Of a stretch of DNA of 64,000 nucleotides, positions 1-64,000 are shown piece by piece. The notes under the pieces are model-generated. The model had not been told where the DNA came from and did not search any database. It saw only the letters and a program-made list of their open reading frames with translations. The position numbers and the translations under genes are program-made. Positions within the stretch are counted from its first letter, which is position 1, and every line of letters begins with the position of its first letter. The DNA is from Candidatus Poseidoniales archaeon (lineage in GTDB: Archaea > Thermoplasmatota > Poseidoniia > Poseidoniales > Thalassarchaeaceae). Location of the stretch: assembly GCA_028821675.1 (NCBI GenBank), contig JAPKFG010000001.1, positions 7,890-71,889 of the forward strand. The letters are read 5' to 3'.

Positions 1-288
1 GGAACCCGAATCTACAACCCTGGCTGGCATCAAGCACTCGAGATTGGTGCCATGATTGACATCAGCAAGATGTGCGCCTTGGCAGCGTTGGCTCGTGAAG
101 AGAGTCGCGGCGGTCATACTCGTCTAGATTTCCCCACTCCGAATCACAAACACTGGGGAAAAATCAACAGCGTCATTGTGCTGAACACAGCAGGTGATAT
201 GGAATTGAGTCATGTGAAATATCCCCCGATTACTGATAATCTCAAGGAATTACTAGATGCGGACGACCTGCATGAGGAGGAAGAATGA
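1..288 (+). CDS. sdhA: succinate dehydrogenase/fumarate reductase flavoprotein subunit, C-terminal fragment (gene starts upstream of the window)
   Basis: Frame 1 is open from base 1 to a TGA at 286-288. The translation GTRIYNPGWHQALEIGAMIDISKMCALAALAREESRGGHTRLDFP matches the conserved SdhA/FrdA C-terminus (RESRGAH..R.DFP). sdhB follows 2 nt later. Confidence 0.85.
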   Translation, partial: GTRIYNPGWHQALEIGAMIDISKMCALAALAREESRGGHTRLDFPTPNHKHWGKINSVIVLNTAGDMELSHVKYPPITDNLKELLDADDLHEEEE

Positions 289-289
289 G

Positions 290-1051
290 ATGACTGACGA
301 TGTGACCTTCCGAGTCTTCCGGGGCGAACCTGATGAAGAGGGTGTGCCGACAGGAGAAATGGTTGACTACACCGTCGAGATGGATGAGGGCATGGTTGTT
401 CTCGATGTCATTCATCGAATCCAAGCAGAGCATGCACCAGATCTATCCTGCCGCTGGAATTGCAAGGCTGGAAAATGTGGTTCTTGCAGCGCAGAAGTCA
501 ATGGCAAGTCTCGGCTGATGTGCATGACGAGAATGGAAGACATCATGGAAGAGACCCCAGAGAATACTCCTGTGGTTGTCAAGCCGATGCAAGCTTTCCC
601 ACTCACCAAGGATTTGGTGAGTGATGTACAGTGGGCCTATGATCTCAACAAGACCATCCCCCCCCTCAAAGGCCCGGATGAAATGGATTGGAAATTCGAC
701 CAGATTGAAGCAGATCGAGTTCAAGAGTTCCGCTCTTGCATCGAGTGTATGCTGTGTGTCAACACATGTCACGTCATGAGAGAACACCAATTGTTTGACG
801 AATTTGCGGGCCCTCGCTTCTTTGTGCGCTTGGCCAATCTCGAAATGCATCCGATGGACGAAGAAAATCGCTTGGAGATGATCAAGGATGATTATGGAAT
901 CGGGTATTGTAACATCACGAGATGTTGCACCGATGTTTGCCCGGCAGGAATCAACATCACAGACAATGCAATCATTCCTCTAAAGGAACGCCTCGTCACG
1001 GAATATTATGATCCAATTGCAATGATTGCAAAGAAGATTGGACTGCGTTGA
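290..1051 (+). CDS. sdhB: succinate dehydrogenase iron-sulfur subunit
   Basis: Has the 2Fe-2S motif CRWNCKAGKCGSCSAEVNG plus cysteine clusters CIECMLCVNTC and CNITRCCTDVCP, typical of SdhB. GGAGGA lies upstream of the ATG at 290. An alternative in-frame ATG at 257 overlaps the sdhA end. Confidence 0.85.
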   Translation: MTDDVTFRVFRGEPDEEGVPTGEMVDYTVEMDEGMVVLDVIHRIQAEHAPDLSCRWNCKAGKCGSCSAEVNGKSRLMCMTRMEDIMEETPENTPVVVKPMQAFPLTKDLVSDVQWAYDLNKTIPPLKGPDEMDWKFDQIEADRVQEFRSCIECMLCVNTCHVMREHQLFDEFAGPRFFVRLANLEMHPMDEENRLEMIKDDYGIGYCNITRCCTDVCPAGINITDNAIIPLKERLVTEYYDPIAMIAKKIGLR

Positions 1052-1099
1052 TTCAATGCGCCACTAATTGATTAATAATTGAATTAAAAAAAGGCCCGC

Positions 1100-1121
1100 C
1101 AGAGGCACCGAAGCGCCTCTG
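1100..1121. terminator. hairpin between convergent sdhB and MC1 genes, likely a bidirectional terminator
   Basis: CAGAGGC / GCCTCTG 7-bp stem with an 8-nt loop. It is flanked by an A7 run (1086-1092, which reads T7 on the minus strand) and by T-rich sequence on the plus strand after 1121. Confidence 0.4.
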
Positions 1122-1173
1122 ACAAGCCTGTGTGTTATCTTGTTGTTACCGAATCAGATTCTTTCGTTTCCAA

Positions 1174-1452
1174 TCAAAGGTGATCAACGCGCTGCTTCTT
1201 GACGTTGGCTTTCTTAATCATGCCCGCCTTCTTCAGCCATGCCGGCGCTGAGGCCGGTGGTTTCACCATTGTTATCTCGCCCTTGAAGACGTGAACACGC
1301 TTGGTGCCACGCTCTCTCAGGTGTATGTCGGTTGCGCCACGAGTGGCTGCCTTCAGAGCCGCGCCTCGAGGCTGGCGGCTTGCGAAGACCTGGCTTGTGT
1401 CTTTTCCGTTCTCCATCAGAACAAAATATTTCTTATCTCCCATGAGTTTCAC
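1174..1452 (-). CDS. non-histone chromosomal protein MC1
   Basis: 92 aa, basic. The block QVFASRQPRGAALKAATRG..IHLRERGTKRVHVFKGE resembles Methanosarcina/haloarchaeal MC1 (TPRQAALKAA.RG..I.LRERGTKK.H.F.G). GAGGTGA lies 5 nt upstream of the ATG at 1452. Confidence 0.7.
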   Translation of the reverse strand: MKLMGDKKYFVLMENGKDTSQVFASRQPRGAALKAATRGATDIHLRERGTKRVHVFKGEITMVKPPASAPAWLKKAGMIKKANVKKQRVDHL

Positions 1453-1901
1453 CTCGAATAATACGCATTCTAGACCCTCCTTAAGGGTTACCCTAGTTAA
1501 ACGCTATACTGCGCCCCAAAATGGGGTATTTCTGATTTTTCGACATACTGTATAAAGTTGGTCGCAGGGTGCCGAAAATGATGAGTTTCTATGGAGAAAA
1601 GAGAAACCTAGACACCCATTCTCTTCTAGGCTTAGCAGTACAACGATTCGTTTGAAAATTGTCGATTTGAAGAATGGTTATCTTTGAAGGCGTTCTCAAT
1701 CAAGGAGGGGGATTACTAAGAAATATTGTGAGAAAATCATACGGCGACTCCTAAACGTGCCCCTGTATCCGATAATGCTTGAATCGACTCTGGAATGAGT
1801 AACTGAAATTGAGGATTCACAAATCGAGTGAATGCGAGAATGAATCTAGATGCTGAGATCAGTTAGACTCAATCATGTACAATAATCAATAATTAATCGG
1901 C

Positions 1902-4900
1902 TCATTCTTCTTCATTAATGATTCCAAGAATCTCCACATCGGAACTCTGCGTTTCATTCTCTTCGCGATAAGCTTCTATCTGTTCTTGAGTCCAACCTAC
2001 AGCAAGTAATTGTTCATCGCTCCATGCTTCCGTTTCCTGAGTTTCTAATCCAGCCATTTCAGATAGAATCTCGTCTGAGATGTCTTCATCTCTCTTGGCC
2101 CAGGCATGGTCAGGCAATTCATCATCTTCCTCAATGGGCATCTCTTCTCGGCGGCCAATCAATATCGATGTGAGTGCGATAAGCAGAATGAGTATAACAA
2201 AAATTCCGGCCACTGTGATGGTCGATGATGAACCATCCATACCTTGCTGAGTAGTGTTTTCTTCACTTGTTGTAACTGGAATAGCCTCGCGCGCGCGTAG
2301 GAGAAATGATTCCGATACTGAGAGTGATGTCTCATCGAGGCAAGCGAAGTAGAGTGTATGATTGGCTTCCGAACGTCCCGGTGGAGTCCATTCTTGAACC
2401 CACAACCCATCTGGTTCGGGGTGGTAAATTTGTGAAAACAATGTAATCTCATCTTTATCCTTCAGTAGGACAGAACACTCCATATTTTCAATTCCATCAG
2501 GGTCGCTAATTTCTACAATCAACGTCGACGTATTACCAGAAATTAATTCGATCGGCATCCGTGAGAAATCCAATTCTGGCTCGGAACCTCGTAATTCAAA
2601 AATCAATGTTTCTGAAAGTCCGGTTGTTCCATCGATATCTCTTAGATTCACGACCAATTCTACAGCCCCCAATGGCCAAGTCAAGAGATCGTCTGGATTG
2701 AGTTCCATTCGATAATATTGGGTGTGTTGTCCGGTTCCAGGCGCACAGGATGCAGGCGGAACTCCCTGTTCAAAGAAAATTGAACTAAATGCACTAGATG
2801 TGGGACCGGTAGGACCCAATCGAATACCTGCGTACTGTATGGGTCGTCCTCCTGTAATTCCAACCCAAATATCCGTACCTTCGGCACCCCGATTTATTGT
2901 ATCCACCAATATGTCATTCACACACAACGTGGGTGTCGAAATTTGAGGAGGGCTCAGGAACACGGGATGAGTCCAAGACCATTCCATATCAGCCCATATT
3001 CCACTCGTGATTCGAGTCGAAATAGACGCATCGCCAGATTCAAGATCGGGTGGAGCGGTGACGACATCTCCTTCCAACATTTGGTACCCTGCCCCAGGCC
3101 ATTCGATACTTGTCTCAACAGAATAGCTGGCTTGAGGGTCATCTTCGTCAATGATGTGAACCTGTATGCGATCTTGAGCCCCATCAAGATATGATTGACC
3201 ACCAATCGTCAATTCTGCATTCGGTGCCAAATCGATGGGCGTCAAACTGCGATTAGACCATTCAGTTCCATCTGCATGGAGGCTGATGAAAACAGGATCG
3301 AGGGTGCCGCCTGCTTGCGGTCTCCAAGAAGTCTGGTAACAGGTTTGACTGCCGCTAGTACTGGATACTGAAGGCGTGGGCAATTCATTGCCATCGACTC
3401 GGATTGAAGGGGTCTCAGTCTCGGTATTGTGATCCAAATCAATCACACATGCAGTCATCGCGTGATCTCTTCCACGAACCCAACCAGATGTGCCGTGTAT
3501 GGGTGGATCGATGCCGAGCCAAGGAGCCATGTCAGCCCCTTGGACATGAACACCATACCATGTTGCACTCGCATCCGTGATATTGAATGCGGCATCCCAG
3601 AAGGCCTCGACGCTCAACTCTTGTGCATCGTGAACGACCCAATAGAGATCCACACTGTCGAGAGGAGCGTCAGTTGGAAGGGAAATCGCCGCGGTCCAAA
3701 TCACGCCATCATTCTGTGAAGTGGCCGTAATCGGGAAGTATGTAGGATTGCTAGAATTGTTGTATCGCCAAGACAAGGTCGCTCCTGCGATACCAAAATC
3801 ATCGATGACGGAAATTCGACAAATGACCACACCGCCACGTGTCGCCGTCGTCGTTGAACAAGTCAATTCATCAATGGCCGGAGGTGCGTTAATTTCAATG
3901 TTCAGCAACGCGAGATTGTTGTCGACAACACGTTCGGGGTGTGCGTTCTCTGGAATCCAACGAACCAAGAATTCCACGAATCCTGTTCGAACTGGAGTGA
4001 CGTTTATGGGCAAGATGAGGCGACTTCCTACATCATTTCCACCTGGAATGGTCATCGAATGATTGGCCAAGAGAAGATTGTTTTGTCGATCCCTCACTTC
4101 AAGGAAACCGGTCGCTATGCCTGGAGCGAGATTCTCTAACAAAACCTCAAGCGTTCCGTTCTCTCCAATGGACAAACGATCAGGGGCGCGGACTTCAGAG
4201 ACGTTTACATCATGCAGACGGTCACCGTAGGCAGCCATCTTAGGATCTCCAATCACTGTGCCCATCCAAGAGAGAAGAACATTGGATGCCGCATAACATT
4301 CGGCCATCGTGTAACCATCTGCATAGCATGAGAACAATTGGTCTGGATTCGAAATAGCAGATAGATAGGGCTCGTAGACATAGCCTTTGACGCCAGAGAC
4401 GCCGTCATCAAGCAAATCAGCGATCAAACTCTGTCCGTAACTAGAATTGAACATGAATGTCCGTCCACCTGTACTCACGGCCGTCTCCGCAATACTGCCA
4501 TCTAACCAAGTGAAGTGAGGGCGAATTGGGTACAGTTTCAACGTATCAAAGAAAATCGAACCATTGTATGTTCCATCGGTGAATTCAGCAACTTGACGAA
4601 CAGCAAAACTAGTGGCACTTGCATCGGGGCGATATCGAAGTTGGCGGTTCTGCCAATCATCCGAGAAGGCCCTATCCTCAGAGGTGTTGACTGATAGCGA
4701 TGCGCCATTTGAATCGAAAGCTTCGACCTCTAGCCACCAATCACCTTCAACCCAACCTTCTCGCATCGAATATCCATCAAGAACCCAGGCATGTCCCTCA
4801 AAGTCGGCGTCGATGTCAAACACTTGTTCAACATAGGCAATCGAGTTGTTTGTGGTATTGAAGGTCGGACAAATCCATACGATTTCATCATGGACATCTG

Positions 4901-7031
4901 CAACCTCTTCTTCTGTCAGGGCAGCATCCCAAATTTGCACCTCGTCAATGACCCCGGTGAAATGTGTACTGCCAGCACGATTGACACCGAATTTGTAGAT
5001 TTCAATGCTGTTCACTGTCCCGTTGAGGACAGTCTGATTGAGCACCTCCACACCATCCAGATAGAGAGTTACGGTGTCATTAACGAAGGTGGCGACAAGG
5101 TGTTGCCAAACCGTTGGGTCGACCGCTCCGAAATTGTATGAGGAGTTGTGATACAATTCCCAATCTCCGGGGCTGCCACCTCCAGTCATAATTTGGAAAG
5201 AATCGTCATCTCCAGCAACATCATTCACGGCAATCGCTGAAGAATATCGTGGCTGCCCACTGTGATTGGCCTGAACCCAGAGGCTGACTGTGAAATCTGC
5301 CATAGTATCTTCGACGTCTACTCGGGCTTCATCATCCACACCATCAAAAAAGGCACAATTGCCCAAGACACAGGTTCGCCATTGGTTGCCATTGGTACCG
5401 GTGAAATTGAGATGAGCAGAACCCACAGAATCGTTGGCAACATCGCCGCTGTTCTCATCGAATTCCCAATGATGAATCAGGTCCACTTCTCTAACGGGAT
5501 AACTGCTTCCTCGTGTCAATACATTGGTTGGGACAGTTTGTTTGGACAAGCCCGGGCCTTCCCATTTGAGTTCCAATCCAGCATATCCACCATGCTCAAA
5601 GAATTCAGTTCGAAGTTCGTGTTCTCCCGCACCTAACCAGACTGTACCTGATCGCTCTTGCATGGCGTGGTGACCCTGATTGTCGACAATTTCGACATCA
5701 TCAATCCATAATTTTGATCCATCATCGCTTCGTAGATAAAACGTCCAATTACCAGCGGTTGGAATGTGAATGATGCCTGTGTGTCTTGCGCTCCAGTATT
5801 CAAGGAAGCGACTATCGAGGCCCGTCCAAGCGTTTTGTGTTGATGGCCAATCGAGATTCGGTTCATGCCGAACAAAATCTGGAGTTCGGTTCGAAAGGTT
5901 GACCATCGTGCTGACGTTGTATGTGACGCCATTGTTGTCGAAGTATTCAGCCAGCAGTCCATTGGTTGTCGACGCATCATTGGCCCCACATGAGGCGTCC
6001 TCAAGACGACCCTCCATCGCTGCATTTCCATTTCGTTTAGTCTCAGTCTGGCGGGCCCACCACCATTGTTCTCCAGGTGAAAGCGCTGGACCAATACCGT
6101 CCCAATATCGAGCGCCCGTCGGCCAACTGCCGTCGGATGTGTCGTAACCGGAATTGGACAACTCATTGCTGTCCCAAGAATCATCGTTGCTGCCCCAAGC
6201 GGAATACATTGAGAGGTTCTCCATATCGGTAACATAGGTACCATTCTGATTGAAGTGAACTGGGAAGCCCATGTTCGTCAGAGTTTCATTCGTTGTGTAG
6301 AGTAGGTCATTCCACCACTTGTATCCAGATCCATTTCGATTGGTAGCCAAATCGAGGACGGTTAATCCGTGTTGTCCCAAACTGGTGTTGGCTTTGGCGA
6401 TTAACCCCAAGGATGTATCGACATCATAACCGGTCAACCGAGTGACCAAATAGTACCCTTGCTCATCTCTCTGAAATGCTTTCATCTCATTGCCTGCAGC
6501 AGGCCCGTAGTTTGAATCGACATACCAATCAGCGAAGATGGATGGAGCATAGGGTCCGTCGATTAGGGCCAATTCTGAATCAAAGGAGGCACGAGAATTG
6601 GTCCCACCGTTGACACCGAGAGGTACGCCCTTCGTGGTGACTAGGACATTGATTTCAGTTAGATTACGTTCAGAAATCATCTGCAAAATAGGATTAGAGA
6701 AATAGGTCGTGAATTGATTGGAATTGATGATCTCGCTTGTTGGTGTGCTTTCATTTGTCAATAGAAGGACACGTTCCGGAGGGATATTGCGGGCCAGAGC
6801 GAAGGCGGTACCGATAGTTCGGCTCGCCTCACTTTGATTGTTGATGATGACTGCGACATCACTGTAGTCGGCAAAGGTTTGATGGGAAAATGGTTCCAGT
6901 ACGGCCACATCTCTGAACGGGGCTTCCTCCCACGCGTCCGCGTCGGCCCTCGCTTCCTCTGGAAGCGATACTGCGGTCCAACTCTGTAGTGAAATCAAGA
7001 GGACGAGGACGATGGCCAAGCGAGAGCGCAC
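1902..7031 (-). CDS. giant secreted surface glycoprotein (1709 aa) with PA14 and LamG-like domains, C-terminal TM anchor and acidic tail
   Basis: GTG start with GGTGA upstream. The N-terminal signal peptide is MRSRLAIVLVLLISLQSWTAVSLP. The PA14-like segment is LLAEYFDNNG...WTFYLRSDDGSKLWIDDVEIVDN. The LamG-like segment is CAFFDGVDDEARVD...TVTLYLDGVEV. There are dozens of N-x-S/T sequons. The C-terminal TM helix is ITVAGIFVILILLIALTSILIG, followed by a Glu/Asp-rich tail ending INEEE. Confidence 0.8.
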   Translation of the reverse strand: MRSRLAIVLVLLISLQSWTAVSLPEEARADADAWEEAPFRDVAVLEPFSHQTFADYSDVAVIINNQSEASRTIGTAFALARNIPPERVLLLTNESTPTSEIINSNQFTTYFSNPILQMISERNLTEINVLVTTKGVPLGVNGGTNSRASFDSELALIDGPYAPSIFADWYVDSNYGPAAGNEMKAFQRDEQGYYLVTRLTGYDVDTSLGLIAKANTSLGQHGLTVLDLATNRNGSGYKWWNDLLYTTNETLTNMGFPVHFNQNGTYVTDMENLSMYSAWGSNDDSWDSNELSNSGYDTSDGSWPTGARYWDGIGPALSPGEQWWWARQTETKRNGNAAMEGRLEDASCGANDASTTNGLLAEYFDNNGVTYNVSTMVNLSNRTPDFVRHEPNLDWPSTQNAWTGLDSRFLEYWSARHTGIIHIPTAGNWTFYLRSDDGSKLWIDDVEIVDNQGHHAMQERSGTVWLGAGEHELRTEFFEHGGYAGLELKWEGPGLSKQTVPTNVLTRGSSYPVREVDLIHHWEFDENSGDVANDSVGSAHLNFTGTNGNQWRTCVLGNCAFFDGVDDEARVDVEDTMADFTVSLWVQANHSGQPRYSSAIAVNDVAGDDDSFQIMTGGGSPGDWELYHNSSYNFGAVDPTVWQHLVATFVNDTVTLYLDGVEVLNQTVLNGTVNSIEIYKFGVNRAGSTHFTGVIDEVQIWDAALTEEEVADVHDEIVWICPTFNTTNNSIAYVEQVFDIDADFEGHAWVLDGYSMREGWVEGDWWLEVEAFDSNGASLSVNTSEDRAFSDDWQNRQLRYRPDASATSFAVRQVAEFTDGTYNGSIFFDTLKLYPIRPHFTWLDGSIAETAVSTGGRTFMFNSSYGQSLIADLLDDGVSGVKGYVYEPYLSAISNPDQLFSCYADGYTMAECYAASNVLLSWMGTVIGDPKMAAYGDRLHDVNVSEVRAPDRLSIGENGTLEVLLENLAPGIATGFLEVRDRQNNLLLANHSMTIPGGNDVGSRLILPINVTPVRTGFVEFLVRWIPENAHPERVVDNNLALLNIEINAPPAIDELTCSTTTATRGGVVICRISVIDDFGIAGATLSWRYNNSSNPTYFPITATSQNDGVIWTAAISLPTDAPLDSVDLYWVVHDAQELSVEAFWDAAFNITDASATWYGVHVQGADMAPWLGIDPPIHGTSGWVRGRDHAMTACVIDLDHNTETETPSIRVDGNELPTPSVSSTSGSQTCYQTSWRPQAGGTLDPVFISLHADGTEWSNRSLTPIDLAPNAELTIGGQSYLDGAQDRIQVHIIDEDDPQASYSVETSIEWPGAGYQMLEGDVVTAPPDLESGDASISTRITSGIWADMEWSWTHPVFLSPPQISTPTLCVNDILVDTINRGAEGTDIWVGITGGRPIQYAGIRLGPTGPTSSAFSSIFFEQGVPPASCAPGTGQHTQYYRMELNPDDLLTWPLGAVELVVNLRDIDGTTGLSETLIFELRGSEPELDFSRMPIELISGNTSTLIVEISDPDGIENMECSVLLKDKDEITLFSQIYHPEPDGLWVQEWTPPGRSEANHTLYFACLDETSLSVSESFLLRAREAIPVTTSEENTTQQGMDGSSSTITVAGIFVILILLIALTSILIGRREEMPIEEDDELPDHAWAKRDEDISDEILSEMAGLETQETEAWSDEQLLAVGWTQEQIEAYREENETQSSDVEILGIINEEE

Positions 7032-7054
7032 GGAATGTCACCCATACCCTGAAC

Positions 7055-7109
7055 TTTTCACCGTGTCGGCACCATGAGAACCGGCACCATAGGTGCCGTA
7101 AGGTGAAAA
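7055..7109. promoter_or_regulatory. GC-rich inverted-repeat element in the divergent promoter region of the giant surface protein gene and the macro-domain gene
   Basis: TTTTCACCGTGTCGGCACC ... GGTGCCGTAAGGTGAAAA imperfect palindrome, with an internal GGCACC/GGTGCC. The same TGCCGACAC/GTGTCGGCA core is found upstream of the second giant gene at 25060-25092. Confidence 0.35.
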
Positions 7110-7161
7110 TGAGGCGTTTTCGGCGATGGGCATAAATCCCACCGCCCCCCCCTGTCAATGT

Positions 7162-7800
7162 ATGTCCGACGTAATCATCGCTAGGGAATGCCGTCATTCC
7201 ATGTTACGAGTGATTGCAGGGGACCTAACTCGATACGAAGCTCAAGTCGCAGTCACATGTGCCAGCAATCGTCTTGCTGGACGTGAAGGTTTGGATGCCA
7301 AGATGCACACTGCAGCAGGCGAAAAATTGCGCGAGACTTGTGTCGAGATCGGAAAAATACAGCGGGCTCAAAATCTGCAGCCTTGTCCCGTGGGAACTGC
7401 TGTGACAACCGTTGCCTTTGATTTACCTCACGAACACTTGATTCATGTCGTTGGCCCAGATTGTCGTCGGCCCAGTCAAGATGAAGGACGTCGAGAACTC
7501 ATTGTCAAAGCCTACGAAGCGATGTTTGAGCAAGTAGCAGCATTGGGTGGTGTGGAAACGATTGTTTGCCCACCACTTTCCATGGGCATCTATGCTTATC
7601 CTCATCGCGAAGGCGCACGGATGACAATGGAGATTCTACTCGGTTGGCTCGATGCAGAAGAACAACCTGGTGTGAATGATTTTGTGTTGCTTGTAAATGA
7701 CGAAATGTTTGTCAAAAATTTGAAAACGGTCTACCGAGAATCTGAAGACCAATTTCCTGGCGTAGATTGTACACGAAAATTCCGCAAACGCCGCTTCTGA
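7162..7800 (+). CDS. macro domain protein (ADP-ribose / O-acetyl-ADP-ribose processing family)
   Basis: VIAGDLTRYEAQVAVTCASNRLAG..GLDAKMHTAAGEKL...IHVVGP...LGGVETIVCPPLSMGIYAYP matches the macro domain signature (IxxGDIT..ad.IVNAAN..L.GGGV..AIh.aaG, G-x-Y-G). The start is uncertain; alternative ATGs lie at 7126 and 7204. Confidence 0.7.
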   Translation: MSDVIIARECRHSMLRVIAGDLTRYEAQVAVTCASNRLAGREGLDAKMHTAAGEKLRETCVEIGKIQRAQNLQPCPVGTAVTTVAFDLPHEHLIHVVGPDCRRPSQDEGRRELIVKAYEAMFEQVAALGGVETIVCPPLSMGIYAYPHREGARMTMEILLGWLDAEEQPGVNDFVLLVNDEMFVKNLKTVYRESEDQFPGVDCTRKFRKRRF

Positions 7801-7801
7801 T

Positions 7802-7873
7802 GCGCACGTGATCTAGCGGTTATGATGTATGGTTCCCAACCATGCCACCCGGATTCAAATTCCGGCGTGCGCA
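7802..7873 (+). tRNA. tRNA-Gly(CCC): tRNA-Gly (anticodon CCC)
   Basis: The acceptor stem GCGCACG/CGTGCGC is 7 bp. The anticodon stem TATGG/CCATG flanks the loop TTCCCAA, and the T arm is CCGGA-TTCAAAT-TCCGG. U8, GG in the D loop, U33 and discriminator A are present. CCA is not encoded. Confidence 0.8.
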
Positions 7874-7874
7874 C

Positions 7875-8384
7875 TTAATGTCCAAACAAGGGTTCTTCGT
7901 AATCGTCATCAGAAAGCGTTCGCCATAGCCCATCTGGAACATCATCGTAAACACCGGCATAGGGATCATCGTTGGAAAGTCGCTTCTTGGGTTTCTCAAG
8001 AGCATTCAGAGCTTCAGGCTTGAACTTCCAGTAGTGAATTCGCCATTCTCGACCATCCCATAGAGTCGTTTCTTCGGACTCAGTTGTGAGGAGATCGTAA
8101 TCTTGAAACATGTAGAACAGGTTTCTGTCAGTGGGCTCTAGGGCATTGTCGATGATTCGATCGTAAAACCCGAAGAACCCAAGTGCGTGTTCAGCCATAC
8201 CTTCAGCGGTCATGGTTTCCATATCGGGATCAATGTGAGTTTGAATCGCCGCTGTCAATGATGCTAGACTCATTCCCATCTCTATTGTCCCCCAAACGGC
8301 GTGTTGGTACATCGCCGGTTGATATAGGGGAGTAGCCGGTCCTATTTCAACGGTTGGCGGTTTTCGCCCCGAAGGGGCGTACAT
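7875..8384 (-). CDS. hypothetical protein (acidic, no recognisable domain)
   Basis: 169-aa ORF with no recognisable motifs. The true start may be an internal Met near 8312, because the upstream 30 nt overlap the agmatinase start. Protein-like composition. Confidence 0.4.
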   Translation of the reverse strand: MYAPSGRKPPTVEIGPATPLYQPAMYQHAVWGTIEMGMSLASLTAAIQTHIDPDMETMTAEGMAEHALGFFGFYDRIIDNALEPTDRNLFYMFQDYDLLTTESEETTLWDGREWRIHYWKFKPEALNALEKPKKRLSNDDPYAGVYDDVPDGLWRTLSDDDYEEPLFGH

Positions 8385-9346
8385 TATGCTGTTTCGTCAC
8401 GATTAAACGGTTGATTCCACGCGTCCAGAATGTGACCGAGTTTGCGCAAGGGACCTTTCTCGGATTGCCCGAGAGCGAAGATGTGGCTGATGTTGCCATT
8501 CTCTCTGTTCCATACGAGTTGACAACTTCCTACGGTCAAGGGACCTGTGCTGGACCTGAAGCTGCCCTACGAGCATCCGCTCAAGTGGAATTGTATGACC
8601 CTCTTCTACCCGAGGATCTACCCTGTGGATTCACCCTACACACGGCCCAACCGTGGGATGGAGTGGGGGGTAATCTTCAGGAACAATTGGAAGGTATCAC
8701 TAACTATGTTTCACAGTTTCAATCATCATTTCCAATCATCTTGGGTGGGGAACATGGGATGCTGCCAGCGATTATGAAGGCTGTTTCTCAACAAGTGGAT
8801 TTGAGCGAAATTACTCTCGTCCAAATCGATGCTCACGCAGATTTACGTGACGAACTCGATGGTGAACCTGACAGTCACGCCTGTGCTGCGCGTCGCTCAT
8901 TGGATCTAGGTGTCGGCAAGATTCTACAAATCGGAATTCGAGCCTTTGCTCGCGAAGAAGCGACATTTGCAGCCGAAGATGCGCGGGTGGAATCATGGCT
9001 TGCCCGGGATGTATTGAATCCGTGCGGAGGCGAGGCGATGTGGCTCAATTGGTTGAACACCCTCTCCGAGATTGAAGGCCCTGTCTGGTTGACACTGGAT
9101 ATAGACGGTTTGGATGTCGCCTATGTTCCAACCACGGGAACCCCAGTTCCTGGAGGCTTGGCATATTGGCAAGTTGTGGAGACCATCGAAACCATCGCAT
9201 CGGCACCGGGTGCCAATTGGTTGGGGGCGGATGTCAACGAAATCGTGCCCGATTCCAATAATCATGTGACTGAATTCACAGCAGCAATGTTGGCAACCAA
9301 GATTGTGGCCGCCCATCTTGCACGTAGATTGGAGGATGAAGCATGA
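8354..9346 (+). CDS. speB: agmatinase (arginase/ureohydrolase family)
   Basis: Mn-binding motifs of the arginase family are present: GGEHGM, DAHADLRD, LTLDIDGLD and DVAYVPTTGTPVPGGL (the SxDxDxxDP-type loop). The N-terminus FLGLP...DVAILSVPYELTTSYGQGTCAGPEA is typical of SpeB. Confidence 0.8.
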   Translation: MAVFAPKGRTLCCFVTIKRLIPRVQNVTEFAQGTFLGLPESEDVADVAILSVPYELTTSYGQGTCAGPEAALRASAQVELYDPLLPEDLPCGFTLHTAQPWDGVGGNLQEQLEGITNYVSQFQSSFPIILGGEHGMLPAIMKAVSQQVDLSEITLVQIDAHADLRDELDGEPDSHACAARRSLDLGVGKILQIGIRAFAREEATFAAEDARVESWLARDVLNPCGGEAMWLNWLNTLSEIEGPVWLTLDIDGLDVAYVPTTGTPVPGGLAYWQVVETIETIASAPGANWLGADVNEIVPDSNNHVTEFTAAMLATKIVAAHLARRLEDEA

Positions 9347-9708
9347 ATGCAAAAGGTCGTCACATCACATTGGATTACACCGGATTCACGGGAGATGGGA
9401 AATGGATGCTGACAGTATTACGTGCAGCGATTTCGCGCTCCGGTGCTAGAGAAGTTCACGCCCATGTCGAAGAATTTGATGGTGTTGAGAGCCCCACTGG
9501 ATTCGCAGCAGTCGTCCTCATCGACGAAAGTCATGTCAGTGCGCATTGTTATGCTGATCAGGGTATTCTGGCTGTAGACTGCTTTACTTGTGGAGGGATT
9601 GATCCGACGGGAATCGTCGATGACATTCACGAACAATTGTCCAAGGCAGTTCCTACAATCAATCTGATTCAGAGAACAGAATTGGACCGATTCGTGACGG
9701 AGGAGTAA
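9343..9708 (+). CDS. speH: S-adenosylmethionine decarboxylase proenzyme (small archaeal/bacterial class 1 form)
   Basis: 121 aa. VVLIDESHVSAHCYADQGILAVDCFTCG matches the AdoMetDC self-cleavage and active-site region (ESH...TWPE...DVFTCG). It overlaps the agmatinase stop by 4 nt, which indicates translational coupling. Confidence 0.8.
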   Translation: MNAKGRHITLDYTGFTGDGKWMLTVLRAAISRSGAREVHAHVEEFDGVESPTGFAAVVLIDESHVSAHCYADQGILAVDCFTCGGIDPTGIVDDIHEQLSKAVPTINLIQRTELDRFVTEE

Positions 9709-9710
9709 CA

Positions 9711-10622
9711 ATGCGCGATTTCGTAGAACACCACTTTCGTCACTTCAATGCCGGAGAATTGCGTCGGTGTACAGAATCACTCCGAGATTTCATCGCAAAT
9801 GATGGGCGATTGATGATTACCTTGGCCGGAGCCATGAGTACAGCGGAGATTGGGCGCAGCCTTGCGCCAGCTATTCGTGCGGGGAAAATTCACGCAATTT
9901 GCTGCACAGGTGCCAATCTTGAGGAGGATCTCTTCCATTTGATTGCGGCTTCACATTATGGGGATGTGCCTAATTGGAGAGACCTTTCACCAAATGAAGA
10001 ATCCCAATTGATAAATCGAATTACCAATAGGACAATTCCAGAAGGAAAAGCAATACGAAAAGTTGAATCTCAATTGATTTCTTTGTGGAAAGACACACCT
10101 GCACGATTGCCCCATGAATTCCTGTATGATTTAGTAAAAAAGGTAGAGGCTGATGCGAATCCAGATGATTCATGGCTCCTAGCCGCAGCTGAGGCCAACC
10201 TACCACTGTTCGTACCAGGATGGGAAGATTCGACCCTAGGCAACATCTTCGCTGCACGAGTCATTGATGGCACCGTAGATGTGAATACTGTTCTCAGTGG
10301 CACACACTACATGCTGGCGTTGGCGACATGGATTCGAGAACATCCCATCAACGGCTTCCTACAGGTGGGGGGTGGAATCGCCGGTGATTTCCCCATCTGT
10401 GTGGTCCCGATGCTGCGTCAAGATCTGGGTGAAGATGTTCCCCTTTGGGCATGGTTTGCACAAATCTCCGAATCGCGCCCATCCTATGGTGGATACTCAG
10501 GGGCGCCACCAAATGAGAAGATTGGTTGGGGGAAACTTGGTGTTGAAACACCGAAGTTCGTTATCGAATCTGATGCGACAATCGTATTGCCCATTATCCT
10601 GACTTCTCTGCTCGACGAGTAA
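9711..10622 (+). CDS. deoxyhypusine synthase-like paralog lacking the catalytic lysine (possible pseudoenzyme)
   Basis: Its DHS-fold motifs are MITLAGAMSTAEIG, AICCTGANLEEDLF and the C-terminal GYSGAPPNEKIGWGKLG. Where canonical DHS, including the second copy at 51511, has GGGISKHH, this protein has VGGGIAGDF. So the Lys and both His residues are replaced. Confidence 0.65.
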   Translation: MRDFVEHHFRHFNAGELRRCTESLRDFIANDGRLMITLAGAMSTAEIGRSLAPAIRAGKIHAICCTGANLEEDLFHLIAASHYGDVPNWRDLSPNEESQLINRITNRTIPEGKAIRKVESQLISLWKDTPARLPHEFLYDLVKKVEADANPDDSWLLAAAEANLPLFVPGWEDSTLGNIFAARVIDGTVDVNTVLSGTHYMLALATWIREHPINGFLQVGGGIAGDFPICVVPMLRQDLGEDVPLWAWFAQISESRPSYGGYSGAPPNEKIGWGKLGVETPKFVIESDATIVLPIILTSLLDE

Positions 10623-10661
10623 GGCATAGCCTCAAATCGGCGATACCGCACCTACGGTGCG

Positions 10662-12002
10662 ATGCGCGTCCTCGCAGTCTTGGCGATGCTACTTGTCGCC
10701 TCGGCGACTCCGATGGCCAACGCACAGCAACCCGACATTGTTCAGGAACATTGGTACCACTCCTATGCAACACTCACAGTCGATGTCAATGCATGGGCGG
10801 ACGATTATCCAGAAATTGTTGATTTAATTAGTGCTGGAAACACAGAACTAGGTCGAGAACTATGGCTTGTTCGAATCTCTGATTGGAGTGTTGAAACAAA
10901 ACCAGATGGAGCAGACAAAGAGATTGTTTACATTGATGGTGGGCACCATGGAAATGAGCACTTAGGAACTGAATTGGCTTTCTTAACAGCTGAATTTTAC
11001 ATCGAAGGCTGGGTGGCTGGAGATCAAGAAGTAATTGATGTTCTGTCGACAACCGAACTACACATTCTCATCATGCTCAATGCAGATGGTAACGATATCG
11101 ACACACGCTGGAATATCAACCAAGTAGATTTGAATCGAAATTATGATCATTATTGGAATAACTGCCCTCCCAACAACCCCACTCAGCCTGGCAGTGGTCC
11201 GTTCAGCGAGTCTGAAACACTTGCAAATTCAATTTACATGAACACAGTAGTTCAGGATGCAGATCTGTATGTTACCATGCATACAGGAGTGTGGATTATG
11301 TTGTATCCATGGGGAAGATGGCCAGAACAACCCTCAGATTGGGAACTATTTCATTTCATCAGAGATGATGTTCATGCAAATGTCTCAGACATCCCTATTC
11401 AAAATGCAAATCAAGGATTATACCCAAATTGTGGAACCAGTCGAGATTACGGTTATGGAGTGATGGGGTTCCCTACATTCACATTCGAAACGGATGATGA
11501 ACAATGGGCACTAGGCACTACAGAACCACTCTCAAGTCGCCTCGGTGAAGAAATGGATGTCATGCGATATCTGATTACCAACATCTGGTATTGGAGGGCC
11601 CGATTATCGGTTACATCGTTTGAGTACAATGGAGATTCTATTGAGTTGAATGTTGACAATTTGGGACGAGCAAGCACGACGAATGCCACTGTTCAGTACA
11701 TCGATAGCGACGAGGTGACTTGGACCTCGGATTTGTTTAGTGTCAATGCAACCAACAGCTCGCATATTCATCTGGATACAACGAATCTGAGCCTCACGGC
11801 CGATGGTCATTTCGAATTGTTCTATCAGAAGCGCGTTATTGATGCGAGCCTCTGGGTCAATGAATCAATTCCTGAAGAGTTAATCAAAATATCTGATGGT
11901 GAAGACAAGGGATGGTTGCCCTTCACATCACCAATATGGGCCATTCTGGCGATTGGATTGGCGGGAATTCGGAGAAATGAACGTTTTCACGACGGTTTCT
12001 GA
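10662..12002 (+). CDS. secreted M14-family zinc carboxypeptidase with C-terminal membrane anchor
   Basis: Signal peptide MRVLAVLAMLLVASATPMANA. Zn ligands and catalytic motifs HHGNEHLG (HxxE), LNADGND, DLNRNYD and a second His in YVTMHTGVW. The C-terminal hydrophobic segment is IWAILAIGLAGI. Confidence 0.75.
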   Translation: MRVLAVLAMLLVASATPMANAQQPDIVQEHWYHSYATLTVDVNAWADDYPEIVDLISAGNTELGRELWLVRISDWSVETKPDGADKEIVYIDGGHHGNEHLGTELAFLTAEFYIEGWVAGDQEVIDVLSTTELHILIMLNADGNDIDTRWNINQVDLNRNYDHYWNNCPPNNPTQPGSGPFSESETLANSIYMNTVVQDADLYVTMHTGVWIMLYPWGRWPEQPSDWELFHFIRDDVHANVSDIPIQNANQGLYPNCGTSRDYGYGVMGFPTFTFETDDEQWALGTTEPLSSRLGEEMDVMRYLITNIWYWRARLSVTSFEYNGDSIELNVDNLGRASTTNATVQYIDSDEVTWTSDLFSVNATNSSHIHLDTTNLSLTADGHFELFYQKRVIDASLWVNESIPEELIKISDGEDKGWLPFTSPIWAILAIGLAGIRRNERFHDGF

Positions 12003-12092
12003 CCTTTTGTTTGCATAAATATATGCTGAAAAAGGGATTATTGAACACAATGCTTTGTATATCGGTACGGAATCGGCACGTTCAGTGATTCC

Positions 12093-13571
12093 ATGGATGC
12101 AAGCGTAACCGAATTCAACGATGTCGGAGATATACTGATTTTACCACTCTTCAAAGGTGTTGATAAGGCCCCAAACAATGCGCTTGCTGGCTTATCACGA
12201 ACCCAACGCAGCCTCGTGAATGAAGCACTAGCAAGTGAAAGTTTCACAGGCAAGGCAGGCAAGCGCCTCAGCGTTTGGACTGCGGGTTGTCAAGTTGTAT
12301 TGGTTGGTATGGGTGATGCACCAAGCGACAAAACCTGTCGTGACGAAGGTGCCAAGACGTTAGGGGGCCTTTCCAAGGATCACGGCACTGCATTGACTGT
12401 TCGATTCACGACTGGATGGAATAATACAAAGATGGCGTTGTTTGTTGAAGGAATGATTCTACGCGACTATGCTTTTGACAAGTATATGCAGAAGGATGAA
12501 GACGAGATTCTAACCGATTGGACACTTGTCTGCCAGGCCAGTGCACGACACCAGAATAAACTCGCTACTGCAGTCACCAAATCCTCAGCGATTGCCGCAG
12601 GTGTCCATCTCGCACGAGACTTAGCCAATGAACCGGCGAATGTGATGTACCCCGAGGAATTTGCCCGTCGAGCCACCGAGTGGGCTGAAGGGAAGGCGAA
12701 TGTCGAAGTCGAGGTTTGGGATTACTCTCGTCTAAAGAAGGAAGGGATGCACGCGGTTATTGCCGTTGGAAAGGGCAGTGATCGAAAGCCCTGCATGGTC
12801 TTCTTCCGCCTCAACCCAAATGCGCAGAAGGGTGAGCAGGTACCCTGTATTGTGGGCAAGGGGATTACCTTTGATACCGGTGGAATATCCATCAAACCTT
12901 CAGCCGGAATGGAGGACATGAAATTCGATATGCACGGCTCCGCAACTGTATTCGGTCTCTTCGTTGCTCTTCATGCGAGTGGGTACAAAGGGCGTGTCAA
13001 TGGCATTACTTGCATGGCAGAAAACATGCCAAGCTCTGGTGCGTATCGTCCAGGGGATATTATCGACACATATTCTGGAAAGACGATTGAAGTTCTCAAC
13101 ACCGATGCCGAAGGACGCAACGTTCTCGCCGATGGTCTTTGGAAGTCAGCAGAACTCAATCCATCTTACATCGTCGATTTGGCCACGCTCACAGGTGCAT
13201 GTGTTGTCGCATTAGGCCATGAAGCCAGTGGACTGTGGTCGAATGATTACGACCTCTCACAGCGAATCCATAAGGCGGGTACTGCTGAGGATGAAATCGC
13301 TTGGCCAATGCCTCTACTTCCTGCCTTTGCAAAGGAAATGACTGGCTCCAAAGTGGCGGATGTTCAGAACCTAGGCAAGGGGCGATGGGGTGGTGCTTGC
13401 ACAGCCGCTGCTTTCCTGTGGCAATTTATCCAAGAGCGGGACGGGGAGAATATCTCATGGGCTCACCTAGACATTGCGGGTACCGCATGGGGAGCTTCGA
13501 CAAATGCAATGGTTGCCAATGGTGCAACAGGTATTCACGTTCGGACACTGCATCGTTTGGTTACAGAGTAA
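12093..13571 (+). CDS. pepA: leucyl aminopeptidase (M17 family)
   Basis: M17 signature NTDAEGRNVLAD, with GKGITFDTGGISIKP and MKFDMHGSA metal-binding regions. AT-rich TATA-like sequence (gcataaatatatgc) is upstream at 12015-12030. Confidence 0.85.
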   Translation: MDASVTEFNDVGDILILPLFKGVDKAPNNALAGLSRTQRSLVNEALASESFTGKAGKRLSVWTAGCQVVLVGMGDAPSDKTCRDEGAKTLGGLSKDHGTALTVRFTTGWNNTKMALFVEGMILRDYAFDKYMQKDEDEILTDWTLVCQASARHQNKLATAVTKSSAIAAGVHLARDLANEPANVMYPEEFARRATEWAEGKANVEVEVWDYSRLKKEGMHAVIAVGKGSDRKPCMVFFRLNPNAQKGEQVPCIVGKGITFDTGGISIKPSAGMEDMKFDMHGSATVFGLFVALHASGYKGRVNGITCMAENMPSSGAYRPGDIIDTYSGKTIEVLNTDAEGRNVLADGLWKSAELNPSYIVDLATLTGACVVALGHEASGLWSNDYDLSQRIHKAGTAEDEIAWPMPLLPAFAKEMTGSKVADVQNLGKGRWGGACTAAAFLWQFIQERDGENISWAHLDIAGTAWGASTNAMVANGATGIHVRTLHRLVTE

Positions 13572-15461
13572 TCAATCGTCGCCGTCATCATCGACAACTT
13601 CGAAATCGGCATCAACCACATCGTCTGCACCATCGATGCCGGTGTGATCTCCGCCTTCTTCATCGGCCACGTTAGCGGCTGCAGCCTCGTACAACTTCGC
13701 TGAGATGGCATGCATTGCTTCCTCTAATTCCTGGACCTTGGCCTGAATGGCATCCTCATCAAGATCTTCATCAGATACGGGGCCATCATCTGTACGAATC
13801 AAGGCTTCAAGTTCTGTGAGTTTGTCCTCAACGGGTGATGTGTCTTCATCCTCAAGTTTGTCACCAGCATCCTTCAACGTGCGTCGAGTCTGATACACGA
13901 TATTGTCAGCAGTGTTGCGCAATTCCACCTTCTTCTGTCGCTCTTCATCCTCAGAAGCAAATTGCTCAGCTTCTGAAATCTTCAGTTGAATCTCATCCTC
14001 TGAAAGGCTGGTTGCACTCTCGATTCTAATCGATTGCTCCTTACCAGTACCCATATCCTTAGCAGAGACACTGACGATGCCGTTCGCATCTATATCGAAG
14101 GTGACTTCGATCTTCGGAATACCACGGGGTGCCTGTGGAATCCCTTCAAGGAAGAACTTGCCCAGTGTGACATTGTCCTTGGCGAACTTACGCTCACCTT
14201 GGAGGACATGGACCTCAACTGCTGGTTGGTTGTCAGCTGCGGTGCTAAATACTTCAGAACGGCGGGTTGGAATGGTGGTATTTCGCTCAATCATCGGTGT
14301 CGATACACCGCCCAATGTCTCGATTCCAAGGCTGAGGGGTGTCACGTCGAGGAGGAGGACATCGGTAACGCCCTCATCGCCAACGATGATGCCGGCCTGA
14401 AGGGCAGCACCCATGGCAACTGCTTCATCGGGGTTGATACCCTTGAATGGAGACTTGCCAGTTTCCTTCTCAATCGCCGCTTGAACGGCAGGAGTTCGAG
14501 TGCTACCACCCACAAGGAGAATCTTGTCGATGTCGCCAGCCTTCACACCAGAATCCTTCATTGCACGTCGAGTAGGACCCATGGTCGCCTCGACTAGGTC
14601 TGCGGTCAAATCGTCAAATTGAGCGCGAGACAAATTCAGATCCAAGTGCTCGGGGTTGCCATCCTTCATGGTGATGAATGGTAGATTGATGTGGCTAGTC
14701 TGAGTGCCTGACAATTCAATTTTGGCCTTTTCAGCCGCTTCTTTGAGGCGACTCATCGCCTGGCCATCACCAGAGAGGTCTATGCCACTGTTCTTTTTGA
14801 ATTCAGAGACGCACCAGTGAATCACACGCTCGTCAAAATCATCTCCTCCGAGACGATTGTTACCTGCGGTTGCCTTCACCTCAATCTGTGGCTGACCATC
14901 GACCTGATAGATCTCCAAAACGGATACATCGAAGGTTCCACCACCCAAATCGAATACGAGAATGGTTTGGTCGTCTTCCTTGTCGACACCGTAGGCCAAA
15001 GCGGCAGCTGTCGGTTCGTTGATGATTCGTAGAACATCAAGTCCAGCGATTCGACCTGCATCCTTGGTGGCCTTGCGCTGTGCATCGGTAAAGTATGCTG
15101 GACAGGTGACGACCGCTTGCTTGACCTCCTGGCCAAGATATGCTTCAGCATCTGCCTTCAACTTCTGTAGAATGAATGCGGAAATCTCTTGGGGCGTGTA
15201 TTCGTTTTCATCGACCCCTTCTTTCCAATCGGTGCCCATCTCACGCTTCACAGAGAGAAAGGTACGCTCGTTATTGGTGACGGCCTGTCGCTTTGCGGTT
15301 ACACCAACTAAGCGCTCGCCATCTTTGGAGAATGCGACAACACTCGGTGTCGTGCGCGCGCCTTCAGCGTTCGCAATGACAACGGCTTCACCACCTTCGA
15401 TGGTTGCCACACAACTGTTTGTCGTTCCTAGATCAATTCCAATTACGGGTGTCTTTGCCAT
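13572..15461 (-). CDS. dnaK: molecular chaperone DnaK (Hsp70)
   Basis: Has [23 protein letters not shown] and IVGGSTRTP motifs. The start was chosen at [12 protein letters not shown], with GGAGGA 7 nt upstream. The ORF-track start at 15503 lies inside the upstream gene. Confidence 0.9.
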
Positions 15462-15462
15462 T

Positions 15463-16104
15463 TCATTGTCCTCCTTCAGGGGTTGCAGATTCGGTTTCAT
15501 CACGCAAGGTGAGAGTGATGTCTAGAATACCATTGTTCAACTCCCATGTATCGACGCTCTCAGCGGCTTTGGGCAACTCATAACTCTGCAATGGGCTCAT
15601 CTGAGTTGTACGCATCAACTGTAGAGTAGAGCCACCTCCGGAGAGATTCAATTCAAGTTCGGAATCATCCAACTCATCATGACGAGATACATCGATTATG
15701 ATGTTCATTGAATCACCATCGACATAGATGTCAGCGATGGGAACCTGCATGACTTCGTCAACCTCTTCGTCCTCTGTGACTTTGACCTCAGCGGGCTCAG
15801 GGGTCTTTTCTTTGCCCATCTTGACATCGACGCCCATCTTTGAGAAAATTTCGCTGAAATCTGGGGTCCCACCCTTGCTGAGTGCCTCGCCAAGACCGCC
15901 GAAATCACCTTGAAGATTGAATTTGAAATCTCCAGAACGTAGTTTTTCTGGATCGAGTCCCATGTCCTCAAATTGAGATTGGATTTGATTCATCATTCGG
16001 GCTAAATCGTCTTCATCGACGTCCATTCCCATCTGGCGGAACATCTCCACCATTTGCTTCAGAAGTTGTTCTTCCCACTCATCTCGCTCCATCAACTCAC
16101 CCAC
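15463..16104 (-). CDS. acidic hypothetical protein with possible alpha-crystallin (Hsp20)-like C-terminal domain, co-transcribed with dnaK
   Basis: 213 aa, Met/Asp/Glu-rich N-terminus. The C-terminal segment [42 protein letters not shown]...[25 protein letters not shown] has the strand pattern of an sHSP domain (..F.LP..VD......A.y.NGvL.I.lPK). Its stop TGA sits inside the dnaK Shine-Dalgarno, 1 nt from the dnaK ATG. It has no GrpE motifs. Confidence 0.5.
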
Positions 16105-16198
16105 TACTTAACTCTCGGTTGTATAGTGGGAGTATCTTGTCCTATATGAAGGATTGGAAGGCGGCGGATTCAAGGGAGAGACATGGGTGGGCCATTCG

Positions 16199-17773
16199 AT
16201 GGTACAGGGTGATCAAGATCGGGTACTTGAGGGTACAGAGCGGATTGCGGGCCGTACTGCATTGCGAAAAAATGTAGCAGGAGCCGTGTCTCTGGCCAAT
16301 GCTGTTCGCAGTACTTTGGGTCCAAAAGGACTTGACAAGTTACTGGTTTCGGACGATGGAACCTATCTTGTGACCAATGATGGTGTAACCGTCTTAGAAG
16401 CTGCAAAAGTCGAGCAGCCAACAGCAAGAATGCTGATTTCAACCTCACGCGCACAAGATGATGAAGTTCGAGATGGAACTACATCCACGGTGGTCCTAAC
16501 AGCAGAATTATTGGTCAATGCACTGGAATTGGTCGATCGAGGTGTACATCCAACAATAATTGCCAGTGGCTATCGCATGTGTGGACCGGTGGTAGAACAG
16601 GCTCTGGGTGAAATTGCAAAACCCGCGGATAAGAATACTTCACTCGATTCCGTGAAAACGAGTTTGGCCGGTAAAGGAGACGAGGGTCTTCAATCCAGAC
16701 TCGCTGAATTGGCCCATGCTGCAGCTCAAACCACTGGTTCTGGAGAGGTCGAACATACCCGCGTATTGACGGAGCGCAGTGGTTCAATCAAGGACAGTGA
16801 ATTAATCCAGGGAATTGTCCTCGTCAAAGCTCGCGTTCATCGTGAAATGGAACTCAAACCAGAGGCAGGAAGGATCCTCATTCTGGATGGAGGAATCGAG
16901 AAGCGCAGACTCGAGATTGAGGCCAGTCTGAAGATTACGAATACGGGGGCTATCGAAGCCTTCCACGCGCGCGAGCGCGAGGGCCTACAGGCGCGTGTTG
17001 ATTCACTGACATCAGCAAACATCGATTGTTTGGTCACTCGCGATGGCATCGAAGAAGAGGCACACGCGATGCTCGCCGCAGCGGGAATCTTGGCCTATCG
17101 TCGTGTTGAACGACCCGAGATTGAACACCTGTGTAGAGCCACAGGGGCGAGGCCTGTCTTTGATGTTGATGATATTCAAAATGAAGATGTGGGACAATTC
17201 GCTTCGATTCGCGAAGAGAAATGGCATGGAGTTGAGCACGCCATCTTTGAAGGATCACAATCCCAAGGTGTGACCGTGGTTCTTCGTGGCTCCACCGATA
17301 TGAGATTGGAGGAGGCCGAGCGTGCCTTCAACGATGCACTTGGTGTGGCCTGTCAACTGATTCGTGAACCTCAACTTCTACCGGGTGGTGGTGCAACACA
17401 CATTGCTCTGGCTCGTCGCCTGCGCCGACATGCAGAGACCATTCCGGGCCGTGAACAGATGGCCATCGAGGGATTTGCAGCCGCCCTAGAATCCATTCCA
17501 CGAATTCTTGCGGAAAATGCTGGCATGAATCCGATTGATGAACTTCTTCGGGCAACAGCAGCACAGGCAGATTCGAATTCAGCATGGCAAGGCCTCGATA
17601 TCAATACGGGTCAAACGACGGACATGGGCAAGGCCTCGATTGTGGAGCCGCTCAGCGTCACTCGACACGCTATTGCTGGTGCCACGGAAGCGGCAATCTC
17701 AATTCTCAGAATCGATGATGTGCTGTGGTCAAAACAGGATGCGCAGACCCCCGATTGGCAAACTGAGGATTGA
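16199..17773 (+). CDS. ths: thermosome subunit (group II chaperonin)
   Basis: Has NVAGAVSLANAVRSTLGPKGLDKLLV, TNDGVTVL and GDGTTS(T)VVL, the classic thermosome/CCT N-terminal motifs. Divergent from the hsp20-like/dnaK operon. The start is set at MVQGDQDRVLEGTERIAG, and the upstream ORF-track start is probably too long. Confidence 0.9.
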   Translation: MVQGDQDRVLEGTERIAGRTALRKNVAGAVSLANAVRSTLGPKGLDKLLVSDDGTYLVTNDGVTVLEAAKVEQPTARMLISTSRAQDDEVRDGTTSTVVLTAELLVNALELVDRGVHPTIIASGYRMCGPVVEQALGEIAKPADKNTSLDSVKTSLAGKGDEGLQSRLAELAHAAAQTTGSGEVEHTRVLTERSGSIKDSELIQGIVLVKARVHREMELKPEAGRILILDGGIEKRRLEIEASLKITNTGAIEAFHAREREGLQARVDSLTSANIDCLVTRDGIEEEAHAMLAAAGILAYRRVERPEIEHLCRATGARPVFDVDDIQNEDVGQFASIREEKWHGVEHAIFEGSQSQGVTVVLRGSTDMRLEEAERAFNDALGVACQLIREPQLLPGGGATHIALARRLRRHAETIPGREQMAIEGFAAALESIPRILAENAGMNPIDELLRATAAQADSNSAWQGLDINTGQTTDMGKASIVEPLSVTRHAIAGATEAAISILRIDDVLWSKQDAQTPDWQTED

Positions 17774-17775
17774 AG

Positions 17776-18471
17776 ATGAGCCGAAAGGAGCCAATCCTTC
17801 CGCTCTATTGGCCTTGGACTGATGGCGAACGACTTGTTTTGGGTCCGCGAGAATTTCTACGCTCGCGAAGTTTCAGTCTAGTATACATTACATCCATCAT
17901 CTTGATTCCACATTTCTTCGGTTTCAGTTATTGGGGTGCGATTACTCCTAGCAAGTTGTTTTCGGCTCCACATGAGTACTTACTCTCGTTCATCACCGTG
18001 CCATTCGTTCATTATGGAACCGAACACATCACTCAAGTCGCGATTACATTCCTCGTCTTCTGTCAGTCTTTTGAGAGCAGGGCTGGATCCAAAGAAACTG
18101 CAATCCTGTTCTTTTCCACAATCGCATTCACTGGATTGGCTATGGGTTTGTTCATCAATGTAGGTAGTTCGTTGTCGTCGGAGACCGAATTATTCTCGCA
18201 AGCCATGAGCCGAAGTTGGATGGGGGGTTCGATTGGCTTTTTCGGAATTCTAGGTGCAATGTCGCATTACTCTAGAGAAAAGTGGTTGATTCCCATAATC
18301 CTTGTCTCGTTCGAAACATGGAATCGCTATGAGAACGGCATGAACGAATACATAACCATTGGACATCTTTGTAGTGCGCTGTTCGGATTCGTGATATGGG
18401 GACTTTATCTCAAGCGTCAGACATCGATAGATGTCAACGAAAAGAACAAACCGACTGTGCCCGAGGGATGA
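17776..18471 (+). CDS. rhomboid-family intramembrane serine protease (probable)
   Basis: Multi-TM protein. The TM2-like motif is FVHYGTEHITQVAITFLVF (cf. F.H..l.Hl..Nm). The GxSxG catalytic serine context is WMGGSIGFFGILGA, and a downstream His is in AMSHY. Confidence 0.55.
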   Translation: MSRKEPILPLYWPWTDGERLVLGPREFLRSRSFSLVYITSIILIPHFFGFSYWGAITPSKLFSAPHEYLLSFITVPFVHYGTEHITQVAITFLVFCQSFESRAGSKETAILFFSTIAFTGLAMGLFINVGSSLSSETELFSQAMSRSWMGGSIGFFGILGAMSHYSREKWLIPIILVSFETWNRYENGMNEYITIGHLCSALFGFVIWGLYLKRQTSIDVNEKNKPTVPEG

Positions 18472-19289
18472 CCATGGTGGAACCATTCGTCAACGTCGCG
18501 GGGTATCGATTCGTCGATTTACCCGACCGAGATGAATTGCGTGAACCATTCCGTGAGATTTGTGAGAAAAACAGGCTACTGGGGACCATTCTTCTGAGTA
18601 CTGAGGGCATCAATTTCTTCGTTTGTGGTGACCAGAAAGGGGTCGATGGATTCGTTGACTACCTAGAGAAGGATGAACGGTTCGCCGGAATTAAACTCAA
18701 GGTTTCTTACAGTGAAAAACTCGCTTTTCGCCGCATGAATGTCCGCCTCAAGAATGAGATTATTTCGATGGGTATGGATGAAGTCAAGCCGGGTAAATTC
18801 ACTGGAGAGGCAATTGCACCCTCTGAGTTCAAACAATGGCTGGACGAGGGACGAGACATCACGGTGCTGGACGCGCGCAACGATTACGAGATTCGGATTG
18901 GAACGTTTGACAATGCTGTAGATCTCAATCTCAGCACCTTCAGAGAATTCCCGAATGCGGTGAAGAATTCAACTCTTGAAAAAGACAAGACAGTGGTGAT
19001 GTTCTGTACGGGTGGGATTCGTTGTGAGAAGGCGAGTGCGTTGATGCTCAAGGAAGGCTTCCAGGATGTACGACAGTTGCAAGGTGGCGTGCTCGGTTAC
19101 TTTGAGGAAATGGGTGGAGCGCATTGGAATGGTGACTGCTTCGTGTTCGATCGCCGTGTGGCTGTGGATTCTGAACTGAATGTGACGGGGGCTGAGGTCT
19201 GCTTTGCGTGCAGAGAACCGTTGACACAGGATGAGTTGGATTCCCCTCTGTATGTCCCTGCAATCTCTTGCCCGTATTGCATTGAGTGA
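18468..19289 (+). CDS. trhO: rhodanese-domain protein of the YceA/TrhO (UPF0176) family
   Basis: Has the rhodanese active-site loop MFCTGGIRCEKAS plus a C-terminal CxxC...CPYC pair. Its ATGA start overlaps the rhomboid stop. Confidence 0.7.
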   Translation: MTMVEPFVNVAGYRFVDLPDRDELREPFREICEKNRLLGTILLSTEGINFFVCGDQKGVDGFVDYLEKDERFAGIKLKVSYSEKLAFRRMNVRLKNEIISMGMDEVKPGKFTGEAIAPSEFKQWLDEGRDITVLDARNDYEIRIGTFDNAVDLNLSTFREFPNAVKNSTLEKDKTVVMFCTGGIRCEKASALMLKEGFQDVRQLQGGVLGYFEEMGGAHWNGDCFVFDRRVAVDSELNVTGAEVCFACREPLTQDELDSPLYVPAISCPYCIE

Positions 19290-19323
19290 ATGCAGTACAT
19301 CTATGGAGAGCATTTGACTAAGA

Positions 19324-19908
19324 GTGGTGATGGAGCCACTTGCAGCATTCTTTATGGTTGCCGATTTTTCTCTGGCCGCCTTTTTCGTAGGCTTGTTTCA
19401 CTGGTTGTATCGTACAGAGAAAATTTCACTGGCCTATCTGTATGCGTTCTGGTTGGGCACATTCATTGGATCAACGTGGGAATTCACATTCCTATTCCTA
19501 GGTCCGGAATTCCTGCATGGTGCTGTGGAATGGCCATGGGGTTTGGATGGATGGCCACGCAAGATTTCGCATTCGATTTGGGATGGAGCCATCTTCATGT
19601 TCGGGATATACCTCTGTCATCGATGGTTGGGGGGTGAACTTTTCCAACGCTTTGATTCCAAGGAACTCGGGATTATGTTCGGTTGGGGAATATTTCAGGA
19701 ATTATTGGTTGAGTATCTGTTTAACGGCCGCGTTTGGATTTACGAACCGTTGTCATGGAATCCAGTCATCTTTCCAACCTTACCCGGATCTGCATCGATG
19801 TCACCGGGATACACATTGATTCCACAAGCTGTATGGGTAGTTGCGCCTGTCGTATTCTATGTCGGCTTCCTGTGGCTGGTCAAACGGTATCCAAATTCCG
19901 AACCATAG
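19324..19908 (+). CDS. polytopic membrane protein, unknown function, GPEFLH-motif family (paralog of 24139..24942)
   Basis: 194 aa with 5-6 hydrophobic helices. The conserved block LGTFIGSTWEFTFLFLGPEFLHG is shared with the ORF at 24139..24942. Confidence 0.5.
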   Translation: MVMEPLAAFFMVADFSLAAFFVGLFHWLYRTEKISLAYLYAFWLGTFIGSTWEFTFLFLGPEFLHGAVEWPWGLDGWPRKISHSIWDGAIFMFGIYLCHRWLGGELFQRFDSKELGIMFGWGIFQELLVEYLFNGRVWIYEPLSWNPVIFPTLPGSASMSPGYTLIPQAVWVVAPVVFYVGFLWLVKRYPNSEP

Positions 19909-19928
19909 GGTAGGGGCTGCGCAGCGCC

Positions 19929-20690
19929 TCAGTAACTCACTCGCTGAAGTTGCCTATCAATCGCTTCTTCCATGGAGAGCCTACCAACAGCAACAGCTTG
20001 GGCAAGGCCCTGGGAGATTGTCAACTGGCCTCCAGAAACCCGACGGCTCAACCGCTGCACTTCCTTGACCTCGCCAGGGGTGGGAACCACCGGTTGCTTG
20101 TGCGTGATGGGTGCGCCATCCATCTGGGCAATCTTGGTCGCTGAAGCATGATGCTGATTTCTCGGAAGGCCTCTCGAAGTACGTCGCTCATCTACACGCT
20201 CTACGCGCAACCCGCGCGCAAGGCAAACGTTGACCAAGCGATTGGAGATGGTGCGAGAACCATCGCCGATTCGAACGACCAAGGAGTTGTGACCAATCTC
20301 GTCAGACAGCACACAAATCCGATCCACAGCCGCATCAACGGATTCGAACTGAGCTGTACCGAGAACCCGACCGTCTCCCATCCACGCAAGGCCCGGACGT
20401 GGACCCGGGTCAATACCGAACGTCAAATCTCTGACAATACCACCCTTGGCAACGAATCTCAGCGCGCGATCAATGTCCGATTCGAGTGATTCGAGCGTTG
20501 CTCCGATTCCAAACGGGTCGGCAGCTGCTTCTACCTCTTCATGAGAGGCCAACCACACAGCCGTCGATGGAGGGAGGTCAGTTCCTTGCTCTAGATGAGC
20601 ACATCGAACTTGACGTGCTTTCAGGCTAGCCAACAAGCGATAGGCCAAACGGAAATCCGCTGTTCGAACAATGACCCTGCTCACGCTCAT
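19929..20690 (-). CDS. predicted RNase H-fold nuclease (RuvC/YqgF-like), DUF460-like
   Basis: Central motif LTFGIDPGPRPGLAWMGDG, like the GIDPG/GIDLG catalytic-Asp loop of RuvC/YqgF resolvase-like nucleases. 253 aa with flanking domains. Confidence 0.4.
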   Translation of the reverse strand: MSVSRVIVRTADFRLAYRLLASLKARQVRCAHLEQGTDLPPSTAVWLASHEEVEAAADPFGIGATLESLESDIDRALRFVAKGGIVRDLTFGIDPGPRPGLAWMGDGRVLGTAQFESVDAAVDRICVLSDEIGHNSLVVRIGDGSRTISNRLVNVCLARGLRVERVDERRTSRGLPRNQHHASATKIAQMDGAPITHKQPVVPTPGEVKEVQRLSRRVSGGQLTISQGLAQAVAVGRLSMEEAIDRQLQRVSY

Positions 20691-20818
20691 GGGTACCTCT
20701 GTAGATAGTCAAACCTTCGCATCACCCGGGACGAAATTCTCATTTTGTCGGGCAAATCGATTGTGAACGCGGGGGTTTAGCGAACACTGTAATAGCCGCG
20801 GAAGGGCCGGCTTCGTCG

Positions 20819-21451
20819 ATGGCCTCGTCTTACGAGCGCGAATTAAGGGCGGTATTAGCCGGTTCTCCAGCCGGTGTCCGGGCGGTTACACGTTCATGCA
20901 CAGAATTAGAACGAGCTCGCGCCATGCAAGTCATTCAGAGACCATTCTTGGTGGTTCGAGTGGCCGGCAGTGGGATGGATGGAAGTGGGGATATCATCGC
21001 CTTGCGAGGTGACCTCTGCTTTCCGATTGAAGTCAAAACTCGCGCCGATAAGAAGTTGTATTTCTCTGGACAGACGCAAGATCAACTTGCTTCGATGAAA
21101 GAAATCGGAGAGAAATGTGGCCTCATGCCATTGTATGCACATCGACTCAAAGGCGTACGTGGAGATTCTTGGCGGATATTTCGAATCGATACCTCAACCC
21201 TGACGGGGCGATTGGCCACACTTTCAAAGCGAATTCCAACATTACCCTTGACCCGCACAGGCAAACCGCATCTGGATTGGGACCAAGGGCTCCCATTGCA
21301 TCAATTTCTAGGGGTAGTCTGCCGAACCTCAGAAGAAAATGGACTGTCAAAACTCGTGGAAGATGCGCTATCCATCAAGATGGAGACGGAAACGGTCATC
21401 GAACCTGAACGTGAACCATTGCCGGCATGGATGGACAGATTTCGAGCCTAA
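20819..21451 (+). CDS. hjc: Holliday junction resolvase Hjc with internal insertion and C-terminal extension
   Basis: YERELRAVL...FLVVRVAGSGMDGSGDIIALRGDLCFPIEVKTRADKKLYF...LMPLYAHRL..WRIF aligns to Pyrococcus Hjc ([53 protein letters not shown]..WRFI). An extra block of about 30 aa follows the first helix, and there is an 80-aa C-terminal tail. Confidence 0.7.
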   Translation: MASSYERELRAVLAGSPAGVRAVTRSCTELERARAMQVIQRPFLVVRVAGSGMDGSGDIIALRGDLCFPIEVKTRADKKLYFSGQTQDQLASMKEIGEKCGLMPLYAHRLKGVRGDSWRIFRIDTSTLTGRLATLSKRIPTLPLTRTGKPHLDWDQGLPLHQFLGVVCRTSEENGLSKLVEDALSIKMETETVIEPEREPLPAWMDRFRA

Positions 21452-21675
21452 ACTTTCTCACCAGAAAGAAGCGCCTCAAGTCGGTCGATGGCCACACTTT
21501 GTCGACCCACATCGCGGCCCAGTCGCTCATAATCCGCCTGCTCAATCATGCGACGAATGGCATCTCTGTCACGTAGCAACGTGTTGACGCGGCGCTGAAT
21601 TCGTCGGGCCTCGTCAATGTCGACCATGCTGCTGAGAGGGGGGTTGTCGTCTTGAGTTCTCTCCCGATGCTTCAA
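21448..21675 (-). CDS. small hypothetical helical protein (75 aa); conflicts with the longest S2P start
   Basis: Charged amphipathic sequence DIDEARRIQRRVNTLLRDRDAIRRMIEQADYERLGRDV. It overlaps the first 24 nt of the S2P ORF only if S2P uses the most upstream start. Confidence 0.25.
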   Translation of the reverse strand: MKHRERTQDDNPPLSSMVDIDEARRIQRRVNTLLRDRDAIRRMIEQADYERLGRDVGRQSVAIDRLEALLSGEKV

Positions 21676-23196
21676 GAAGAAGCGGGGATAGGCCCGGTCG
21701 TGAGCGATACACGGCGTGGGCGCGACAAGCGCGCACTCATCCTGATTTTCATCAGTGCGTTTCTAGCTGTGCAAGTGCATTGGGGATTTGCTGCACTGTG
21801 TATATGGATTCTCATTCTTGGACAACTCGAGCGGCGAGGGGTCCTTGATCGATGGAATGCATCTCGCGTGATGGGTGGTCTGTTGATGCTGCGAACCAAG
21901 CGCGGCCAAGATACCATTGAGAAAGTGGCAACACCGCGCAAATTCTGGCGCTGGTATGGTGAGATTTCATTGTGGACCTGTTCCATTGTCATGGTCTTCA
22001 TCGTCCTGTTCCTGTTGTTATCGTTCTCCTTGGCCTTGTTCAAAGGCGTTCCCAACAATGATGCACCAGCAAGTCAACTAATTCCCTTTCCTGGGCTCAG
22101 TCCAATCATTCCATTCTGGTGGCCAGCCATCGCTTTCGTCGGGGCACTGGTGATTCACGAATTCGCGCACGCGCTACAAGCCCGCGCACACGGGATGCGC
22201 GTACGTTCAGTTGGCCTTCTTCTATTGGGTCCATTTCCAGCCGGAGCTTTTGTCGAACCTGAATACGACGAATTGACCAAGGCACCACGCAGAGAACGAG
22301 CACGACTGTTCGCTGCTGCACCTGCAACCAATCTCTATGCTGGATTCTTCACTTGGCTACTAATCTGTCTGCTAGCGACTCAATTTGCGGTCGTCGATCC
22401 CGGTGTTCACGCCAGTGGAATTGTGGAAGATTCTGCGGCAGCGGAGGCAGGGCTTGAGCCATGGGAAATAATCACCCATTTCAACGGCACTCAGGTGACT
22501 ACGGCCACCGAAATGTCGGACCAATTGGATGTACATTCTGCGGGTGAAACGGTGAATCTCATCGTTCTCAGTCATCCTGATGCGGACGGAGTGCGAGGCG
22601 AACGTGTCATCAGTGTAACTCTCACGAGCAAATTGGCTTATCTGGAATCACAAGGTTTGACAGAAGAAGAGATTGAATTGTTCGATGTCGATGAAAAGAG
22701 TGCCTTTCTCGGCGTCTCGGGAATGGATGATGGATTGAGTGGCATCGATCGATTGGCCGGGCCGATGGCGTGGGAACAGGATGTACCGTTCTACGTTGAT
22801 GCATTGGGTGTCGTCATACAGCCCATCGTCATTATTGACACACCCATTCAACACGAAGGTCAGATTATGGATCCCCACGAGATGGATTACATCGAAGCAG
22901 ATGGTTGGTTGGGAAATCTCCTGGGAACCACCATTCTGATAGCGCTCATCACGCTTCTCTTCTGGTTCATTTGGTGGAATGTCGGGTTGGGACTGGCGAA
23001 TCTAATTCCAATCATTCCATTTGACGGGGGGCATCTGATGAAGGATTTCCTCGGAGTTGTTGTCGGTGGGATTCATAGGTTTTCCAAGAATTCACATCCG
23101 CTCAAAACTGAAGCGATGGTTTCGAAGATTTCTTCGTTCAGCAGCCTGTTCCTGTTCATGGGACTGCTGATGATTATCATCGCCCAGCGCATCTGA
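21652..23196 (+). CDS. site-2 protease family (M50) intramembrane metalloprotease with PDZ domain
   Basis: HEFAHALQARAHG (HExxH in a TM helix), the LIPIIPFDGGH motif (LxPxxPxDGG), and a PDZ-like segment GIVEDSAAAEAGLEPWEIITHFNG. The start is uncertain. A downstream start near 21871 would give the usual short N-terminus and free the small minus ORF. Confidence 0.75.
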   Translation: MSSLPMLQEEAGIGPVVSDTRRGRDKRALILIFISAFLAVQVHWGFAALCIWILILGQLERRGVLDRWNASRVMGGLLMLRTKRGQDTIEKVATPRKFWRWYGEISLWTCSIVMVFIVLFLLLSFSLALFKGVPNNDAPASQLIPFPGLSPIIPFWWPAIAFVGALVIHEFAHALQARAHGMRVRSVGLLLLGPFPAGAFVEPEYDELTKAPRRERARLFAAAPATNLYAGFFTWLLICLLATQFAVVDPGVHASGIVEDSAAAEAGLEPWEIITHFNGTQVTTATEMSDQLDVHSAGETVNLIVLSHPDADGVRGERVISVTLTSKLAYLESQGLTEEEIELFDVDEKSAFLGVSGMDDGLSGIDRLAGPMAWEQDVPFYVDALGVVIQPIVIIDTPIQHEGQIMDPHEMDYIEADGWLGNLLGTTILIALITLLFWFIWWNVGLGLANLIPIIPFDGGHLMKDFLGVVVGGIHRFSKNSHPLKTEAMVSKISSFSSLFLFMGLLMIIIAQRI

Positions 23197-23197
23197 G

Positions 23198-24142
23198 TTA
23201 CTCTTCCTCAGAAAGTGCCTGCTCAACCTCTGGCGCAGTTTCCATTGTGTGGTTCGCTACACGTTCCCAAATTGCAGGAATCGCGAGTAGAATGAAGGCT
23301 GAAATAACCAATTTCGTCCATGTTGAACCCGGGACGAAATCACTGTTATCCGACAATCCCAGTTTGATTGAACCCACCCAAGGAATCTCGCCTCCAGCTA
23401 CACCTACTAGCCAATCATCGCGAACTGCACCAACCGCCTCCCCGTTTTCATCGGTCAATCCTCTCCAAGTGTGAGTGGTTTCTCCGACTGCAGCGTACTG
23501 ATCGACGTTGCATCCGTTGGTGGCAATATTATCGCCTGAAGTCAGGTAACCAGCATGACCGGGGTCCCAGTTGCTGACTGTCAAATTCTGCCCATTGTTG
23601 CACTGATAATCCAATTCAAGACTAATTGAAGTTGCATTGTTCACATTGGTGCCGGGCACACTCCATGTGAGTATGCAGGTTCCAGCCTGCCCATCGGCAT
23701 CGATTGATATGGGGTCCCAACTTCCGTCATTCCCAATGCAAGGATCTTCCGCACCACGCTCAGGTGTTGCAGTTTCATCGGCCACCGCACGCATGATCGC
23801 ACGGTGGATGACAGGTGTCATCGTGCCGCCATTCTTTCGGTAAATGATGACGTCACCGGGCATGCCGTGATTCTCGTAGCCTTCGTAGGGACCACCATCC
23901 TCAATCGCCTCAGCATAGGTGATGATGTTCTTGCGATCTTCTGACATGACGAGGACGAGATCGCCAGGGTCGATCGCGCCAACGTTTCCCTCATCCTCAT
24001 GCATCATCGAACCAGATTCGATGACGACCATGGGTGGCCATGAACCTGTCATCAGGACAAGGACGGCGATGAGGGTGGCAATGAGGCCACTGGCAAGCAA
24101 GGCTTCCCTCACCCAGGCCCAAGCCTCACCCATCGGCCTCAC
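23198..24142 (-). CDS. sec11: signal peptidase I, archaeal Sec11/S26B type, with glycosylated extracellular insert and C-terminal TM
   Basis: N-terminal TM, then VVIESGSMMHEDEGNVGAIDPGDLVLV (the SGSMxP...GD box of type I signal peptidases). A second TM lies near the C-terminus, with an EEE tail. Confidence 0.7.
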   Translation of the reverse strand: MRPMGEAWAWVREALLASGLIATLIAVLVLMTGSWPPMVVIESGSMMHEDEGNVGAIDPGDLVLVMSEDRKNIITYAEAIEDGGPYEGYENHGMPGDVIIYRKNGGTMTPVIHRAIMRAVADETATPERGAEDPCIGNDGSWDPISIDADGQAGTCILTWSVPGTNVNNATSISLELDYQCNNGQNLTVSNWDPGHAGYLTSGDNIATNGCNVDQYAAVGETTHTWRGLTDENGEAVGAVRDDWLVGVAGGEIPWVGSIKLGLSDNSDFVPGSTWTKLVISAFILLAIPAIWERVANHTMETAPEVEQALSEEE

Positions 24143-24942
24143 TCCTCTTCCATTCGAGTTTCCGTAGTTTCAGGTTCTGGACGTTCGCCCGGTGCAGGGA
24201 AGGACACCCAGAGTAGGAACATGGAAACTAGAAGCACAATCCAACCGGAAATGTCATCAAAATACGGTGCTGGGACTGAGTCGATTCGCTCGCCATTCAA
24301 CCAATCCCAAATGACTAGAGTGTTGACGCGCTCCTCGGCCGCATTGCGAACAATTCCAAACGACATGTTGCAAAGTTGGAGAATTGTCATTAAAAATCCA
24401 ACAAAACCAAGCGAACGATTCAACCAAGGTTCACGAAGAAATTCTACATCAAGCATTCGTGAAAAACGTGAATCTTCGGTTCGCCACCAATTGATGAGAA
24501 TATCTTCGGGCGCGCTCTCTAGATCTTCAATCAGTGTAACGCGACCTTTGGTGAGACCATGTTCGATGAAATGCGCTTTCAAGCGAGCGCTCCAAACGGA
24601 TCCTAGTAGGGTTGCGGCCTCTTCGGCTTCCTTACGTTGCCGACCCAATTCTGGGCGTGAAGAAGAATTCATAACTTCCATCAAGAAACTCCATTTTCCC
24701 TGATAATGAAGGAATTCAGGTCCTACAAAAATAAGAACGGTGAATCCGATGAATAAGCCAGCCCATGTTCCATCTGTGAGATGTGCCAAATCCGGATCTT
24801 GTGTACCCCCTAGGAAGAAGAAGTAGATGATTGCCCACATGACCATGCTGAATGAAAAAAATGAAACTGTTCCTAAGATAAACAAATGGCGATCTCTTTT
24901 GCTTTCCCACCAACGCTTGAGTGGGGTGAAAATTCCGTTCAT
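24139..24942 (-). CDS. polytopic membrane protein, unknown function, GPEFLH-motif family (paralog of 19324..19908)
   Basis: 267 aa. WAGLFIGFTVLIFVGPEFLHY matches the motif in 19324..19908. Its stop overlaps the signal peptidase start by 4 nt (ATGA-type coupling). The C-terminal tail is RMEEE. Confidence 0.5.
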   Translation of the reverse strand: MNGIFTPLKRWWESKRDRHLFILGTVSFFSFSMVMWAIIYFFFLGGTQDPDLAHLTDGTWAGLFIGFTVLIFVGPEFLHYQGKWSFLMEVMNSSSRPELGRQRKEAEEAATLLGSVWSARLKAHFIEHGLTKGRVTLIEDLESAPEDILINWWRTEDSRFSRMLDVEFLREPWLNRSLGFVGFLMTILQLCNMSFGIVRNAAEERVNTLVIWDWLNGERIDSVPAPYFDDISGWIVLLVSMFLLWVSFPAPGERPEPETTETRMEEE

Positions 24943-25059
24943 TCTGATTCAACATCCTGCCTGATACTACTTCAGGCCGAAATCTGCGAAACTATTGGCA
25001 CTGTTGAGTGTTCGCCTCCAACGGGCCCTAACGGGCCCGGAATAGATTGAAAGCCGAAG

Positions 25060-25092
25060 GTGCCGAGTGTCGGCATAGCCGACAGGGCGACG
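25060..25092. promoter_or_regulatory. palindromic GC-rich element upstream of second giant surface protein gene
   Basis: aaGGTGCCGAGTGTCGGCAtaGCCGACAgg contains the palindrome TGCCGA-GTG-TCGGCA. It shares GGTGCCG and GTGTCGGCA with the element at 7055-7109, and lies 15-48 nt upstream of the ATG at 25107. Confidence 0.35.
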
Positions 25093-25106
25093 GGAGCGAG
25101 GAATGT

Positions 25107-28100
25107 ATGCGAAAGGTGGCTATTTTTATCATCGCAGTATTGCTTTTTTCCTCTGCACTGCCATTTGCATCTGCGGTGACTGAGACTCAATATTCCGATG
25201 GAAGTTCGACTTTTACGCATGTCTTCAGCCAAACTGGAGATGCCGACACACCCGGTGTGACGTTGCCATACGGAGCCAATGTAGAAAATGTGGAGTTCGA
25301 AGTCGAAGGTTCGGCCTCCACGGTAACCTGGATGAATCGAACAACAGATGCTGATTTCGGGGGGCAAGGACAAACTGGTTCAGGCCAACAGAGTTGGTAC
25401 ATCAATCAAAACGGCTGGTACTACGGATATAAGCAGAATGTGAAAGTTGACAATAATCAAGTCGAACTTCGGCCAACGGACGATACCACATATTGGTCGA
25501 TGAGCAATCAGAACGATATGGCATCATCTACCGGTGGTAGCCTGAATACAACCGGGCAGTATTTCTCATCCGCCGAGGCGGGATTCAACGGAATCACCAA
25601 TACTAGCACAATGAGCACGAGCGGGGGGATCTGGGGCTACATGGGACCTGTCGTCAAGCAGGGCGATGAACTCCACGTGGTTCGCTACTTGAGTGTGTCA
25701 TCGTATGGTGGTTATCAACTGGGTTCAATCAACCGGTACAATGCAACCACAGGAGCCTCTCTTGGAACTGCAACTATCTCGTACAACAACTGTTCGAATC
25801 TCAATGTATACTACCTCACAGACGCGACTAGTGATGGCGAGGGCACGGTTTGGATGACTTCTTTCTATCAAAGTTTGAGCACCTATGCTGGGATTACGAA
25901 ATGGTCGGTGTCTTCCACCGCCAATGGTGTAACCTACACCTGTGATAGTTACTGGGCTACCTTGGAAGTTGGAGGCATATCCATCGACCCTGAAACCAAT
26001 GATATGTACGTAGTACAGCGTACTCGAGCCAGCAACCAATACGACATGGATCTATGGAGAGTGAGTCGCAGCCAACCAAATGTCGCATTGCAGACTTGGA
26101 GCCTAGGTACAATTTCGCCTTCAGGCAGTATGGGTATGGCTTCTTCTTACGTCAAACCCGCTGGACTGTCTGTACAAATGCCGCGAATCGCGGTCAATGT
26201 CTATTGCTACTACTACACATACACTTACTCTTACTGTGATGAAAATCGCTTGTCATGGGTAAACGTCTATCACCAGCGTTCCAATTGGCCTGAGTTGCAA
26301 GGTGAGATTCCCAGTCCCTACGCCATATTAGGCATGGAGAATATTGAGGGTCAATTGGCAGCCACTTGTTTCTACGGCTCAAGCACGGCCTACTGCCCAA
26401 GTCCAACCAGTCGAAAGATCTTGATGACAGGAGGCAGTGCTGCGGATTGGATGGGGACTCCTTCATCCAGCACCGCTACAATCACGTCAAGCATAGAAAC
26501 ACTGAATCGTCCACTCAGTGAATTGAGATTGGGATTGACGGCAACATGGGAACCGGCAGGGACCTCCATAGATTTTGAAATCACCAACGATGGGGGGACC
26601 ACTTGGAAGCGTGCCAACAGTGCGGGGCAGACAATCACATTCGCGAATGCGGGCACCCAATTGGCGTGGCGAGCGTGGCTGAATGGAACGGCCTCAGCGG
26701 CGCCACTGATTGATACGGTGGGGCTTACCTATACTGCAACATACGCGTCCACTGGTCAGTTCAGAATGTACAGTTCATCCACCGCTGCACATCCAGTTGC
26801 TGCTACCGTCTATTGGAATGCATCAACTCCAGGTGGAAGTTCAGTGGATGTCTACTTCAGAGACAGTTCATCTACCTGTACGAGTGGAACCAGAGTCAAT
26901 GTTCCAAGTTCAGGATCGACCGTTTCGTTCACCTCAACGTCCGGATATCTTTCAATTTGTTTTGATTTGGATGCGGGCACGAACAATCAGTATTCTCCTA
27001 TTCTCTACGATGTAAATATTGCAACCTATTCCAATGCGCCACGCGACGTCAAGATTGACATCGGGGGCGATGGATCATACGAGTGGGACTATGATGGCGT
27101 TTTGATTGGGACAACGACCGCACAGTCGTCGTCTAGCAGCGGTCAAAATATGGAGAATGCCTTCAACAATATCGTTCCACAAACTGGTTCAGGAACTATT
27201 GTTGTGCCTGTCAAGGTCCATTCGGCCTCTGCAGGTAAAGTCAAGATTACATCAATGAGCATAGAATACACGATGGTGACGGTCAATCTCGATATCAACT
27301 TTGATGAGAATATGGTTCTCCACGAACGAGGAGACCCCTATGAAATCGTCACAAGACACGTGATTGGTGACGAGGCGTTGAGTATCACCGATGCTGAACT
27401 GACGTTCCTCGCTTCGCCGAATTCAGATGCGCCCAAATTATCGTGGGCTCAAGATGGAACGCTGGTCGATGATGATCCCGAAGATTGGATTATCCCAGAT
27501 CAGAGTGCGACGTGGACGAATCTATCCAACGGTATCTTTGAGATTCATTGGATGTTCCGAGTGACTGACGATTTCCCCGAGCAAAACAATGTCGGATGGC
27601 GGGTTTCATGCACCGATGACAACGGATTCGCCCCTGCAACCCTTTCCACAGGTGCCACTGGCATTGTGGTCAACCAGTCGTATGGCCTGGGTTGGTTCAC
27701 CATCCATGATGTAGAAGGGGAAGTAATCAACGATAATGTGCAGAATGGTGATTGGGTCGTCGGTGGTGAAACCATTCACTTCCAAGGCCAAGTCTGGTTC
27801 GAGGGAACACAAGATGCACCCCTGAACTCAGTATTCGACATCAGAATCGCCCGCAAGGACAGTCAAGGTGATTTCATCTCTTCCACTTGGAAGGACAATT
27901 CAAATCCAAATGGAACATTCTTCATCTCAGTCGCTGTTCCAGACATGGATATTCCCGAAGGTGTGACATTCGAAGTACAGGCTTACAATGTTCGTGACCC
28001 GACCAAGGTCATGCCAACGGACGATTCATGGAGGCGAACGTTGCGAATCGATGATTCAACCCCCGAAATCATCGATTCTTGGCCTGCTGATGGTGACTAT

Positions 28101-30227
28101 GAAGCCAGTTCAGTCGACAAACAGGTCGTTGTAACCATCGAAGATACAGTTGGACATCCAGAAGAACTCACGCTCAATTATTGGGTCGAAGCTGATCATG
28201 ACACCAACCGAAATGGGGAGGCGGATGCTGATGAATATGTCATGCAAACGATGACCAATTTAACAGAGGAAGAAGAGAAGAACTTCTTCGGATATATCGA
28301 TGATTCACGCAACCCGAACATGGCTAGAGTGTCCTATTTCGTCACTGGTAATGACCCCGCCGGAAATCTGCTATTAGGAAATGATGGGGCTGGATTTGCT
28401 TACGATTTATCCACCTATCTGACACGACAAGACATGGCTTCAGTGTTCACTGGCTTGATTTGGCATGATCATGCCGATGGAACCGATGTGTTCAGCGGAA
28501 CGGATCAATCAATATCCATCGGTCTTGTCGATGCGAACGGCATCATCGATTTCGAATACATCTCAATCATCTACGACTTTGAGGGACCGGATCCCGAAAG
28601 AGACCAACAAAAGATTTCCTACAATGGGCGAACCGACGCCTGGACTTCGGAAAGTGACTTCATCACCTTGCAGCCGAGCAGCTCTGCTGAAGTGACGACA
28701 AACGACACAGGTCTTCCATGGGTTCAGGTTACATTTGATTTCCAATTCTCTTGGGATTGGCCGGACGAGGACATTTCTGACCTCGCGCTTGAGTACAAAG
28801 AACTGGGTTCACCAACACCCACTCGAATAGAGTTCATTGAACACACATTCAGTGTAGAAAATGATCTGGTACTCGACGCAGCGACCTACGTTGTCGAAGA
28901 CGTGGCTGAACCTCGAACCGGGCCTCTTGATGATGCAACACCAGTTAGACCGGACGACCGTCTTCGATGGTCGGGCCGAGTCGTGTATGAGAGCAGTAGT
29001 GTTCCAGCTCCAAATGATCTGGGCATCACCGTCGAGGTCTTCGATGGGGTTCAGTATTGGTCCGATGGAAGTCTAACCGATGATGGCGCCTTCAGCATTG
29101 AAGTTCCACTCTCAGCAGCCACAACATTGCAGAGTGCAGAAACTCGTACTTTCCTTACCGGTGTGCGCAATGTGCCTGGACGAGGTGAAGACATGACCCG
29201 CGATACTGTGGCAACAACATTGCAACTACAGGTCGATCACACGCCACCTCGAGTGCACTATCGCCTTACACCTGTCGATGTCATCGACATCTCGGCCGCA
29301 TCTGATTTGACATCGGTTCCGGTTCGATTCTCAGGATGGGAGGAATGTGTATTGCTTGAGGGTGATGACCGATGTGCCGCATTCAGCCAATCACCACAAT
29401 GGGTGAATTGGGTTATGCGTGACGACGCACGAACGATTGCTGCTGGACAATCTCAACTGGCGATGCAATTGAACGGCACGACCCTAGAATGGATTGGTGA
29501 AGTGGACTTGACCAGTGATGGCTTGGTGACCCCTAGAAGTGGATACAAAGTTGGATTCTGGGTGACTGGTCATGATGCAGCGGGGAATGAATTTCCGATG
29601 GCGGCAAACACTGAAAGTGACCCTGTTCGGGAACATGAAGACCTAGATGGTGATCAAAATCTCGCATGGGTTCTACTTGGAGCGACGGTGGCAGAACTCA
29701 TCGTCAAGAGTGTTACACTGGACCAAGACACCGTCAGCGAAGGGACAGATATTGAAGTCGTTACCATCATTGCAAATACTGGTGGGGTGACTGAATCCTC
29801 ATTCTCTGTGCATTTCGTTACCGATGAGGGTGTGATTGACACCGTTCGAATCACCGGTCTACCCAGTGGCGGTGAACATCGAATTACCACTACGTGGACC
29901 GCAAAAGAGGGGGTCGATCGCATCACTGTGATTGTCGATGCTGAAAATGAGGTCGTCGAGGTTGACGAAGAAGGCAATTCTATGTCCGCAGGAGTTTCTG
30001 TAGAGTATTCATGGGGCCTTGGATGGGTCGATAGTTGGAGGCAAAATCCGCTCACTGTCATCGGCATACTCTTCACATTGATTCTATTGCCAATCATTGC
30101 CAGAATTACGTGGAAAACCTCACTCTCAGGTTCAACCAGTCTCTATGATGAAGAACTCATGTATGAAGACGAAGATGATGATGAATGGGAAGATGATGAC
30201 GATGATGATGATGACGGTTGGGAGTAA
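25107..30227 (+). CDS. giant secreted surface glycoprotein (about 1700 aa) with CARDB-like domain, C-terminal TM anchor and poly-Asp tail
   Basis: Start set at MRKVAIFIIAVLLFSSALPFASA (signal peptide, GAGG 6 nt upstream). The ORF-track start at 25047 would bury the signal peptide. The CARDB-like block is TLDQDTVSEGTDIEVVTIIANTGGV...VDAENEVVEVDEEGNS. N-x-S/T sequons are very abundant. The C-terminal TM helix is LTVIGILFTLILLPIIARI, followed by EDEDDDEWEDDDDDDDDGWE. Confidence 0.8.
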   Translation: MRKVAIFIIAVLLFSSALPFASAVTETQYSDGSSTFTHVFSQTGDADTPGVTLPYGANVENVEFEVEGSASTVTWMNRTTDADFGGQGQTGSGQQSWYINQNGWYYGYKQNVKVDNNQVELRPTDDTTYWSMSNQNDMASSTGGSLNTTGQYFSSAEAGFNGITNTSTMSTSGGIWGYMGPVVKQGDELHVVRYLSVSSYGGYQLGSINRYNATTGASLGTATISYNNCSNLNVYYLTDATSDGEGTVWMTSFYQSLSTYAGITKWSVSSTANGVTYTCDSYWATLEVGGISIDPETNDMYVVQRTRASNQYDMDLWRVSRSQPNVALQTWSLGTISPSGSMGMASSYVKPAGLSVQMPRIAVNVYCYYYTYTYSYCDENRLSWVNVYHQRSNWPELQGEIPSPYAILGMENIEGQLAATCFYGSSTAYCPSPTSRKILMTGGSAADWMGTPSSSTATITSSIETLNRPLSELRLGLTATWEPAGTSIDFEITNDGGTTWKRANSAGQTITFANAGTQLAWRAWLNGTASAAPLIDTVGLTYTATYASTGQFRMYSSSTAAHPVAATVYWNASTPGGSSVDVYFRDSSSTCTSGTRVNVPSSGSTVSFTSTSGYLSICFDLDAGTNNQYSPILYDVNIATYSNAPRDVKIDIGGDGSYEWDYDGVLIGTTTAQSSSSSGQNMENAFNNIVPQTGSGTIVVPVKVHSASAGKVKITSMSIEYTMVTVNLDINFDENMVLHERGDPYEIVTRHVIGDEALSITDAELTFLASPNSDAPKLSWAQDGTLVDDDPEDWIIPDQSATWTNLSNGIFEIHWMFRVTDDFPEQNNVGWRVSCTDDNGFAPATLSTGATGIVVNQSYGLGWFTIHDVEGEVINDNVQNGDWVVGGETIHFQGQVWFEGTQDAPLNSVFDIRIARKDSQGDFISSTWKDNSNPNGTFFISVAVPDMDIPEGVTFEVQAYNVRDPTKVMPTDDSWRRTLRIDDSTPEIIDSWPADGDYEASSVDKQVVVTIEDTVGHPEELTLNYWVEADHDTNRNGEADADEYVMQTMTNLTEEEEKNFFGYIDDSRNPNMARVSYFVTGNDPAGNLLLGNDGAGFAYDLSTYLTRQDMASVFTGLIWHDHADGTDVFSGTDQSISIGLVDANGIIDFEYISIIYDFEGPDPERDQQKISYNGRTDAWTSESDFITLQPSSSAEVTTNDTGLPWVQVTFDFQFSWDWPDEDISDLALEYKELGSPTPTRIEFIEHTFSVENDLVLDAATYVVEDVAEPRTGPLDDATPVRPDDRLRWSGRVVYESSSVPAPNDLGITVEVFDGVQYWSDGSLTDDGAFSIEVPLSAATTLQSAETRTFLTGVRNVPGRGEDMTRDTVATTLQLQVDHTPPRVHYRLTPVDVIDISAASDLTSVPVRFSGWEECVLLEGDDRCAAFSQSPQWVNWVMRDDARTIAAGQSQLAMQLNGTTLEWIGEVDLTSDGLVTPRSGYKVGFWVTGHDAAGNEFPMAANTESDPVREHEDLDGDQNLAWVLLGATVAELIVKSVTLDQDTVSEGTDIEVVTIIANTGGVTESSFSVHFVTDEGVIDTVRITGLPSGGEHRITTTWTAKEGVDRITVIVDAENEVVEVDEEGNSMSAGVSVEYSWGLGWVDSWRQNPLTVIGILFTLILLPIIARITWKTSLSGSTSLYDEELMYEDEDDDEWEDDDDDDDDGWE
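30166..30215 (+). repeat. imperfect (GAT/GAC)n trinucleotide run encoding the poly-Asp/Glu tail
   Basis: gaagacgaagatgatgatgaatgggaagatgatgacgatgatgatgatgac is a coding low-complexity repeat. Confidence 0.5.
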
Positions 30228-30308
30228 TCCGCATCATCATTCGGCGGTTTTACTTGACGCTTCTTGAGTTAGGAAGCCTCATGGACGGCGAGGGCAGACC
30301 TTGCTCTG

Positions 30309-30857
30309 ATGTGGTTCGGGCTGACTGGGCGGAATGCATCGGGCAAAACTACTGTTGTTGATTGGTTGGTAGAGAATGGATATGATGCAGCCTCTTGCTC
30401 AGATTCAATTCGAACACACCTCAGAAACCAAGGAATGGATATCAATCGGGATAATCTCATTGCTGGTGGACGTGAGTTGCGAGCCGCACATGGACCTGGA
30501 ATTCTTGCAGAGATGTTGCGTGATACCCATCAAGATGCTCCGAATCTTGTCATCGATTCGATTCGGACACCAGCAGAAGTCGAAGCGTTGCGTCAAAGAC
30601 CTGATTTTCGATTGATTGAAATCCACGCATCTCGAGAAGTTCGGTGGGCGAGACTTCAATCTCGAGGTCGTGACGGGGACCCACTCGATTGGGAGACATT
30701 TGTAGCCCAAGAAGAAGCAGAACTCGTGGCCGCTGACGACAGTGGACAAGCGTTGGAAGCAACGGCGGAACTTGCGGATATCGTCATCATCAACGATGAT
30801 GATTCTGAGTCCCTGAGGGATGCACTAGAATTGCTGCTCAGGCCTGCCGAATCGTGA
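30309..30857 (+). CDS. P-loop nucleotide/nucleoside kinase (dephospho-CoA kinase-like / UPF0200-like)
   Basis: N-terminal Walker A GLTGRNASGKTTV (cf. CoaE GLTGGIGSGKST). Small (182 aa) with an acidic C-terminus. The exact substrate is not assignable. Confidence 0.5.
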   Translation: MWFGLTGRNASGKTTVVDWLVENGYDAASCSDSIRTHLRNQGMDINRDNLIAGGRELRAAHGPGILAEMLRDTHQDAPNLVIDSIRTPAEVEALRQRPDFRLIEIHASREVRWARLQSRGRDGDPLDWETFVAQEEAELVAADDSGQALEATAELADIVIINDDDSESLRDALELLLRPAES

Positions 30858-31287
30858 GGCCTGCCTCCGTCAACATATCAGTTGACATCTCAAAATCAGA
30901 CATCCAGCGTTCGGGGACTTCACTGTTGGCTGGATAGACAACTTCGATGACACCGGCTTGTATGAGAGAACGAGCACAGCGTGTACATGGTGGCCATGTC
31001 ACATAGGCCGTGCAGCCCTTCAACGATAATCCAATCCGAGCTGCATGCATGATTGCATTTTCTTCGGCGTGACAAATGAGTGGGTATTTCTTCTCACGAT
31101 CTGAAAGGCGTTCAAAATCATCAGCGATGCCACGAGGAAAACCGTTGAATCCTGTGCTGCGAATTTCGCGATCTTCACCAACAACCACGCACCCGACCTT
31201 CGTCGAGGGATCTTTGGACCAGCCAGAAATGTGATCAGCAAGGTTGAGGAATCTCTGGTCCCACTTAGCGCTCATACGTTCACCCAT
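30838..31287 (-). CDS. dCMP/cytidine deaminase family zinc enzyme
   Basis: HAEENAIMHAA ... PCTRCARSL matches the H(A/C)E ... PCxxC zinc-binding signature of dCMP deaminase (ComEB-like). Confidence 0.75.
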   Translation of the reverse strand: MGERMSAKWDQRFLNLADHISGWSKDPSTKVGCVVVGEDREIRSTGFNGFPRGIADDFERLSDREKKYPLICHAEENAIMHAARIGLSLKGCTAYVTWPPCTRCARSLIQAGVIEVVYPANSEVPERWMSDFEMSTDMLTEAGLTIRQA

Positions 31288-31319
31288 CCAACCCTGTCGG
31301 CCTCAGTGTTTGAGACTTC

Positions 31320-32711
31320 TCACGCAATCGGGTCGACCCCATCGACTCCTTTCGGTGGAATGAAAGTGTTCTGAAAATTCTTTTCTGCATCGACATCGAT
31401 GATGGGTAGCACCTCACCTATGAGGTAGATGCTGCCGATACAAAGAATTGGTTGAGGAATATCAGAATCCAACTCAATCGCTTTCCCCTTGGCTGCTGAA
31501 ATGGCATCTGAAATAGAACGAACGGCAGAAATCGATGCAGCGGTTCCTTGCTCTTCAAGCATGCTTGCGAGTTCTTCACAATCGACGGTAATTTTTCGCC
31601 CATCGGGAGGTTGGGTCACAATGACGTGACCAATCTGTCCTTCGACAATGAGTTCAACTAGGGGCTGTAGGAATATTCCAAGATCATTCTGAGTCGTACA
31701 TCCAAGTACAATCACACCCGGCATCGGTGACATATCGCGTGTCTTCTGGAAACGAATTTGATCACAGGCTCTGGCCATGCCGCTTGGATTGTGCGCACAA
31801 TCGAGAAGGAAGGGTATGCCATCGACATCAAGCCACTGCATACGACCTGGCCAATTTGTATGCCTCACCGCTTGTTCAATCTCGTCGTACGCATAGAAAC
31901 TGCGCATGGCACCTAAAGCCGATTTGGCCAACATCGCCGCTTCCTCTTGATAGGGCATCCAGCCATCGTACCAAGTCTTACTAGACAACGGCCTGAATGC
32001 TTTGACCGCTTCTGAGAATGGAAAGGCATCACGACGGTCGCCGCGCCACCACCAAGCTTTGTCGTGATCTCGAACCGCGCGTTCAATCACCTTGCGCGCC
32101 GAACTGTCGTATGGCCAAACAGCTACAAAGGGGCGACCTTGACGAACGATGGCGACTTTCTCTTCAGCAATCTCTGCGAGCGTTTCTCCAAGGAATTCAG
32201 TATGTTCAAGTGAGATTTCGGTCAAAATACAGCAATCGGCATCGACCAATCGGGTTGCATCCAATCGACCACCCAAACCTGTCTCAATCACAGCCCTCTC
32301 CACACCTTGGTCGCGGAAGGCAAGCATTGCAACCAAAAATGTCGCCTCATAGAATGTAGGAGAAATCTCTGGTACGATTTCGGACGCTTCTTGTATCTGC
32401 TTCAAGCAGTCCTCAAACAGAACGTCGGCGATTGGAGAACCATCGATGCGAATACGCTCGTTAACCGAAATCAGATGGGGAGATGTGAATAGACCCGTGC
32501 ACTTGCCTGAAAGGGTGAATGCATTGGCCATAATGGCACAACATGTACCCTTCCCATTGCTGCCAGCAACATGTACGGCAGGGAAGGCTTGCTGGGGCAT
32601 ATCGAGGCGGTTGAGAAGAGTGGCAGCATTGTCAAGCGAAGGATTGTATCCCGATGCTTTTAGCGATTCCAGCCACGACCAAACATCATCGTTCATCCAA
32701 CCACCCCGCAC
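31320..32711 (-). CDS. folC: folylpolyglutamate synthase / dihydrofolate synthase (Mur ligase family)
   Basis: VHVAGSNGKGT P-loop of FolC (IHVAGTNGKGS), with Mur-ligase middle and C-terminal regions. Confidence 0.8.
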   Translation of the reverse strand: MRGGWMNDDVWSWLESLKASGYNPSLDNAATLLNRLDMPQQAFPAVHVAGSNGKGTCCAIMANAFTLSGKCTGLFTSPHLISVNERIRIDGSPIADVLFEDCLKQIQEASEIVPEISPTFYEATFLVAMLAFRDQGVERAVIETGLGGRLDATRLVDADCCILTEISLEHTEFLGETLAEIAEEKVAIVRQGRPFVAVWPYDSSARKVIERAVRDHDKAWWWRGDRRDAFPFSEAVKAFRPLSSKTWYDGWMPYQEEAAMLAKSALGAMRSFYAYDEIEQAVRHTNWPGRMQWLDVDGIPFLLDCAHNPSGMARACDQIRFQKTRDMSPMPGVIVLGCTTQNDLGIFLQPLVELIVEGQIGHVIVTQPPDGRKITVDCEELASMLEEQGTAASISAVRSISDAISAAKGKAIELDSDIPQPILCIGSIYLIGEVLPIIDVDAEKNFQNTFIPPKGVDGVDPIA

Positions 32712-32759
32712 CCTCGGTTAACGGTCGCCTTGAAATGGCCTTTGTGAGTCGCCTGAGAC

Positions 32760-34862
32760 ATGTCGGGGGATGGATTCGCTGCACAGCGGCGTTCTGATGA
32801 GGTCGCAGATGCCCCCACTAAACAAAATCAAAGGTCTTTGCTACAGGAACTGAAAGGCCAGGCTGGTTCCATGACTGGAATGGCAGGGATGTTCATCGTC
32901 ACCATATTGTTGGCGATGAAAATCCAACCATTCTATGATCATGATGAATTGCGGGCCTTTGGTGCAGATGGGGCGACCAAAGCTGGATTTATCCTGCTTG
33001 AACTTGTGTTCATTCTAATCTTCACGGCCCTCATCATCTATCTAGCCAGGAAGAATATGCAACAATTCATCCGCTGGGGTGTCCTTGGAGTTCTTTGGAT
33101 TGCCATGATGTATACATTATTCCCGTTGGTTGCGATGGTGCTTGTACCAGAAGCCCCACCTTTCACTGAAGGTTCGATGGAAACCTCAGAGGCATACATC
33201 ATCGCTGTAGAGGAAGGAGGTGCGAATTTCTTCTACATGGATGACCCATTGTCAGACAATGGAACACTTCGATATGGTGCTAACTCGGGAGAAATTGAGT
33301 ATTGGAATCATACCGTAACACCCGAATTCGAAGGGAATCCTCAAAAAACGGTTCAACTAACACAGACGGCGGGTGGCGTCATCATCTGCGAAGGAACACA
33401 ATGGATTCTCCTCGATGCTGAAGATGGCAGTGTTCTCGATGAGCATGGCATCAACTGTGATTTGGGATTGAGATATGAATACACAAATTCCATGGATGAG
33501 ACTTGTGATGGAGTCGACGATGAACCTCAGGATTGGAGAATTTTTGGAGACAAGCTTGAACCCATTGGATACTACAACGACGGCGATGGTGATCCAACCG
33601 AATGTGTTGATTGGATACGAGACTTTCCAGAACCATTCAATGGAATGAAAATTCTGTTTGTTCAAGAGATTGGAACAGAACACTTCCTGATTGTTTCAGA
33701 ACAATGGGCGGGCATGGTGGAATATCCTACAGAGCCGACTGGTCAGGCATTTGGACAAGCAGATGTGACAACGACATGGAATATGTCCCTCTCTGGAGGA
33801 GAGAAGTTTACGAGTGCCACATTTGGTGCCGTTCCCGGATTGAATATCACTGGACAGGATTCGTTGATTCTTGGAACTACGGCGGGACATATCACAGGTT
33901 GGGAAATCAGTGATGATGGAACTGTTCAAGAGGGGATTTCAATGGATCTCTCCGAACCTGTTCGCGGATTATTGCTGGCGGATTGTTGCTCTGGTGGGAG
34001 CAATGATCTCTGGGTGATTGAAGGAGACAATCTACGCGTCTTCATGGGCAGCAGTTTGGTAGAGATGCCACGTAGCCTTGAGATTGGAGGGGATGATTCA
34101 CAAATCCCAATGGCGCTCCATAATGTCGAGAACAATGAAACCGTTCTGGATGATGGAATCCTAATGATGGAGCAAGATGGAGTATGGTCATCTATGCGCT
34201 ACACTGTCTATCAAGCGGACTATTCCATGACGACCATTGTTGCTCTAGTCCTCTCAATTGCTCTAATAATCATCTTGATTGTGCAACCGGAATGGTATGT
34301 CATCAACACAGTTGGCATCCTTGTGGGTGCGGGTACGATTACGATGCTGGGTGTCTCATTTGTTCCGTGGATTATCATTCTCTTCATGGTACTCGCGGCA
34401 GCATATGATGCCTGGGCGGTGTACAAGTCCAAACACATGCTTGAATTGGCGGATACAATGGTCAACTTGGAACTGCCAGTGATGCTTGTCGCTCCACAGA
34501 GGCCAATGAGAGGAAAACTACGACCTGTTGATCCAAATGATCCAAGGCCAAAGAAAGGCTTCAATGATACCATGCTGATGGGTTTGGGCGATGTCATCTT
34601 CCCGGGTCTATTGTGCATCTCAGCGATGTCGTGGTTACCTGATGTTGAAGGTCCAATGGGATGGTCGGCGCCTGTATTGGTGGCCATTGGAACGATGATT
34701 GGCAGTTTGGTTGGTTATTGTGTACTAATGACGTACGTCGCACGAGGCAAGCCACAAGCAGGGCTTCCATTACTCAATGGTGGAGCCATACTTGGATACT
34801 TCATCTCTGCAGCCATCTTCATTGGCAGTTCTGCCTTTGTTTTCGACGTCAGCCTGTTCTGA
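32760..34862 (+). CDS. presenilin/signal-peptide-peptidase-like (A22 family) intramembrane aspartyl protease with a large inserted ectodomain
   Basis: The YD motif in a TM helix is LAAAYDAWAVY. The GxGD motif is MLMGLGDVIFPGLL. A PAL-like segment is AGLPLLNGGAILGY. A non-membrane region of about 350 aa (residues 130-480) sits between the first TM pair and the catalytic core. The start is uncertain. Confidence 0.5.
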   Translation: MSGDGFAAQRRSDEVADAPTKQNQRSLLQELKGQAGSMTGMAGMFIVTILLAMKIQPFYDHDELRAFGADGATKAGFILLELVFILIFTALIIYLARKNMQQFIRWGVLGVLWIAMMYTLFPLVAMVLVPEAPPFTEGSMETSEAYIIAVEEGGANFFYMDDPLSDNGTLRYGANSGEIEYWNHTVTPEFEGNPQKTVQLTQTAGGVIICEGTQWILLDAEDGSVLDEHGINCDLGLRYEYTNSMDETCDGVDDEPQDWRIFGDKLEPIGYYNDGDGDPTECVDWIRDFPEPFNGMKILFVQEIGTEHFLIVSEQWAGMVEYPTEPTGQAFGQADVTTTWNMSLSGGEKFTSATFGAVPGLNITGQDSLILGTTAGHITGWEISDDGTVQEGISMDLSEPVRGLLLADCCSGGSNDLWVIEGDNLRVFMGSSLVEMPRSLEIGGDDSQIPMALHNVENNETVLDDGILMMEQDGVWSSMRYTVYQADYSMTTIVALVLSIALIIILIVQPEWYVINTVGILVGAGTITMLGVSFVPWIIILFMVLAAAYDAWAVYKSKHMLELADTMVNLELPVMLVAPQRPMRGKLRPVDPNDPRPKKGFNDTMLMGLGDVIFPGLLCISAMSWLPDVEGPMGWSAPVLVAIGTMIGSLVGYCVLMTYVARGKPQAGLPLLNGGAILGYFISAAIFIGSSAFVFDVSLF

Positions 34863-34889
34863 TTATCCGTCGATTTCAAGCATGAAGGG

Positions 34890-34906
34890 CGGTTCCGTAG
34901 GAACCG
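34890..34906. terminator. hairpin between the presenilin-like gene and serS
   Basis: CGGTTCC-GTA-GGAACCG, a perfect 7-bp stem, sits 10 nt upstream of the serS ATG. Confidence 0.3.
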
Positions 34907-34915
34907 GAGAAGCCC

Positions 34916-36199
34916 ATGCTGGACATTCGGATGTTCCGTGAACACGCTGATGTGATTCGCGCAGATCACGACAGACGTGGCCTTTCTCACGATGAGATTG
35001 ATGAGGTTATTCGACTGGATGAGGCGTGGCGAAAAGCCCGATATGATGCCGACCAGCATCGCAAAAAACGCAACGAGGCGGCGCGTGGAATTGCGGCTGC
35101 CAAGAAGGCGGGGGATGATGCTGAATTCCAGAGAATTCGAGCGGAAGTCGACAGCATTGCTGAAGAGATTGAAGCATTGAGTGAAGTTGCTGACGGACAC
35201 GAGGCTGAACGCGATAGAATTCGCATGTCGATTCCAAACGTGCTCCATGCCGATGTACCCGTCGGTGAGGATGAAGGAGGCAATACCCAACACAGCGTTC
35301 ATGGAGAAAAACCAGCCTTCGATTTCGAACCGAAAACACACAACGATCTGATTGAGATGAATCGTTGGGTGGACTTACCAAGAGCAGCGAAGATTGCTGG
35401 AAGTCGCTTCTACTTCCTCAAGGGTGATCTCGCACGAATGGAGTTGGCATTGCAGCAGTACACCGTTGATTTCATCGCAGCTAGAGGATATACATTCGTT
35501 CAACCTCCAATTATGATGAATCGAGAAGCCTATGAGGGAGTTACCGATCTTGCAGACTTTGAATCCGTGATGTACAACATCCAACCCGATGGATATTACA
35601 CAATCGCGACCAGTGAACATCCACTGACAGCGATGTTCATGGATGAGGTGATTGAACCGAGTTTACTTCCCATTAGGATAGTGGGTGTATCTCCCTGCTT
35701 CCGACGTGAAGTCGGGGCGCATGGCCAAGGCGACAAAGGAATATGGCGCGTTCATCAGTTCACCAAAATTGAACAGATTATCATCTCACATCCAGACCAT
35801 TCTTGGGATGCACACGAAGAATTGCTGACCAACTGTGTCGATCTGTGGGATGATCTTGGACTCCATTACGAGGTGGTCAACATCTGTACGGGTGACATGG
35901 GTACTGTAGCAGCGAAGAAGTATGATCTCGAAGCATGGTTGCCGGGGCGTGGAGAATACAAGGAAATCGTCTCCTGTTCGAATTGTACAGACTATCAAGC
36001 CAATCGATTGAGGATGCGATACAGAACCACGGAGGGCAATGCTGCAGTACACACACTCAACTCAACGGCTGTAGCCACAACTCGAGCGTTGGTGGCCATA
36101 ATGGAGCAAAACCAACTAGCAGATGGGCGAGTTCGAATTCCCGATGTCCTACAACCCTACATGAGTGGGCAGGAAATGTTGGAATCCTGCAATTGGTAA
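34916..36199 (+). CDS. serS: seryl-tRNA synthetase
   Basis: The N-terminal coiled-coil is MLDIRMFREHADVIRADHDRRGL. Class II motifs are FRRE (motif 2), GRGEYKEIVSCSNCTDYQANRL, and motif 3 near ATTRALVAIMEQ. Confidence 0.9.
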   Translation: MLDIRMFREHADVIRADHDRRGLSHDEIDEVIRLDEAWRKARYDADQHRKKRNEAARGIAAAKKAGDDAEFQRIRAEVDSIAEEIEALSEVADGHEAERDRIRMSIPNVLHADVPVGEDEGGNTQHSVHGEKPAFDFEPKTHNDLIEMNRWVDLPRAAKIAGSRFYFLKGDLARMELALQQYTVDFIAARGYTFVQPPIMMNREAYEGVTDLADFESVMYNIQPDGYYTIATSEHPLTAMFMDEVIEPSLLPIRIVGVSPCFRREVGAHGQGDKGIWRVHQFTKIEQIIISHPDHSWDAHEELLTNCVDLWDDLGLHYEVVNICTGDMGTVAAKKYDLEAWLPGRGEYKEIVSCSNCTDYQANRLRMRYRTTEGNAAVHTLNSTAVATTRALVAIMEQNQLADGRVRIPDVLQPYMSGQEMLESCNW

Positions 36200-36217
36200 A
36201 TTGATTTTTCAATTGGA

Positions 36218-36685
36218 TTATTCGATTTCTTCTATATCGATTAAGGTAGTGCCAGCATCGACTTGTTCCCCTACTTCATGGTGAATCGCCACAATAGTAC
36301 CGGGGCCATTTGCAGCAATTCGGTGTTCCATCTTCATGGCTTCCATGACGATGAGAGTCTGACCCTCTTCGACTTCCTCACCAATGCTACAGAGGATCTC
36401 GAGAACCTTGCCCGGCATAGGTGCGGTCATTCCCCCTGCATCTGCAGAACCGCCAGCCCCTTGCTCATCAATGGTCAGAACATGAATTCGGCCGTCGAGA
36501 TGAACCCACCAATCATCACCTACTTTCACAGTATGAGCCAACTGTCCGTCCACCCACAATCGATTGGGGCGTGCATCGATCTCAAACGAATGCTCGTTGG
36601 GAACAACCTCGTCGTCGCAGATGGCATCCGCTGAACCGATAGTGATCTGCCAATGACGGCCACTCGAATCTCTCAGGTCAACCAT
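36218..36685 (-). CDS. biotin carboxyl carrier / BT-BCCP C-terminal module of acyl-CoA carboxylase alpha subunit
   Basis: The biotinyl-lysine motif is [17 protein letters not shown]. The ORF is in the same frame as the upstream biotin carboxylase, separated only by TGA plus 3 codons. The TGA lies inside a GAGGTG Shine-Dalgarno. Confidence 0.75.
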
Positions 36686-36694
36686 ACACGCACC

Positions 36695-38236
36695 TCACGG
36701 GAAAGACCTCCTAAGAGATAGAAATGGATTGAATGGACTGCCTCGACCCTCATCAGATTCAACGGCCATCGTCATTCGAGATAGACCGTAGTGTTCAGCC
36801 GCAGCAGCGACAAATGGAGTCACATCAGATGAATGTACAGACCATCCCTCTGGCCAATTAACCTCGATGAAATCAGTAGTTGTCTCCCCTGAATGATATG
36901 CAGGGTGACCCATTATGTCGGCAAGGAAACCCAGATTGGTCGTCACACCTAGCAATATGAAATCTTCACACGCCCGTTTCATACGCCGGATTGCGGACTC
37001 GCGCTCGGGTGCATGCACAACCAATTTGGCCAACATGGGATCAAAATCAATGCTTACTTCATCACCTTCACGAACACCCGTATCGAATCGTATGCCTGGA
37101 CCCGTTGGTGGACGGAACATGGCCATGGGTCCAATGGCTGGAAGGAAATTATTGGCTGGATCTTCAGCATAGATTCGAACTTCAATCGCGTGACCTCGGA
37201 TTGAAAGGTCCGATTGGGCAAAAGGCAGGGGCAATCCAGCCGCAACTCGTATTTGTTCAACAACCAAATCTACACCACTGATACATTCCGTTATCGGATG
37301 CTCAACTTGGAGACGTGTGTTCATTTCCAAAAAATGAAAATCTCCGTCTTCAGAAAGAAGGAATTCGACAGTACCTGCGCCTTCATAATCAACAGCTCTG
37401 GCAGCATTCACAGCTGCTTCACCCATCCGGCTTCGGGTGGATTCATCGAGTACAGGAGAAGGAGCCTCCTCGACAACCTTCTGATGTCGGCGCTGGATAC
37501 TGCATTCACGCTCAAACAGATGAACAGCATTTCCAAGCGTGTCAGTTAGAATTTGAATCTCTACGTGCCGGGATTTCTCAAGAAGGCGCTCTACATAGAC
37601 GGTGCCATCTCCGAATGAGGCGGTGGCTTCACGACTTGCAGCGGCGTACTCTCTCTGAAGGTTTCGAGGCTCACGAACCACACGCATGCCCTTGCCCCCT
37701 CCACCTGCGCTGGCCTTCAGCAACAATGGATATCCCACTCGAGTTGCAGCTCGAACGAGTTCATCCACTATTTCATCAGGATTCTCAAGGGCCAATTCTT
37801 CACCAGGGATGACTGGCACCCCAGCAGCAACCATGGCACGTCGAGCACTGATTTTATCTCCCATTTCATCGATAGCATGGCCCGAAGGTCCAATCCAAAC
37901 GAGGCCCGCGGCTTTGACCGCATTGGCAAAGGAACTGCGCTCAGAAAGAAAGCCATATCCTGGATGAATTGCATCTGCACCTGTCTCTTCGGCCGCGGCC
38001 AATATTGCTTCGATATTGAGGTAGGTTTCTGCAAGATCATCTCCTGGCAGGAATACGGATTCATCGGCTGTTTGTTGATGCAATGAACCTCGATCCGCTT
38101 CTGAATAAATAGCAACCGAGCCCAAACCTAATTCAGCGCATGAACGAAAGATACGACAAGCAATTTCACCGCGATTAGCGACCAGAATCTTGGACAACGG
38201 ACTGGGTGCGCCCTCCATCCAGTCTGGTCCACCCAT
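36695..38236 (-). CDS. biotin carboxylase subunit of acyl-CoA (methylcrotonyl/propionyl-CoA-type) carboxylase
   Basis: KILVANRGEIACRIFRSC at the N-terminus, with the ATP-grasp GGGGKGMRVV and the BC C-terminal domain. The start is set at MGGPDWMEGAPS (ATG at 38236, GGAGTG upstream), 7 nt after the hydratase stop. Confidence 0.85.
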   Translation of the reverse strand: MGGPDWMEGAPSPLSKILVANRGEIACRIFRSCAELGLGSVAIYSEADRGSLHQQTADESVFLPGDDLAETYLNIEAILAAAEETGADAIHPGYGFLSERSSFANAVKAAGLVWIGPSGHAIDEMGDKISARRAMVAAGVPVIPGEELALENPDEIVDELVRAATRVGYPLLLKASAGGGGKGMRVVREPRNLQREYAAASREATASFGDGTVYVERLLEKSRHVEIQILTDTLGNAVHLFERECSIQRRHQKVVEEAPSPVLDESTRSRMGEAAVNAARAVDYEGAGTVEFLLSEDGDFHFLEMNTRLQVEHPITECISGVDLVVEQIRVAAGLPLPFAQSDLSIRGHAIEVRIYAEDPANNFLPAIGPMAMFRPPTGPGIRFDTGVREGDEVSIDFDPMLAKLVVHAPERESAIRRMKRACEDFILLGVTTNLGFLADIMGHPAYHSGETTTDFIEVNWPEGWSVHSSDVTPFVAAAAEHYGLSRMTMAVESDEGRGSPFNPFLSLRRSFP

Positions 38237-38243
38237 GTGGAGT

Positions 38244-39119
38244 TCACTCCTCTTTCCAATTCGGGGTACGCTTCTCAAGGAATGAGGACAATCCCTCTTG
38301 CCCTTCTTCAGAACCTCGCATCGCACTGGTTTTGTCGAGTGTCCACGTTCGTAGTTCTTCGTCAGTTCCCGTCCAGCGATCAAAGGTGAGGGTGAGTTTC
38401 TTTGCTTCTGCAACCGCCATTGGACCTGTCGTGAGAACCTCATCAATTACAGAGTTTTCAGCGCCTTCAAGGGATTTCGATATCTGGTTCACAAGTCCAA
38501 TGCGAAGTGCTTCTTCGGATCCGATTCGTCCAGCCAACATAGCGAGCCTTCGAAACTGTGCACTGCCAACCTTGCGATACACGTAGGGGCCGATGACAGC
38601 TGGGAGAATACCCAATTTCCCTTCCGACAGAGCGATTTGAGCGTTGGGCTCGAGGATGACATGGTCTAGGCAGGCGATGAGACCAGCTCCACCTCCGAGG
38701 GCGACACCCTGAATCTTGCCAATAGTGAAACAAGGATGGGACCAGAGACTGTTGAACAAACGATTGAGGCGTTCGGAATCCTGTCTATTCTCCTCAGCAC
38801 TTTTCGCACCTGCATCCCGCATCATGTTGATGTCGGCGCCAGCACAGAAGTGCTTACCAGCACCAGATAGGACTAGCACCCTAAGGTAAGGCGCTCCTGT
38901 AGAATCCTCAAGAGTACCTCGCTCACCGATTGAACGATCACGCGTCCAATCGAGTACTGAGATGATTTCACTGATGAGTTCGATGTTCAGCGCATTGTAC
39001 ACATCCTCTCGAGTCAAGGTCAGATGGATGACCGAACCCTCGATATTGAGGGAGCATAGGTTAGTTTCTGGCTTTAAATCTCCAATTGCATAATTTGACA
39101 TTCCAATTGCTCCTTTCAC
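38244..39119 (-). CDS. enoyl-CoA hydratase/isomerase (crotonase) family, methylglutaconyl-CoA hydratase-like
   Basis: [17 protein letters not shown] oxyanion-hole motif plus a second crotonase helix region. It overlaps the carboxyltransferase stop (39116-39119). Confidence 0.8.
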
Positions 39120-40732
39120 ATTCTAAATATTCCAAAATTCGTATCTGGCATCGGCGCGTTGAGACTGGCACTAATCGCCAGACCTAGAACATCGCGAGTA
39201 TCTCGAGGATCGATGATGCCGTCGTCCCACAATCGCGCTGTCGAATAGTATGGTGAACCCTCAACCTCATATTTCTCTAGTATTGGGGATTGGAAATCGT
39301 TCCATTCCTCATCCGTCATTGGGTCAAGGCCCTCTCGGGCCCGCTGGTCCTGCTTCACGGTGGCAAGAACGTCAGCTGCTTGTGGCCCACCCATGACTGA
39401 GATCCGGCTGTTGGGCCACATGAATAGGAAACGAGGGTCAAATGCCCGACCACACATCCCGTAATTGCCTGCACCATGGCTACCACCGATGATAACTGTG
39501 AACTTTGGCACGGGGACACAAGATACAGCTGTCACGAGTTTTGCACCATCCTTGGCGATGCCACCGGCCTCGTAGTCCCGACCGACCATGAAGCCCGTAA
39601 TGTTCTGCAAAAAGACAAGAGGTGTTCCACGCTGCCCGCAGAGTTCAACGAAGTGCGCTCCCTTGAGAGATGATTCTGAGAACAGGATACCATTGTTCGC
39701 AATAATGCCAACAGGATATCCATGAATCCGGGCAAAACCACAAACCAACGTTGGCCCATATCTTGCCTTGAATTCATGGAAGCGACTCCCATCGACGATT
39801 CGTGCAATCACTTCTCGAACATCAAACGGTGTTCTATTGTCTTCAGGGATGATTCCGAGGATTTCATCGGCAGAGTAGGCTGGATCCTCGGGTGCTTGAA
39901 CCTCCAACTTCGTCTTCGGCCCAGTGTTGAGATTCTCAACGATATTGCGAACCATGCGCAGTGCAATTGGTTCATCCTCGGCGTAATGGTCCGCCACACC
40001 AGATTGTGCGGTATGGACATCGGCCCCACCCAAATCTTCGGCGGAGACCTCTTCCCCCGTTGCGGCCTTCACCAACGGTGGGCCTGCGAGGAAGATTGTA
40101 CCGTTGCCTTTGACGATAATGGATTCATCAGACATCGCTGGAACATACGCCCCCCCAGCAGTGCAGGATCCACACACTGCAGCAATCTGCGGGATCCCCT
40201 TTCCACTCATGATGGCTTGATTACGGAAGATTCTACCGAAGTGCCCTTTGTCTGGAAAGACCTCGTCTTGCATCGGTAGAAAGGCACCACCAGAATCGAC
40301 CAGATAGATACAGGGTAGATGATTAGCATTAGCAACTTCTTGAGCCCGAATATGTTTCTTGACGGTAATCGGATAGTACGAGCCGCCTTTGACGGTGGCA
40401 TCATTGGCCACGAATAGGCATTCCTTTCCATGAACAACACCGATTCCGGTAATCATGCCGGCACTGGCGGCTTTGCCGTCATAGAGATCGTATGCGGCAA
40501 GTGGTGATAATTCGAGGAAGGGGGTACCTGGGTCACAGATTGCAGAAATTCGTTCACGTGGCATTGCCTTGCCTCGACTGCGATGCTTCTCGACATATTT
40601 GCCTCCCCCTCCTTGTTGAACTCCGTCAAGTCGTTCCCGGAGTGTAGCGAGAAGAGTACTATTGTGTTCATGATTCGACTTGAATGACGCATCCGAGGAA
40701 TTGACTCGGGTTTGAAGTCGATCCATGCGCAC
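39116..40732 (-). CDS. acyl-CoA carboxylase carboxyltransferase (beta) subunit, methylcrotonyl-CoA carboxylase beta-like
   Basis: The N-terminus [32 protein letters not shown] matches MccB/PccB (EQGGG.K...H.SRGKLLPRER), and there are two crotonase-fold CT domains. Confidence 0.85.
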
Positions 40733-40779
40733 CCCTTAGGGGGTGCGAATACGGGCTTGGCCTTGAACACTCGCCCGTT

Positions 40780-42096
40780 TCAAACGCCTAGAGTCATTCG
40801 TAGAACATCTCTCAATCCGGGTGCTAAACCGACCACGAGAAGACAAAGTATGACCAATAAACGCAAGTGACGGTGACGGTGTTCAAATCGAGCCGATGCG
40901 AAAAGCCACCAGATTAATCCTGCAAGTCCAAACTTCAGAGCCCCGAAGCCCCAAGCGGTTTCAGCGAATTCGATAACTTTCTGTGAGAGAACGTGCTTTT
41001 CGCCATATCCATAATACTCCAATCCAACACTGGTAGCAAGGCCATCAATCATCTGGCCATACATTGCAAGGAGAATGATTGGCAACCCAAGTATGGCACG
41101 GGGCGTTAGTTCTTCCATGCGTTCCCAAGTGGACGAATGCTGGCGGTCCCAATCATCCAATGAAATCCCAACTGGAACGATACCTGGTTCCAAACCCATG
41201 TGATGTAATTCTGAACGTGCCTTCTGTCCCGTAAACCAAAGCAAGGTACAGAGCAGAAGTGGACCACAGACAATGAGGGCTGAGGGGATTATTGAGATGG
41301 GCATTCGTCCGTTCAATGGATCGGTGTAAAGCATTAGCCAACCCGCGAGATGCATGAAACAGCCACCGATGCCCACTTGGATGAGGCCTTGCTCAATGGC
41401 TGTGCAACACTCAAGAAATGGATGAAGGAGAATAATCAACAGAAGTCCACCAAATGGCATTAGAAATAGGGGGGAAATGAGGTATGATATCGCATCTTGT
41501 TCCCAATGTTGACCAATCTGTGGAATGAAGAGTACAATCTGAAAAAGAGTCAGAATGACGGCCAATTGGGTGATGGCAACGCGATTCTCTGAGCCCACCC
41601 TTCGAGATACGTTGTGACACATCCAACCGGTTAAAATCACCCACGCAGCGACATGAAAATGAATCAGCGGTGAAACGAATAATCCACCCATACCCTCTGT
41701 GTCAAAGAGTTGACCATCTTCATTCACCTCTCCGAGAGCCGCCCAAATAACCCATGGAACAAGGGCGAGAATGGAACTGTCTCTGGCGGGAATACCGATT
41801 CTACGGAGCCAAGCTGATATGACGATGACAAAAGATACCAACAGGAGTGAGTAAACCACAGTATCCACTGGATTGTACCCCGCATCTCCTGTGGTTGAAT
41901 CCAGTGAATGAGGTTCGATGAAATAGGACTCGTACCCTTCTGAAAGTATGTTTCCCGGTGCAACATCTTGTCCGACAATTGCACCCAACACTAGAATGAC
42001 GATTGTGACAATAAATGTCGCTGCACTTCGTTCCATCAGAGAGAATTGATGGTCGGGCAATGGTACCTCAGAGAGGACCGAACTCTCGTCTGCCAT
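40780..42096 (-). CDS. polytopic integral membrane protein, unknown function
   Basis: 438 aa with about 10 predicted TM helices and no catalytic motif recognised. Confidence 0.45.
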   Translation of the reverse strand: MADESSVLSEVPLPDHQFSLMERSAATFIVTIVILVLGAIVGQDVAPGNILSEGYESYFIEPHSLDSTTGDAGYNPVDTVVYSLLLVSFVIVISAWLRRIGIPARDSSILALVPWVIWAALGEVNEDGQLFDTEGMGGLFVSPLIHFHVAAWVILTGWMCHNVSRRVGSENRVAITQLAVILTLFQIVLFIPQIGQHWEQDAISYLISPLFLMPFGGLLLIILLHPFLECCTAIEQGLIQVGIGGCFMHLAGWLMLYTDPLNGRMPISIIPSALIVCGPLLLCTLLWFTGQKARSELHHMGLEPGIVPVGISLDDWDRQHSSTWERMEELTPRAILGLPIILLAMYGQMIDGLATSVGLEYYGYGEKHVLSQKVIEFAETAWGFGALKFGLAGLIWWLFASARFEHRHRHLRLLVILCLLVVGLAPGLRDVLRMTLGV

Positions 42097-42133
42097 GAGA
42101 ACCGCTCAGGGTCATCGCTTCAAAGCGATTGCT

Positions 42134-42856
42134 TCACTCTTCTTCGCTGACTTCGGGCGCTTCGTCGACTTGACGGGCTTCGTGAACTTCGCGGAACACA
42201 ATTGTCTGTACACCGACGTGATCTCGCAACGTTCGAATGAGGCTGAACTTGGTAAAGGCCCAGTTCTGATTGTATCCAACGGACTCAGGGAGTGTGATGG
42301 TCACATCATCGCCATCGAAAGTAACCTCAAATCCATCCAGACCCGTGTTGGTTTCTAAGAGGGTGGAGACTTTCTCGGCACGATCTTCGACGACCTTGAC
42401 GATGCGATAATTGTAACGCAGCGTGCGGCCAGCGAGTGGGTGGTTGAAGTCGATTCGAGCACGACCAGCACGGACCATTCGAAGAATTCCTTGCTTTCCA
42501 TTGATTTCTACCGGGCCACCAATGGCAAGACTGTCAGGATCACGCACGGAGCGTGCAAGAACATCTTGTCCCATCGTTTCAACCGCATTGGGGTCACGCT
42601 CGCCATATCCATCCTCTGGCGCAATGTCGAATTCATAATCGGTGTCGGCATCAGCTTCGGTCAAATGTGCCTCAAATCCAGCAATCAAACGACCGTCGCC
42701 AATGACAGTGATGAGGGGAGTGTATTTTCGATTCTCATCGAACTGATCTGCTTCCTTTGCAACTTCCTCTCGAGTGGTCTCAATGAGAGTGTCATCATCC
42801 ACATTGTATAGGTCGTAATCGATATGGATGATAGAACCGTTCTCCATTTTGCACAC
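42134..42856 (-). CDS. FKBP-type peptidyl-prolyl cis-trans isomerase (long archaeal SlyD/FkpA-like)
   Basis: GDGRLIAGFEAHL...FNHPLAGRTLRYNYRIVKV has the FKBP domain with IF insert. Acidic C-terminus ending EVSEEE. Confidence 0.8.
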   Translation of the reverse strand: MCKMENGSIIHIDYDLYNVDDDTLIETTREEVAKEADQFDENRKYTPLITVIGDGRLIAGFEAHLTEADADTDYEFDIAPEDGYGERDPNAVETMGQDVLARSVRDPDSLAIGGPVEINGKQGILRMVRAGRARIDFNHPLAGRTLRYNYRIVKVVEDRAEKVSTLLETNTGLDGFEVTFDGDDVTITLPESVGYNQNWAFTKFSLIRTLRDHVGVQTIVFREVHEARQVDEAPEVSEEE

Positions 42857-42921
42857 CTGCCTAGCATTGTAGGCGGCCCGGCGACCGACTTCCCCTTTAT
42901 GAGCGTGCGTATGGCTAAGCC

Positions 42922-42936
42922 GAGCCCGTAGGGCTC
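42922..42936. terminator. hairpin immediately downstream of the ccmF stop
   Basis: GAGCCC-GTA-GGGCTC, a perfect 6-bp stem overlapping the stop codon. Confidence 0.3.
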
Positions 42937-45142
42937 ATTCTTCCTCTTCTTTTGGAATCGGAGGTGTCATAATCCAATTCAATGCAGTTCCAATCAAAAT
43001 GAGGGACCAACCCATCCAGACCAGATGACTGCCAGTCAAATCATAGATGACAACACGAATCCGGTCAACAGAATCGCCTTGCTGCATGAATGATGTTAGA
43101 TAGAGTTCATTCGCTTGACTTTGATCGAAAATCATCACCAAATCACCATGAGGGCGGTGCCAAATATCTGTTTCTGGACGCGCGGGAATTCCCCCTTCAT
43201 CAAATCGAAGCATTCCTGGTGTCATCGTTGCAATGATTTCGCCATCTGCCTCTTTCCGAATTTCCACCGTCACGACTATTTTGCCATCGCCAACATCCTC
43301 GTCCCATACATCATCATCAGAACTGGTCGCTGTCAATTCAGTAAATGTGTACCAATAATCCCCATGCTCGATAGGAGTATCTTTTGCGAGCATGACGATG
43401 TGACTGGGATCACCACGCTGAACTAGCGTCGTGGTGAACACGTGACCAATGAGCAGCAACAAAATGCCCAGATGAGCCACATGAATAGCCATCCGGCGAA
43501 GCTGCAATGGCTTCCGACGAAGTTGGAATTCACCATATCGGATCCAGATCAATCTGGCAATCGGCGGGACTGAGAATAGAAGAAGAGGGAGGGCAAAGCC
43601 AGCAATCATCCCTCGCGTGATTCCTTCCGATAAGAGATGGTCCGCATCGCCAGGTAATGCATCGCCCACGTAGGCAGCGAACAAGATACTGAATGCAATC
43701 ATACCGCCCAATAGCCGTGGAATCAAATGTGGTTCGACGACCTTACGCCAACTGTAAACCATGAGTCCTAGAGCGGCCATACATAGAAGAGGCAATCCGA
43801 AGATTTCGTGCCATGCAAGATTGGTCCCATCGACCTCAGCGAGCAACAACAACCAGGTGAGCAAGAGGAAGGGGGCACCGATGGCTAATGGAACCCAGAC
43901 GACTACTCGTTGCTGCCAACGTCCATCGGTCCAATCCAATGGTGGATCTTCCTGATCACCTAACAAAAACATTGGCGATAGAAAACCAAGCATTCCAATC
44001 ACTGCAGGTATCATTTCTAGGAGGAAGGCCCAGTAACTGAAAAGCATCAGCATCACGCCAGCAATCATCCAGATTACGCGTTCTTTTGCGGCTCTTTGAT
44101 TCCACAACAGGAATGCGAATACCCCAGCCAGAATTCCAACCTCCAATGTGCCCATCCAGGATCCTATAAGGGCACCTACAAGGATGGCTAAAGGTGCCCA
44201 TTCCTGTTCCTCAGTATTTGCAAAATGCCGTGTTCCCAGCCACATCAAACCTGCAATAATGAGTAGATAGAGATGGACTTCGAGGCCCGCCGGGTCATCA
44301 AAACCAAGTTCCAAAATCCGTTGAATTGGACCCATTGATGGATCGATTTCACCTTCGGCAACAAATGCATGGACACTATCCCAGACTCCATTTGCGCGTG
44401 TGACCAGTGTTGCGTGGATTGCGAAGAACGCAGGCACAATTCCTAATCCCACAAACCATTGATCTTCATTGGCCATACCCTTGGGCAATCTGAGATGAAG
44501 AAGAAGGATGAGGGAAATCCATGGCAACAGAGAACCTGTCTCTACCGGATCCCATGCCCAATATCCACCCCAATCCAATACGGTGTAAGCCCACAACCCT
44601 CCAAGGCCAACGCCAAGTGTCCCTACCAACAATGCGGGTCTTGCAAGGTGAAGGATTCGGTCTCTCGCGGGCGCGCCCGCTAAGAGCATGGCTGAGATGG
44701 CATGTACACCGACCCCCACACAGAGTGTGTAGAATGCAAAGATGAGCGGAGGATGAATGACCATTAAATCGGTCTGGAGCAGAGCGTTTAGACCTGGACG
44801 AGTGATCGCATCACTGGGAGTTGCACGGAATGGATTTAACATCAGCGCGATGAGGAGAAGTAGAGTTGAGAATCCAATCAACAAACGAAGGCGGAACTGA
44901 TGTTGAGAATCGGTTTCAGTGGGATGTTGTTCGCCATCAATTAGGATTAGGGCACCCAGCATGGCCACCCATAGCAACAAGGGACCTTCACGACCTGCCC
45001 ATATTGCGCTGATTCGATAGAAGAAAGGAAGATCAAAACCACCATTGTTCCATACATACTCTATGCTTGAAGCATCGATGAGAAACAAGAACAACAGAAT
45101 CGTAAACGGCAGCATCAGCAGAATACCGAGGAGCCTTCTCAT
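42935..45142 (-). CDS. ccmF: cytochrome c-type biogenesis protein CcmF-like (heme lyase, WWD domain)
   Basis: The Trp-rich signature is GGLWAYTVLDWGGYWAWDPVETGSLLPW (the WGGxWxWDPVEN motif of CcmF/CcmC/CcsA). It has more than 12 TM helices and a C-terminal soluble domain. The start is set at MRRLLGILLM (GGTGAT upstream), which avoids overlap with the GGR stop. Confidence 0.7.
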   Translation of the reverse strand: MRRLLGILLMLPFTILLFLFLIDASSIEYVWNNGGFDLPFFYRISAIWAGREGPLLLWVAMLGALILIDGEQHPTETDSQHQFRLRLLIGFSTLLLLIALMLNPFRATPSDAITRPGLNALLQTDLMVIHPPLIFAFYTLCVGVGVHAISAMLLAGAPARDRILHLARPALLVGTLGVGLGGLWAYTVLDWGGYWAWDPVETGSLLPWISLILLLHLRLPKGMANEDQWFVGLGIVPAFFAIHATLVTRANGVWDSVHAFVAEGEIDPSMGPIQRILELGFDDPAGLEVHLYLLIIAGLMWLGTRHFANTEEQEWAPLAILVGALIGSWMGTLEVGILAGVFAFLLWNQRAAKERVIWMIAGVMLMLFSYWAFLLEMIPAVIGMLGFLSPMFLLGDQEDPPLDWTDGRWQQRVVVWVPLAIGAPFLLLTWLLLLAEVDGTNLAWHEIFGLPLLCMAALGLMVYSWRKVVEPHLIPRLLGGMIAFSILFAAYVGDALPGDADHLLSEGITRGMIAGFALPLLLFSVPPIARLIWIRYGEFQLRRKPLQLRRMAIHVAHLGILLLLIGHVFTTTLVQRGDPSHIVMLAKDTPIEHGDYWYTFTELTATSSDDDVWDEDVGDGKIVVTVEIRKEADGEIIATMTPGMLRFDEGGIPARPETDIWHRPHGDLVMIFDQSQANELYLTSFMQQGDSVDRIRVVIYDLTGSHLVWMGWSLILIGTALNWIMTPPIPKEEEE

Positions 45143-45146
45143 CGGA

Positions 45147-46373
45147 TCACCATCCGTAGTACTTGGCACGACTGTAACCAAATGCGAGCATCGCGGGAAT
45201 AATCCGGCGGAAATACAAACTAGGTTTTCGAACCAACAAACGAAGTCCGACCATCGCTTTCCCGTGTGGTCCCATGGCAGACATTTCTTGGGGGAAACAA
45301 CGACCCATCAATGACATCTCATCATCACTAAGAGCATAGAGAGCAGATTTGCCCTTGAGAATTTTTTCATACGGTGGGAATTCTCGTTTCCATGCTGCCT
45401 GATAGGATGCAAGATTTGAATCGGATAGGTCTCCTGAATCAATGGCCTCCGCGGCAGTTTTCGCTGCTAAAACAGCTGACTTGAGAGCCAAGTGTGAGCC
45501 GCCCTCGAAGAGAGGAGATGTGAATCCCGCGGCATCGCCGACCAGCATCAATCCATCAGAATATGTCCATTCATGTGGACCTGAAATAGGAATTGTTCCA
45601 CCAAATCCACGAACCGAAACAGAACCATCACGCCATGGAGGATTGGTGATTTCAAGATTTGAGAAATGAGTGATGTCGATAAAGGCATCCAAGTCTTTCA
45701 CAAGGCCTTTCTTATCCTCACTAACCAGACCCACGTTTGCACGTCCATCGCACTTTGGAATCATCCAAAGATATCCTTTCTTTGCATATTCTGGCCAGAT
45801 GTAAAAATCAAGATACCCATCGTTAGGAACATCGTGCATTTCGTATTGAATGCCGGCAATCACTTTAGGGCGTTCGTTGAGTTTAGTTAGTTTTGAGCAG
45901 ATCCCCGCAACACCAGATGCATCGATGAGAATTTTGGCAGTAATTGGGAAGGTGTCCCCTTTGCCTTCACACAACCAACCTTCGAATTTACCATCGGATT
46001 CTATACGAGTCATTCCAGTCAATTTGTGACCTAGATTGAGGCTCGCTCCCTCTCCGACCGCTTCATCGGCAATCCACTGTTCAAACAAGTGCTTTTCAAG
46101 GACATAACCTGGCTCAGAAAGTAGCTTCTTAGTGCCGTCTGGAAAGATGACGCGAATGCCTTCAACGCGCAAGCTAATCACAGAATCAGGAAGATCTAGT
46201 TCAAGATTGGCAACGGCGATATCTGACAAACATTCCCCACAATGGACAGGGGTGCCAATCTCAGAGTGATCTTCGATGAGAATTACTGACAATCCGGCCC
46301 TCGCAGCATGCAGGGCTGCAGCGCCCCCACCGGGGCCTGCTCCGATGACGAGGACATCACATTCGGCTGCCAT
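45147..46373 (-). CDS. geranylgeranyl reductase family (digeranylgeranylglycerophospholipid reductase)
   Basis: FAD motif DVLVIGAGPGGGAAA and PVHCGECLS. Overall collinear with archaeal GGR. The start is set at MAAECDVLVIGAGPGG. Confidence 0.8.
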   Translation of the reverse strand: MAAECDVLVIGAGPGGGAAALHAARAGLSVILIEDHSEIGTPVHCGECLSDIAVANLELDLPDSVISLRVEGIRVIFPDGTKKLLSEPGYVLEKHLFEQWIADEAVGEGASLNLGHKLTGMTRIESDGKFEGWLCEGKGDTFPITAKILIDASGVAGICSKLTKLNERPKVIAGIQYEMHDVPNDGYLDFYIWPEYAKKGYLWMIPKCDGRANVGLVSEDKKGLVKDLDAFIDITHFSNLEITNPPWRDGSVSVRGFGGTIPISGPHEWTYSDGLMLVGDAAGFTSPLFEGGSHLALKSAVLAAKTAAEAIDSGDLSDSNLASYQAAWKREFPPYEKILKGKSALYALSDDEMSLMGRCFPQEMSAMGPHGKAMVGLRLLVRKPSLYFRRIIPAMLAFGYSRAKYYGW

Positions 46374-46471
46374 TGAAAGGGTTTGCAGTGAATACGGGCC
46401 TTGAATCAGTCGGTGCCGTAGGCACCGGCGCACTTCCGCTGGATTTGATAGGAAGAACGTTTCCGGCGACC

Positions 46472-48313
46472 ATGGGATGGCGCCGACTCGGTCGTTACCT
46501 CCGCTCATTGGAGGATAAAGGAGATTTGATTCGAGTCAAGCATCCTGTCGATTGTTATCTTGAGGCTGGGTGTATCGCCGACAAGCTCGTGAAGAACGGT
46601 GGTCCTGCGGTCATTTTTGAGCAACCAAGACTCGCAGATGGAACCATTTCAAAATTTCCATTAGCGATGAATCTCTATGGGACTCGGAGGCGTACCAATC
46701 AAGCATTACGGGTTGGAATGCCCAGTGAGATTGGAGAGAGATTGACGGACCTGATGAAACCTGATATTGGTGCCTTTGCCAAACGACCGTGGAAGGCATG
46801 GCCTCTGGCCAAGAAAGCACTCTCCCTTCCACCAAGGAAGGTTCGAAAGGGGGCGTGCCAACAGGTTCGAATGGTTGAACCCGATGTGACAAAATTACCA
46901 ATTCCAACCACATGGCCAATGGATGCCGGGCCGTTCATCACGTTACCTTTGGTTGTCACCAAAGATCCAGCCAGCGATGAATACAATCTGGGTATGTATC
47001 GAGGGCAAGTGTACGGGCCAAAGGAGGTAGGACTTCATTGGCAGATGCACAAGCATGGCGCTGAACATGCAGACGCAAACGATGGGAAAATGCCCGTCGC
47101 AATTTGTCTTGGAGGACCCCCCGAAGTGATGTTCAGTGCGATTGCACCACTACCTGACAATCTCGAAGAATATATGTTCGCTGGATTGTTGGCAAAAGAG
47201 CGACTGCGAATTACAAAATGTCTAACCCAGGATTTGTGGGTTCCTGCCGAAGCAGATGTTGTCATCGAAGGATACACCATCCCAGGAGAAACCCGAAAGG
47301 AGGGACCATTTGGAGATCACTTTGGTCATTATTCTCTAGAAGGTGAATTCCCGGTTCTACATGTGACTGCAATAACACACCGAAAGGATGCGATGGTGCC
47401 AATGACCATTGTCGGCAAACCACCCATGGAAGATGGGTATCTGGGCGAAGCAATCAGTGATGCCTTCATGCCCGTGCTACGATTCCAGCATCGTGATGTT
47501 CGCGATGTATTCTTACCATTGGAAACCGGCTTCCACAATCTCGCAATCTTATCATCCAAACAGCGGTATCCTGCACAAACTCGGAAAACTGCACTTGGAC
47601 TGTGGGGTGCTGGCCAAATGATGTTCCTCAAGACCATTGTCGCGACCGGACCAGAACATGAAGTGAAGAATCTTGACGCGTTACTCGATGTGTTAGATCA
47701 AAATGTCTCAATCCCTGATGATCTGGTGATTCTAGATGGAATGGTTGCTGATCAATTGGCACATGCAGCACCATACGAAGGGATTCATTCCAAACTTCTC
47801 ATCGATGCCTCGACCCAGCGAGAACAAAGTGCCCCTGACATTTCAATGGATGGAATCGATGGTATCACTCAATATCGCTGGATTCGACCCTCCATGTTGG
47901 TGATTACCACTCGAATCGAGGGAGGGCCATCCGAATCTGAAAATACTGAAGTGATCGACGAAGAGGCGGGCCACAAACAAAGAGAACAAATTTCTCAATT
48001 GATGAATTCAATATGGCAATTAGATAAATCAGAAAATATACGCTGGTTATTCATCACAGATGACAGTGTCAATCTAGATGCAGATGATGCGATGAGGACC
48101 CTGTTATGGCAACTGTTTTGCAGATTCGAAGTGAGCCGAGATCTACACTACTCACCCGATGGTGGGCGAATCTGCTGGGATGCAACTGCACCCATTCCAT
48201 CTGAAGAAGGAAAAATGCCGGTGCGAAGATGGCCAGCTGTTTGTCTACACGATCCTGATATTCAGCAGAAGGTTGACGAATGGTATGAGCAAGAGGTGCG
48301 AACATGGGCGTGA
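46472..48313 (+). CDS. ubiD: UbiD-family (prenylated-FMN dependent) decarboxylase with C-terminal extension
   Basis: N-terminus RYLRSLEDKGDLIRVKHPVDCYLEAGCIADKLVKNGGPAVIFEQP (cf. UbiD ...LEITEIADR..R.GGPALLFENP). 613 aa, against about 490 for typical UbiD. Confidence 0.8.
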   Translation: MGWRRLGRYLRSLEDKGDLIRVKHPVDCYLEAGCIADKLVKNGGPAVIFEQPRLADGTISKFPLAMNLYGTRRRTNQALRVGMPSEIGERLTDLMKPDIGAFAKRPWKAWPLAKKALSLPPRKVRKGACQQVRMVEPDVTKLPIPTTWPMDAGPFITLPLVVTKDPASDEYNLGMYRGQVYGPKEVGLHWQMHKHGAEHADANDGKMPVAICLGGPPEVMFSAIAPLPDNLEEYMFAGLLAKERLRITKCLTQDLWVPAEADVVIEGYTIPGETRKEGPFGDHFGHYSLEGEFPVLHVTAITHRKDAMVPMTIVGKPPMEDGYLGEAISDAFMPVLRFQHRDVRDVFLPLETGFHNLAILSSKQRYPAQTRKTALGLWGAGQMMFLKTIVATGPEHEVKNLDALLDVLDQNVSIPDDLVILDGMVADQLAHAAPYEGIHSKLLIDASTQREQSAPDISMDGIDGITQYRWIRPSMLVITTRIEGGPSESENTEVIDEEAGHKQREQISQLMNSIWQLDKSENIRWLFITDDSVNLDADDAMRTLLWQLFCRFEVSRDLHYSPDGGRICWDATAPIPSEEGKMPVRRWPAVCLHDPDIQQKVDEWYEQEVRTWA

Positions 48314-49155
48314 TAGATATTCTTGATTTTGTCAAGGTAGAACACACTCTCTTCTCCCTACCCTTTGTTTTCATCGGGGCATGGATTGCGGGCAATCCTA
48401 CTACACTTCAATTGACTTGGATTCTCATTGCAGCTGTTGGAGCAAGGGGGTTGGCGATGAGTCTGAATCGCATCATCGATCGCGATGTTGATGCAGATAA
48501 TCCTCGAACTTCTGGTCGGCATCTGGTCGAAGGAACCATGTCATTGAACACAGCCTGGGGATTGTGTGCAATCTTCCTGTTAATGTTGCTCATCGGAGCG
48601 TGGCAATTGAATACAGTGGCTCTTGCAATGAGTTGGTTACCAGTGCTTGCGTTCATCGTTTATCCCTACACGAAGCGTGTTACTTGGACATGTCATCTTT
48701 GGCTTGGCCTGTGTTTGGCTCTCGCACCTGCCGGAGCATGGCTCGGGATTGTTGGAGGAGATTTGGGGTGGGCTGCCATTACAGAAATGCATTGGTATCC
48801 CACCATTTTCTGGATTTGTCTTGGTGTCATGTTCTGGATTGCAGCATTCGATCTGAACTATGCATTGATGGATGTCGAAAGTGATCGTCAACAAGGAATC
48901 CAATCATTTCCAGCAAGATTCGGTGAACATCACACTCTTCGAACCAGTGTCCAATTAACTCTCTTGTGGTTTGCCTGCTTTGCAATCTCAAATCCTATCG
49001 ATGAGATTACATTTCTAGGGGTGGCCCTCTTGATGTGTGTCATCAATGCGGGCGTAATAATTGCTCAGAATAAATTGGTTGATTTTCAGAAAACCTTCTA
49101 TTACACCAGTGTCGCCACCGGTTGGGTTCTACTGGGAGGATTGATGGCGGCATGA
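48304..49155 (+). CDS. ubiA: UbiA-family aromatic/lipid prenyltransferase
   Basis: NRIIDRDVDADNPRTSGRHL (first Asp-rich motif) and a second Asp-rich motif near DLNYALMDVESD, with 8-9 TM helices. It overlaps the ubiD stop by 10 nt. Confidence 0.8.
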   Translation: MGVIDILDFVKVEHTLFSLPFVFIGAWIAGNPTTLQLTWILIAAVGARGLAMSLNRIIDRDVDADNPRTSGRHLVEGTMSLNTAWGLCAIFLLMLLIGAWQLNTVALAMSWLPVLAFIVYPYTKRVTWTCHLWLGLCLALAPAGAWLGIVGGDLGWAAITEMHWYPTIFWICLGVMFWIAAFDLNYALMDVESDRQQGIQSFPARFGEHHTLRTSVQLTLLWFACFAISNPIDEITFLGVALLMCVINAGVIIAQNKLVDFQKTFYYTSVATGWVLLGGLMAA

Positions 49156-51458
49156 GTGAAGATGTGGATCCATTCGATCTCTCAAAGGCACTGGAAGGAG
49201 CGGCGAAGACCCATCTCGACCCATCCATCGCAAAATTTCGGCTACAGGCCGAATACGAACGAGCGGGGGACCAAGAATCAGCAATTGAAAAAACGCTTTC
49301 TCAATTGAGAAATTCTCAATCAAGATGTGTAATGCTGGGCGTGACTGGGTCCGGCAAGACGTTTGCTATGGCCAACATCATCGAAGCTCTGAACATCCCT
49401 ACACTAATCCTCTCCCACAACAAGACATTGTCACGCCAACTCTGGCAAGAAATGTCTGGATTATTCCCCGATAATGCTGTCGAATATTTCGTTTCACACT
49501 ATGATTACTACCAACCCGAAGCTTACCTGCCAAAGAGAGATCTATACATCGAAAAAGAACTCTCGATGAATGAACGAATCGAACAAGAGCGGTTCTCAAC
49601 AATCGCTTCATTGGTTTCTCGACCGGATGTATTGGCCGTGGCTACAGTTTCAGCAATATACGGCCTCAATCCACCTGAGACATTTCTGCAACAACATGTC
49701 AGATTACACGTGGGACAACAAGTCGAGCCACATGATGTTGTCAAGGAATTGGTTGGATTACAATACCGTAGAGTCACAGGGGAGATTACGCGTGGAGAAT
49801 TGCGCCTGAGAGGCGAAGTTCTAGATTTGTGGATGCCAAGTAGAGACGATCCGTTGCGCATTCGATTCGATTTAGACGGAATCATAAGAATCCAAGTTTG
49901 TGAGGCAGTGTCATGGGAATCAATCGATGAAATCGAGGAAGTGTGGGTTCACCCAAAGGAATTCTTCATGACTGATCCAGATAGATTTGAAAGCGCCCTT
50001 GATGATATTGAATTTGAACTGCAACAGCGAATCGATTTCTTCGAAAAAGCGGGAAAAGAATTGGAAGCGCATCGACTTGAATCCAAGACCCGATACGATT
50101 TGGATTTACTGAGAGAAATTGGTCATTGCCGTAGTATCGAGAATTATTCCATGCACTTTGATGGGCGCACATTTGGAGAACGCCCATACTGTCTCCTCGA
50201 CTTCTTTGCTGCCTGTGCACAAACCTTCCATGGTTCCAAGGATAAGTTCCTCGTGATAATGGATGAGAGTCATGTTACATTACCACAATTGGGAGGCATG
50301 TATCACGGAGATAAGGCGAGGAAAGAGAATCTGATAGAACATGGATTCAGATTGCCATCGGCCGCGGATAACCGACCTTTAATGGGGCATGAATTCCAAT
50401 CTTTAGTTCCTCAGATACTCTATGTGAGTGCGACGCCAGGTGAACGTGAATTGCGACAACTGTGTGAAATCACTGGACAGTCTGTACCAAAAGCAGATCC
50501 TAAGGAAAAAAGGAAACCGCTGATGAAAGATGCGCTGGGTGAAATTCAAGGAATCTCTCGAATGGAAATTCGGCCCACAGGATTATTGGATCCATCCATT
50601 GAAGTACGTCCTACGGAAGGTCAAGTGCAAGATCTACTCGATGAGATTACATCATGCGCACAGAAGAATGAACGAGTCTTAGTCACTGTCATGACAATCA
50701 AATTCGCTGAGGAAGTGGCCGATTATCTTCAGCGTATGGGTGTGAAGGCACACTACCTCCATTCTGAAATTGACACATTGGAACGAAGTGAAATCATCAA
50801 AGCACTAAGGATTGGTCACATTGATGTAATCGTTGGAATCAATCTCTTGCGAGAAGGCCTTGATCTTCCCGAAGTCAGTCTTGTGGCAATCTTCGATGCT
50901 GACAAGGAAGGATTCCTTCGCAATGAACGAAGTCTATTACAAACCATTGGACGGGCTTCGCGAAATCAAAATGGTCGAGTCATCCTATACGCCAACACCA
51001 TGGGCAGAGCGATGGAATCTGCAATTTCACAAACGATTGAACGACGGCAGAAACAAATTGAGCATAATGAACTACATGGAATCACACCGAAAACCATCGA
51101 AAAGCCGCTTCCGGTGATGGGCATTGAGGCCGAAGAACTGCTGGCAGGAACAGCAGGCAAAGGGATGACCGGGGGCAAGAGATTCGTCGGCGGGTTTACC
51201 GGAAAAACTGGGAAGAAAGGAGATGAGGGTTTGGTCAAGAAATTCGATCTCGGCGCAGGCTCTTGGGGAGATGATATCGTAACCAATCTATCTCAACCAA
51301 CATCCGACAATATACCAGATGATTTAGGCGATTCTGAATCCCGATTAATAGACCGTCTGGGGAAGGAGATGAATCAAGCCGCAGCACGACTTGACTTTGA
51401 GAAAGCAGCCAAATTAAGGGATAGGATATTCCAATTAGAAAACTCAAATTCCAATTGA
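49152..51458 (+). CDS. uvrB: excinuclease ABC subunit B
   Basis: GVTGSGKTF Walker A, helicase motifs, and a C-terminal UVR domain (LDFEKAAKLRDRIFQLE). The start ATGA overlaps the ubiA stop. A Gly/Lys-rich insert precedes the UVR domain. Confidence 0.9.
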   Translation: MSEDVDPFDLSKALEGAAKTHLDPSIAKFRLQAEYERAGDQESAIEKTLSQLRNSQSRCVMLGVTGSGKTFAMANIIEALNIPTLILSHNKTLSRQLWQEMSGLFPDNAVEYFVSHYDYYQPEAYLPKRDLYIEKELSMNERIEQERFSTIASLVSRPDVLAVATVSAIYGLNPPETFLQQHVRLHVGQQVEPHDVVKELVGLQYRRVTGEITRGELRLRGEVLDLWMPSRDDPLRIRFDLDGIIRIQVCEAVSWESIDEIEEVWVHPKEFFMTDPDRFESALDDIEFELQQRIDFFEKAGKELEAHRLESKTRYDLDLLREIGHCRSIENYSMHFDGRTFGERPYCLLDFFAACAQTFHGSKDKFLVIMDESHVTLPQLGGMYHGDKARKENLIEHGFRLPSAADNRPLMGHEFQSLVPQILYVSATPGERELRQLCEITGQSVPKADPKEKRKPLMKDALGEIQGISRMEIRPTGLLDPSIEVRPTEGQVQDLLDEITSCAQKNERVLVTVMTIKFAEEVADYLQRMGVKAHYLHSEIDTLERSEIIKALRIGHIDVIVGINLLREGLDLPEVSLVAIFDADKEGFLRNERSLLQTIGRASRNQNGRVILYANTMGRAMESAISQTIERRQKQIEHNELHGITPKTIEKPLPVMGIEAEELLAGTAGKGMTGGKRFVGGFTGKTGKKGDEGLVKKFDLGAGSWGDDIVTNLSQPTSDNIPDDLGDSESRLIDRLGKEMNQAAARLDFEKAAKLRDRIFQLENSNSN

Positions 51459-51465
51459 TTATTTT

Positions 51466-51496
51466 GACCCGCCAGTTCAAGTGAAGGTGGCGGGTC
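51466..51496. terminator. hairpin after uvrB, overlapping the GTG-extended DHS ORF
   Basis: GACCCGCC / GGCGGGTC 8-bp stem with a 15-nt loop, 8 nt after the uvrB TGA. It argues that DHS starts at the ATG at 51511. Confidence 0.35.
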
Positions 51497-51510
51497 GCCA
51501 AGCCGTTCCC

Positions 51511-52488
51511 ATGCCGATTGACCGCGATGATTTCGATGTCCCTGTCGAAGACTATGATTTCAGTCAAATTAGTGATGTGACCTCATTAATTGACCAAATG
51601 GCCAATGCAGGGGGGTTTACTGCAACCAAACTCGCCCATGCCAGAGATATTTTGAGGGCTTCAATCGATAAAACGCAGAACGAGGGAGTTCTGAATTGGC
51701 TTTCATTTCCAGCATGTCTTTGTGCGACAGGGTCTCGAGGATTTTTCGTCGAGGCAATCAAACGCAAGGCATTCAATGTCATCATCACCACTTGTGGAAC
51801 ACTGGATCATGATATTGCGCGAACCTACCAAGATTACTATCATGGGGCCTTTGAGTTAGATGATACCGAACTCGGTGAACAAGGATTGAACCGTCTAGGC
51901 AACGTCATCGTACCGAACGAATGTTATGGAGAGATTATAGAAAAATCTGTACTTCCTTGGATTCAAGAAATAGAAGATGAACGGCGAAAGATGAATCCAG
52001 AAAATCCTTGGAGAGGGTTTGGAAGTATCGAATTGTGCTGGGCGTTCGGAGATCGTATTGATGACGAAAGCAGTTTGCTGCATTGGGCGGCAAAGCACAG
52101 AATTCCCATCGTAGTCCCAGGCCTATCGGATGGCTCTGTAGGTGCGCAGTTATTCATGCACCGACAGCGAAGTCCTGATTTCATGATTGATTTCCTTGCC
52201 GATGAACAAGTCCTCTCTGATCTCACATGGACATGTGAAGAAAGTCATGCGTTAATGGTGGGAGGAGGCATCTCAAAACATCATGTCATCTGGTGGAATC
52301 AATATAGAGATGGATTGGATTCTGCCGTTGCAATAACCACAGCCCCTGAGCATGATGGAAGCCTATCGGGTGCTCGATTACGAGAAGCGATTTCATGGGG
52401 AAAGATTCGACCAGAAGCACCTCAGGTGACAGTGGAAGGTGATGCGAGCGTTCTACTTCCGTTGCTCGGTTCAGATCTGTTCAGATGA
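51511..52488 (+). CDS. dys: deoxyhypusine synthase (canonical, with catalytic lysine)
   Basis: VGGGISKHH (catalytic Lys and His) and APEHDGSLSGARLREAISWGKIR match eukaryotic/archaeal DHS. The NAD-binding region is TTCGTLDHDI. Confidence 0.85.
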   Translation: MPIDRDDFDVPVEDYDFSQISDVTSLIDQMANAGGFTATKLAHARDILRASIDKTQNEGVLNWLSFPACLCATGSRGFFVEAIKRKAFNVIITTCGTLDHDIARTYQDYYHGAFELDDTELGEQGLNRLGNVIVPNECYGEIIEKSVLPWIQEIEDERRKMNPENPWRGFGSIELCWAFGDRIDDESSLLHWAAKHRIPIVVPGLSDGSVGAQLFMHRQRSPDFMIDFLADEQVLSDLTWTCEESHALMVGGGISKHHVIWWNQYRDGLDSAVAITTAPEHDGSLSGARLREAISWGKIRPEAPQVTVEGDASVLLPLLGSDLFR

Positions 52489-52962
52489 GTGGGCAATGCA
52501 TTCCATCAGCCCCACCCGCATGGCCGTCATTGGCCTCCAACCATCCGTCCCACATTCAACCAAAGTATCGTGCAAAGGGCCTAAGTTCGGGCGGCGACGT
52601 TCGCCACTATACCTTACCGCAGCTGGCGATGGGACATCGCTGAGAGATTGTGATGTATGAGAGTGTTTGACGGCGTTCTGAAATCTAGACCATAGCCCCT
52701 TTATTTCATCCACAACCATCTGTTGTGTCCATGCCCTGCGGCCACATAACTCAAAGGTTCCAGTCACTTCATGTTCAGTGAGAATTCGTTTTGCAATCTC
52801 TGCATCACGAAGATGAACCCAATGATAGATTGTATCATCATTTTGAGGTTCATTTCCTGCTAATATTGTAGAGACCCAGTGATTAATCGGGCCATCTCCA
52901 TCTGGAGAATAGACATCTATGAAATGAATATTGAGGGATTCGGACATCCGGCACACTTCCAC
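52471..52962 (-). CDS. hypothetical protein
   Basis: 163-aa ORF with no motif recognised. Likely start at MSESLNIHF (52947). Confidence 0.35.
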   Translation of the reverse strand: MEVCRMSESLNIHFIDVYSPDGDGPINHWVSTILAGNEPQNDDTIYHWVHLRDAEIAKRILTEHEVTGTFELCGRRAWTQQMVVDEIKGLWSRFQNAVKHSHTSQSLSDVPSPAAVRYSGERRRPNLGPLHDTLVECGTDGWRPMTAMRVGLMECIAHSSEQI

Positions 52963-54485
52963 TAATCGTCACGGTTTGCGTCGTGGAGGACGAGGGCTTT
53001 TCGAATTATATCGATAATCAAATCAATCTCTTCGGAAGTGATGGCAAAGTGCGGGGTGAAACGCAAGGCGTTAATTCCACCATGGATAATTCCAAGGCCA
53101 ATTTTCCGGCATGTTTCTTCGATTTGACCGAAACCGACAACTGGGTGTGTCTCTGGATTTAATTCGGCACAACACAGCAAACCAGTACCCTGGACCTTGA
53201 TAATTACCTCTGGAAACTCTGCAGCCAATTGTTCGAGTTTTTCAACCAACTCTACCCCTCGGTCACGGATATTTTGCCTCAGTTCAGGGGTGATTTGATC
53301 AAGAACCGCGATGGCCGTCTCAAGCGCTCTAGGGTTCGTCGTCATCGTGTTACCATAAATTCCAACCACGTAGAGTTCCGCGGCTCTCTGAGTCAATCCC
53401 AGTACTGAAAGTGGATATTGGCCAGCATTCAGTGCCTTTGACCATGTTTCCAAATCCGGGGCTTCACATGTCTCAAATCCAGGGTAATCTATGATTGAAA
53501 GAGCCCCCTGACCACGCAACCCTGCTTGAATCGAGTCAACTATGAACATACTGCCATGTTCAAGCGTCAATCGACGAGCCTCATCATAGAATTCACGTGT
53601 AACACACTGTCCAGGATTACCCTCCCCCTGAACTGGTTCAATCGCCATTAACTCGATGAAAAATTGTTCAGTTTCTGCACGTGAAAATACAGCCTGTAGG
53701 GCTTCAACATCGTTCAAAGGAACCAACAACAAATTGTCTCTGTCTCTGAAAGAGGCGAGGTTGCGGTCGTATCCCTCTTTACAGGAGTGCGAAATCTGAG
53801 CCGGTCGATCTGTACGCCCATGAAATGCATGTTCAACAGCAAGAAGTTTGATGGGTTTACCTTCGTGTCTGCCACCAGCACTGGTGTGTTGATTTGCATT
53901 CACATCAGCGATCCTCAAACCAACCGTGACAGATTCTGAGCCACTATTCATACAGATGAATTTGGTAAATGGACAATTACCACGAGTGTGACCCAATTCG
54001 ATTTGAAGTCGATCTGAAAGACGTTTTTGGCTGAACGATGGTGTCATTACATTAGCCATAACCCAATTATTTGACATCGAATCGATGACTGCATCGGGGC
54101 CATGTCCACCACCCAACATACCATAGGAACCATTGTCATGAAGCACAGCTCCTTTTGAGGTGATAATCCAAGGTCCACGCGCAGCAATCGCAACATATGG
54201 ATTGATGGTTGCTGCGGAATAGAAATTGATGTAATTGGATTGAACCGAAGAGACAAGGGTGGCTTCATCTTGAGCTAAATATTCCAGACCGACTTCTTCA
54301 ACCAAGCCTGCAAAAGCAATTGATGCTTCATCAATGGCTCGAATCAATTGTGGATTGATGGTGCAAAATCTCTCGATGACGTCATCAGGAAGGCCTTGGG
54401 TTTGAGCAGCAGAACCGTCGGCAAGGCGACGAATCTCCATCAGACGCTCGAGCATATTCGAATCGAATCGGAGGGCACCCATCAA
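52962..54485 (-). CDS. class III PLP-dependent aminotransferase (omega-aminotransferase family)
   Basis: Fold-type I class III features: GLGIIHGG.NALRFTP near the C-terminus, the DSIQAGLRGQG region (cf. DEVQTGFGRTG), and a PLP-Lys region near SKALNAG. The substrate cannot be assigned. Confidence 0.65.
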   Translation of the reverse strand: MMGALRFDSNMLERLMEIRRLADGSAAQTQGLPDDVIERFCTINPQLIRAIDEASIAFAGLVEEVGLEYLAQDEATLVSSVQSNYINFYSAATINPYVAIAARGPWIITSKGAVLHDNGSYGMLGGGHGPDAVIDSMSNNWVMANVMTPSFSQKRLSDRLQIELGHTRGNCPFTKFICMNSGSESVTVGLRIADVNANQHTSAGGRHEGKPIKLLAVEHAFHGRTDRPAQISHSCKEGYDRNLASFRDRDNLLLVPLNDVEALQAVFSRAETEQFFIELMAIEPVQGEGNPGQCVTREFYDEARRLTLEHGSMFIVDSIQAGLRGQGALSIIDYPGFETCEAPDLETWSKALNAGQYPLSVLGLTQRAAELYVVGIYGNTMTTNPRALETAIAVLDQITPELRQNIRDRGVELVEKLEQLAAEFPEVIIKVQGTGLLCCAELNPETHPVVGFGQIEETCRKIGLGIIHGGINALRFTPHFAITSEEIDLIIDIIRKALVLHDANRDD

Positions 54486-54805
54486 TGTTCTCTGTAAGAA
54501 TGGTCAATCTATTGGCAATCTTAACAGTATAACACCATATAATTTTCAATTATGAAAACAATTTCGTATGTCTGACGGAGTCAATTTTTATATTGGCTGA
54601 TAATGTATTGTTATCCGCCTTTTTCAATTAAAAATTAACAAATTAACATTTGGGCGTAATATCGAATATCCAATTGGAAACTATAGGATTATCAGCCTTT
54701 TTCAATTGGACAACTGATTGTATTTGTCAATGGTATGGTTTAATAGCCCAATGGACCCGTGGGTCGACAAGGCAGAATGGGATGCTACAACAGGAGATGA
54801 AAATT

Positions 54806-55393
54806 ATGGGAGACGACAATTACAGAATACAGGAACTTCTTCAACGAGAAGTGTACGTTGGAAACAACCTCGTTGGAACAATTGTAGGGGAACGATATCA
54901 CCCTAACGAAGATCGCGTACGCTCGATGCGACTATTGGTTCAACCAAACGTGGCGGAAACGTATATGCGAAAACCAGCGGAATACGGACCACTATCGAAA
55001 GAATTGATTCATTCAATTCAGGATGATGGGTCTGTCAAACTTTCAAAATCAATGAGAGAGTTGCAAAGACGTTGGCGAGATACAGTTCGAATCGAAGAAC
55101 AACTTTACGCCCCCGATGAACTTCTGGATCGAGCTGTGCTAGATGATGATGGGCTAGAACTAGGCGTCGTCATTGCCCTCGTGAAGGTCAAGCGAACATA
55201 TCGAGGGATTACCGTGAAACTACGTTCACCGGTCCGTCGACGATACGCTCTAGGCGAGACCATCGACATTCCAGTTACGGCCCTGGCACGAACGCGTGCT
55301 CGTTTGGATGAGATTGTACTCTCTCGTACATACGAAAAACTGCGCTCTCTGCCCAGTTACATCCAGATTAACGAGGGCTTTCTAGAGGATTGA
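54806..55393 (+). CDS. hypothetical protein, possibly PRC-barrel-like
   Basis: The start was chosen at MGDDNYRIQ, with GGAG 10 nt upstream. The ORF-track start at 54650 would run through the AT-rich promoter region. The domain call is weak. Confidence 0.35.
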   Translation: MGDDNYRIQELLQREVYVGNNLVGTIVGERYHPNEDRVRSMRLLVQPNVAETYMRKPAEYGPLSKELIHSIQDDGSVKLSKSMRELQRRWRDTVRIEEQLYAPDELLDRAVLDDDGLELGVVIALVKVKRTYRGITVKLRSPVRRRYALGETIDIPVTALARTRARLDEIVLSRTYEKLRSLPSYIQINEGFLED

Positions 55394-55441
55394 ATGGAAC
55401 CGTCATCGTTAATTCGGTGACGTCAGTCGCCGGGTTGTTCT

Positions 55442-55516
55442 GGACGGGTAGCTTAGGTTGGCTGGAGCACCCGGCTGATAACCGGGAGGTCGCAGGTTCA
55501 AATCCTGCCTCGTCCA
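55442..55516 (+). tRNA. tRNA-Ile(GAT): tRNA-Ile (anticodon GAU)
   Basis: The acceptor is GGACGGG/CTCGTCC (one G-U). The anticodon stem CCCGG/CCGGG flanks the loop CTGATAA, and the T arm is GCAGG-TTCAAAT-CCTGC. Discriminator A is present and there is a 5-nt variable loop. Confidence 0.8.
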
Positions 55517-55593
55517 CTTTTCCTTCTACCAGAGTAATCCCTAGACGCGTCTAGATGGGAAACAACATGAACAACCGGCTCTAGCGAGAGAAC

Positions 55594-56532
55594 ATGGCAG
55601 TCGTGTCCGGGAGCAACGCTGCAGAATTGGCAGCTTCTCTCGCCAATGAATTGGGTTGGGAACATCATCCTCTCGAAGTAAGGCGGTTTCCCGACTCTGA
55701 AGGTTACGTTCGGGTACCCCATGAAAGTATAGAGGCAATACGTCGTGAACCGGTGGTACTGGTTGCGACAACATTTCCCGACTCTGGTATTGTCGAAGCC
55801 TTACTGATGCTAGAATCAATTCATGATGTACGTAGTGGAAACATGAGCAATCTAAAAGGTGAGGGTGACGATAATTTAGGAGATGTAGGACCCGGGATTT
55901 TTCTGGCGGTACCATACTTTGGTTACTCAAGACAGGACAAACGATTCCAACGTGGTGAAGTTGTCTCAGCCAAACTTCTAGCCCGCCTCTTGACCAGACG
56001 TTGTGACGGAATGGTGGTGTTGGATCTTCATGCACCCGCCGTCTTGGAAGATCTTGAGGTTCCAGTCTCATTCGTCTCCTCAATGCCTGAAATTGCAATT
56101 CATCTACAGGAGAACGTAAAACCCGATTTCGTACTCAGTCCCGATAAAGGGGCTATTGAACGAGCAAGTCATGTAGCCAATGCAATTGGATGTAATTTCT
56201 CTTATCTTGAAAAAACGAGAATCGATGCACATACAATCGAACACAAAGCAAAGGATTTGGAAGTTGATGGAGCCATTGTCGCGATTGTTGACGACATGAT
56301 TTCAACCGGCGGCACCATTTGCAAGGCCAGTGATGCCTTGCGTCGCCAAGGTGCTGTTGCAATCCATGCTGCGTGTACTCACGGTCTCTTCACTGGGAGT
56401 GCTATCACACGCTTGGCAGAACATGTTGATGGGGTGCATGCAACCGATTCTCTACCCAATCCTCGTTCCGTTGTGAGTGGGGCTCCAGCCATCGCCCGAG
56501 GGATTCGAGACTTGATTAAACGCGTCCTCTGA
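55594..56532 (+). CDS. prs: ribose-phosphate pyrophosphokinase (PRPP synthetase)
   Basis: N-terminal domain ...LEVRRFPDSEGYVRV..., the PRPP-binding loop VAIVDDMISTGGTI, and GxD regions typical of Prs. Confidence 0.9.
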   Translation: MAVVSGSNAAELAASLANELGWEHHPLEVRRFPDSEGYVRVPHESIEAIRREPVVLVATTFPDSGIVEALLMLESIHDVRSGNMSNLKGEGDDNLGDVGPGIFLAVPYFGYSRQDKRFQRGEVVSAKLLARLLTRRCDGMVVLDLHAPAVLEDLEVPVSFVSSMPEIAIHLQENVKPDFVLSPDKGAIERASHVANAIGCNFSYLEKTRIDAHTIEHKAKDLEVDGAIVAIVDDMISTGGTICKASDALRRQGAVAIHAACTHGLFTGSAITRLAEHVDGVHATDSLPNPRSVVSGAPAIARGIRDLIKRVL

Positions 56533-56537
56533 TACCC

Positions 56538-56558
56538 GGAAGGCCCCTAGGGGCTTCC
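56538..56558. terminator. GC-rich hairpin after prs
   Basis: GGAAGGCCCC-TA-GGGGCTTCC (one bulge), 6 nt after the prs stop. Confidence 0.4.
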
Positions 56559-56565
56559 GCTGCGT

Positions 56566-56571
56566 TTATAC
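56566..56571 (+). promoter_or_regulatory. TATA-box-like element upstream of rpl7ae
   Basis: TTTATA sits about 45 nt upstream of the rpl7ae ATG, followed by GAGGAG 9 nt before the ATG. Confidence 0.3.
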
Positions 56572-56615
56572 GAGGCACGCCGTCCGGCGGCTTACCGACA
56601 TGAGGAGATAATCCA

Positions 56616-56990
56616 ATGACTGTACACATCGCATTTGAAACACCGAAAGACGTCAAAGACCAAGTTTCAGAACTAGTCAAAGTTGTTGCCAATGGCAATG
56701 GACGCCTAAAGAAAGGAAGCAACGAGGTCACCAAAGCAGCAGAGCGGGGAACCGCGAAGATGATTGTTATGGCTGAGAACGTGAACCCCTCTGAGTTACT
56801 AGCACACATCCCTCTTATTTGCAAGGAGAAGAAAATCCCCTTCATCTATGTCGAAGATCAAGGATTTTTGGCAGGCGATGCAGGCATGGGCGATAACGCA
56901 AAGACCGCAGCAATTGCTTTGATGGAATATACCAAGGCCGCAGAAGAAGCCTTCAATGCCGTCAAGGCTCAATGTGACGCACTGAACTGA
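56616..56990 (+). CDS. rpl7ae: 50S ribosomal protein L7Ae (K-turn binding)
   Basis: KKGSNEVTKAAERGTAKMIVMAENVNPSELLAHIPLICKEKKIPFIYV matches L7Ae/L30e family. Confidence 0.9.
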   Translation: MTVHIAFETPKDVKDQVSELVKVVANGNGRLKKGSNEVTKAAERGTAKMIVMAENVNPSELLAHIPLICKEKKIPFIYVEDQGFLAGDAGMGDNAKTAAIALMEYTKAAEEAFNAVKAQCDALN

Positions 56991-57020
56991 AACTGAGGCT
57001 GCTTAAACGGAGGAATCTGA

Positions 57021-57239
57021 ATGACTCAGGAAGGTTGGCCAGCGGAGGTTGTCGAAGTCGTCGGACGTACAGGCATGACCGGTGAAGCCACCCAGGTTAA
57101 GGTCCGAGTCAATGACGCCCCCAATCCTCGTGACGTTGGGCGAATCATTACACGCAACGTCCTCGGTCCAATTCGAATTGGTGATATTCTGATGCTAAGA
57201 GATACGGGCCGTGAAGCTCGAAAACTCAATTTCCGCTGA
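57021..57239 (+). CDS. rps28e: 30S ribosomal protein S28e
   Basis: [23 protein letters not shown]...[28 protein letters not shown] is near-consensus S28e. Confidence 0.9.
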
Positions 57240-57248
57240 GGCGATGAT

Positions 57249-57437
57249 ATGGCTGAACGTCGGATTTGCAACTTCTCTGGAGAAGAGATTGAACCGGGAA
57301 CCGGGGTCATGTATGTCAAGCGTGACGGAACAGTTCTCTGGTTCAAGGATTCAAAGGCCCGCAAGAACATGAAACTGGGCCGTAATCCACGCAAGGTCAA
57401 GTGGACCCGTCGCTATGTCAAAGGCGGAGCCCAGTAA
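57249..57437 (+). CDS. rpl24e: 50S ribosomal protein L24e
   Basis: RICNFSGEEIEPGTGVMYVKRDGTVLWFKDSKARKN is the L24e TRASH-type zinc-ribbon protein. Confidence 0.9.
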   Translation: MAERRICNFSGEEIEPGTGVMYVKRDGTVLWFKDSKARKNMKLGRNPRKVKWTRRYVKGGAQ

Positions 57438-57517
57438 TCGTCGAACTTGATTCTTCTATAATCACCGTCTACGACGGCGGCGGCGTGCTGAAATAGGGGA
57501 GGCGGGTCGGCCGCCCC

Positions 57518-57940
57518 ATGGTAAACATTCAAACTACATTCATCATGATTAAGCCAGACGGTGTCGAACGTGGCCTTGCTGACGAGATTATCGGGCGATT
57601 TGAGAGGATTGGTCTGCGTATGCTGGGCAGGCGAGATCTAACTCCACCTCTAGAGTTAGCTGAGACACATTACGCAGTGCACAAGGAACGCCCGTTCTAT
57701 TCTGAATTGATTGAATTCATCACATCAGGCCCTGTAGTGGCCATGGCTTGGAAAGGAGAGGGGGCAATAGCAGCCTCTCGCAAACTGATTGGTGCTACAA
57801 ATTGGGAAGACGCTGAGCCAGGCACAATACGAGCGGACTTTGCCCGTAGCATCGACCAAAATATCATTCACGGATCAGACGGTGAAGATACTGCAGCCTT
57901 CGAATTGGGGCTTTGGTTCCCCAATGGACTTGAGGACTGA
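57518..57940 (+). CDS. ndk: nucleoside diphosphate kinase
   Basis: [14 protein letters not shown], the YxxHxxRPFY region ([11 protein letters not shown]), NIIHGSD. The active-site His is present. Confidence 0.9.
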
Positions 57941-57954
57941 AAATAGTGAGGTTA

Positions 57955-57989
57955 TTTTCAATTGAGAAATTGAAACTTCCAATTGAAAA
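57955..57989. promoter_or_regulatory. palindromic TTTTCAATTG / CAATTGAAAA motif pair upstream of infB
   Basis: ttttcaattgagaaattgaaa has 8-nt inverted arms (tttcaatt / aattgaaa). A second copy, ccaattgaaaaa, lies 15 nt further on, and GAGGTG plus the ATG follow. Confidence 0.35.
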
Positions 57990-58003
57990 ATAGAGGTGCT
58001 ATT

Positions 58004-59803
58004 ATGGCTGAAAATAACCGTCGTCAACCCATTGTGGCTGTTCTAGGGCATGTCGACCATGGAAAAACATCTGTCTTGGACTACATCCGTAGTCTAGGTC
58101 AAGATCGACAATCAAGCGTCATGGCTAGAGAAGCCGGGGGAATTACACAACACATAGGTGCGACAGAGGTACCTGCAAGGCTGTTGAATGAATTCTGTAG
58201 CCCACTCATGGGTGGGAAGGAATTCTTGTCACCGGGTCTACTCTTCATTGACACACCAGGTCACCATTCGTTCTCGACCTTGCGCACACGAGGTGGTTCC
58301 CTAGCAGATATCGCGATTCTAGTCATTGATCTGATGGAAGGATGCCAACCACAGACATTAGAATCGATTCGAATCTTGAAGAATGCAAAGACTCCTTTCG
58401 TTGTTTGTGCCAACAAAGTAGATCGAATCCATGGATGGAGGTCTGTAAACGGACGCTCTGCTGCTGAAGCAATGAATGATCAAGATTCGTATGCTATTGG
58501 CTTGTTTGAGCAGAAATTCTGGCACCTTGTAGGCCAATTTGGTGAGCAAGGGTTCAATCTTGATATGTACAACAAAATTTCTGATTTTACTCAAAATATA
58601 CCCTTGGTACCTTGTTCTGCAAAAGAGGGTGAAGGGATGCAGGATCTGCTCGCAACCACCATTGGTCTGGCTGAAAAATTCCTCGATGAACAACTCTCTG
58701 ACGTCGATGGGGCTTCAGAGGGAACTGTACTCGAGATGAAAGAAGAACGTGGGCTTGGAAAAACGCTGGATGTAATATTGTATCGTGGTCAAATTTCCAA
58801 AGGCGATGAAATTGTAGTCGCAACTAATCAGGGCCCGGTGGTCACCAGAGTGCGAGGACTGTTCAGGCCTCGAGGCATGGCAGAAATGCGTGATGCTGGA
58901 GATCGCTGGGATGCGATTGAAACCGTTGAGGCTGCTGCAGGATTGAAATTGGCGGCTCCAGATCTAGAAGGTGTTCTCGCAGGTACGACACTCCGAATTC
59001 TACCAGAAGATGCTGGACTACGACAACAAGCTATTGATGCGACCGAGGATGAATCTGAGATTAGCATCAAATTGGATGAAGAAGAAGGCATTGTCATCAA
59101 AGCCGATACGCTTGGAGGGCTTGAGGCGCTAGCATTCGAATTACACAACCTCGATAATCCAATCCCAATCCGAAGCGCAGGGATAGGACCCGTCAATAAA
59201 CGCGATTTGCGCGGGGCAGAAAACGCAGCAGATCCGCTGCAGCGAGTCATTCTTGCATTTAGTACAAGTGTACAAACCGAAACTGCTGAAGAACTTGAGA
59301 AAGAAGATTGTGAAGTAGAGTATATTGGTTCAGACATCATCTATCATATTCTAGAACAATTTGAGACTTGGACTGAAAATCGGAAGATTGAGTTGGAAGA
59401 GGAAAAAAGAGAAAAAATTGTTTACCCTGGAAAAATCAAAATCCTCGCTGATCACATCTTTCGACGATCAGGACCTGCGGTTGTTGGTGTTCGAATCCTA
59501 GGGGGACGACTCCACATCGGACAACGCCTTCTAACAATAGATGGAAATAATGTTGGCCAGATTAAATCCATTCGAACTGGAGATACTTCGCACAAGGAGG
59601 CGAAGCAAGGAGAGGAGGTTGCGATTGCGATCAAAGGGGCAACAGTCGGACGCGGAATCGATGAAGAGGATATTCTGCTCGTAGATGTACCCGCAAGTCA
59701 TGCCCGAAGACTTCGAAAACTAGAGCTCACTTCTTCCGAACAAGAGATTCTAGATGAACTCACGGCACTGCATCGTTCAGAGAACCATTTTTGGGGACGT
59801 TAA
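58004..59803 (+). CDS. infB: translation initiation factor aIF5B (IF2 homolog)
   Basis: PIVAVLGHVDHGKTS (G1), DTPGH (G3), NKVD (G4) and the aIF5B domain order. The start was chosen at the ATG at 58004 with GAGGTG upstream. The ORF-track start at 57983 is a TTG. Confidence 0.9.
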   Translation: MAENNRRQPIVAVLGHVDHGKTSVLDYIRSLGQDRQSSVMAREAGGITQHIGATEVPARLLNEFCSPLMGGKEFLSPGLLFIDTPGHHSFSTLRTRGGSLADIAILVIDLMEGCQPQTLESIRILKNAKTPFVVCANKVDRIHGWRSVNGRSAAEAMNDQDSYAIGLFEQKFWHLVGQFGEQGFNLDMYNKISDFTQNIPLVPCSAKEGEGMQDLLATTIGLAEKFLDEQLSDVDGASEGTVLEMKEERGLGKTLDVILYRGQISKGDEIVVATNQGPVVTRVRGLFRPRGMAEMRDAGDRWDAIETVEAAAGLKLAAPDLEGVLAGTTLRILPEDAGLRQQAIDATEDESEISIKLDEEEGIVIKADTLGGLEALAFELHNLDNPIPIRSAGIGPVNKRDLRGAENAADPLQRVILAFSTSVQTETAEELEKEDCEVEYIGSDIIYHILEQFETWTENRKIELEEEKREKIVYPGKIKILADHIFRRSGPAVVGVRILGGRLHIGQRLLTIDGNNVGQIKSIRTGDTSHKEAKQGEEVAIAIKGATVGRGIDEEDILLVDVPASHARRLRKLELTSSEQEILDELTALHRSENHFWGR

Positions 59804-59935
59804 AGGGGTGCAGTATTGCATTCCACTGTTAGAATTAACCATTGATTTGTTCGATGATTCGGTGACCCCAAGACCCCCAACGTTGAAGTACGAATTGGAA
59901 TGGTCCTGTAGTGGGTTAGTACCCGAGATGATACC

Positions 59936-60931
59936 ATGTCGGCGGGGATGGCACAAGCAGCAGGCACTGGCCGAACGAAGGACCTAATCTCAACCGTCAG
60001 TCAAATTTCTCACACACTGATGGGAGAGGTCGCAAAAGTCATTATCGGGAAAGAGGAAAACTTGCTGCGTGTAACCGTAGGCATTTTGTCCAATGGAAAT
60101 ATGCTCTTGGAAGACTTCCCCGGTCTGGCAAAGACCTTGCTTGCTAATACATTCGCTAAGGCACTTGGCTGCAAATTCAAGCGTGTACAATTCACACCTG
60201 ATTTACTCCCATCTGATATTATGGGGACTTACATGTATGACCAACAAGCTAGTGAATTCAAACTCCGACCTGGCCCTCTGTTCACAAACCTACTGCTCGG
60301 TGATGAAATCAACCGAGCTCCACCCAAGACTCAAGCCGCACTTCTAGAAGCAATGGAAGAGAAACAGGTGACCATTGAGGGTATTACACACAAATTGCCT
60401 GCTCCTTTCGTTACAATGGCAACCCAGAACCCAATCGAACAAGAAGGGACATACCCGTTGCCAGAAGCACAGATGGACCGATTCCTGATGAAGATGTCAA
60501 TGGGGTATCCAGATCGTGCTGAAGAGAAAGCCATTCTTGCTCGACGTAAGTTGAGAGGAAAGGATGGTCACGATGTCGAACAGATTACGTCTCCAAAGAA
60601 GGTCGTTGCTATGCAAAAGGCGCTGGAAACCGTACACGTGGACCCCGCAATCCTCTCTTACATCGTTGAAGTTGTTCAGCGATCTCGCGAGGACCACCGA
60701 GTGATTACGGGTGCATCGCCTCGAGCCAGTCAATCACTCTTCAAGACCGGGCGCGCATCCGCCGCCATTGATGGGCGTGACTATGTAATTCCTGACGATA
60801 TCAAGCGCGTTGCGCTACAAGTTTGCAGTCACCGTGTATTGCTCAAGCCTGAAGCAAAGATCCGGGGGATTACTGGCATGCACATCATGCGCAAGATCCT
60901 CTCTGAAGTCCCTGTTCCGGTCATTCAGTAA
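59936..60931 (+). CDS. MoxR-family AAA+ ATPase
   Basis: LLEDFPGLAKTLLANTFAKALG (MoxR/RavA-type Walker A with AK[ST]) and the Walker B region NLLLGDEINRAPPKTQAALLEAMEE are present. There is no adjacent DUF58 or vWA partner gene. Confidence 0.8.
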   Translation: MSAGMAQAAGTGRTKDLISTVSQISHTLMGEVAKVIIGKEENLLRVTVGILSNGNMLLEDFPGLAKTLLANTFAKALGCKFKRVQFTPDLLPSDIMGTYMYDQQASEFKLRPGPLFTNLLLGDEINRAPPKTQAALLEAMEEKQVTIEGITHKLPAPFVTMATQNPIEQEGTYPLPEAQMDRFLMKMSMGYPDRAEEKAILARRKLRGKDGHDVEQITSPKKVVAMQKALETVHVDPAILSYIVEVVQRSREDHRVITGASPRASQSLFKTGRASAAIDGRDYVIPDDIKRVALQVCSHRVLLKPEAKIRGITGMHIMRKILSEVPVPVIQ

Positions 60932-61038
60932 TCTTCAGCAAACGATTGACGACCACTCGATTGTGCGAGTGTTTGAAAGAGGGGCTTGTCTGACGACGTT
61001 GTGTTCTCCCGGAGGTTGTTGATTTGAATCCTTACAAG

Positions 61039-61992
61039 ATGGTTATCGCAGTCACCAATCAAAAAGGTGGTTGTGCAAAGACGACCACGGCGGTCAATAT
61101 TGCCACGGCCTTGGCCAAAGGGGACCAAAACAATGGTTTCCCGCCTGCGAAAGTCTTGCTTGTAGACCTAGATCCTCAAGGAAACATATCTACATCTTTT
61201 GGAATTGATAAGAGCAAGTTGGATAGAACTGTGTACGATCTTCTCATGAATGATCTAGGAGAAGAATTGCCAATCCTTGAGGACTATCTTATCGCACCAG
61301 AAATGATTACTGACTGGATGCATCAAGCATGGAGAAGAAGTCATCCTGATAAGAAAAATCCACCGAAAACGGTGGGTGTGAGGAATCTGTGGATTCTTCC
61401 AAGCAATATCCAGTTATCTGGTGCAGAAATAGAGTTGGCGACAAGAATTGGTCGAGAAACACGCCTGAAAGAAGGGTTAGGTCCAGCCTACGATGAGTTC
61501 GATTACATCATCATCGATACGCCCCCCAGCCTTGGCCTCCTCACAATCAATGCATTGGCAGCAGCGAACTGGGTATTGATTCCTGTTCAAACAGAATACT
61601 ACGCCCTAGAAGGCATGAGTCAATTGATGAATTCGATTAAATTGGTTCAGCGGCGAATAAATCCCAATCTGAAATTATTTGGAATCGCCCTAACTATGTA
61701 TCAAAAAAGCAAACTCTGCAACACGGTGGAAACCGAAGTTCGCCGATATTTTCCGACCCACGTTTTCAAAACCGTAATTCCCAGAAACATCGATGTCGCA
61801 GCAGCTGCACTTGATGGAGCACCCATCACGCTTCTCAAGAAACCGACAAATGCAAGGGGGGCAAACAAAGGCAGTCATGCGTACTGGGCACTTGCAAAGG
61901 AAGCACATCGTCGCGTGCTTAAGATTCGACAAAAATACGGGATTAACGAACCGAGTCGACTTCAGCAACATCGACTCCGAACCTCTGATTAA
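61039..61992 (+). CDS. parA: ParA/Soj/MinD-family partition ATPase with C-terminal extension
   Basis: MVIAVTNQKGGCAKTTTAVNIATALA is a deviant Walker A, with GGCAKT in place of GGVGKT. The box DLDPQGN is also present, and so is the Walker B region YDEFDYIIIDTPPSLG. The start was chosen at the ATG at 61039. The ORF-track start at 61024 is TTG. Confidence 0.8.
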   Translation: MVIAVTNQKGGCAKTTTAVNIATALAKGDQNNGFPPAKVLLVDLDPQGNISTSFGIDKSKLDRTVYDLLMNDLGEELPILEDYLIAPEMITDWMHQAWRRSHPDKKNPPKTVGVRNLWILPSNIQLSGAEIELATRIGRETRLKEGLGPAYDEFDYIIIDTPPSLGLLTINALAAANWVLIPVQTEYYALEGMSQLMNSIKLVQRRINPNLKLFGIALTMYQKSKLCNTVETEVRRYFPTHVFKTVIPRNIDVAAAALDGAPITLLKKPTNARGANKGSHAYWALAKEAHRRVLKIRQKYGINEPSRLQQHRLRTSD

Positions 61993-62066
61993 CCTCACAA
62001 AAGACCGACACGCTCAAATTACTTCGGGCAGGTCTTCGCATCGGTGACAACATGGGTTCTCCGAAC

Positions 62067-62294
62067 ATGACATCTGTGAGTGTCTCCTTTGATGTAAGGA
62101 GACAACTGAATTCAATGCGAGCAATGAGCAACCACGACAGTGTGGATGAACTCCTAGCGCAGGTGCTACAAGAATATCGAATGGCGCAACTTCGGGCTGA
62201 GGCAGATAAACTACGAAGTCGGCTCCGAGATATTGGCCAAACAGATGTCGAAGCACTGGTTGAACGATTAGGTCATTCTCCTTACGGTGGTTGA
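62067..62294 (+). CDS. small ribbon-helix-helix-like protein downstream of parA (candidate centromere-binding/ParG-like or antitoxin-like)
   Basis: The N-terminal beta-strand MTSVSVSFDVRRQL is followed by two predicted helices (VDELLAQVLQEY, LRAEADKLRSRLRD). An alternative ATG lies at 62052. Confidence 0.4.
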   Translation: MTSVSVSFDVRRQLNSMRAMSNHDSVDELLAQVLQEYRMAQLRAEADKLRSRLRDIGQTDVEALVERLGHSPYGG

Positions 62295-62544
62295 ATTGAA
62301 GGGACAACCTCCAACTTATTCTGTCGATGCGCCCACACTTTTTCGTGGTTTGATGGATGGAGGAAGCAATGCTAGAATCCTTCTTGATTTGGCTGCGGCA
62401 AATGAAATCGAACTGCACGCTGAGGCAGGGGACTGGAATGATCTTTTGTGGCTCATTTCCACTGCACTAAAAGAAACTGGTGGGGCTTACTCTGGGGAAG
62501 ATTATGCTTCACTACGGAACAATATGCCAGTGGTATTCCACTGA
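62287..62544 (+). CDS. small hypothetical protein overlapping the RHH gene by 8 nt
   Basis: 85-aa ORF with no motif recognised. Its position fits the second gene of a two-gene cassette. Confidence 0.3.
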   Translation: MVELKGQPPTYSVDAPTLFRGLMDGGSNARILLDLAAANEIELHAEAGDWNDLLWLISTALKETGGAYSGEDYASLRNNMPVVFH

Positions 62545-64000
62545 TCAGTCCGTGTTTTGTTCGAGCCATTGATGCCCATACCATCGCCACTGTTCCATGG
62601 TCCAACCCTCTGGCAGGCCACCTGAGGGCAATGGAGGGGCTTCGGCTGGCTGTTCTTGAGTTGATGACTGAGGGCTGGGCTCAGAAGTGGTTCCTGAGGC
62701 TGGTTCGTCCTCTTCAACCTCAGCGATCTCGTCTGTCGATGAATCTGGAACTGTCATCTCTTCTGCGATATAATCTGGTTCGGATTCAGATTCATCGTCA
62801 GTCTTCAAATCATCATCATCCGTTGAGGAGGATTCTTCTTCGGCAGCAAGAGACTCATCACCCCAAGCTTTCTGTTCATCAATGCCGCCCCGAGTTTCAA
62901 ATTCACCGCCGGTTTCCCAAGCATCCAATTCACGAGTTGCATCTTGGTGTGTGTATTGGGCATCTGGTTTGCGCTTATCTCGAGCACGGCCAATAACCCT
63001 CGTAGCACCAACAATAGCCACCATGGCAAGTGCCATTGCGCCGATAAGGTATGCCGCAATCACAGCAAATTCCTTGACCGATTCCATCATATCAACGCTT
63101 TCTTCTTCCAAGTACGTGAGATTGTCCTGATCAAAGTCATCATCCAATCCTATACATGCTGAATCATTGATGTGTTTAGCACAGTGATTCTCTAGAGTTT
63201 GAATTTCAGGATCAGTGTCGTTGTAATCGCTGTTGCTTCCTGCACAATCTCGATCATGATCTAGCCATTCAGTGTGATTGCCAACCATCGTGCAGCCATC
63301 GGGGACTGATGATTCCGTATTGTCATCATAGCCATCGCTATCTTCGTCAACACATCCATAACGATTAATCGAGGTGTAAGCGTTGATGTCGGGGTCATAC
63401 AAGATGGCTCGGGTACTCGTGCCTGCAAGTGTCGGACAGGCGTCGCCTCGGAATCCGGTCAGATTGTCCCCATAGCCGTCTCCATCCGAATCACGCCATT
63501 GGTTTTTCTCCATGAGATATGCATCAGCATTTCCAGAGGGGTGAGCTTCCTCACCATTGCCTGGGTCCGACCACCCATCCCCATCCGTATCTTGACAACC
63601 CAGTCGATCCATCGTCGAACCGCCAGATTGATTGACACAAGCATCTGGTTCTGTGGCTCCAGCTTCTTGATTATCTCCATAACCATCGCCATCTGAATCA
63701 GCCCACTGAGTGGAATCGCTAGGGAATTTGTCACCGTCTTGGCCATATTCATAGTCACCATAGCCATCGCCATCAGAATCTGTTTGCTGTGCCGAATTAT
63801 TGGGGAACACATCGGCATTGTCTCCCACATTGTCTCCGTCCGAATCTGCGATTTCAGTTCCATCGAAAGGGAAAACATCTGCGTTATCTCCAACACCGTC
63901 GAAATCTGAATCTATCGACTCTGTCGGATCATCAGGGAAAACGTCTACGCCATCGACAACACCATCATCGTCACGATCAGCATCGAGAAGATGGACCTCC
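62545..64000 (-). CDS. thrombospondin type-3 repeat (calcium-binding) surface protein with TM anchor and acidic C-terminal tail; 5-prime end beyond window
   Basis: Tandem DxDxDGxGDxxDxxP repeats (DSDGDGYGD, DNADVFPNNSAQQTDSDGDG). The frame stays open upstream through base 64000 (manual translation), so the gene is partial. The TM helix is FAVIAAYLIGAMALAMVAIVGA, followed by a Glu/Asp/Ser-rich tail. Confidence 0.7.
   Translation of the reverse strand, partial: EVHLLDADRDDDGVVDGVDVFPDDPTESIDSDFDGVGDNADVFPFDGTEIADSDGDNVGDNADVFPNNSAQQTDSDGDGYGDYEYGQDGDKFPSDSTQWADSDGDGYGDNQEAGATEPDACVNQSGGSTMDRLGCQDTDGDGWSDPGNGEEAHPSGNADAYLMEKNQWRDSDGDGYGDNLTGFRGDACPTLAGTSTRAILYDPDINAYTSINRYGCVDEDSDGYDDNTESSVPDGCTMVGNHTEWLDHDRDCAGSNSDYNDTDPEIQTLENHCAKHINDSACIGLDDDFDQDNLTYLEEESVDMMESVKEFAVIAAYLIGAMALAMVAIVGATRVIGRARDKRKPDAQYTHQDATRELDAWETGGEFETRGGIDEQKAWGDESLAAEEESSSTDDDDLKTDDESESEPDYIAEEMTVPDSSTDEIAEVEEDEPASGTTSEPSPQSSTQEQPAEAPPLPSGGLPEGWTMEQWRWYGHQWLEQNTD

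Follow-up and report, generated by a model that had tools for sequence, protein, structure and literature searches.

The oligo-glutamate C termini in a 64,000-nt stretch of Poseidoniales DNA (here, the window) have two separate origins. The tails of SdhA, AdoMetDC, and enoyl-CoA hydratase (ECH) are in-frame readings of the Shine-Dalgarno (SD) sequence that serves the following gene (class 1); the -Glu-Glu-Glu (EEE) ends of an FKBP, a signal peptidase, and a CcmF-like membrane protein (class 2) are shown by comparison of homologs to be under purifying selection on the protein. The two origins, the protein-level selection, and the restriction to one lineage are, taken jointly, highly probable. 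For the best explanation as a whole, in which embedded SD sequences and a protein-level EEE end are joined by a docking motif, we give a probability of about 0.5. A conserved EEE end on at least three unrelated families looks, from these alignments, like an undescribed C-terminal signal; a literature search for C-terminal Glu motifs in Marine Group II or archaea returned nothing relevant and no prior report.

Judged by its orthologs, the source of the window is an uncultured Marine Group II archaeon (Poseidoniales, Thalassarchaeaceae) and not a bacterium, an archaeal origin that the initial annotation had not recognized: Poseidoniales/Thalassarchaeaceae MAGs were the sole source of orthologs at 83 to 94% identity, and the source names of the homologs agree. 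Marine Group II ranks with the most abundant archaea of ocean surface waters and is uncultured; to our knowledge, almost nothing is known of its cell biology. All eight oligo-Glu termini named by the initial annotation are present as described; seven lie in the interval given for them (positions 1902 to 45181), and the SdhA tail (274 to 288) falls outside it. Pfam agrees with the family names of the bearers, except for the signal peptidase and its partner “GPEFLH,” neither of which had a match in the Pfam search of window proteins; the former is named S26/Sec11 signal peptidase in source databases.

Six of 50 window genes end in EEE, against 0.019 expected from a Glu fraction of 0.072 (P = 5e-14; P = 4e-13 with the internal EEE triplet frequency of 5.4e-4), an excess to be read with the caveat that the window was picked out for its richness in oligo-Glu tails. 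The claim that such ends lie far above compositional expectation was thus borne out. Counts of Glu at −1 to −6 (13, 15, 9, 5, 2, and 5; n = 50 genes) fall off after −3, which limits the excess to the three terminal positions; Lys was found at neither −1 nor −2 in any of the 50 genes, and acidic ends are generally common in the Poseidoniales lineage. The 12-mer GARGARGAR plus stop occurs six times in the window (both strands, any frame), each time at a real gene end. Among control loci from other archaea and bacteria, 0/752 ORFs end in EEE, and 0/20 other genes of an outgroup locus end in Glu; by this comparison the tails are restricted to the lineage of the window. Composition alone does not account for the ends, given the Glu fraction, the frequency of internal EEE, the spurious ORFs and other frames, and the control ORFs; the idea of a mutational or compositional quirk beside stop codons was rejected as well. 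Mis-called stops, also raised at the outset, were dismissed: the stop position is common to orthologs of independent assemblies, nothing is conserved downstream of it, and TGA, TAA, and TAG are all used. A generic purine-rich RNA signal was likewise rejected, as there is no enrichment of Lys, Arg, or Gly codons and the usage of GAA and GAG differs among genera.

When ORF families of Poseidoniales were pooled (n = 105), the six with an EEE end all belonged to the window, and none of the approximately 55 families sampled outside it has such an end; EEE is therefore not a proteome-wide code, and its genome-wide rate is probably 3 to 6%. The abundant proteins S2, L7Ae, thermosome, DnaK, MC1, and NDK, like most proteins, are without the tail.

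In the class 1 tails, GGAGG of the next gene in a coupled operon, part of a GGAGGTGATC-like consensus, overlaps the final codons of the gene before it, where in-frame reading as GAG GAG yields Glu-Glu. Operon-internal starts throughout the window are preceded by SD-like motifs, and the coupled pairs with an embedded SD are SdhA to SdhB, AdoMetDC to DHS, and ECH to biotin carboxylase. The SdhA fragment (end HEEEE, + strand) closes with GAG GAG GAA GAA (274 to 285) and TGA (286 to 288), and the sdhB ATG follows at 290 (feature 274 to 292). AdoMetDC (end VTEE, + strand; EE codons 9700 to 9705) reads GAG GAG TAA, then CA and the ATG of a deoxyhypusine-synthase-like gene (9700 to 9713), and ECH (end WKEE, − strand; EE codons 38247 to 38252) reads GAG GAG TGA with the biotin carboxylase ATG 7 nt on (38234 to 38252). 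SdhA, AdoMetDC, ECH, and GPEFLH have GAG GAG tails and always a co-oriented start 0 to +16 nt past the stop; for two SdhA/GPEFLH rows, the automated scan gave an in-ORF ATG at −17, the true start lying 1 to 2 nt past the stop. Complementarity to the anti-SD is found in the last codons of SdhA (GAGGAGGAAGAA), AdoMetDC (GGAGGAG), ECH (GAGGAG), and GPEFLH (GAAGAGGAG), and many FKBP and CcmF-like tails lack a GGAGG-like motif, reading GAAGAAGAG or GAAGAAGAA.

What is conserved in class 1 is nucleotides rather than amino acids. One SdhA ortholog (L103) ends CAC GAG GAG GAA TGA A ATG; another (L019) ends QEGE (CAG GAG GGG GAG TAG C TTG), having lost EEE and retained the SD GGAGGGGGAG. In ECH, GAGGAGTGA and a start 6 to 7 nt downstream are retained in all close orthologs, and more distant orthologs end NNEE or WQDE. 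Thermosome-encoding viral contigs, in which EEE ends occur in 5/336 ORFs versus 0.13 expected, behave in the same way: each viral EEE or EE end examined is coded by GAGGAGGAR or similar and has the start of the following gene −4 to +2 nt away, which supports an SD origin and speaks against a motif at the protein level. A single-protein scan of viral contigs with thermosome found nothing. These cases, and probably GPEFLH, match known translational coupling through an embedded downstream SD (GGAGG read GAG GAG, with the following gene starting −4 to +16 nt from the stop), a model that does not extend to the three class 2 proteins. Archaea that use SD sequences, and their viruses, will acquire Glu-Glu ends as an automatic by-product of embedded ribosome-binding sites; such ends need separating out before any C-terminal “motif” is claimed.

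The giant PA14/Laminin_G_3 surface protein (adhesin 1; 1902 to 7031, − strand; Pfam and topology prediction) ends INEEE (EEE codons 1905 to 1913; GAA GAA GAA TGA) and has a predicted signal peptide, a transmembrane (TM) segment at residues 1607 to 1625, and an 84-aa acidic cytoplasmic tail. Going by its aligned orthologs, which end VNED (L102) and NNLS (L151), its EEE tail is not conserved. The initial annotation had seen one phenomenon on “at least seven” proteins; that view does not survive the SD origin of SdhA, AdoMetDC, and ECH, the constant start coupling of GPEFLH, and the unconserved adhesin. Its suggestion of a lineage-specific C-terminal tag fares better in part, since the FKBP, signal peptidase, and CcmF-like tails behave like a selected tag, and those of SdhA, AdoMetDC, ECH, and the adhesin do not.

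The FKBP-type peptidyl-prolyl isomerase (FKBP_C plus FKBP26_IF by Pfam; 42134 to 42847, − strand) ends VSEEE (EEE codons 42137 to 42145; GAA GAA GAG TGA). At 65 to 91% identity, 118/120 homologs end in EEE, with Glu at −1, −2, and −3 in 120/120, 120/120, and 118/120 and a variable −4; Asp fills 1/360 positions at −1 to −3 versus 42/120 at −4. The tail past the EVHE anchor ranges from 7 to 54 aa, and in variants carrying a SAP domain or a His-rich insertion EEE still comes last. The EEE codons differ among genera, and no coupled downstream start was found in the loci compared. Some FKBP homologs of unrelated archaea also have EEE ends, within long acidic tails.

The S26/Sec11-type signal peptidase (named from its homologs; 23198 to 24133, − strand) ends LSEEE (EEE codons 23201 to 23209; GAG GAA GAG TAA) and is convergent with an M50 site-2 protease (S2P), the two stops lying 1 nt apart; the convergent arrangement recurs in all loci and leaves no downstream start. 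Among homologs at 47 to 96% identity, 101/120 end in EEE, with Glu at −1, −2, and −3 in 118, 108, and 109 of 120 and Asp in 6/360 positions. Past the last TM segment the tail is hypervariable (6 to 56 aa), with EEE at its end. The polytopic Cytochrom_C_asm (CcmF/CcsA-like) membrane protein (Pfam; 42935 to 45142, − strand) ends PKEEEE (codons 42938 to 42949; GAA GAG GAA GAA TGA) on a C-tail predicted to be cytoplasmic. Its orthologs in the fetched loci end EEE in 14/17 cases, EDE in 2, and LHS in 1, the codons being GAG GAA GAA, GAA GAA GAA, or GAG GAA GAG across genera, and the loci compared had no coupled start. A conserved hairpin lies past its stop.

GPEFLH, a Poseidoniales-specific four-TM membrane protein (24139 to 24942, − strand) in an operon with the signal peptidase, ends RMEEE (EEE codons 24142 to 24150; GAA GAG GAG TGA), the peptidase start lying at 24133. 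The family has only 43 matches among 5.8 billion proteins; 38/40 homologs with a complete end carry EEE. The next start is 0 to 16 nt off in every locus, and in L104 the SD sits downstream of the stop and EEE is nonetheless retained. From these alignments GPEFLH probably shares the protein-level selection, its tail probably serving at once as a protein motif and as the SD of the peptidase gene. Its AlphaFold2 model (pLDDT 66.6, pTM 0.39) was dropped from use in a fold search as of too low confidence; in the model, the tail (residues 251 to 267, pLDDT below 50) is predicted to be disordered.

In FKBP, the signal peptidase, and the CcmF-like protein, amino acids are kept, codons vary, and there is no downstream start, which places the constraint on the protein and not on an SD. 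Class 2 tails mix synonymous GAA and GAG, all three stop codons occur, and the motif stays at the extreme C terminus despite the changes in tail length. The reading that everything is nucleotide-level or compositional, with GAR runs serving as SD, as another RNA/DNA signal, or as near-stop bias and the amino acids incidental, holds for SdhA, AdoMetDC, ECH, and the viral cases, and might draw on the hairpin past the CcmF-like stop, on the frequent adjacency of EEE genes to a convergent gene, and on the tail codons, in which close orthologs have no synonymous change, so that some short-range nucleotide-level constraint may act on them. As a general account it is extremely improbable, and for class 2 it is already contradicted: those three genes have no downstream start and often no GGAG, their GAA/GAG mixes vary across genera, the other purine-rich codons, for Lys, Arg, and Gly, show no enrichment (Lys being absent), spurious ORFs and other frames have no such pattern, and internal EEE has a frequency of only 5e-4.

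The robust class 2 set is small, comprising three families plus the SD-confounded GPEFLH. In one high-GC genus (L149/L150), the ends changed together, to GEE in the signal peptidase, SEE in GPEFLH, and EES in the CcmF-like protein; in two other lineages (L151/L152), only the peptidase changed, to EQE or DDE. So small a set might be a family-specific coincidence, with EEE retained in each family for separate structural or catalytic reasons and no shared mechanism, and the FKBPs outside the lineage that end in EEE would fit. That three of approximately 105 unrelated families should share EEE by chance has, estimated from composition, a probability of approximately 1e-5 (approximately 0.01 for any tripeptide); the control loci gave 0/752, the motif sits on nonconserved, disordered tails and not in folded domains, and the genes come in linked pairs (most genera have FKBP and the CcmF-like gene in synteny, and GPEFLH and the peptidase share an operon). 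We regard coincidence as having little likelihood.

Our best guess is that -EEE is a cytoplasmic docking motif. Its setting is a disordered tail of variable length that, by prediction, faces the cytoplasm, a placement backed by the predicted peptidase and adhesin topologies and positive-inside counts, and the tri-glutamate with its free carboxylate would form a short docking site. A reader probably has somewhat less than an even chance of existing; candidates would be a cytoplasmic domain that binds the end in a basic “carboxylate clamp” pocket or an enzyme that modifies Glu specifically, and a common reader would tie envelope-biogenesis proteins to one factor. More tentatively, and with the odds against it, -EEE-COO- in Poseidoniales might be a cytoplasmic address joining the signal peptidase, GPEFLH, the CcmF-like protein, and FKBP to one reader or Glu-specific enzyme. 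The PDZ-bearing S2P of the window, put forward earlier as the reader, is an unlikely one: S2P PDZ domains are normally extracytoplasmic, whereas the tails are predicted to be cytoplasmic. The M14 carboxypeptidase of the window was rejected as a Glu-trimming enzyme, being a secreted carboxypeptidase T-like protein; the ATP-grasp protein of the window is the biotin carboxylase.

The constraint is residue-specific and not one of mere charge, with Asp nearly absent from −1 to −3 in FKBP and the peptidase. This bears on another explanation, that of a protective cap (anti-degron), in which EEE on an exposed tail would block carboxypeptidases or AAA+ unfoldase-proteases and fend off Cdc48/VAT-20S, LonB, or tricorn-type enzymes with no dedicated reader. 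Disordered, variable, predicted cytoplasmic tails would suit a cap, as would the missing Lys at −1 and −2, the commonness of acidic ends, and a peptidase-rich lineage (M14, M17, M50, SPP, and rhomboid enzymes in the window). In bacteria, last-residue identity shifts protein level up to fourfold, largely via degradation rate, and charged and polar ends are favored (Weber et al. 2020, PMC7246954); the likeness lies in nonrandom last residues linked to protein level and degradation, but Lys and Arg are favored there, and here Lys is absent at −1/−2 and a discrete EEE marks few families. An electrostatic or steric cap should accept Asp, yet Asp is nearly excluded from −1 to −3 and common at −4; exactly three Glu are retained and not a graded acidic run, and most proteins, including the abundant ones named above, go without. 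A cap therefore seems improbable.

The EEE end has parallels in known systems. EEVD-COOH of eukaryotic Hsp70/Hsp90, read by TPR cochaperones via a carboxylate clamp, is likewise an acidic motif at the extreme C terminus of a disordered tail, on unrelated bearers, in which place relative to the free carboxylate outweighs upstream sequence; here, in contrast, the motif is EEE, the bearers are archaeal FKBP, signal peptidase, and membrane proteins, no TPR domain is known to read it, and DnaK in the window ends DDDGDD. Tubulin Glu-rich tails (TTLL ligases and M14 cytosolic carboxypeptidases) and E. coli S6/RimK offer terminal Glu, and specifically not Asp, as a handle that is recognized or extended or trimmed by enzymes, whereas EEE is genetically encoded with a fixed count of three and the window M14 is secreted. 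The C-terminal -EE degron of CRL4-DCAF12 is a comparably specific protein-level signal in its terminal Glu-Glu but is ubiquitin dependent and eukaryotic; as EEE bearers are housekeeping enzymes kept over long evolution, a degron fits poorly. PGF-CTERM/archaeosortase signals are also lineage-restricted archaeal C-terminal signals, but theirs are tripartite (motif, TM helix, and basic tail) and cleaved on the outer face, whereas EEE is acidic, lies past the last TM segment or on a TM-less soluble protein (FKBP), and is predicted to face the cytoplasm.

An effect at the ribosome, with the Glu-Glu-Glu chain end or P-site tRNA-Glu tuning aRF1/ABCE1 termination and release and perhaps buying time for insertion of the last TM segment, is quite doubtful. 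Selection on exactly the last three residues matches the part of the chain at the peptidyl-transferase center during termination, a TM segment lies near the end in three of the four families, and C-terminal residues affect termination efficiency in bacteria. FKBP is soluble, however, highly expressed genes are without the tail, there is no tie to stop codon (TGA, TAA, and TAG are all found) or following base, and anything between 6 and 56 aa separates the last TM segment from the C terminus.

Carried by a signal peptidase and its partner, by a heme-handling membrane protein, and by a chaperone, the EEE tripeptide would be a rare sequence-level handle on protein organization in Marine Group II; an xxxEEE-COOH peptide would be a concrete bait for a partner, and EEE a marker for ocean metaproteomes. 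Such an address, if real, would give archaea an equivalent of the EEVD/TPR or tubulin-tail codes. Related marine archaea may share it, as in L148 FKBP ends VIEEE and a small protein ends ELEEE.

Two origins account for the oligo-glutamate C termini in the window. In class 1, the Shine-Dalgarno (SD) sequence of the next gene is embedded in the last codons; in class 2, found in three, probably four, families, homolog comparisons make a solid case for strong selection of a previously undescribed -EEE-COOH end. Class 2 selection is at the protein level and is both terminus- and Glu-specific, and the trait is lineage restricted. The initial annotation had described recurrent oligo-Glu tails on at least seven unrelated proteins and weighed a lineage-specific tag against a compositional quirk; all eight termini that it quoted are present in the sequence. 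The tails are thus real, but they are not one phenomenon: about half of those listed either stem from embedded ribosome-binding sites or lack conservation.

EEE ends closed 6 of 50 window genes, versus 0.019 predicted from the Glu fraction of 0.072 (P = 5e-14) and 0.027 predicted from internal EEE triplets (11/20,185; P = 4e-13). Glu counts at the last six positions were 13, 15, 9, 5, 2, and 5 of 50, so the excess is limited to the last three residues. Asp was just mildly increased at −1, and Lys was absent at −1 and −2. GARGARGAR plus a stop occurred six times (both strands, any frame), every time closing a real gene, and among 491 ORFs outside the greedy gene set, one ended in EEE and two in EE. 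Pooled Poseidoniales families (n = 105) also had no Lys at the last two positions (∼3 per position expected). Bacterial C-terminal bias favors Lys and Arg (PMC7246954), the opposite of the window pattern and the reverse of the Lys-free Poseidoniales ends.

Class 1 tails are ordinary translational coupling. As a rule, GGAG, GAGG, or GGTGA motifs precede the starts inside operons of the window, which fits GGAGGTGATC-type SD sequences. The tails read GAG GAG GAA GAA TGA G ATG in SdhA (ATG, sdhB start), GAG GAG TAA CA ATG in AdoMetDC, GAG GAG TGA ACTCCAC ATG in enoyl-CoA hydratase (ECH; ATG, biotin carboxylase start), and GAA GAG GAG TGA GGCCG ATG in GPEFLH, a four-transmembrane (TM) Poseidoniales-specific protein (24139..24942, − strand; ATG, signal peptidase start). 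Across 22 Poseidoniales loci, these four genes had a co-oriented start near the stop in every case, at 0 to +16 nt past it, except for two SdhA/GPEFLH rows in which the automated scan gave an in-ORF ATG at −17. SdhA of one genus ends in QEGE (CAG GAG GGG GAG TAG C TTG) and therefore retains the SD while having lost EEE. For ECH, GAGGAGTGA is retained in close relatives, and more remote orthologs end in NNEE or WQDE. Geranylgeranyl reductase is a second example of a conserved C terminus shaped by an embedded ribosome-binding site: it ends in YYGW in every ortholog (window 45140-45158, − strand), and its last codons and stop (GGA TGG TGA TCC G ATG) form the SD GGTGATCC for the CcmF-like start at 45142.

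EEE ends were also found on putative archaeal viruses (IMG/VR contigs encoding a thermosome), where they closed 5 of 336 ORFs (0.13 expected) and where homologs retained EEE or EE. The ATG of the next gene lay −4 to +2 nt from the stop in 8 of 9 EEE/EE cases examined; in the ninth (contig L114), no ORF of at least 50 amino acids (aa) was flagged, yet an ATG lies 2 nt past the stop. The tail codons are GAGGAGGAR or similar, so these viral ends reflect the SD effect and do not count as evidence of a protein motif. Many viral contigs (L107, L108, L111, L114, L120, L134, L143, L145, and others; up to 110 kb) encode a group II chaperonin, 33 to 38% identical to the window thermosome, and probably represent viruses that infect marine archaea. 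Gene coupling on these contigs is tight, with upstream ORFs closing in GAGGAGGAR.

Class 2 comprises three families without a coupled downstream gene, namely, FKBP, the S26 signal peptidase, and the polytopic CcmF-like protein (42935..45142, − strand). FKBP ends in EEE in 118 of 120 nonredundant homologs (65 to 91% identity), with Glu at −1, −2, and −3 in 120, 120, and 118 of them; position −4 is D, T, G, A, I, N, S, or E, and the tail beyond the conserved EVHE anchor spans 7 to 54 residues. Variants with an extra SAP domain or a His-rich insertion carry EEE at the new terminus and none at the old position. The peptidase ends in EEE in 101/120 homologs (47 to 96% identity; the rest are EQE, xEE, or DDE), after a hypervariable tail of 6 to 56 residues beyond the last TM segment, and the CcmF-like protein does so in 14/17 orthologs. 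Asp, one transversion from Glu, fills only 1 of 360 last-three positions in FKBP and 6 of 360 in the peptidase, and it is frequent at −4. Tail codons are invariant among close relatives and variable across genera (FKBP, GAA GAA GAG, GAA GAA GAA, GAA GAG GAG, GAA GAG GAA, and GAG GAA GAG; peptidase, GAG GAA GAG, GAA GAG GAG, GAA GAA GAA, and GAG GAA GAA; CcmF-like, GAG GAA GAA, GAA GAA GAA, and GAG GAA GAG). Because codons vary across genera, all three stop codons are in use at EEE ends, and the peptidase gene is convergent with the M50 protease gene in every locus, it is the amino acids, and their placement at the free end, that are under selection.

GPEFLH, with EEE in 38 of 40 complete homologs, is probably a further class 2 carrier; it is graded below the other three because it is always start-coupled. 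EEE is retained in locus L104 although the peptidase SD there sits past the stop. GPEFLH matches no Pfam family, and a set of 5.8 billion proteins contains only 43 homologs of it; those few with an organism name come from Thermoplasmatota metagenome-assembled genomes (MAGs), and the gene adjoins the signal peptidase in Poseidoniales-type loci. With four predicted TM segments and an invariable position immediately upstream of the signal peptidase, GPEFLH may be a partner of that enzyme specific to the lineage.

The EEE of the giant adhesin (1902..7031, − strand) is not conserved, its orthologs ending in VNED and NNLS. The CARDB giant surface protein ends in poly-Asp/Glu plus G-W-E in three genera (DDDDDDDDGWE, DDGGWE, and DDGWE) and in DEDDDY in a fourth (window 30180-30227, + strand; loci L102, 3996-9026, and L150, 2918-7909). 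This tail follows a TM anchor, with no coupled start present, and may represent a conserved acidic signature of its own at the C terminus. The Glu-rich end of the biotin carboxyl carrier protein (window 36218-36685, − strand; locus L149, 17586-18101) drifts among genera (IEEIE, IDETE, ITGEE, SDEEE, and an extended form closing in EESN).

The window belongs to an uncultured MGIIb archaeon rather than a bacterium, as indicated by CcmF-like orthologs at 83 to 94% identity (confined to MAGs that bear the name Candidatus Poseidoniales, Thalassarchaeaceae, or Marine Group II euryarchaeote), FKBP and peptidase homologs with the same organism names, and an exact seryl-tRNA synthetase copy on TARA and other marine metagenome contigs. 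A metagenome scan with the FKBP alignment yielded 75 control loci belonging to other archaea and to bacteria (25 to 38% FKBP identity), in which 0 of 752 ORFs (≥100 aa) ended in EEE (0.33 expected), 6 ended in EE, and 9.0% were Glu-final; five MGII-like loci from the scan had EEE ends in 6/45. In an outgroup locus (GC content, 63%), FKBP ends in SEEE inside a long acidic tail, and 0/20 other genes are Glu-final. FKBP cluster representatives below ∼45% identity have diverse low-complexity C termini, only ∼7 with EEE. The trait may reach beyond Poseidoniales, because L148, a distant marine archaeal contig (GC content, 38%; FKBP 33% identical), has EEE ends without start coupling in 2 of 10 genes (FKBP, VIEEE, 1918-2667; an 88-aa protein, ELEEE, 4072-4338). 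Among 105 ORF families pooled from Poseidoniales loci, 6 had EEE, all of them window families, with none among the ∼55 families absent from the window; the window is therefore unusually rich, and across the genome the rate is probably a few percent. Abundant housekeeping proteins without the tail include S2, L7Ae, thermosome, DnaK, MC1, NDK, aIF5B, and Cdc48.

From their TM layouts, the adhesin (signal peptide, one TM segment, 84-aa tail) and the peptidase (N-terminal anchor, external catalytic domain, C-terminal TM segment) are predicted to end in the cytoplasm. By positive-inside counts, the C-tails of GPEFLH and the CcmF-like protein are also placed inside, and FKBP and SdhA are cytoplasmic. 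A modest-quality AlphaFold model of GPEFLH (pLDDT 66.6; residues 251 to 267 below 50) is consistent with a disordered tail. The likeliest explanation of class 2 ends, to which we assign a probability of roughly 40%, would be a trans-acting cytoplasmic reader that recognizes the free tri-glutamate end; it is favored because Asp is excluded, the count is fixed at three, and carriers are linked pairwise. FKBP and the CcmF-like gene are neighbors in most genera; GPEFLH lies in the peptidase operon. Tails relaxed together in one genus (peptidase GEE, GPEFLH SEE, CcmF-like EES), and two other lineages changed the peptidase alone. The main rival, a protective cap against exopeptidases or unfoldases, agrees with bacterial work in which the last residues set the degradation rate (PMC7246954), yet a cap ought to tolerate Asp. 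An effect at termination is a weaker candidate, since FKBP is a soluble protein, no single stop codon is used, and the tail is missing from highly expressed genes. EEVD/TPR, the tubulin or S6 glutamate tails, and the -EE C-degron are closest in behavior to the class 2 ends but differ in sequence, carriers, and domain of life, so that no family fits. In literature searches, no account of an EEE motif at the C terminus emerged for MGII or other archaea. The scope of class 2 is small, and its carriers belong to an uncultured lineage.

The window proteome is acidic (D+E, 14.2%; K+R, 8.5%). Pfam annotation gave SdhA/SdhB, two giant surface proteins, agmatinase, AdoMetDC, two deoxyhypusine synthases, M14 and M17 peptidases, DnaK, thermosome, rhomboid, Hjc, an M50 site-2 protease with a PDZ domain, signal-peptide peptidase, SerS, acyl-CoA carboxylase genes, ECH, DUF63, FKBP, a Cytochrom_C_asm protein, GGR, UbiD, UbiA, UvrB, aIF5B, NDK, L7Ae, MoxR, and a ParA-like ATPase. 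One coupled cluster (8354-10622) comprises agmatinase, AdoMetDC, and a divergent deoxyhypusine-synthase-like gene and lies 40 kb from the canonical second deoxyhypusine synthase (51481-52488). A bacterial-type DnaK, probably with GrpE, adjoins the thermosome (13572-17773) and ends in DDDGDD, not an EEVD-like motif. The 3′ end of the M50 protease gene always abuts or overlaps (≤57 nt) that of a convergent EEE-ending gene (window 21652-23200; loci L019, 10001-12214, L102 to L104, L150, and L151); the signal peptidase takes this position in most genera, and FKBP does so in L019. In L149, from a Poseidoniales genus with high GC content, FKBP and DUF63 are separated by an inserted eRF1-like (baeRF/acVLRF1) gene (10846-11958). 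A small hairpin (GAGCCC-UAC-GGGCUC) begins within the UGA stop of the CcmF-like gene (window 42922-42936, − strand); the spacer as a whole folds with unremarkable energy (z = −0.24), and the 14 nt past the stop are identical in 9/9 close orthologs, while upstream codons vary.

What the first reader, a model, noticed from the sequence alone, without database searches (positions are those of the whole stretch)
7032..7125. Shared GC-rich palindromic element upstream of both giant surface-protein genes
Giant gene 1 (minus strand, GTG start at 7031) is preceded by CCGTGTCGGCACC...GGCACC...GGTGCCG (7061-7097), flanked by TTTTCACC/GGTGAAAA arms. Giant gene 2 (ATG at 25107) is preceded by GGTGCCGAGTGTCGGCATAGCCGACAGG (25060-25092). 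Both contain GGTGCCG and the 9-mer GTGTCGGCA, which together form TGCCGA-N3-TCGGCA dyads. In both genes the element sits 15-50 nt upstream of the start codon. These are the two largest, most glycosylated proteins in the window. A common operator or 5-prime-UTR hairpin could co-regulate adhesin expression, for example phase or condition dependent.
Basis: seen in the sequence. Interest (0 to 1): 0.5.

Follow-up and report, generated by a model that had tools for sequence, protein, structure and literature searches.

The report
Conserved promoter hairpin dyads, not adhesin-specific
Both giant surface-protein genes of this marine archaeon have a conserved short palindrome just upstream, but the two palindromes differ and belong to a wider class also found at housekeeping genes, so they do not show a special adhesin switch.

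Summary
The window comes from a Marine Group IIb archaeon (Thalassarchaeaceae). Only part of it matters.

- **Conserved.** Related genomes keep two different perfect 7-3-7 dyads. CGGCACC-ATA-GGTGCCG (7082-7098) lies in the spacer between gene 1 and a macro-domain gene. TGTCGGC-ATA-GCCGACA (25068-25084) lies upstream of gene 2.
- **Not related.** Profile and covariance-model searches see no relation between the two sites beyond the 9-mer GTGTCGGCA.
- **Unexplained coincidence.** That 9-mer sits in the invariant core of both sites, at the same distance from both start codons but inverted. This suggests a link but proves nothing.
- **True relatives of the site-1 dyad.** They match CGG-NN-CC-RTA-GG-NN-CCG (3 in the window against 0.07 expected). 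They lie before seryl-tRNA synthetase, in a GGR-like/UbiD spacer, and before threonyl-tRNA synthetase in a relative.
- **A wider class.** All six non-coding dyads of this geometry have a C-RTA-G or C-TAY-G centre (0.29 expected).
- **Position kept, sequence replaced.** Distant homologs carry different palindromes at matching positions.

My best reading is generic hairpin-forming elements at or near transcription start sites. A 5'-terminal mRNA hairpin is slightly favoured over a DNA operator. Neither is specific to adhesins.

The parts
1902..7031 (-). Giant gene 1 (1709 aa): signal peptide, TIGR03790-like N-terminus, PA14 and LamG domains, C-terminal TM segment and acidic tail
   Evidence: The GTG start is conserved in 11/11 relatives.
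7037..7043 (-). GGGTGAC (read on the minus strand), Shine-Dalgarno-like, 5 nt before the GTG
   Evidence: Largely conserved in alignment A1; it deviates in L004, L012, L014 and L015. Its function is inferred.
7054..7061 (.). A/T-rich box CTTTTCAC (GTGAAAAG on the gene-1 strand). Probable TATA box of gene 1, possibly used in both directions.
   Evidence: AA.TTTT.AC is invariant in 11 relatives. Its centre is 26.5 nt from the GTG, matching the 25.5-27.5 nt seen at other apparently leaderless genes of the window. Its centre plus 25.5-27.5 nt on the plus strand gives 7083-7085, the 5' edge of the dyad (inference).
7063..7071 (.). GTGTCGGCA, the 9-mer shared with site 2 (TGCCGACAC on the gene-1 strand, -40..-32 from the GTG)
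   Evidence: TGTCGG is invariant in 11/11 relatives. Position-matched test.
7082..7098 (.). Site-1 dyad CGGCACC-ATA-GGTGCCG, a member of the family CGG-NN-CC-RTA-GG-NN-CCG
   Evidence: In one search, 89.6% of cells are paired, and one pair changes C-G to T-A in 4 relatives. The dyad is lost in L015. Family statistics.
7102..7109 (.).
   Evidence: The outer helix is only 54.5% paired in relatives, and the G/C positions are mostly unpaired.
7129..7164 (+). Macro-gene core promoter: GGCATAAATCC box, C8 run (7145-7152), conserved ATG 7162
   Evidence: Alignment A1. Macro domain found.
24959..24977 (.). GCCTGA-N7-TCAGGC dyad around an A/T-rich box, 17-35 nt before the ATG (24942) of the divergent membrane-protein gene 24139-24942
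   Evidence: helix 1: 78% of cells paired, with one double change in 3 sequences.
25003..25012 (.). GTTGAGTGTT, invariant upstream block of unknown role
25022..25039 (.). CGGGCCC-TAAC-GGGCCCG dyad (also a direct repeat, AACGGGCCC twice) just upstream of the A/T-rich box
   Evidence: helix 2: 84% of cells paired, no double change.
25038..25053 (+). CGGAATAGATTGAAAG, a long A/T-rich box and probable BRE/TATA of gene 2
   Evidence: CGGAATAG.TT.A.A is invariant in 11 relatives. The 35%-identical homolog L170 has TTGAAA at a matching distance.
25061..25075 (.). Its left arm is not conserved.
25068..25084 (.). Site-2 dyad TGTCGGC-ATA-GCCGACA, centred 31 nt before the ATG
   Evidence: The arms are invariant in 11 aligned sequences and in L171; the loop is ATA, GTA or ACA. 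L170 has TGGGCC-GAA-GGCCCA centred at the same 31 nt.
25092..25101 (+). Purine-rich, Shine-Dalgarno-like stretch GGGAGCGAGG
   Evidence: Similar GGAG/GGCGG stretches occur in relatives, with variable spacing of 20-22 nt. Inference.
25107..30227 (+). Giant gene 2 (1706 aa): signal peptide, CARDB domain, C-terminal TM segment and acidic tail
34890..34906 (.). Family member CGGTTCC-GTA-GGAACCG, 10-26 nt before the ATG of seryl-tRNA synthetase (34916)
46411..46427 (.). Family member CGGTGCC-GTA-GGCACCG between a GGR-like oxidoreductase gene (minus) and a UbiD gene (plus)
   Evidence: Placing it in the spacer is an inference from where the Pfam domains begin.
10647..10661 (.). Class member CGCACC-TAC-GGTGCG abutting the ATG of a secreted M14 carboxypeptidase gene
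   Evidence: CACACC/GGTGTG in L013 and L014, and in L012 with one N in the loop.
42921..42935 (.). Class member GAGCCC-GTA-GGGCTC at the end of gene 42935-45181, upstream of an FKBP gene

Best explanation
**What it is.** The two sites are two different conserved promoter-region dyads of a Marine Group IIb archaeon. They are not copies of one adhesin operator. Each is a perfect GC-rich dyad with 7-bp arms and a 3-nt centre containing TA. Each lies a short distance downstream of a conserved A/T-rich, TATA-like box.

**The wider class.** The same kind of dyad occurs at four other non-coding places in the window. The site-1 dyad fits a tight sub-family, CGG-NN-CC-RTA-GG-NN-CCG. Its other members precede housekeeping genes.

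**Why pairing seems to be selected.** Arm sequences differ between loci but are always complementary. Distant homologs carry a different palindrome at the same or a similar position. I therefore think the selected property is the ability to pair.

**Most likely mechanism (inferred, not shown).**
- Transcription starts about 26 nt after the A/T box, at the first pyrimidine-G step of the dyad.
- The mRNA then begins with a stable stem-loop. In the leadered cases a Shine-Dalgarno-like stretch and the start codon follow.
- Such a 5'-terminal hairpin would set mRNA stability or translation in a generic way.

**Site 1 specifically.** Gene 1 itself looks leaderless, with the GTGAAAAG box centred 26.5 nt before the GTG. 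The dyad would then belong to a rightward transcript from the same box, or it would act as upstream DNA.

**The shared 9-mer.** GTGTCGGCA may be a protein-binding half-site common to both genes. That part is unproven.
For: - **Organism and synteny.** Thermosome-anchored loci are MGIIb MAGs with the same gene order.
- **Conservation at site 1.** Block AACTTTTCAC..TGTCGG and the dyad are kept in 10/11 relatives. There is one compensatory pair (C-G to T-A) and a free loop: ATA, TAT, TGT or ACT.
- **Conservation at site 2.** The stretch -110..-20 is 73-91% identical to the relatives. The first 300 nt of the coding sequence are only 67-74% identical, and the last 19 nt before the ATG only 46-64%. 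The dyad arms are invariant.
- **Position kept, sequence replaced.**
  - L170 (35% aa identity) has TGGGCC-GAA-GGCCCA centred 31 nt before the ATG, exactly as in the window. Its TTGAAA box starts 27 nt before the dyad centre, against 29 nt in the window.
  - L173 (60% gene-1 ortholog) has TCAGTAT-AAA-ATACTGA about 54 nt before its start. The window's dyad is centred 59 nt before the GTG.
- **Family.** CGGNNCCNNNGGNNCCG occurs 3 times against 0.07 expected. All three are perfect palindromes in non-coding DNA. A fourth lies before ThrRS in L008. The NN positions are always complementary (CA, TT, TG, CC, and TA in the ortholog variant).
- **Class.** Six dyads have a C-RTA-G or C-TAY-G centre against 0.29 expected. 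Only 1 occurs in 304 kb of thaumarchaeal control DNA. All six are non-coding.
- **Leader layout.** Hairpin, then SD-like stretch, then ATG is seen at SerRS, ThrRS and gene 2.
- **TATA-to-start calibration.** 25.5-27.5 nt at the macro gene, gene 1, and the genes at 32760 and 57518.
- **Density.** About six such dyads in 64 kb, with no transcription-factor gene found in the window. One dedicated factor per dyad is therefore unlikely.
Against: - There are no transcription start data. The A/T-rich boxes are long. The TTGAAA-type register puts the start within about 5 nt of the dyad centre (gene 2, SerRS, ThrRS, 46411, L170). In that case only half of the dyad is transcribed and no RNA hairpin forms.
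- The constant TA at the centre looks like an archaeal initiator step. That also favours a start at the centre.
- RNA folding of the leaders is only modestly better than shuffles (z -1.5 and -1.7).
- RNAalifold finds no covariation at site 2.
- Covariation at site 1 is a single pair, probably a single event.
- In L005 the site-1 variant is an A.C mismatch on the plus strand (G.U on the minus strand). This does not fit a plus-strand RNA.
- Symmetric variable positions are also what operators of paralogous dimeric factors show.
- The site-1 dyad is absent from L015, L175 and L176.
Confidence: 0.42

Rival explanations
1. **DNA operators.** The dyads are binding sites for dimeric archaeal transcription factors. 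At gene 2 the site straddles the start site and would act by repression, blocking RNA polymerase recruitment. At gene 1 and the macro gene it lies upstream of both core promoters and would act as an activator or dual site.
For: - The dyads have perfect two-fold symmetry.
- With the TTGAAA-type box as TATA, the predicted start falls at the dyad centre. For gene 2 the box centre is 25049.5, and adding 25.5-27.5 nt gives 25075-25077. The same holds at L170 and 46411.
- The site-1 dyad lies 59 and 72 nt from two apparently leaderless start codons, so it need not be transcribed.
- The CGG/CC positions are conserved while the NN positions are variable but symmetric. This is the pattern seen with paralogous factor families.
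- From own knowledge: operators that overlap the start site are the commonest archaeal repression layout (for example NrpR, TrmB-family, Phr, MDR1).
Against: - No transcription-factor gene is in the 64-kb window.
- About six different dyads in 64 kb implies far more specificities than a roughly 2-Mb genome is likely to encode.
- Targets include SerRS and ThrRS, which are not obvious targets of dedicated regulators.
- Whole-arm replacement in L170 and L173 at the same or a similar position needs the factor to co-evolve.
Confidence: 0.27
2. **The first reader's model.** One common operator or hairpin, defined by the GTGTCGGCA / GCCGACA core, co-regulates the two giant surface-protein genes.
For: - The 9-mer is shared, and its core is invariant in both sets of orthologs.
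- It sits at -39..-32 and -40..-33 from the two start codons. This is the best position-matched non-trivial pair among 1275 pairs.
- TGTCGGC occurs 4 times in 3.4 kb of non-coding DNA and 12 times in 60.6 kb of coding DNA.
- A 48%-identical gene-1 homolog in a different gene context (L174) has CCGACAC at -37..-31.
Against: - The orientation relative to the gene is opposite at the two sites.
- At gene 1 there is only a half-site. TGTCATG-AT-GCCGACA in most relatives is degenerate and 1 nt shorter than the site-2 dyad.
- Relative to the probable TATA boxes, the motif lies just upstream of the box at gene 1 but about 20 nt downstream of it at gene 2.
- Profile and covariance-model searches find no relation between the sites.
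- L173, L175, L176 and L170 lack the motif.
- Three of the five 9-mer copies in the window are in coding sequence.
Confidence: 0.12
3. **A new promoter feature.** These are start-site-centred palindromic initiators. In this lineage a 15-17-bp GC-rich dyad with a central TA marks the transcription start itself. It acts on the DNA or open complex and needs no specific regulator.
For: - Predicted starts fall within about 5 nt of the dyad centre at five promoters.
- Every class member has TA at the centre.
- The class is specific to this lineage (1 in 304 kb of thaumarchaeal DNA).
Against: - The TATA registers are ambiguous.
- GC-rich DNA around the start should hinder melting.
- The dyads at 10647 and 42921 and the site-1 dyad do not fit one geometry.
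- I know of no precedent.
Confidence: 0.12
4. **Structured RNA.** The 90-nt conserved block upstream of gene 2 is a structured non-coding RNA or a riboswitch-like leader.
For: The block is more conserved than the adjacent coding sequence. nhmmer scores are 82-97 bits among relatives.
Against: - There is no Rfam match, even at E<=10.
- RNAalifold gives an unfavourable covariation term and only one pair with a double change, in 2 sequences.
- Most of the block lies upstream of the probable TATA box.
Confidence: 0.04

Closest known systems
Archaeal promoter-proximal palindromic operators (for example NrpR GGAA-N6-TTCC, TrmB-family TATCAC-N5-GTGATA, Lrp/FFRP 13-bp sites with an A/T centre). Named from my own knowledge, not tested here.
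   Same: Short perfect dyads at or next to the BRE/TATA box and the start site. The centre is A/T-containing. They are conserved among relatives.
   Different: The sequences match none of these consensus sites. No cognate factor is identified. The arm sequences vary between loci at a density that argues against one factor per site.
Bacterial 5'-terminal stem-loop mRNA stabilisers (for example the ompA 5' UTR hairpin). Named from my own knowledge.
   Same: A GC-rich hairpin at the predicted 5' end, followed by an SD-like stretch and the start codon. The hairpin is generic rather than gene-specific.
   Different: The organism is an archaeon. The 5' ends are not mapped. The same dyad geometry also occurs where transcription is not expected (the gene 1/macro divergent spacer).
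REP elements, GTAG- or CGTC-tagged (Di Nocera et al. 2013, PMC3733652)
   Same: Small GC-rich extragenic palindromes in several copies per genome. Some copies contain the letters GTAG.
   Different: REPs are 20-40 bp, carry the tag unpaired at one end, lie mostly downstream of genes between unidirectional or convergent ORFs, and are linked to RAYT transposases. The dyads here are 15-17 bp, and GTAG (where present) spans the loop. They lie in 5' regions, including divergent spacers, and are held at syntenic positions across genera.

Membership tests
   nhmmer cross-searches give E about 17-88. Covariance model R1 does not list 25068-25084 at E<=10.
   The TGTCGG(C) core is kept in 11/11 relatives at both sites. 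GGTGCCG at site 2, TGCCGA-N3-TCGGCA and the outer GGTGAAAA arm are not kept. More distant homologs lack the core, except L174.
   TGTCGGC occurs 4 times in 3.4 kb of non-coding DNA and 12 times in 60.6 kb of coding DNA. The numbers are small, and two of the four are the two arms of one dyad.
Archaeal transcription-factor operator | Dyad symmetry at or next to the core promoter | tested here: inconclusive
   Symmetry is met. Position relative to the start site is inferred from A/T boxes only.
Archaeal transcription-factor operator | A cognate DNA-binding protein that binds the site | not testable with these tools
   Pfam scans found no HTH-type regulator among the window ORFs scanned. Five ORFs at the 3' end (57983, 59936, 61024, 62014, 62545) were not scanned.
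5'-UTR RNA hairpin | The stem is kept by compensatory changes | tested here: inconclusive
   There is one double change at the site-1 dyad (4 sequences) and one at the 10647 dyad. Site 2 has none. Whole-stem replacement occurs in L170 and L173.
5'-UTR RNA hairpin | The whole dyad is transcribed | not testable with these tools
   No start-site data are available. The MGII TSS table of PMC5069720 is not held.
5'-UTR RNA hairpin | The leader folds better than shuffled sequence | tested here: inconclusive
   z is -1.46 for the gene 2 leader and -1.70 for the gene 1 strand.
REP / GTAG-tagged palindromic repeats | 20-40 bp, an unpaired GTAG or CGTC tag at one end, mostly downstream of ORFs | tested here: not met
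   The dyads are 15-17 bp. GTAG, where present, spans the loop. They lie in 5' regions and divergent spacers.
Rfam RNA families | Match to any of 4227 covariance models | tested here: not met
   At gathering thresholds only two tRNAs match. Neither site gives anything credible at E<=10.
Phase-variation switch | A length-variable simple repeat, or an invertible segment with a recombinase | tested here: not met
   Neither site has such a repeat. The C8 run at 7145-7152 keeps 7-8 C in all relatives. No recombinase gene was seen in the Pfam scans.

The most novel reading that the evidence does not exclude
Marine Group IIb archaea may carry a previously undescribed, lineage-specific class of 15-17-nt GC-rich dyads with a central TA. 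The core sub-family is CGG-NN-CC-RTA-GG-NN-CCG. These dyads would mark the transcription start or the very 5' end of a subset of mRNAs, including giant surface proteins, a secreted peptidase, SerRS and ThrRS. They would be read by a general factor or act through structure. Layered on this, a GCCGACA half-site at about -39..-33 may tie the two giant surface-protein genes together.
Probability: 0.25. Interest if true: 0.6.

Novelty: new member of a known kind. Interest (0 to 1): 0.38.

Why it matters
Marine Group II archaea are among the most abundant planktonic archaea and have never been cultured. I found no study of their promoters or cis-regulatory elements in the library searched.

The comparative alignments made here give concrete candidates that can be tested:
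- TATA-like boxes about 26 nt before apparently leaderless start codons.
- A recurring class of conserved dyads.

If the dyads mark mRNA 5' ends or start sites, they would help with three tasks:
- annotating starts in MGII MAGs;
- interpreting metatranscriptomes;
- understanding how costly 1,700-aa surface proteins are expressed.

The specific claim of an adhesin co-regulation switch is weak, so the practical value is moderate.

Tried and rejected
- **Viral contig scan** for TGTCGGCNNNGCCGACA. It returned more than 120 unrelated hits in GC-rich viral contigs and was uninformative.
- **Rfam**, at gathering thresholds and at permissive E-values, on both sites and on 1400-1950. Nothing was found.
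- **RNAalifold** on the gene 2 upstream alignment. It showed no covariation. An earlier call (27) included a junk sequence and is disregarded.
- **Contig look-up** for the window's own protein 24139-24942. It is not on record, so the search for metatranscriptome contigs ending at a start site failed.
- **Second protein search** with an alignment of gene 2 N-termini. It added no useful distant homologs, so L170 remains the only distant one.
- **Literature search** for MGII promoter motifs or start sites. Hou et al. 2016 mapped MGII start sites, but the table is not held.
- **A/T-content profile** upstream of all start codons. It shows no single peak, so leaderless and leadered genes are mixed.
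- **tRNA mimicry** at the SerRS and ThrRS dyads. I considered it by reading the sequences and rejected it: a 7-bp stem with a 3-nt loop does not resemble an anticodon arm.
- **REP elements.** Rejected on their defining features.
- **Gene duplication** as the source of the shared 9-mer. Rejected because the two proteins are unrelated.
- **N-terminal extension of gene 2** from TTG 25047. Rejected because the spacing to the ATG varies by 1-2 nt among relatives.
Full report
**Source and layout**

The thermosome gene of the window (16154-17773) retrieves MAG contigs named Candidatus Thalassarchaeaceae, Poseidoniales or MGIIb at 72-96% identity. tblastn shows the same gene order from gene 1 to the rhodanese gene in ten of them. 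The window is 95% coding; only 3,367 nt lie outside my ORF map.

- Gene 1 (1902-7031, minus strand, 1709 aa) has a signal peptide, PA14 and LamG domains, and an N-terminus that public records name TIGR03790.
- Gene 2 (25107-30227, 1706 aa) has a signal peptide and a CARDB domain.
- The two proteins are not related to each other.

**Checking the observation**

All quoted strings are at the quoted coordinates. Three statements need correcting.

- TGCCGA-N3-TCGGCA exists only at site 2. It occurs once in 346 kb of MGII DNA, in this window only.
- The site-1 element lies 30-66 nt, not 15-50 nt, from the GTG.
- The neighbouring macro-domain gene starts at the conserved ATG 7162.

The dyads actually present are CGGCACC-ATA-GGTGCCG (7082-7098) and TGTCGGC-ATA-GCCGACA (25068-25084).

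**Comparative evidence, site 1**

Alignment A1 covers the window and ten syntenic loci. The spacer between gene 1 and the macro gene keeps its length and three blocks.

- Block 1 is AACTTTTCAC followed by TGTCGG, invariant in all 11 sequences.
- Block 2 is the dyad, kept in 10/11. Four relatives have GGTACC on both arms. The loop is free (ATA, TAT, TGT, ACT). In one search, 89.6% of cells pair.
- Block 3 is GGCGATGGGCATAAATC, a run of 7-8 C, and ATGTATG.

The outer GGTGAAAA arm is not conserved (54.5% paired).

**Comparative evidence, site 2**

Ten metagenome loci carry gene 2 orthologs with 61-78% aa identity. Alignments A2 and A4 show an upstream block of about 90 nt that is more conserved than the coding sequence.

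| Stretch | Identity to relatives |
|---|---|
| Upstream block, -110..-20 | 73-91% |
| First 300 nt of the coding sequence | 67-74% |
| Last 19 nt before the ATG | 46-64% |

Invariant parts of the block are GTTGAGTGTT, CGGAATAG.TT.A.A and the arms TGTCGGC/GCCGACA.

**Are the two sites one element?**

- nhmmer profiles of each site do not retrieve the other (E about 17-88).
- A covariance model of the site-1 dyad family does not list 25068-25084 at E<=10.

What remains is the 9-mer GTGTCGGCA. It occurs 5 times against 0.52 expected, and three of the copies are in coding sequence. Its core is invariant in both alignments. It occupies -39..-32 (gene 1, inverted) and -40..-33 (gene 2) from the start codons. 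Among 1275 pairs of upstream regions, only one AT-rich 9-mer pair equals this, once divergent spacers that are trivially shared are set aside. A 48%-identical gene-1 homolog in another gene context (L174) has CCGACAC at -37..-31. L173, L175 and L176 do not. This suggests a link but is post hoc.

**The site-1 dyad has other relatives**

- CGGNNCCNNNGGNNCCG matches exactly three times in the window against 0.07 expected: at 7082, at 34890 (10-26 nt before the seryl-tRNA synthetase ATG), and at 46411 (between a GGR-like gene and a UbiD gene).
- A fourth member, CGGCCCC-ATA-GGGGCCG, precedes threonyl-tRNA synthetase in L008.
- All are perfect palindromes with an RTA centre. The NN positions are always complementary.
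- More broadly, all six dyads of the window with arms of at least 6 bp, a 3-nt loop and a C-RTA-G or C-TAY-G centre are non-coding. Their starts are 7083, 10647, 25069, 34891, 42922 and 46412. The expected number is 0.29, with a maximum of 2 in 200 shuffles. The 304-kb thaumarchaeal control has 1.
- The 10647 dyad abuts the ATG of a secreted M14 peptidase gene and changes on both arms in relatives.

At the level of this class, then, the two giant genes do share an element type. They share it with housekeeping genes.

**Position kept, sequence replaced**

- The only distant gene 2 homolog (L170, 35% aa identity) has TTGAAA and then TGGGCC-GAA-GGCCCA. That palindrome is centred exactly 31 nt before its ATG, as in the window.
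- A 60%-identical gene 1 ortholog (L173) has TCAGTAT-AAA-ATACTGA at about -54, against -59 in the window.

**Where transcription probably starts (inference)**

- Several genes have one conserved A/T box centred 25.5-27.5 nt before the start codon. These are the macro gene (CATAAATC), gene 1 (GTGAAAAG), the gene at 32760 (TTGAAATG, in a 48-nt divergent spacer with a single box) and the gene at 57518 (TGAAATAG). This fits leaderless mRNAs and the usual archaeal TATA-to-start distance (own knowledge).
- Other genes have the box 46-66 nt upstream plus an SD-like stretch, so they are leadered.
- For gene 2, the register ATTGAAAG predicts a start at 25075-25077, in the dyad loop. The register GGAATAGA predicts 25068-25070, at the dyad's first bases. 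SerRS, ThrRS and 46411 show the same ambiguity.
- At site 1, CTTTTCAC read rightwards predicts 7083-7085, the 5' edge of the dyad.

**Weighing the mechanisms**

| Points to | Evidence |
|---|---|
| Pairing, hence an RNA hairpin | Variable but complementary arms; whole-stem replacements; compensatory changes; the layout of hairpin, then SD-like stretch, then AUG; a pyrimidine-G step at every dyad edge; about six different dyads in 64 kb with no regulator gene nearby |
| A DNA role at the start site | The TTGAAA-register spacing; the constant central TA; the site-1 dyad lying upstream of two apparently leaderless genes; modest folding z-scores; no covariation at site 2 |

I put the 5'-terminal RNA hairpin at about 0.4 and a factor operator at about 0.27. 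The parts I regard as robust (about 0.8) are these:

- The dyads are conserved.
- The two dyads differ from each other.
- They are promoter-associated.
- They belong to a general class and are not specific to adhesins.

**Comparison with known systems**

There is no Rfam match. The dyads are not REP elements by size, tag position, location or synteny. They work like either archaeal start-site operators or bacterial 5' stem-loop stabilisers, and membership in either cannot be tested without start-site or binding data. There are no signs of phase variation.

**Verdict**

This is a new member of a known kind. Interest is moderate (0.38). It comes mainly from the lineage-specific dyad class in an uncultured, abundant archaeal group, not from the proposed adhesin switch.

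Noticed in passing
window 7126-7164 and 7145-7152: The macro-domain ORF is over-extended. The conserved start is ATG 7162, with a GGGCATAAATC box centred 27.5 nt upstream. A C8 run between the box and the start keeps 7-8 C in all 11 relatives.
   Followed up: partly
window 7802-7874: tRNA-Gly(CCC) begins one base after the macro gene's stop codon.
   Followed up: no
window 32712-32759: A 48-nt divergent spacer has a single A/T box (TTGAAAT, 32731-32737). It lies about 20-29 nt from both start codons (box centre 23 and 26 nt away). It looks like one TATA box serving two leaderless genes.
   Followed up: partly
window 10647-10661; L012-L015 around 4503: The CGCACC-TAC-GGTGCG dyad abuts the ATG of a secreted M14 carboxypeptidase gene. 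Relatives have CACACC/GGTGTG, a change on both arms.
   Followed up: partly
window 34890-34906; L008 18605-18621: Near-identical dyads of the form CGG-NN-CC-RTA-GG-NN-CCG sit 10-16 nt before the start codons of two class II aminoacyl-tRNA synthetase genes: SerRS here and ThrRS in a relative. Each is followed by an SD-like stretch.
   Followed up: partly
window 24959-24977: A GCCTGA-N7-TCAGGC dyad surrounds the A/T-rich box of the divergent membrane-protein gene. Relatives have GCCAGA/TCTGGC.
   Followed up: partly
window 1453-1901: This is the largest non-coding stretch of the window (449 nt), between the end of gene 1 and an MC1 chromatin-protein gene. The same junction is only 127 nt in L174. 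There is no Rfam match, and the fold z-score is -1.9.
   Followed up: partly
L174 9182-16382 compared with window 257-7800: In a 1.99-Mb MGII contig the gene 1 homolog follows sdhA/sdhB in the same direction, with the MC1 and macro genes downstream. The gene 1 segment is therefore inverted in this window relative to that genome.
   Followed up: no
window 40729-40746: The GCACCCC-TTAG-GGGGTGC dyad overlaps the GTG start of the carboxyltransferase gene 39116-40732, about 23 nt downstream of a TTTGAAAC box. It could sequester the start codon.
   Followed up: no
window 9711-10622 and 51481-52488: Two deoxyhypusine-synthase-family genes lie in one 64-kb window. The second matches the Pfam DS model far better (E 3e-91 against 5e-37).
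   Followed up: no

What the first reader, a model, noticed from the sequence alone, without database searches (positions are those of the whole stretch)
54486..54805. Long AT-rich divergent intergenic region with repeated CCTTTTTCAATT boxes and CAATTG palindromes
The 320-nt spacer between the aminotransferase gene (minus) and the PRC-barrel-like gene (plus) is the longest AT-rich non-coding stretch in an otherwise tightly packed window. It carries an exact 12-nt direct repeat cctttttcaatt (54618-54629 and 54696-54707). It also has ttttcaattatgaaaa (54543-54558, a near-palindrome) and two CAATTGGA boxes (54670, 54703). The same 10-mer TTTTCAATTG recurs at 36206-36215 (the serS/BCCP convergent gap) and 57955-57964. 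Its reverse complement is at 57980-57989, upstream of infB. An exact 10-mer is expected about 0.1 times in 64 kb. All copies are intergenic, which points to a cis-regulatory site or a miniature repeat family and not to chance.
Basis: seen in the sequence. Interest (0 to 1): 0.5.

Follow-up and report, generated by a model that had tools for sequence, protein, structure and literature searches.

The report
Conserved promoter operator boxes in marine archaea
The AT-rich spacer is a strongly conserved two-way promoter region of an uncultured Marine Group II archaeon, and its repeated TTTTCAATTGAAAA boxes belong to a previously undescribed paired DNA motif found just upstream of the TATA box of many unrelated genes across this archaeal order, most likely the docking site of an unidentified regulatory protein.

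Summary
The window comes from a Marine Group II archaeon (Ca. Poseidoniales, Thalassarchaeaceae).

The spacer lies between two diverging genes: a class-III aminotransferase and a lineage-specific PRC-barrel protein. About 230 nt of it are far more conserved across 16 related species than silent codon positions. There is no sign of an RNA structure.

It holds two kinds of element:
- Four copies of a 14-16 bp palindrome, TTTTYCAATTGRAAAA.
- Three copies of ATTATCNGCC, found almost only at this locus.

The palindrome is not the generic BRE/TATA. Elsewhere it occurs as pairs 20-21 bp apart, with the proximal box 0-8 nt upstream of a TATA-like element. These pairs precede unlinked, functionally diverse genes in both MGIIa and MGIIb. 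They include aIF5B, deoxyhypusine synthase, acyl-CoA carboxylase, a GHMP kinase and a TtuA-like gene, and one pair lies inside uvrB. The boxes move with their genes.

Best reading: an order-wide operator for an unknown dimeric DNA-binding regulator, with this spacer as its densest and most complex site. A replication origin, a centromere, an RNA, a mobile repeat and chance are all less likely. This is a new member of a known kind, of moderate interest.

The parts
54483..54805 (.). Divergent intergenic region between the class-III aminotransferase (minus strand, ATG at 54482) and the PRC-barrel gene hyp195 (plus strand, ATG at 54806).
   Evidence: Sequence and ORFs. G+C is 33%, the lowest in the window. 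It is conserved in all 50 related loci.
54542..54557 (.). Box 1 (ATTTTCAATTATGAAA), a degenerate CAATTA copy of the palindrome. On the minus strand it abuts the TATA-like element of the aminotransferase promoter.
   Evidence: Repeat family. It reads CAATTG in most relatives.
54535..54542 (-). TATA-like element TTATATGG of the aminotransferase promoter. This assignment is inferred.
   Evidence: Read. It lies about 55 nt upstream of the ATG at 54482. No transcription start data are available.
54580..54604 (-). Composite element C1, inverted: GTCAATTTTTATATTGGCTGATAAT. It combines a half-box with GGCTGATAAT, the reverse complement of ATTATCAGCC.
   Evidence: Inverted repeat I10, block conservation of 0.85-0.88, alignment.
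54610..54635 (+). Composite element C2: GTTATCCGCC plus box 2 (TTTTTCAATTAAAAAT).
   Evidence: 16.9 bits. Together with C1 it forms GGCNGATAAT-N5-ATTATCNGCC, and the N position does not covary between the arms.
54666..54681 (.). Box 3 (ATATCCAATTGGAAAC).
   Evidence: 17.2 bits. Conserved in the alignment.
54688..54713 (+). Composite element C3: ATTATCAGCC plus box 4 (TTTTTCAATTGGACAA). This is the most conserved block of the spacer.
   Evidence: Majority fraction 0.94-0.99. One search scores box 4 at 22.0 bits.
54737..54749 (+). GGTTTAATAGCCC, the conserved TATA-like element of the hyp195 promoter. This assignment is inferred.
   Evidence: Nearly invariant in the 20-sequence alignment. The distant clade has ATATATAAGTGCC at the same place.
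54775..54805 (+). Conserved 5' leader block (GAATGGGATGC ... GGAG) ahead of the hyp195 start codon.
   Evidence: (GGATGGGATGC and AGGAGA are conserved).
54806..55393 (+). hyp195, a lineage-restricted protein with a PRC-barrel C-terminal domain; the N-terminal half is not confidently modelled. It is the gene always found downstream of the element cluster.
57954..57990 (.). Box pair in the ndk/aIF5B gap, centres 21 bp apart with a half-box between. It ends 15 nt before the aIF5B ATG at 58005.
   Evidence: 19.5 and 19.2 bits. Conserved in all close-clade loci and in L143.
51427..51462 (.). Box pair at the 3' end of uvrB, upstream of deoxyhypusine synthase (start 51481). The proximal box is followed by ATTATTTT.
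   Evidence: 11.8 and 17.3 bits. Conserved in the close clade and in L113, L145 and L091.
49277..49312 (.). In-frame box pair inside uvrB, about +130 to +155 from its start.
   Evidence: The codons forming the boxes are invariant in 6 lineages while neighbouring silent sites vary, and the pair is absent in the L058/L060 clade.
36185..36220 (.). Box pair at the convergent ends of serS and the BCCP gene. Its role there is unexplained.
   Evidence: 21.7 bits for the box at 36205.

Best explanation
The spacer is the shared control region of two diverging promoters in a Marine Group II archaeon. One promoter drives the aminotransferase operon and the other drives the PRC-barrel gene hyp195.

The repeated TTTTCAATT(G) words are halves of a 14-16 bp palindrome, TTTTYCAATTGRAAAA. 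I propose that this palindrome is the operator of an unidentified dimeric DNA-binding regulator conserved throughout the Poseidoniales.

At ordinary target promoters, two such palindromes sit 20-21 bp apart, that is two helical turns, so both face the same side of the DNA. The proximal one ends 0-8 nt upstream of the TATA box, where TFB normally contacts DNA. Two dimers would bind cooperatively there and either help or hinder TBP/TFB recruitment. From the position just upstream of TATA I lean towards activation or dual control.

The spacer under study is the densest site. It has four boxes, plus three copies of a second element, ATTATCNGCC (half-site TGATAAT), which is almost exclusive to this locus. 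That second element probably binds a second, dedicated factor.

Shown: the motif, its pairing, its conservation, its position and its spread across unlinked genes. Inferred: protein binding, the identity of the TATA boxes and transcription start sites, and the direction of regulation.
For: Conservation:
- The spacer block 54577-54805 has a majority-base fraction of 0.70-0.99 across the window sequence plus 16 close relatives. Four-fold degenerate sites of the adjacent gene give 0.57, with pairwise identity of only 34-81% (alignment).

DNA motif rather than RNA:
- The arms GGCNGATAAT and ATTATCNGCC do not covary, and RNAalifold gives a covariation term of +0.43.
- Folding z-scores are -0.87 and -1.03.
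- Rfam gives only weak matches, with E of 1.5 or more.

Enrichment outside genes:
- TYCAATTGRA occurs 1.75 times per kb in non-coding DNA against 0.06 per kb in coding DNA, over 489 kb of window plus loci.
- A position weight matrix gives 14 hits in the window against 3.1 in shuffles. All 7 hits of 16 bits or more lie in spacers or within about 50 nt upstream of a start codon.

Pairing:
- Four exact CAATTG pairs lie 20-21 nt apart in the window. From the density of 45 sites in 64 kb, about 0.06 such pairs are expected.

Orthologous conservation:
- The pairs upstream of aIF5B and of deoxyhypusine synthase are present in every close-clade locus.

Spread to unlinked genes:
- A pattern scan of metagenomes returned at least 19 Poseidoniales loci among 120 hits.
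- They carry pairs upstream of acyl-CoA carboxylase beta, a GHMP kinase, a TtuA-like protein, a metal ATPase and a hypothetical protein. A triple box lies near grpE-dnaK.

Boxes travel with genes:
- In L095, uvrB and the synthase gene are unlinked, yet each keeps its box.

Geometry:
- In 8 of 8 promoters, the proximal box is followed within 0-8 nt by an AT-rich TATA-like element.

Not the generic promoter:
- Other window genes have ordinary TTTATA-type elements without the box.

Second element:
- 70 of 74 ATTATCNGYC copies in 49 loci lie in the 400 nt upstream of hyp195.

Precedents for archaeal activator sites just upstream of BRE/TATA, including shared sites between divergent promoters:
- GvpE UAS (PMC2241852), EarA (PMC5512572), TrmBL1 (PMC4706686).
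Against: - No binding protein is identified and no candidate regulator gene is linked to the sites.
- The target genes have no common function, so this could be a general architectural or chromatin protein rather than a classical regulator.
- Two site classes do not fit a promoter operator. One is the pair in the gap between the convergent serS and BCCP genes. The other is the conserved pair inside uvrB at about +130.
- At the hyp195 promoter itself, the proximal box is 30 nt from the conserved TATA-like element, not 0-8 nt.
- The roughly 30 nt between boxes 2 and 3 are equally conserved but match neither element, so the region does more than hold these two motifs.
- TATA boxes and transcription starts are inferred from sequence only.
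- Counts over related loci repeat orthologous sites and are not independent.
- The metagenome scan was truncated at 120 hits.
Confidence: 0.65

Rival explanations
1. The spacer is a chromosomal replication origin. On this reading the long composite repeats (TTCAATTGAAAAA-GGCTGATAAT) act as origin recognition boxes, the short CAATTG boxes act as mini-ORBs, and an AT-rich stretch between them unwinds.
For: - It is the most AT-rich and most conserved spacer in the window.
- There are three long composite repeats, one of them inverted, plus short core repeats. This parallels Pyrococcus oriC, where 34-bp ORBs and 13-bp mini-ORBs coexist and a second cluster lies inside a neighbouring gene (PMC1904270).
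- The core matches the canonical mini-ORB TTCCAGTGGAAAT at 9 of 13 positions. This is my own alignment against the consensus quoted.
- Short boxes cluster within about 10 kb around the spacer in the close clade.
Against: - No orc1/cdc6 or whiP gene was found in the window, about 54 kb to the left and 9 kb to the right of the spacer. None appears in about 7 kb more.
- There is no G-string, and the dyad has one extra central base. The sister lineage uses canonical GTTCCAGTGGAAATGG-AGGGGT next to orc1 (PMC4153887).
- CAATTG box pairs occur at unlinked loci upstream of diverse genes and move with those genes.
- The sequence between the repeats is conserved and contains GGGCG, unlike a simple unwinding element.
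- Cumulative GC skew shows no turn at 54.5 kb.
Confidence: 0.07
2. The boxes are binding sites for an abundant architectural protein. This could be a nucleoid-associated protein, or a centromere-binding partner of the nearby ParA/Soj-like ATPase. On this reading they organise or segregate the chromosome rather than regulate particular promoters.
For: - 16-bp palindromes occur both in coding and in non-coding DNA (uvrB, UbiD). One pair lies between convergent genes.
- The target genes are functionally unrelated.
- A ParA-family ATPase lies 6 kb away, followed by an ORF that looks like a ribbon-helix-helix protein.
- In the close clade, five box clusters lie within 10 kb.
Against: - Most sites have a fixed position just upstream of TATA-like elements.
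- Sites are spread over unlinked loci and over both MGII families.
- The distant clade keeps the ParA gene but lacks the small ORF, and it has boxes only upstream of hyp195.
- No boxes flank the ParA operon itself.
Confidence: 0.1
3. The conserved block encodes a small RNA, or a structured 5' leader of hyp195, and the repeats are RNA stems such as GGCUGAUAAU/AUUAUCAGCC followed by U5 terminators.
For: - Conservation is continuous over about 180 nt, including sequence between the boxes.
- There is a 10-bp perfect inverted repeat followed by T5.
- A conserved TATA-like TTTTTATATT lies at 54585-54594.
Against: - The stem's variable position does not covary across loci, and the RNAalifold covariation term is positive at +0.43.
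- Folding energy is not better than shuffles on either strand.
- There is no Rfam match below E=1.
- The distant clades keep the boxes but change their order and number.
- T5 at +5 of the putative transcript would terminate it.
Confidence: 0.04
4. CAATTG is the target of a DNA methyltransferase (it is the MunI/MfeI recognition sequence). On this reading the paired sites are epigenetic switches, analogous to clustered GATC sites read by SeqA or Dam-sensitive regulators in bacteria.
For: - The invariant core is a 6-bp palindrome identical to a known restriction-modification site (my own knowledge).
- Pairs sit at whole numbers of helical turns: 20-21 and 32 bp.
- CAATTG is over-used for Gln-Leu dipeptides, 19 of 44 against about 7 expected.
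Against: - Conservation extends well beyond the hexamer, into the T-rich and A-rich flanks. That fits a protein reading 14-16 bp.
- No methyltransferase gene was seen in the window.
- The site is not depleted, so no matching restriction activity is implied.
- Methylation cannot be tested here.
Confidence: 0.05
5. The boxes are copies of a miniature mobile or REP-like repeat family, or they are chance matches in AT-rich DNA.
For: Short palindromic repeats in spacers are typical of REP or MITE elements, and AT-rich words recur by chance more often than a uniform model predicts (one search gives 0.58 expected).
Against: - 0 of 100 shuffles reach the observed count.
- Sites are orthologous and conserved across genera while silent sites are saturated.
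- Only the boxes, not the sequence between them, are shared between sites.
- There are no terminal inverted repeats with target duplications.
- In-gene copies are made by codon choice, not by insertion.
Confidence: 0.03

Closest known systems
Archaeal upstream activating sequences next to BRE/TATA: GvpE UAS of haloarchaeal gas-vesicle promoters (PMC2241852), EarA sites of fla promoters (PMC5512572), Ptr2 sites (from memory)
   Same: - Short conserved sequence blocks lie immediately upstream of BRE/TATA, often as two parts or two copies.
- In the gvp case, one element set is shared by two divergent promoters separated by a short spacer.
   Different: - Here the unit is a 14-16 bp perfect palindrome, repeated at 20-21 bp.
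- It is used at many unrelated promoters across a whole order.
- The binding protein is unknown.
- The divergent spacer is much longer (323 nt) and carries a second element type.
TrmBL1/Tgr and the Thermococcales glycolytic motif TATCAC-N5-GTGATA (PMC4706686)
   Same: - An inverted repeat with a 5-nt spacer: GATAAT-N5-ATTATC here.
- For TrmBL1, the effect depends on position relative to BRE/TATA.
- It is a regulon-type motif recognisable by comparative genomics.
   Different: - The half-site order is reversed (TGATA...TATCA here, TATCA...TGATA there) and the sequence differs.
- The ATTATCNGCC element is confined to one locus rather than a regulon.
- No TrmB-family gene is linked to it.
Tandem palindromic operators bound by a multimer, e.g. 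bacterial ARG boxes (two 18-bp palindromes, centres about 21 bp apart) or archaeal Lrp-family arrays (from memory)
   Same: AT-rich palindromes in pairs with centre-to-centre spacing of two helical turns, which implies cooperative binding on one face of the DNA.
   Different: - The sequence is unrelated.
- These families were not tested here, and no ArgR or Lrp gene is implicated.
- This is an analogy of mechanism only.
Archaeal replication origins with ORB and mini-ORB repeats (PMC1904270, PMC4010727, PMC4153887)
   Same: - An AT-rich conserved spacer.
- Long repeats sharing a core with shorter repeats, with one long repeat inverted.
- Extra core repeats inside neighbouring genes.
- The core resembles TTCCAGTGGAAAT at 9 of 13 positions.
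   Different: - No initiator gene is adjacent.
- There is no G-string.
- The dyad is one base longer.
- Core repeats occur at unlinked promoters and move with genes.
Sulfolobus Orc1-2 DNA-damage response element ANTTTC (PMC9738581)
   Same: - Each half of the palindrome (ATTTTC / GAAAAT) fits ANTTTC.
- A DNA-repair gene (uvrB) carries a conserved box pair.
- MGII has an Orc1-2-type paralogue that groups near Crenarchaeota (PMC3914693).
   Different: - A 6-nt match is weak evidence.
- The element here is a strict palindrome with a CAATTG core.
- No orc1-2 gene was available to examine.
- Most target genes are not repair genes.

Membership tests
Transcription-factor operator / upstream activating sequence of archaeal promoters | A short specific sequence motif, commonly with dyad symmetry. 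| tested here: met
   A weight matrix built from 236 training words (both strands of each CAATTG site) gives the consensus TTTTTCAATTGAAAAA, with an invariant CAATTG core and graded T/A flanks.
Transcription-factor operator / upstream activating sequence of archaeal promoters | A constrained position relative to the core promoter (BRE/TATA or start site). | tested here: met
   In 8 of 8 promoters, the proximal box ends 0-8 nt before an AT-rich TATA-like element. The TATA elements are inferred from sequence and start sites are not mapped. The hyp195 promoter is an exception, at 30 nt.
Transcription-factor operator / upstream activating sequence of archaeal promoters | Conservation at orthologous promoters beyond the neutral rate. 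| tested here: met
   Boxes score 0.93-0.99 against 0.57 at four-fold degenerate sites. The aIF5B and DHS pairs are present in all close-clade loci.
Transcription-factor operator / upstream activating sequence of archaeal promoters | The same motif at several unlinked promoters (a regulon). | tested here: met
   Pairs lie upstream of acyl-CoA carboxylase, a GHMP kinase, a TtuA-like gene, a metal ATPase and hyp224 in Poseidoniales contigs that do not overlap the window.
Transcription-factor operator / upstream activating sequence of archaeal promoters | A demonstrated binding protein with an effect on transcription. | not testable with these tools
   The lineage is uncultured and no candidate regulator was identified.
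Archaeal replication origin (oriC with ORB repeats) | An adjacent initiator gene (orc1/cdc6 or whiP). | tested here: not met
   No Orc1/Cdc6 or WhiP domain in any window ORF of 100 aa or more. None in the 7 kb beyond the window end.
Archaeal replication origin (oriC with ORB repeats) | Repeats matching the ORB consensus, that is dyad TTCCAGTGGAAA plus a G-string. | tested here: not met
   The core matches 9 of 13 positions with one extra central base, and GGCTGATAAT replaces the G-string. This compares with the consensus.
Archaeal replication origin (oriC with ORB repeats) | An AT-rich unwinding element flanked by inverted repeats. | tested here: inconclusive
   The region is 30% G+C and one composite repeat is inverted. 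However, the inverted pair abuts directly (5-nt gap), and the inter-repeat sequence is conserved and includes GGGCG.
Archaeal replication origin (oriC with ORB repeats) | Repeat clusters confined to the origin region. | tested here: not met
   CAATTG pairs occur at unlinked loci. Only ATTATCNGYC is specific to this locus.
Archaeal replication origin (oriC with ORB repeats) | A strand-composition switch or replication-profile peak. | tested here: inconclusive
   There is no turn in cumulative GC skew at 54.5 kb within the 64-kb window. Whole-genome skew and read-depth profiles could not be computed.
Structured non-coding RNA / riboswitch / sRNA | A conserved secondary structure with compensatory changes, or a match to a curated family. 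| tested here: not met
   RNAalifold covariation term +0.43, with 3 of 24 pairs showing any double change. Folding z-scores are -0.87 and -1.03. The best Rfam E-value is 1.5.
Generic archaeal BRE/TATA core promoter | Present upstream of most genes in the genome. | tested here: not met
   In the 100-nt upstream regions of the 51 listed window genes, the box appears upstream of only four genes: the aminotransferase, hyp195, DHS and aIF5B. Elsewhere the TATA-like words I could pick out by eye are of the TTTATA/TATATA type, e.g. L7Ae, M17 peptidase, grpE.
Miniature mobile element (MITE / REP-like repeat) | Terminal inverted repeats, target duplications, copies sharing internal sequence, and variable presence between relatives. 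| tested here: not met
   Only the boxes are shared between sites. Sites are orthologous across genera. In-gene copies arise from codon choice. No target duplications were found.

The most novel reading that the evidence does not exclude
The spacer upstream of the PRC-barrel (CdpB-like) gene could be a cell-cycle control hub bound by an Orc1-type protein. It would be either a non-canonical replication origin or the main target of an Orc1-2-like global regulator.

On this reading the long composite repeats are divergent ORBs and the scattered CAATTG pairs are mini-ORB-like sites. That would couple replication or DNA-damage status to genes for cell division, repair (uvrB) and translation in Marine Group II archaea.
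Probability: 0.08. Interest if true: 0.75.

Novelty: new member of a known kind. Interest (0 to 1): 0.45.

Why it matters
Marine Group II archaea are among the most abundant archaea in the surface ocean, but they are uncultured and nothing is known about how they control their genes.

A sharply defined paired motif, conserved across the order and sitting next to the TATA box, gives a first handle on a regulon. It can be scanned in the thousands of available genomes. It can be correlated with diel and bloom metatranscriptomes. It can also serve as bait for in-vitro binding screens to find the regulator.

The motif also flags the lineage-specific PRC-barrel gene, a possible cell-division factor, as the most heavily controlled gene of the set. 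It further shows a rare case of an operator pair kept inside a coding sequence (uvrB) by codon choice.

Tried and rejected
- RNA element: folding of both strands, an alignment fold of 14 sequences and an Rfam E-value search gave no structure signal.
- Bacterial-type promoter and terminator scan: uninformative, because the organism is an archaeon.
- Tandem-repeat finder: it reported only an 8-nt AATTAACA triplet. The 78-nt periodicity is not a tandem array.
- Origin hypothesis: I looked for orc1/cdc6 in the whole window and 7 kb beyond and found none.
- Walking out of the window with exact-protein look-ups failed for the two edge genes.
- The 1.95-Mb contig carrying a hyp195 homologue was not among the places returned, so whole-genome skew and site distribution could not be computed.
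- Centromere idea: ParA-like plus RHH-like ORFs lie nearby. However, the RHH ORF is absent in the distant clade and no boxes flank that operon.
- hyp195 as the binding protein: its model shows a PRC barrel, not a DNA-binding fold.
It was repeated with admissible sequences at moderate confidence (pLDDT 66).
- Literature: no paper in the held library mentions the palindrome in an archaeal context or an MGII origin. The Methanothermobacter mini-ORB paper (PMC519113) is not held, so my recollection of its 13-bp repeat is unverified and is not used as evidence.
Full report
**What is there**

The window comes from an archaeon. It encodes L7Ae, S28e, L24e, nucleoside diphosphate kinase, aIF5B and deoxyhypusine synthase. 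The nearest database proteins are named Candidatus Poseidoniales / Thalassarchaeaceae, which is Marine Group II b.

The finding lies between a class-III aminotransferase on the minus strand and a 195-residue hypothetical protein on the plus strand. The aminotransferase spans 52962-54482 and most likely starts at the ATG at 54482. The hypothetical protein spans 54806-55393. After it come tRNA-Ile, ribose-phosphate pyrophosphokinase and the L7Ae-S28e-L24e-ndk-aIF5B cluster.

**Checking the observation**

CAATTGGA starts at 54671, not 54670.
- The direct repeat is really 19 nt long, and TTTTCAATT[A/G] occurs three times exactly 78 nt apart.
- TTTTCAATTG occurs five times in the window against 0.58 expected from dinucleotide shuffles. 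None of 100 shuffles reaches five.
- One copy, at 49282-49291 on the minus strand, was missed. It lies inside uvrB, so the statement that all copies are intergenic is not correct.
- The spacer is the lowest-G+C stretch of the window: 30-33% against 49%.

**The spacer is under strong selection as DNA, not as RNA**

Fifty related loci from species-level genomes all carry the same gene order. In the window sequence plus sixteen close species, the four-fold degenerate sites of the adjacent gene are nearly saturated. Their majority-base fraction is 0.57, and pairwise identity to the window is 34-81%. The spacer block 54577-54805 scores 0.70-0.99, with the boxes at 0.93-0.99.

The tempting stem GGCUGAUAAU/AUUAUCAGCC does not covary. 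The fourth base of each arm changes independently in different species. The alignment fold has a positive covariation term. Neither strand folds better than shuffles. Rfam finds nothing below E=1.5.

**Two kinds of element**

1. A palindrome with consensus TTTTTCAATTGAAAAA. It has an invariant CAATTG core and graded T-rich and A-rich flanks. The spacer holds four copies, at 54542-57, 54620-35, 54666-81 and 54698-713.
2. ATTATCNGCC, with half-site TGATAAT. It occurs as an inverted pair GGCNGATAAT-N5-ATTATCNGCC (54595-54619) and a third copy (54688-54697). Each copy is joined to a box, forming 23-25 bp composites.

This second element is essentially private to this locus. Of 74 copies in 49 loci (421 kb), 70 lie in the 400 nt upstream of the 195-residue gene. 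More distant clades, at 60-65% protein identity, keep both elements but in different numbers and order.

**The palindrome is used elsewhere, in pairs, next to TATA**

- In the window, the matrix finds 14 sites against 3.1 in shuffles. All seven strong sites lie in spacers or just upstream of start codons.
- Over 489 kb of window plus loci, the core is about 29 times denser outside genes than inside. Orthologous sites are counted repeatedly in that figure.
- Four exact CAATTG pairs lie 20-21 nt apart in the window, where about 0.06 would be expected.
- The pairs before aIF5B (57954-57990) and before deoxyhypusine synthase (51427-51462) are present in every close-clade species.

I used the single metagenome scan on the pair pattern. 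Among the 120 hits returned from all environments, at least 19 are Poseidoniales contigs. Several are orthologues of the window sites. Others are unlinked:

- pairs upstream of acyl-CoA carboxylase beta;
- a GHMP kinase;
- a TtuA-like PP-loop protein;
- a P-type metal ATPase;
- a hypothetical protein;
- a triple box near grpE-dnaK.

In one lineage uvrB and the synthase gene are no longer neighbours, yet each keeps its box. So the boxes belong to genes, not to a place on the chromosome.

In eight of eight promoters, the proximal box ends 0-8 nt before an AT-rich TATA-like element, and the distal box lies two helical turns further upstream. Other genes of the window have ordinary TATA-like elements without the box, so this is not the generic BRE/TATA.

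**How it most likely works**

A 14-16 bp perfect palindrome implies a dimeric reader. Two palindromes with centres 20-21 bp apart place two dimers on the same face of the helix, which suggests cooperative binding. The position of the proximal site, immediately upstream of TATA where TFB contacts DNA, is where archaeal activators act. Examples are the GvpE UAS, EarA sites, Ptr2 and upstream TrmBL1 sites (PMC2241852, PMC5512572, PMC4706686). A repressor that overlaps BRE is also possible.

I therefore read the box pair as the operator of an unidentified regulator conserved across the order. The spacer in question would be its most elaborate target: four boxes serving two diverging promoters, combined with a second, dedicated element. 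Protein binding, the TATA assignments, the start sites and the sign of regulation are all inferences.

**What does not fit**

- A pair sits in the 18-nt gap between the convergent serS and BCCP genes.
- A pair sits inside uvrB at about +130. There the codons GCA ATT GAA ... CAA TTG GAA AAT are invariant in six lineages while neighbouring silent sites vary. A clade lacking the boxes uses other codons and residues.
- At the hyp195 promoter, the proximal box is 30 nt from the conserved TATA-like element.
- The roughly 30 nt between boxes 2 and 3 are as conserved as the boxes themselves.
- The target genes share no obvious function, which leaves room for a global or architectural protein.

**Rivals**

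*Replication origin.* I took this seriously. The spacer is AT-rich and has long and short repeats sharing a core, with one long repeat inverted. The core resembles the mini-ORB at 9 of 13 positions. Pyrococcus also has a second ORB cluster inside a neighbouring gene (PMC1904270).

Against it:
- no initiator gene lies within the window or 7 kb beyond it;
- there is no G-string;
- the sister lineage uses canonical ORBs next to orc1 (PMC4153887);
- there is no skew turn;
- above all, the box pairs are spread over unlinked promoters.

*Centromere or nucleoid-protein site.* This was prompted by a ParA/Soj-like ATPase and an RHH-like small ORF 6 kb away. The same dispersal argues against it, as does the absence of the small ORF in the distant clade.

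*Mobile repeat and chance.* These are excluded by orthology, by conservation and by the shuffles.

*Methylation at CAATTG.* This cannot be tested here.

**The neighbouring gene**

**Verdict**

This is a real, conserved cis-regulatory region. The motif is, as far as the held literature shows, undescribed. It is nevertheless a new example of a familiar kind of thing: a transcription-factor operator array.

Confidence in the operator reading is 0.65. Interest is moderate. It offers the first tractable regulon in an abundant uncultured archaeal order, and it includes an unusual in-gene operator pair and a very heavily controlled putative cell-division gene.

Noticed in passing
[not shown]
   Followed up: partly
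window 61024-62544: A ParA/Soj-family ATPase (322 aa, deviant Walker A KGG motif) follows the MoxR ATPase. Two small ORFs come after it, of 80 and 85 aa. The first looks like a ribbon-helix-helix protein from its sequence, which would make a SegAB or ParA-plus-centromere-binding-protein type cassette. The small ORFs are missing in the distant clade (L058, L060).
   Followed up: partly
window 49277-49312; L095, L113, L119, L145, L051: uvrB keeps an in-frame pair of CAATTG boxes at about +110 to +150 of its coding sequence in six lineages. The pair is maintained by invariant codon choice.
   Followed up: yes
window, all genes: Gln-Leu dipeptides are encoded as CAATTG in 19 of 44 cases. About 7 would be expected from single-codon usage. 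In helical proteins, heptad spacing of Gln-Leu gives 21-nt CAATTG pairs, as in UbiD and the uvrB C-terminus.
   Followed up: partly
window 58005-59803 and loci L005-L020: aIF5B is only 30-48% identical between species whose neighbouring genes stay 65-90% identical. This is unusually fast divergence, or a domain replacement, in a core translation factor.
   Followed up: no
window 8354-10622 and 51481-52488: There are two deoxyhypusine-synthase-family genes. One sits in a cluster with agmatinase and S-adenosylmethionine decarboxylase, suggesting polyamine or homospermidine-type chemistry. The other matches the deoxyhypusine synthase equivalog.
   Followed up: no
L058 7328-7543; L060 7318-7515: The distant clade carries a small Hc1 (histone H1-like, PF07432) gene between deoxyhypusine synthase and the aminotransferase operon. 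The window lacks it.
   Followed up: no
window 36185-36220: A strong box pair lies in the 18-nt gap between the convergent serS and biotin-carboxyl-carrier genes, where no promoter is expected.
   Followed up: no
L168 1249-1450: An unrelated, very AT-rich metagenome contig (24% G+C) holds a tandem array of CAATTG-type boxes with a 27-nt period. The organism and function are unknown.
   Followed up: no
window 1902-7031 and 25047-30227: Two giant predicted surface proteins of 1709 and 1726 aa, with PA14/laminin-G and CARDB domains.
   Followed up: no
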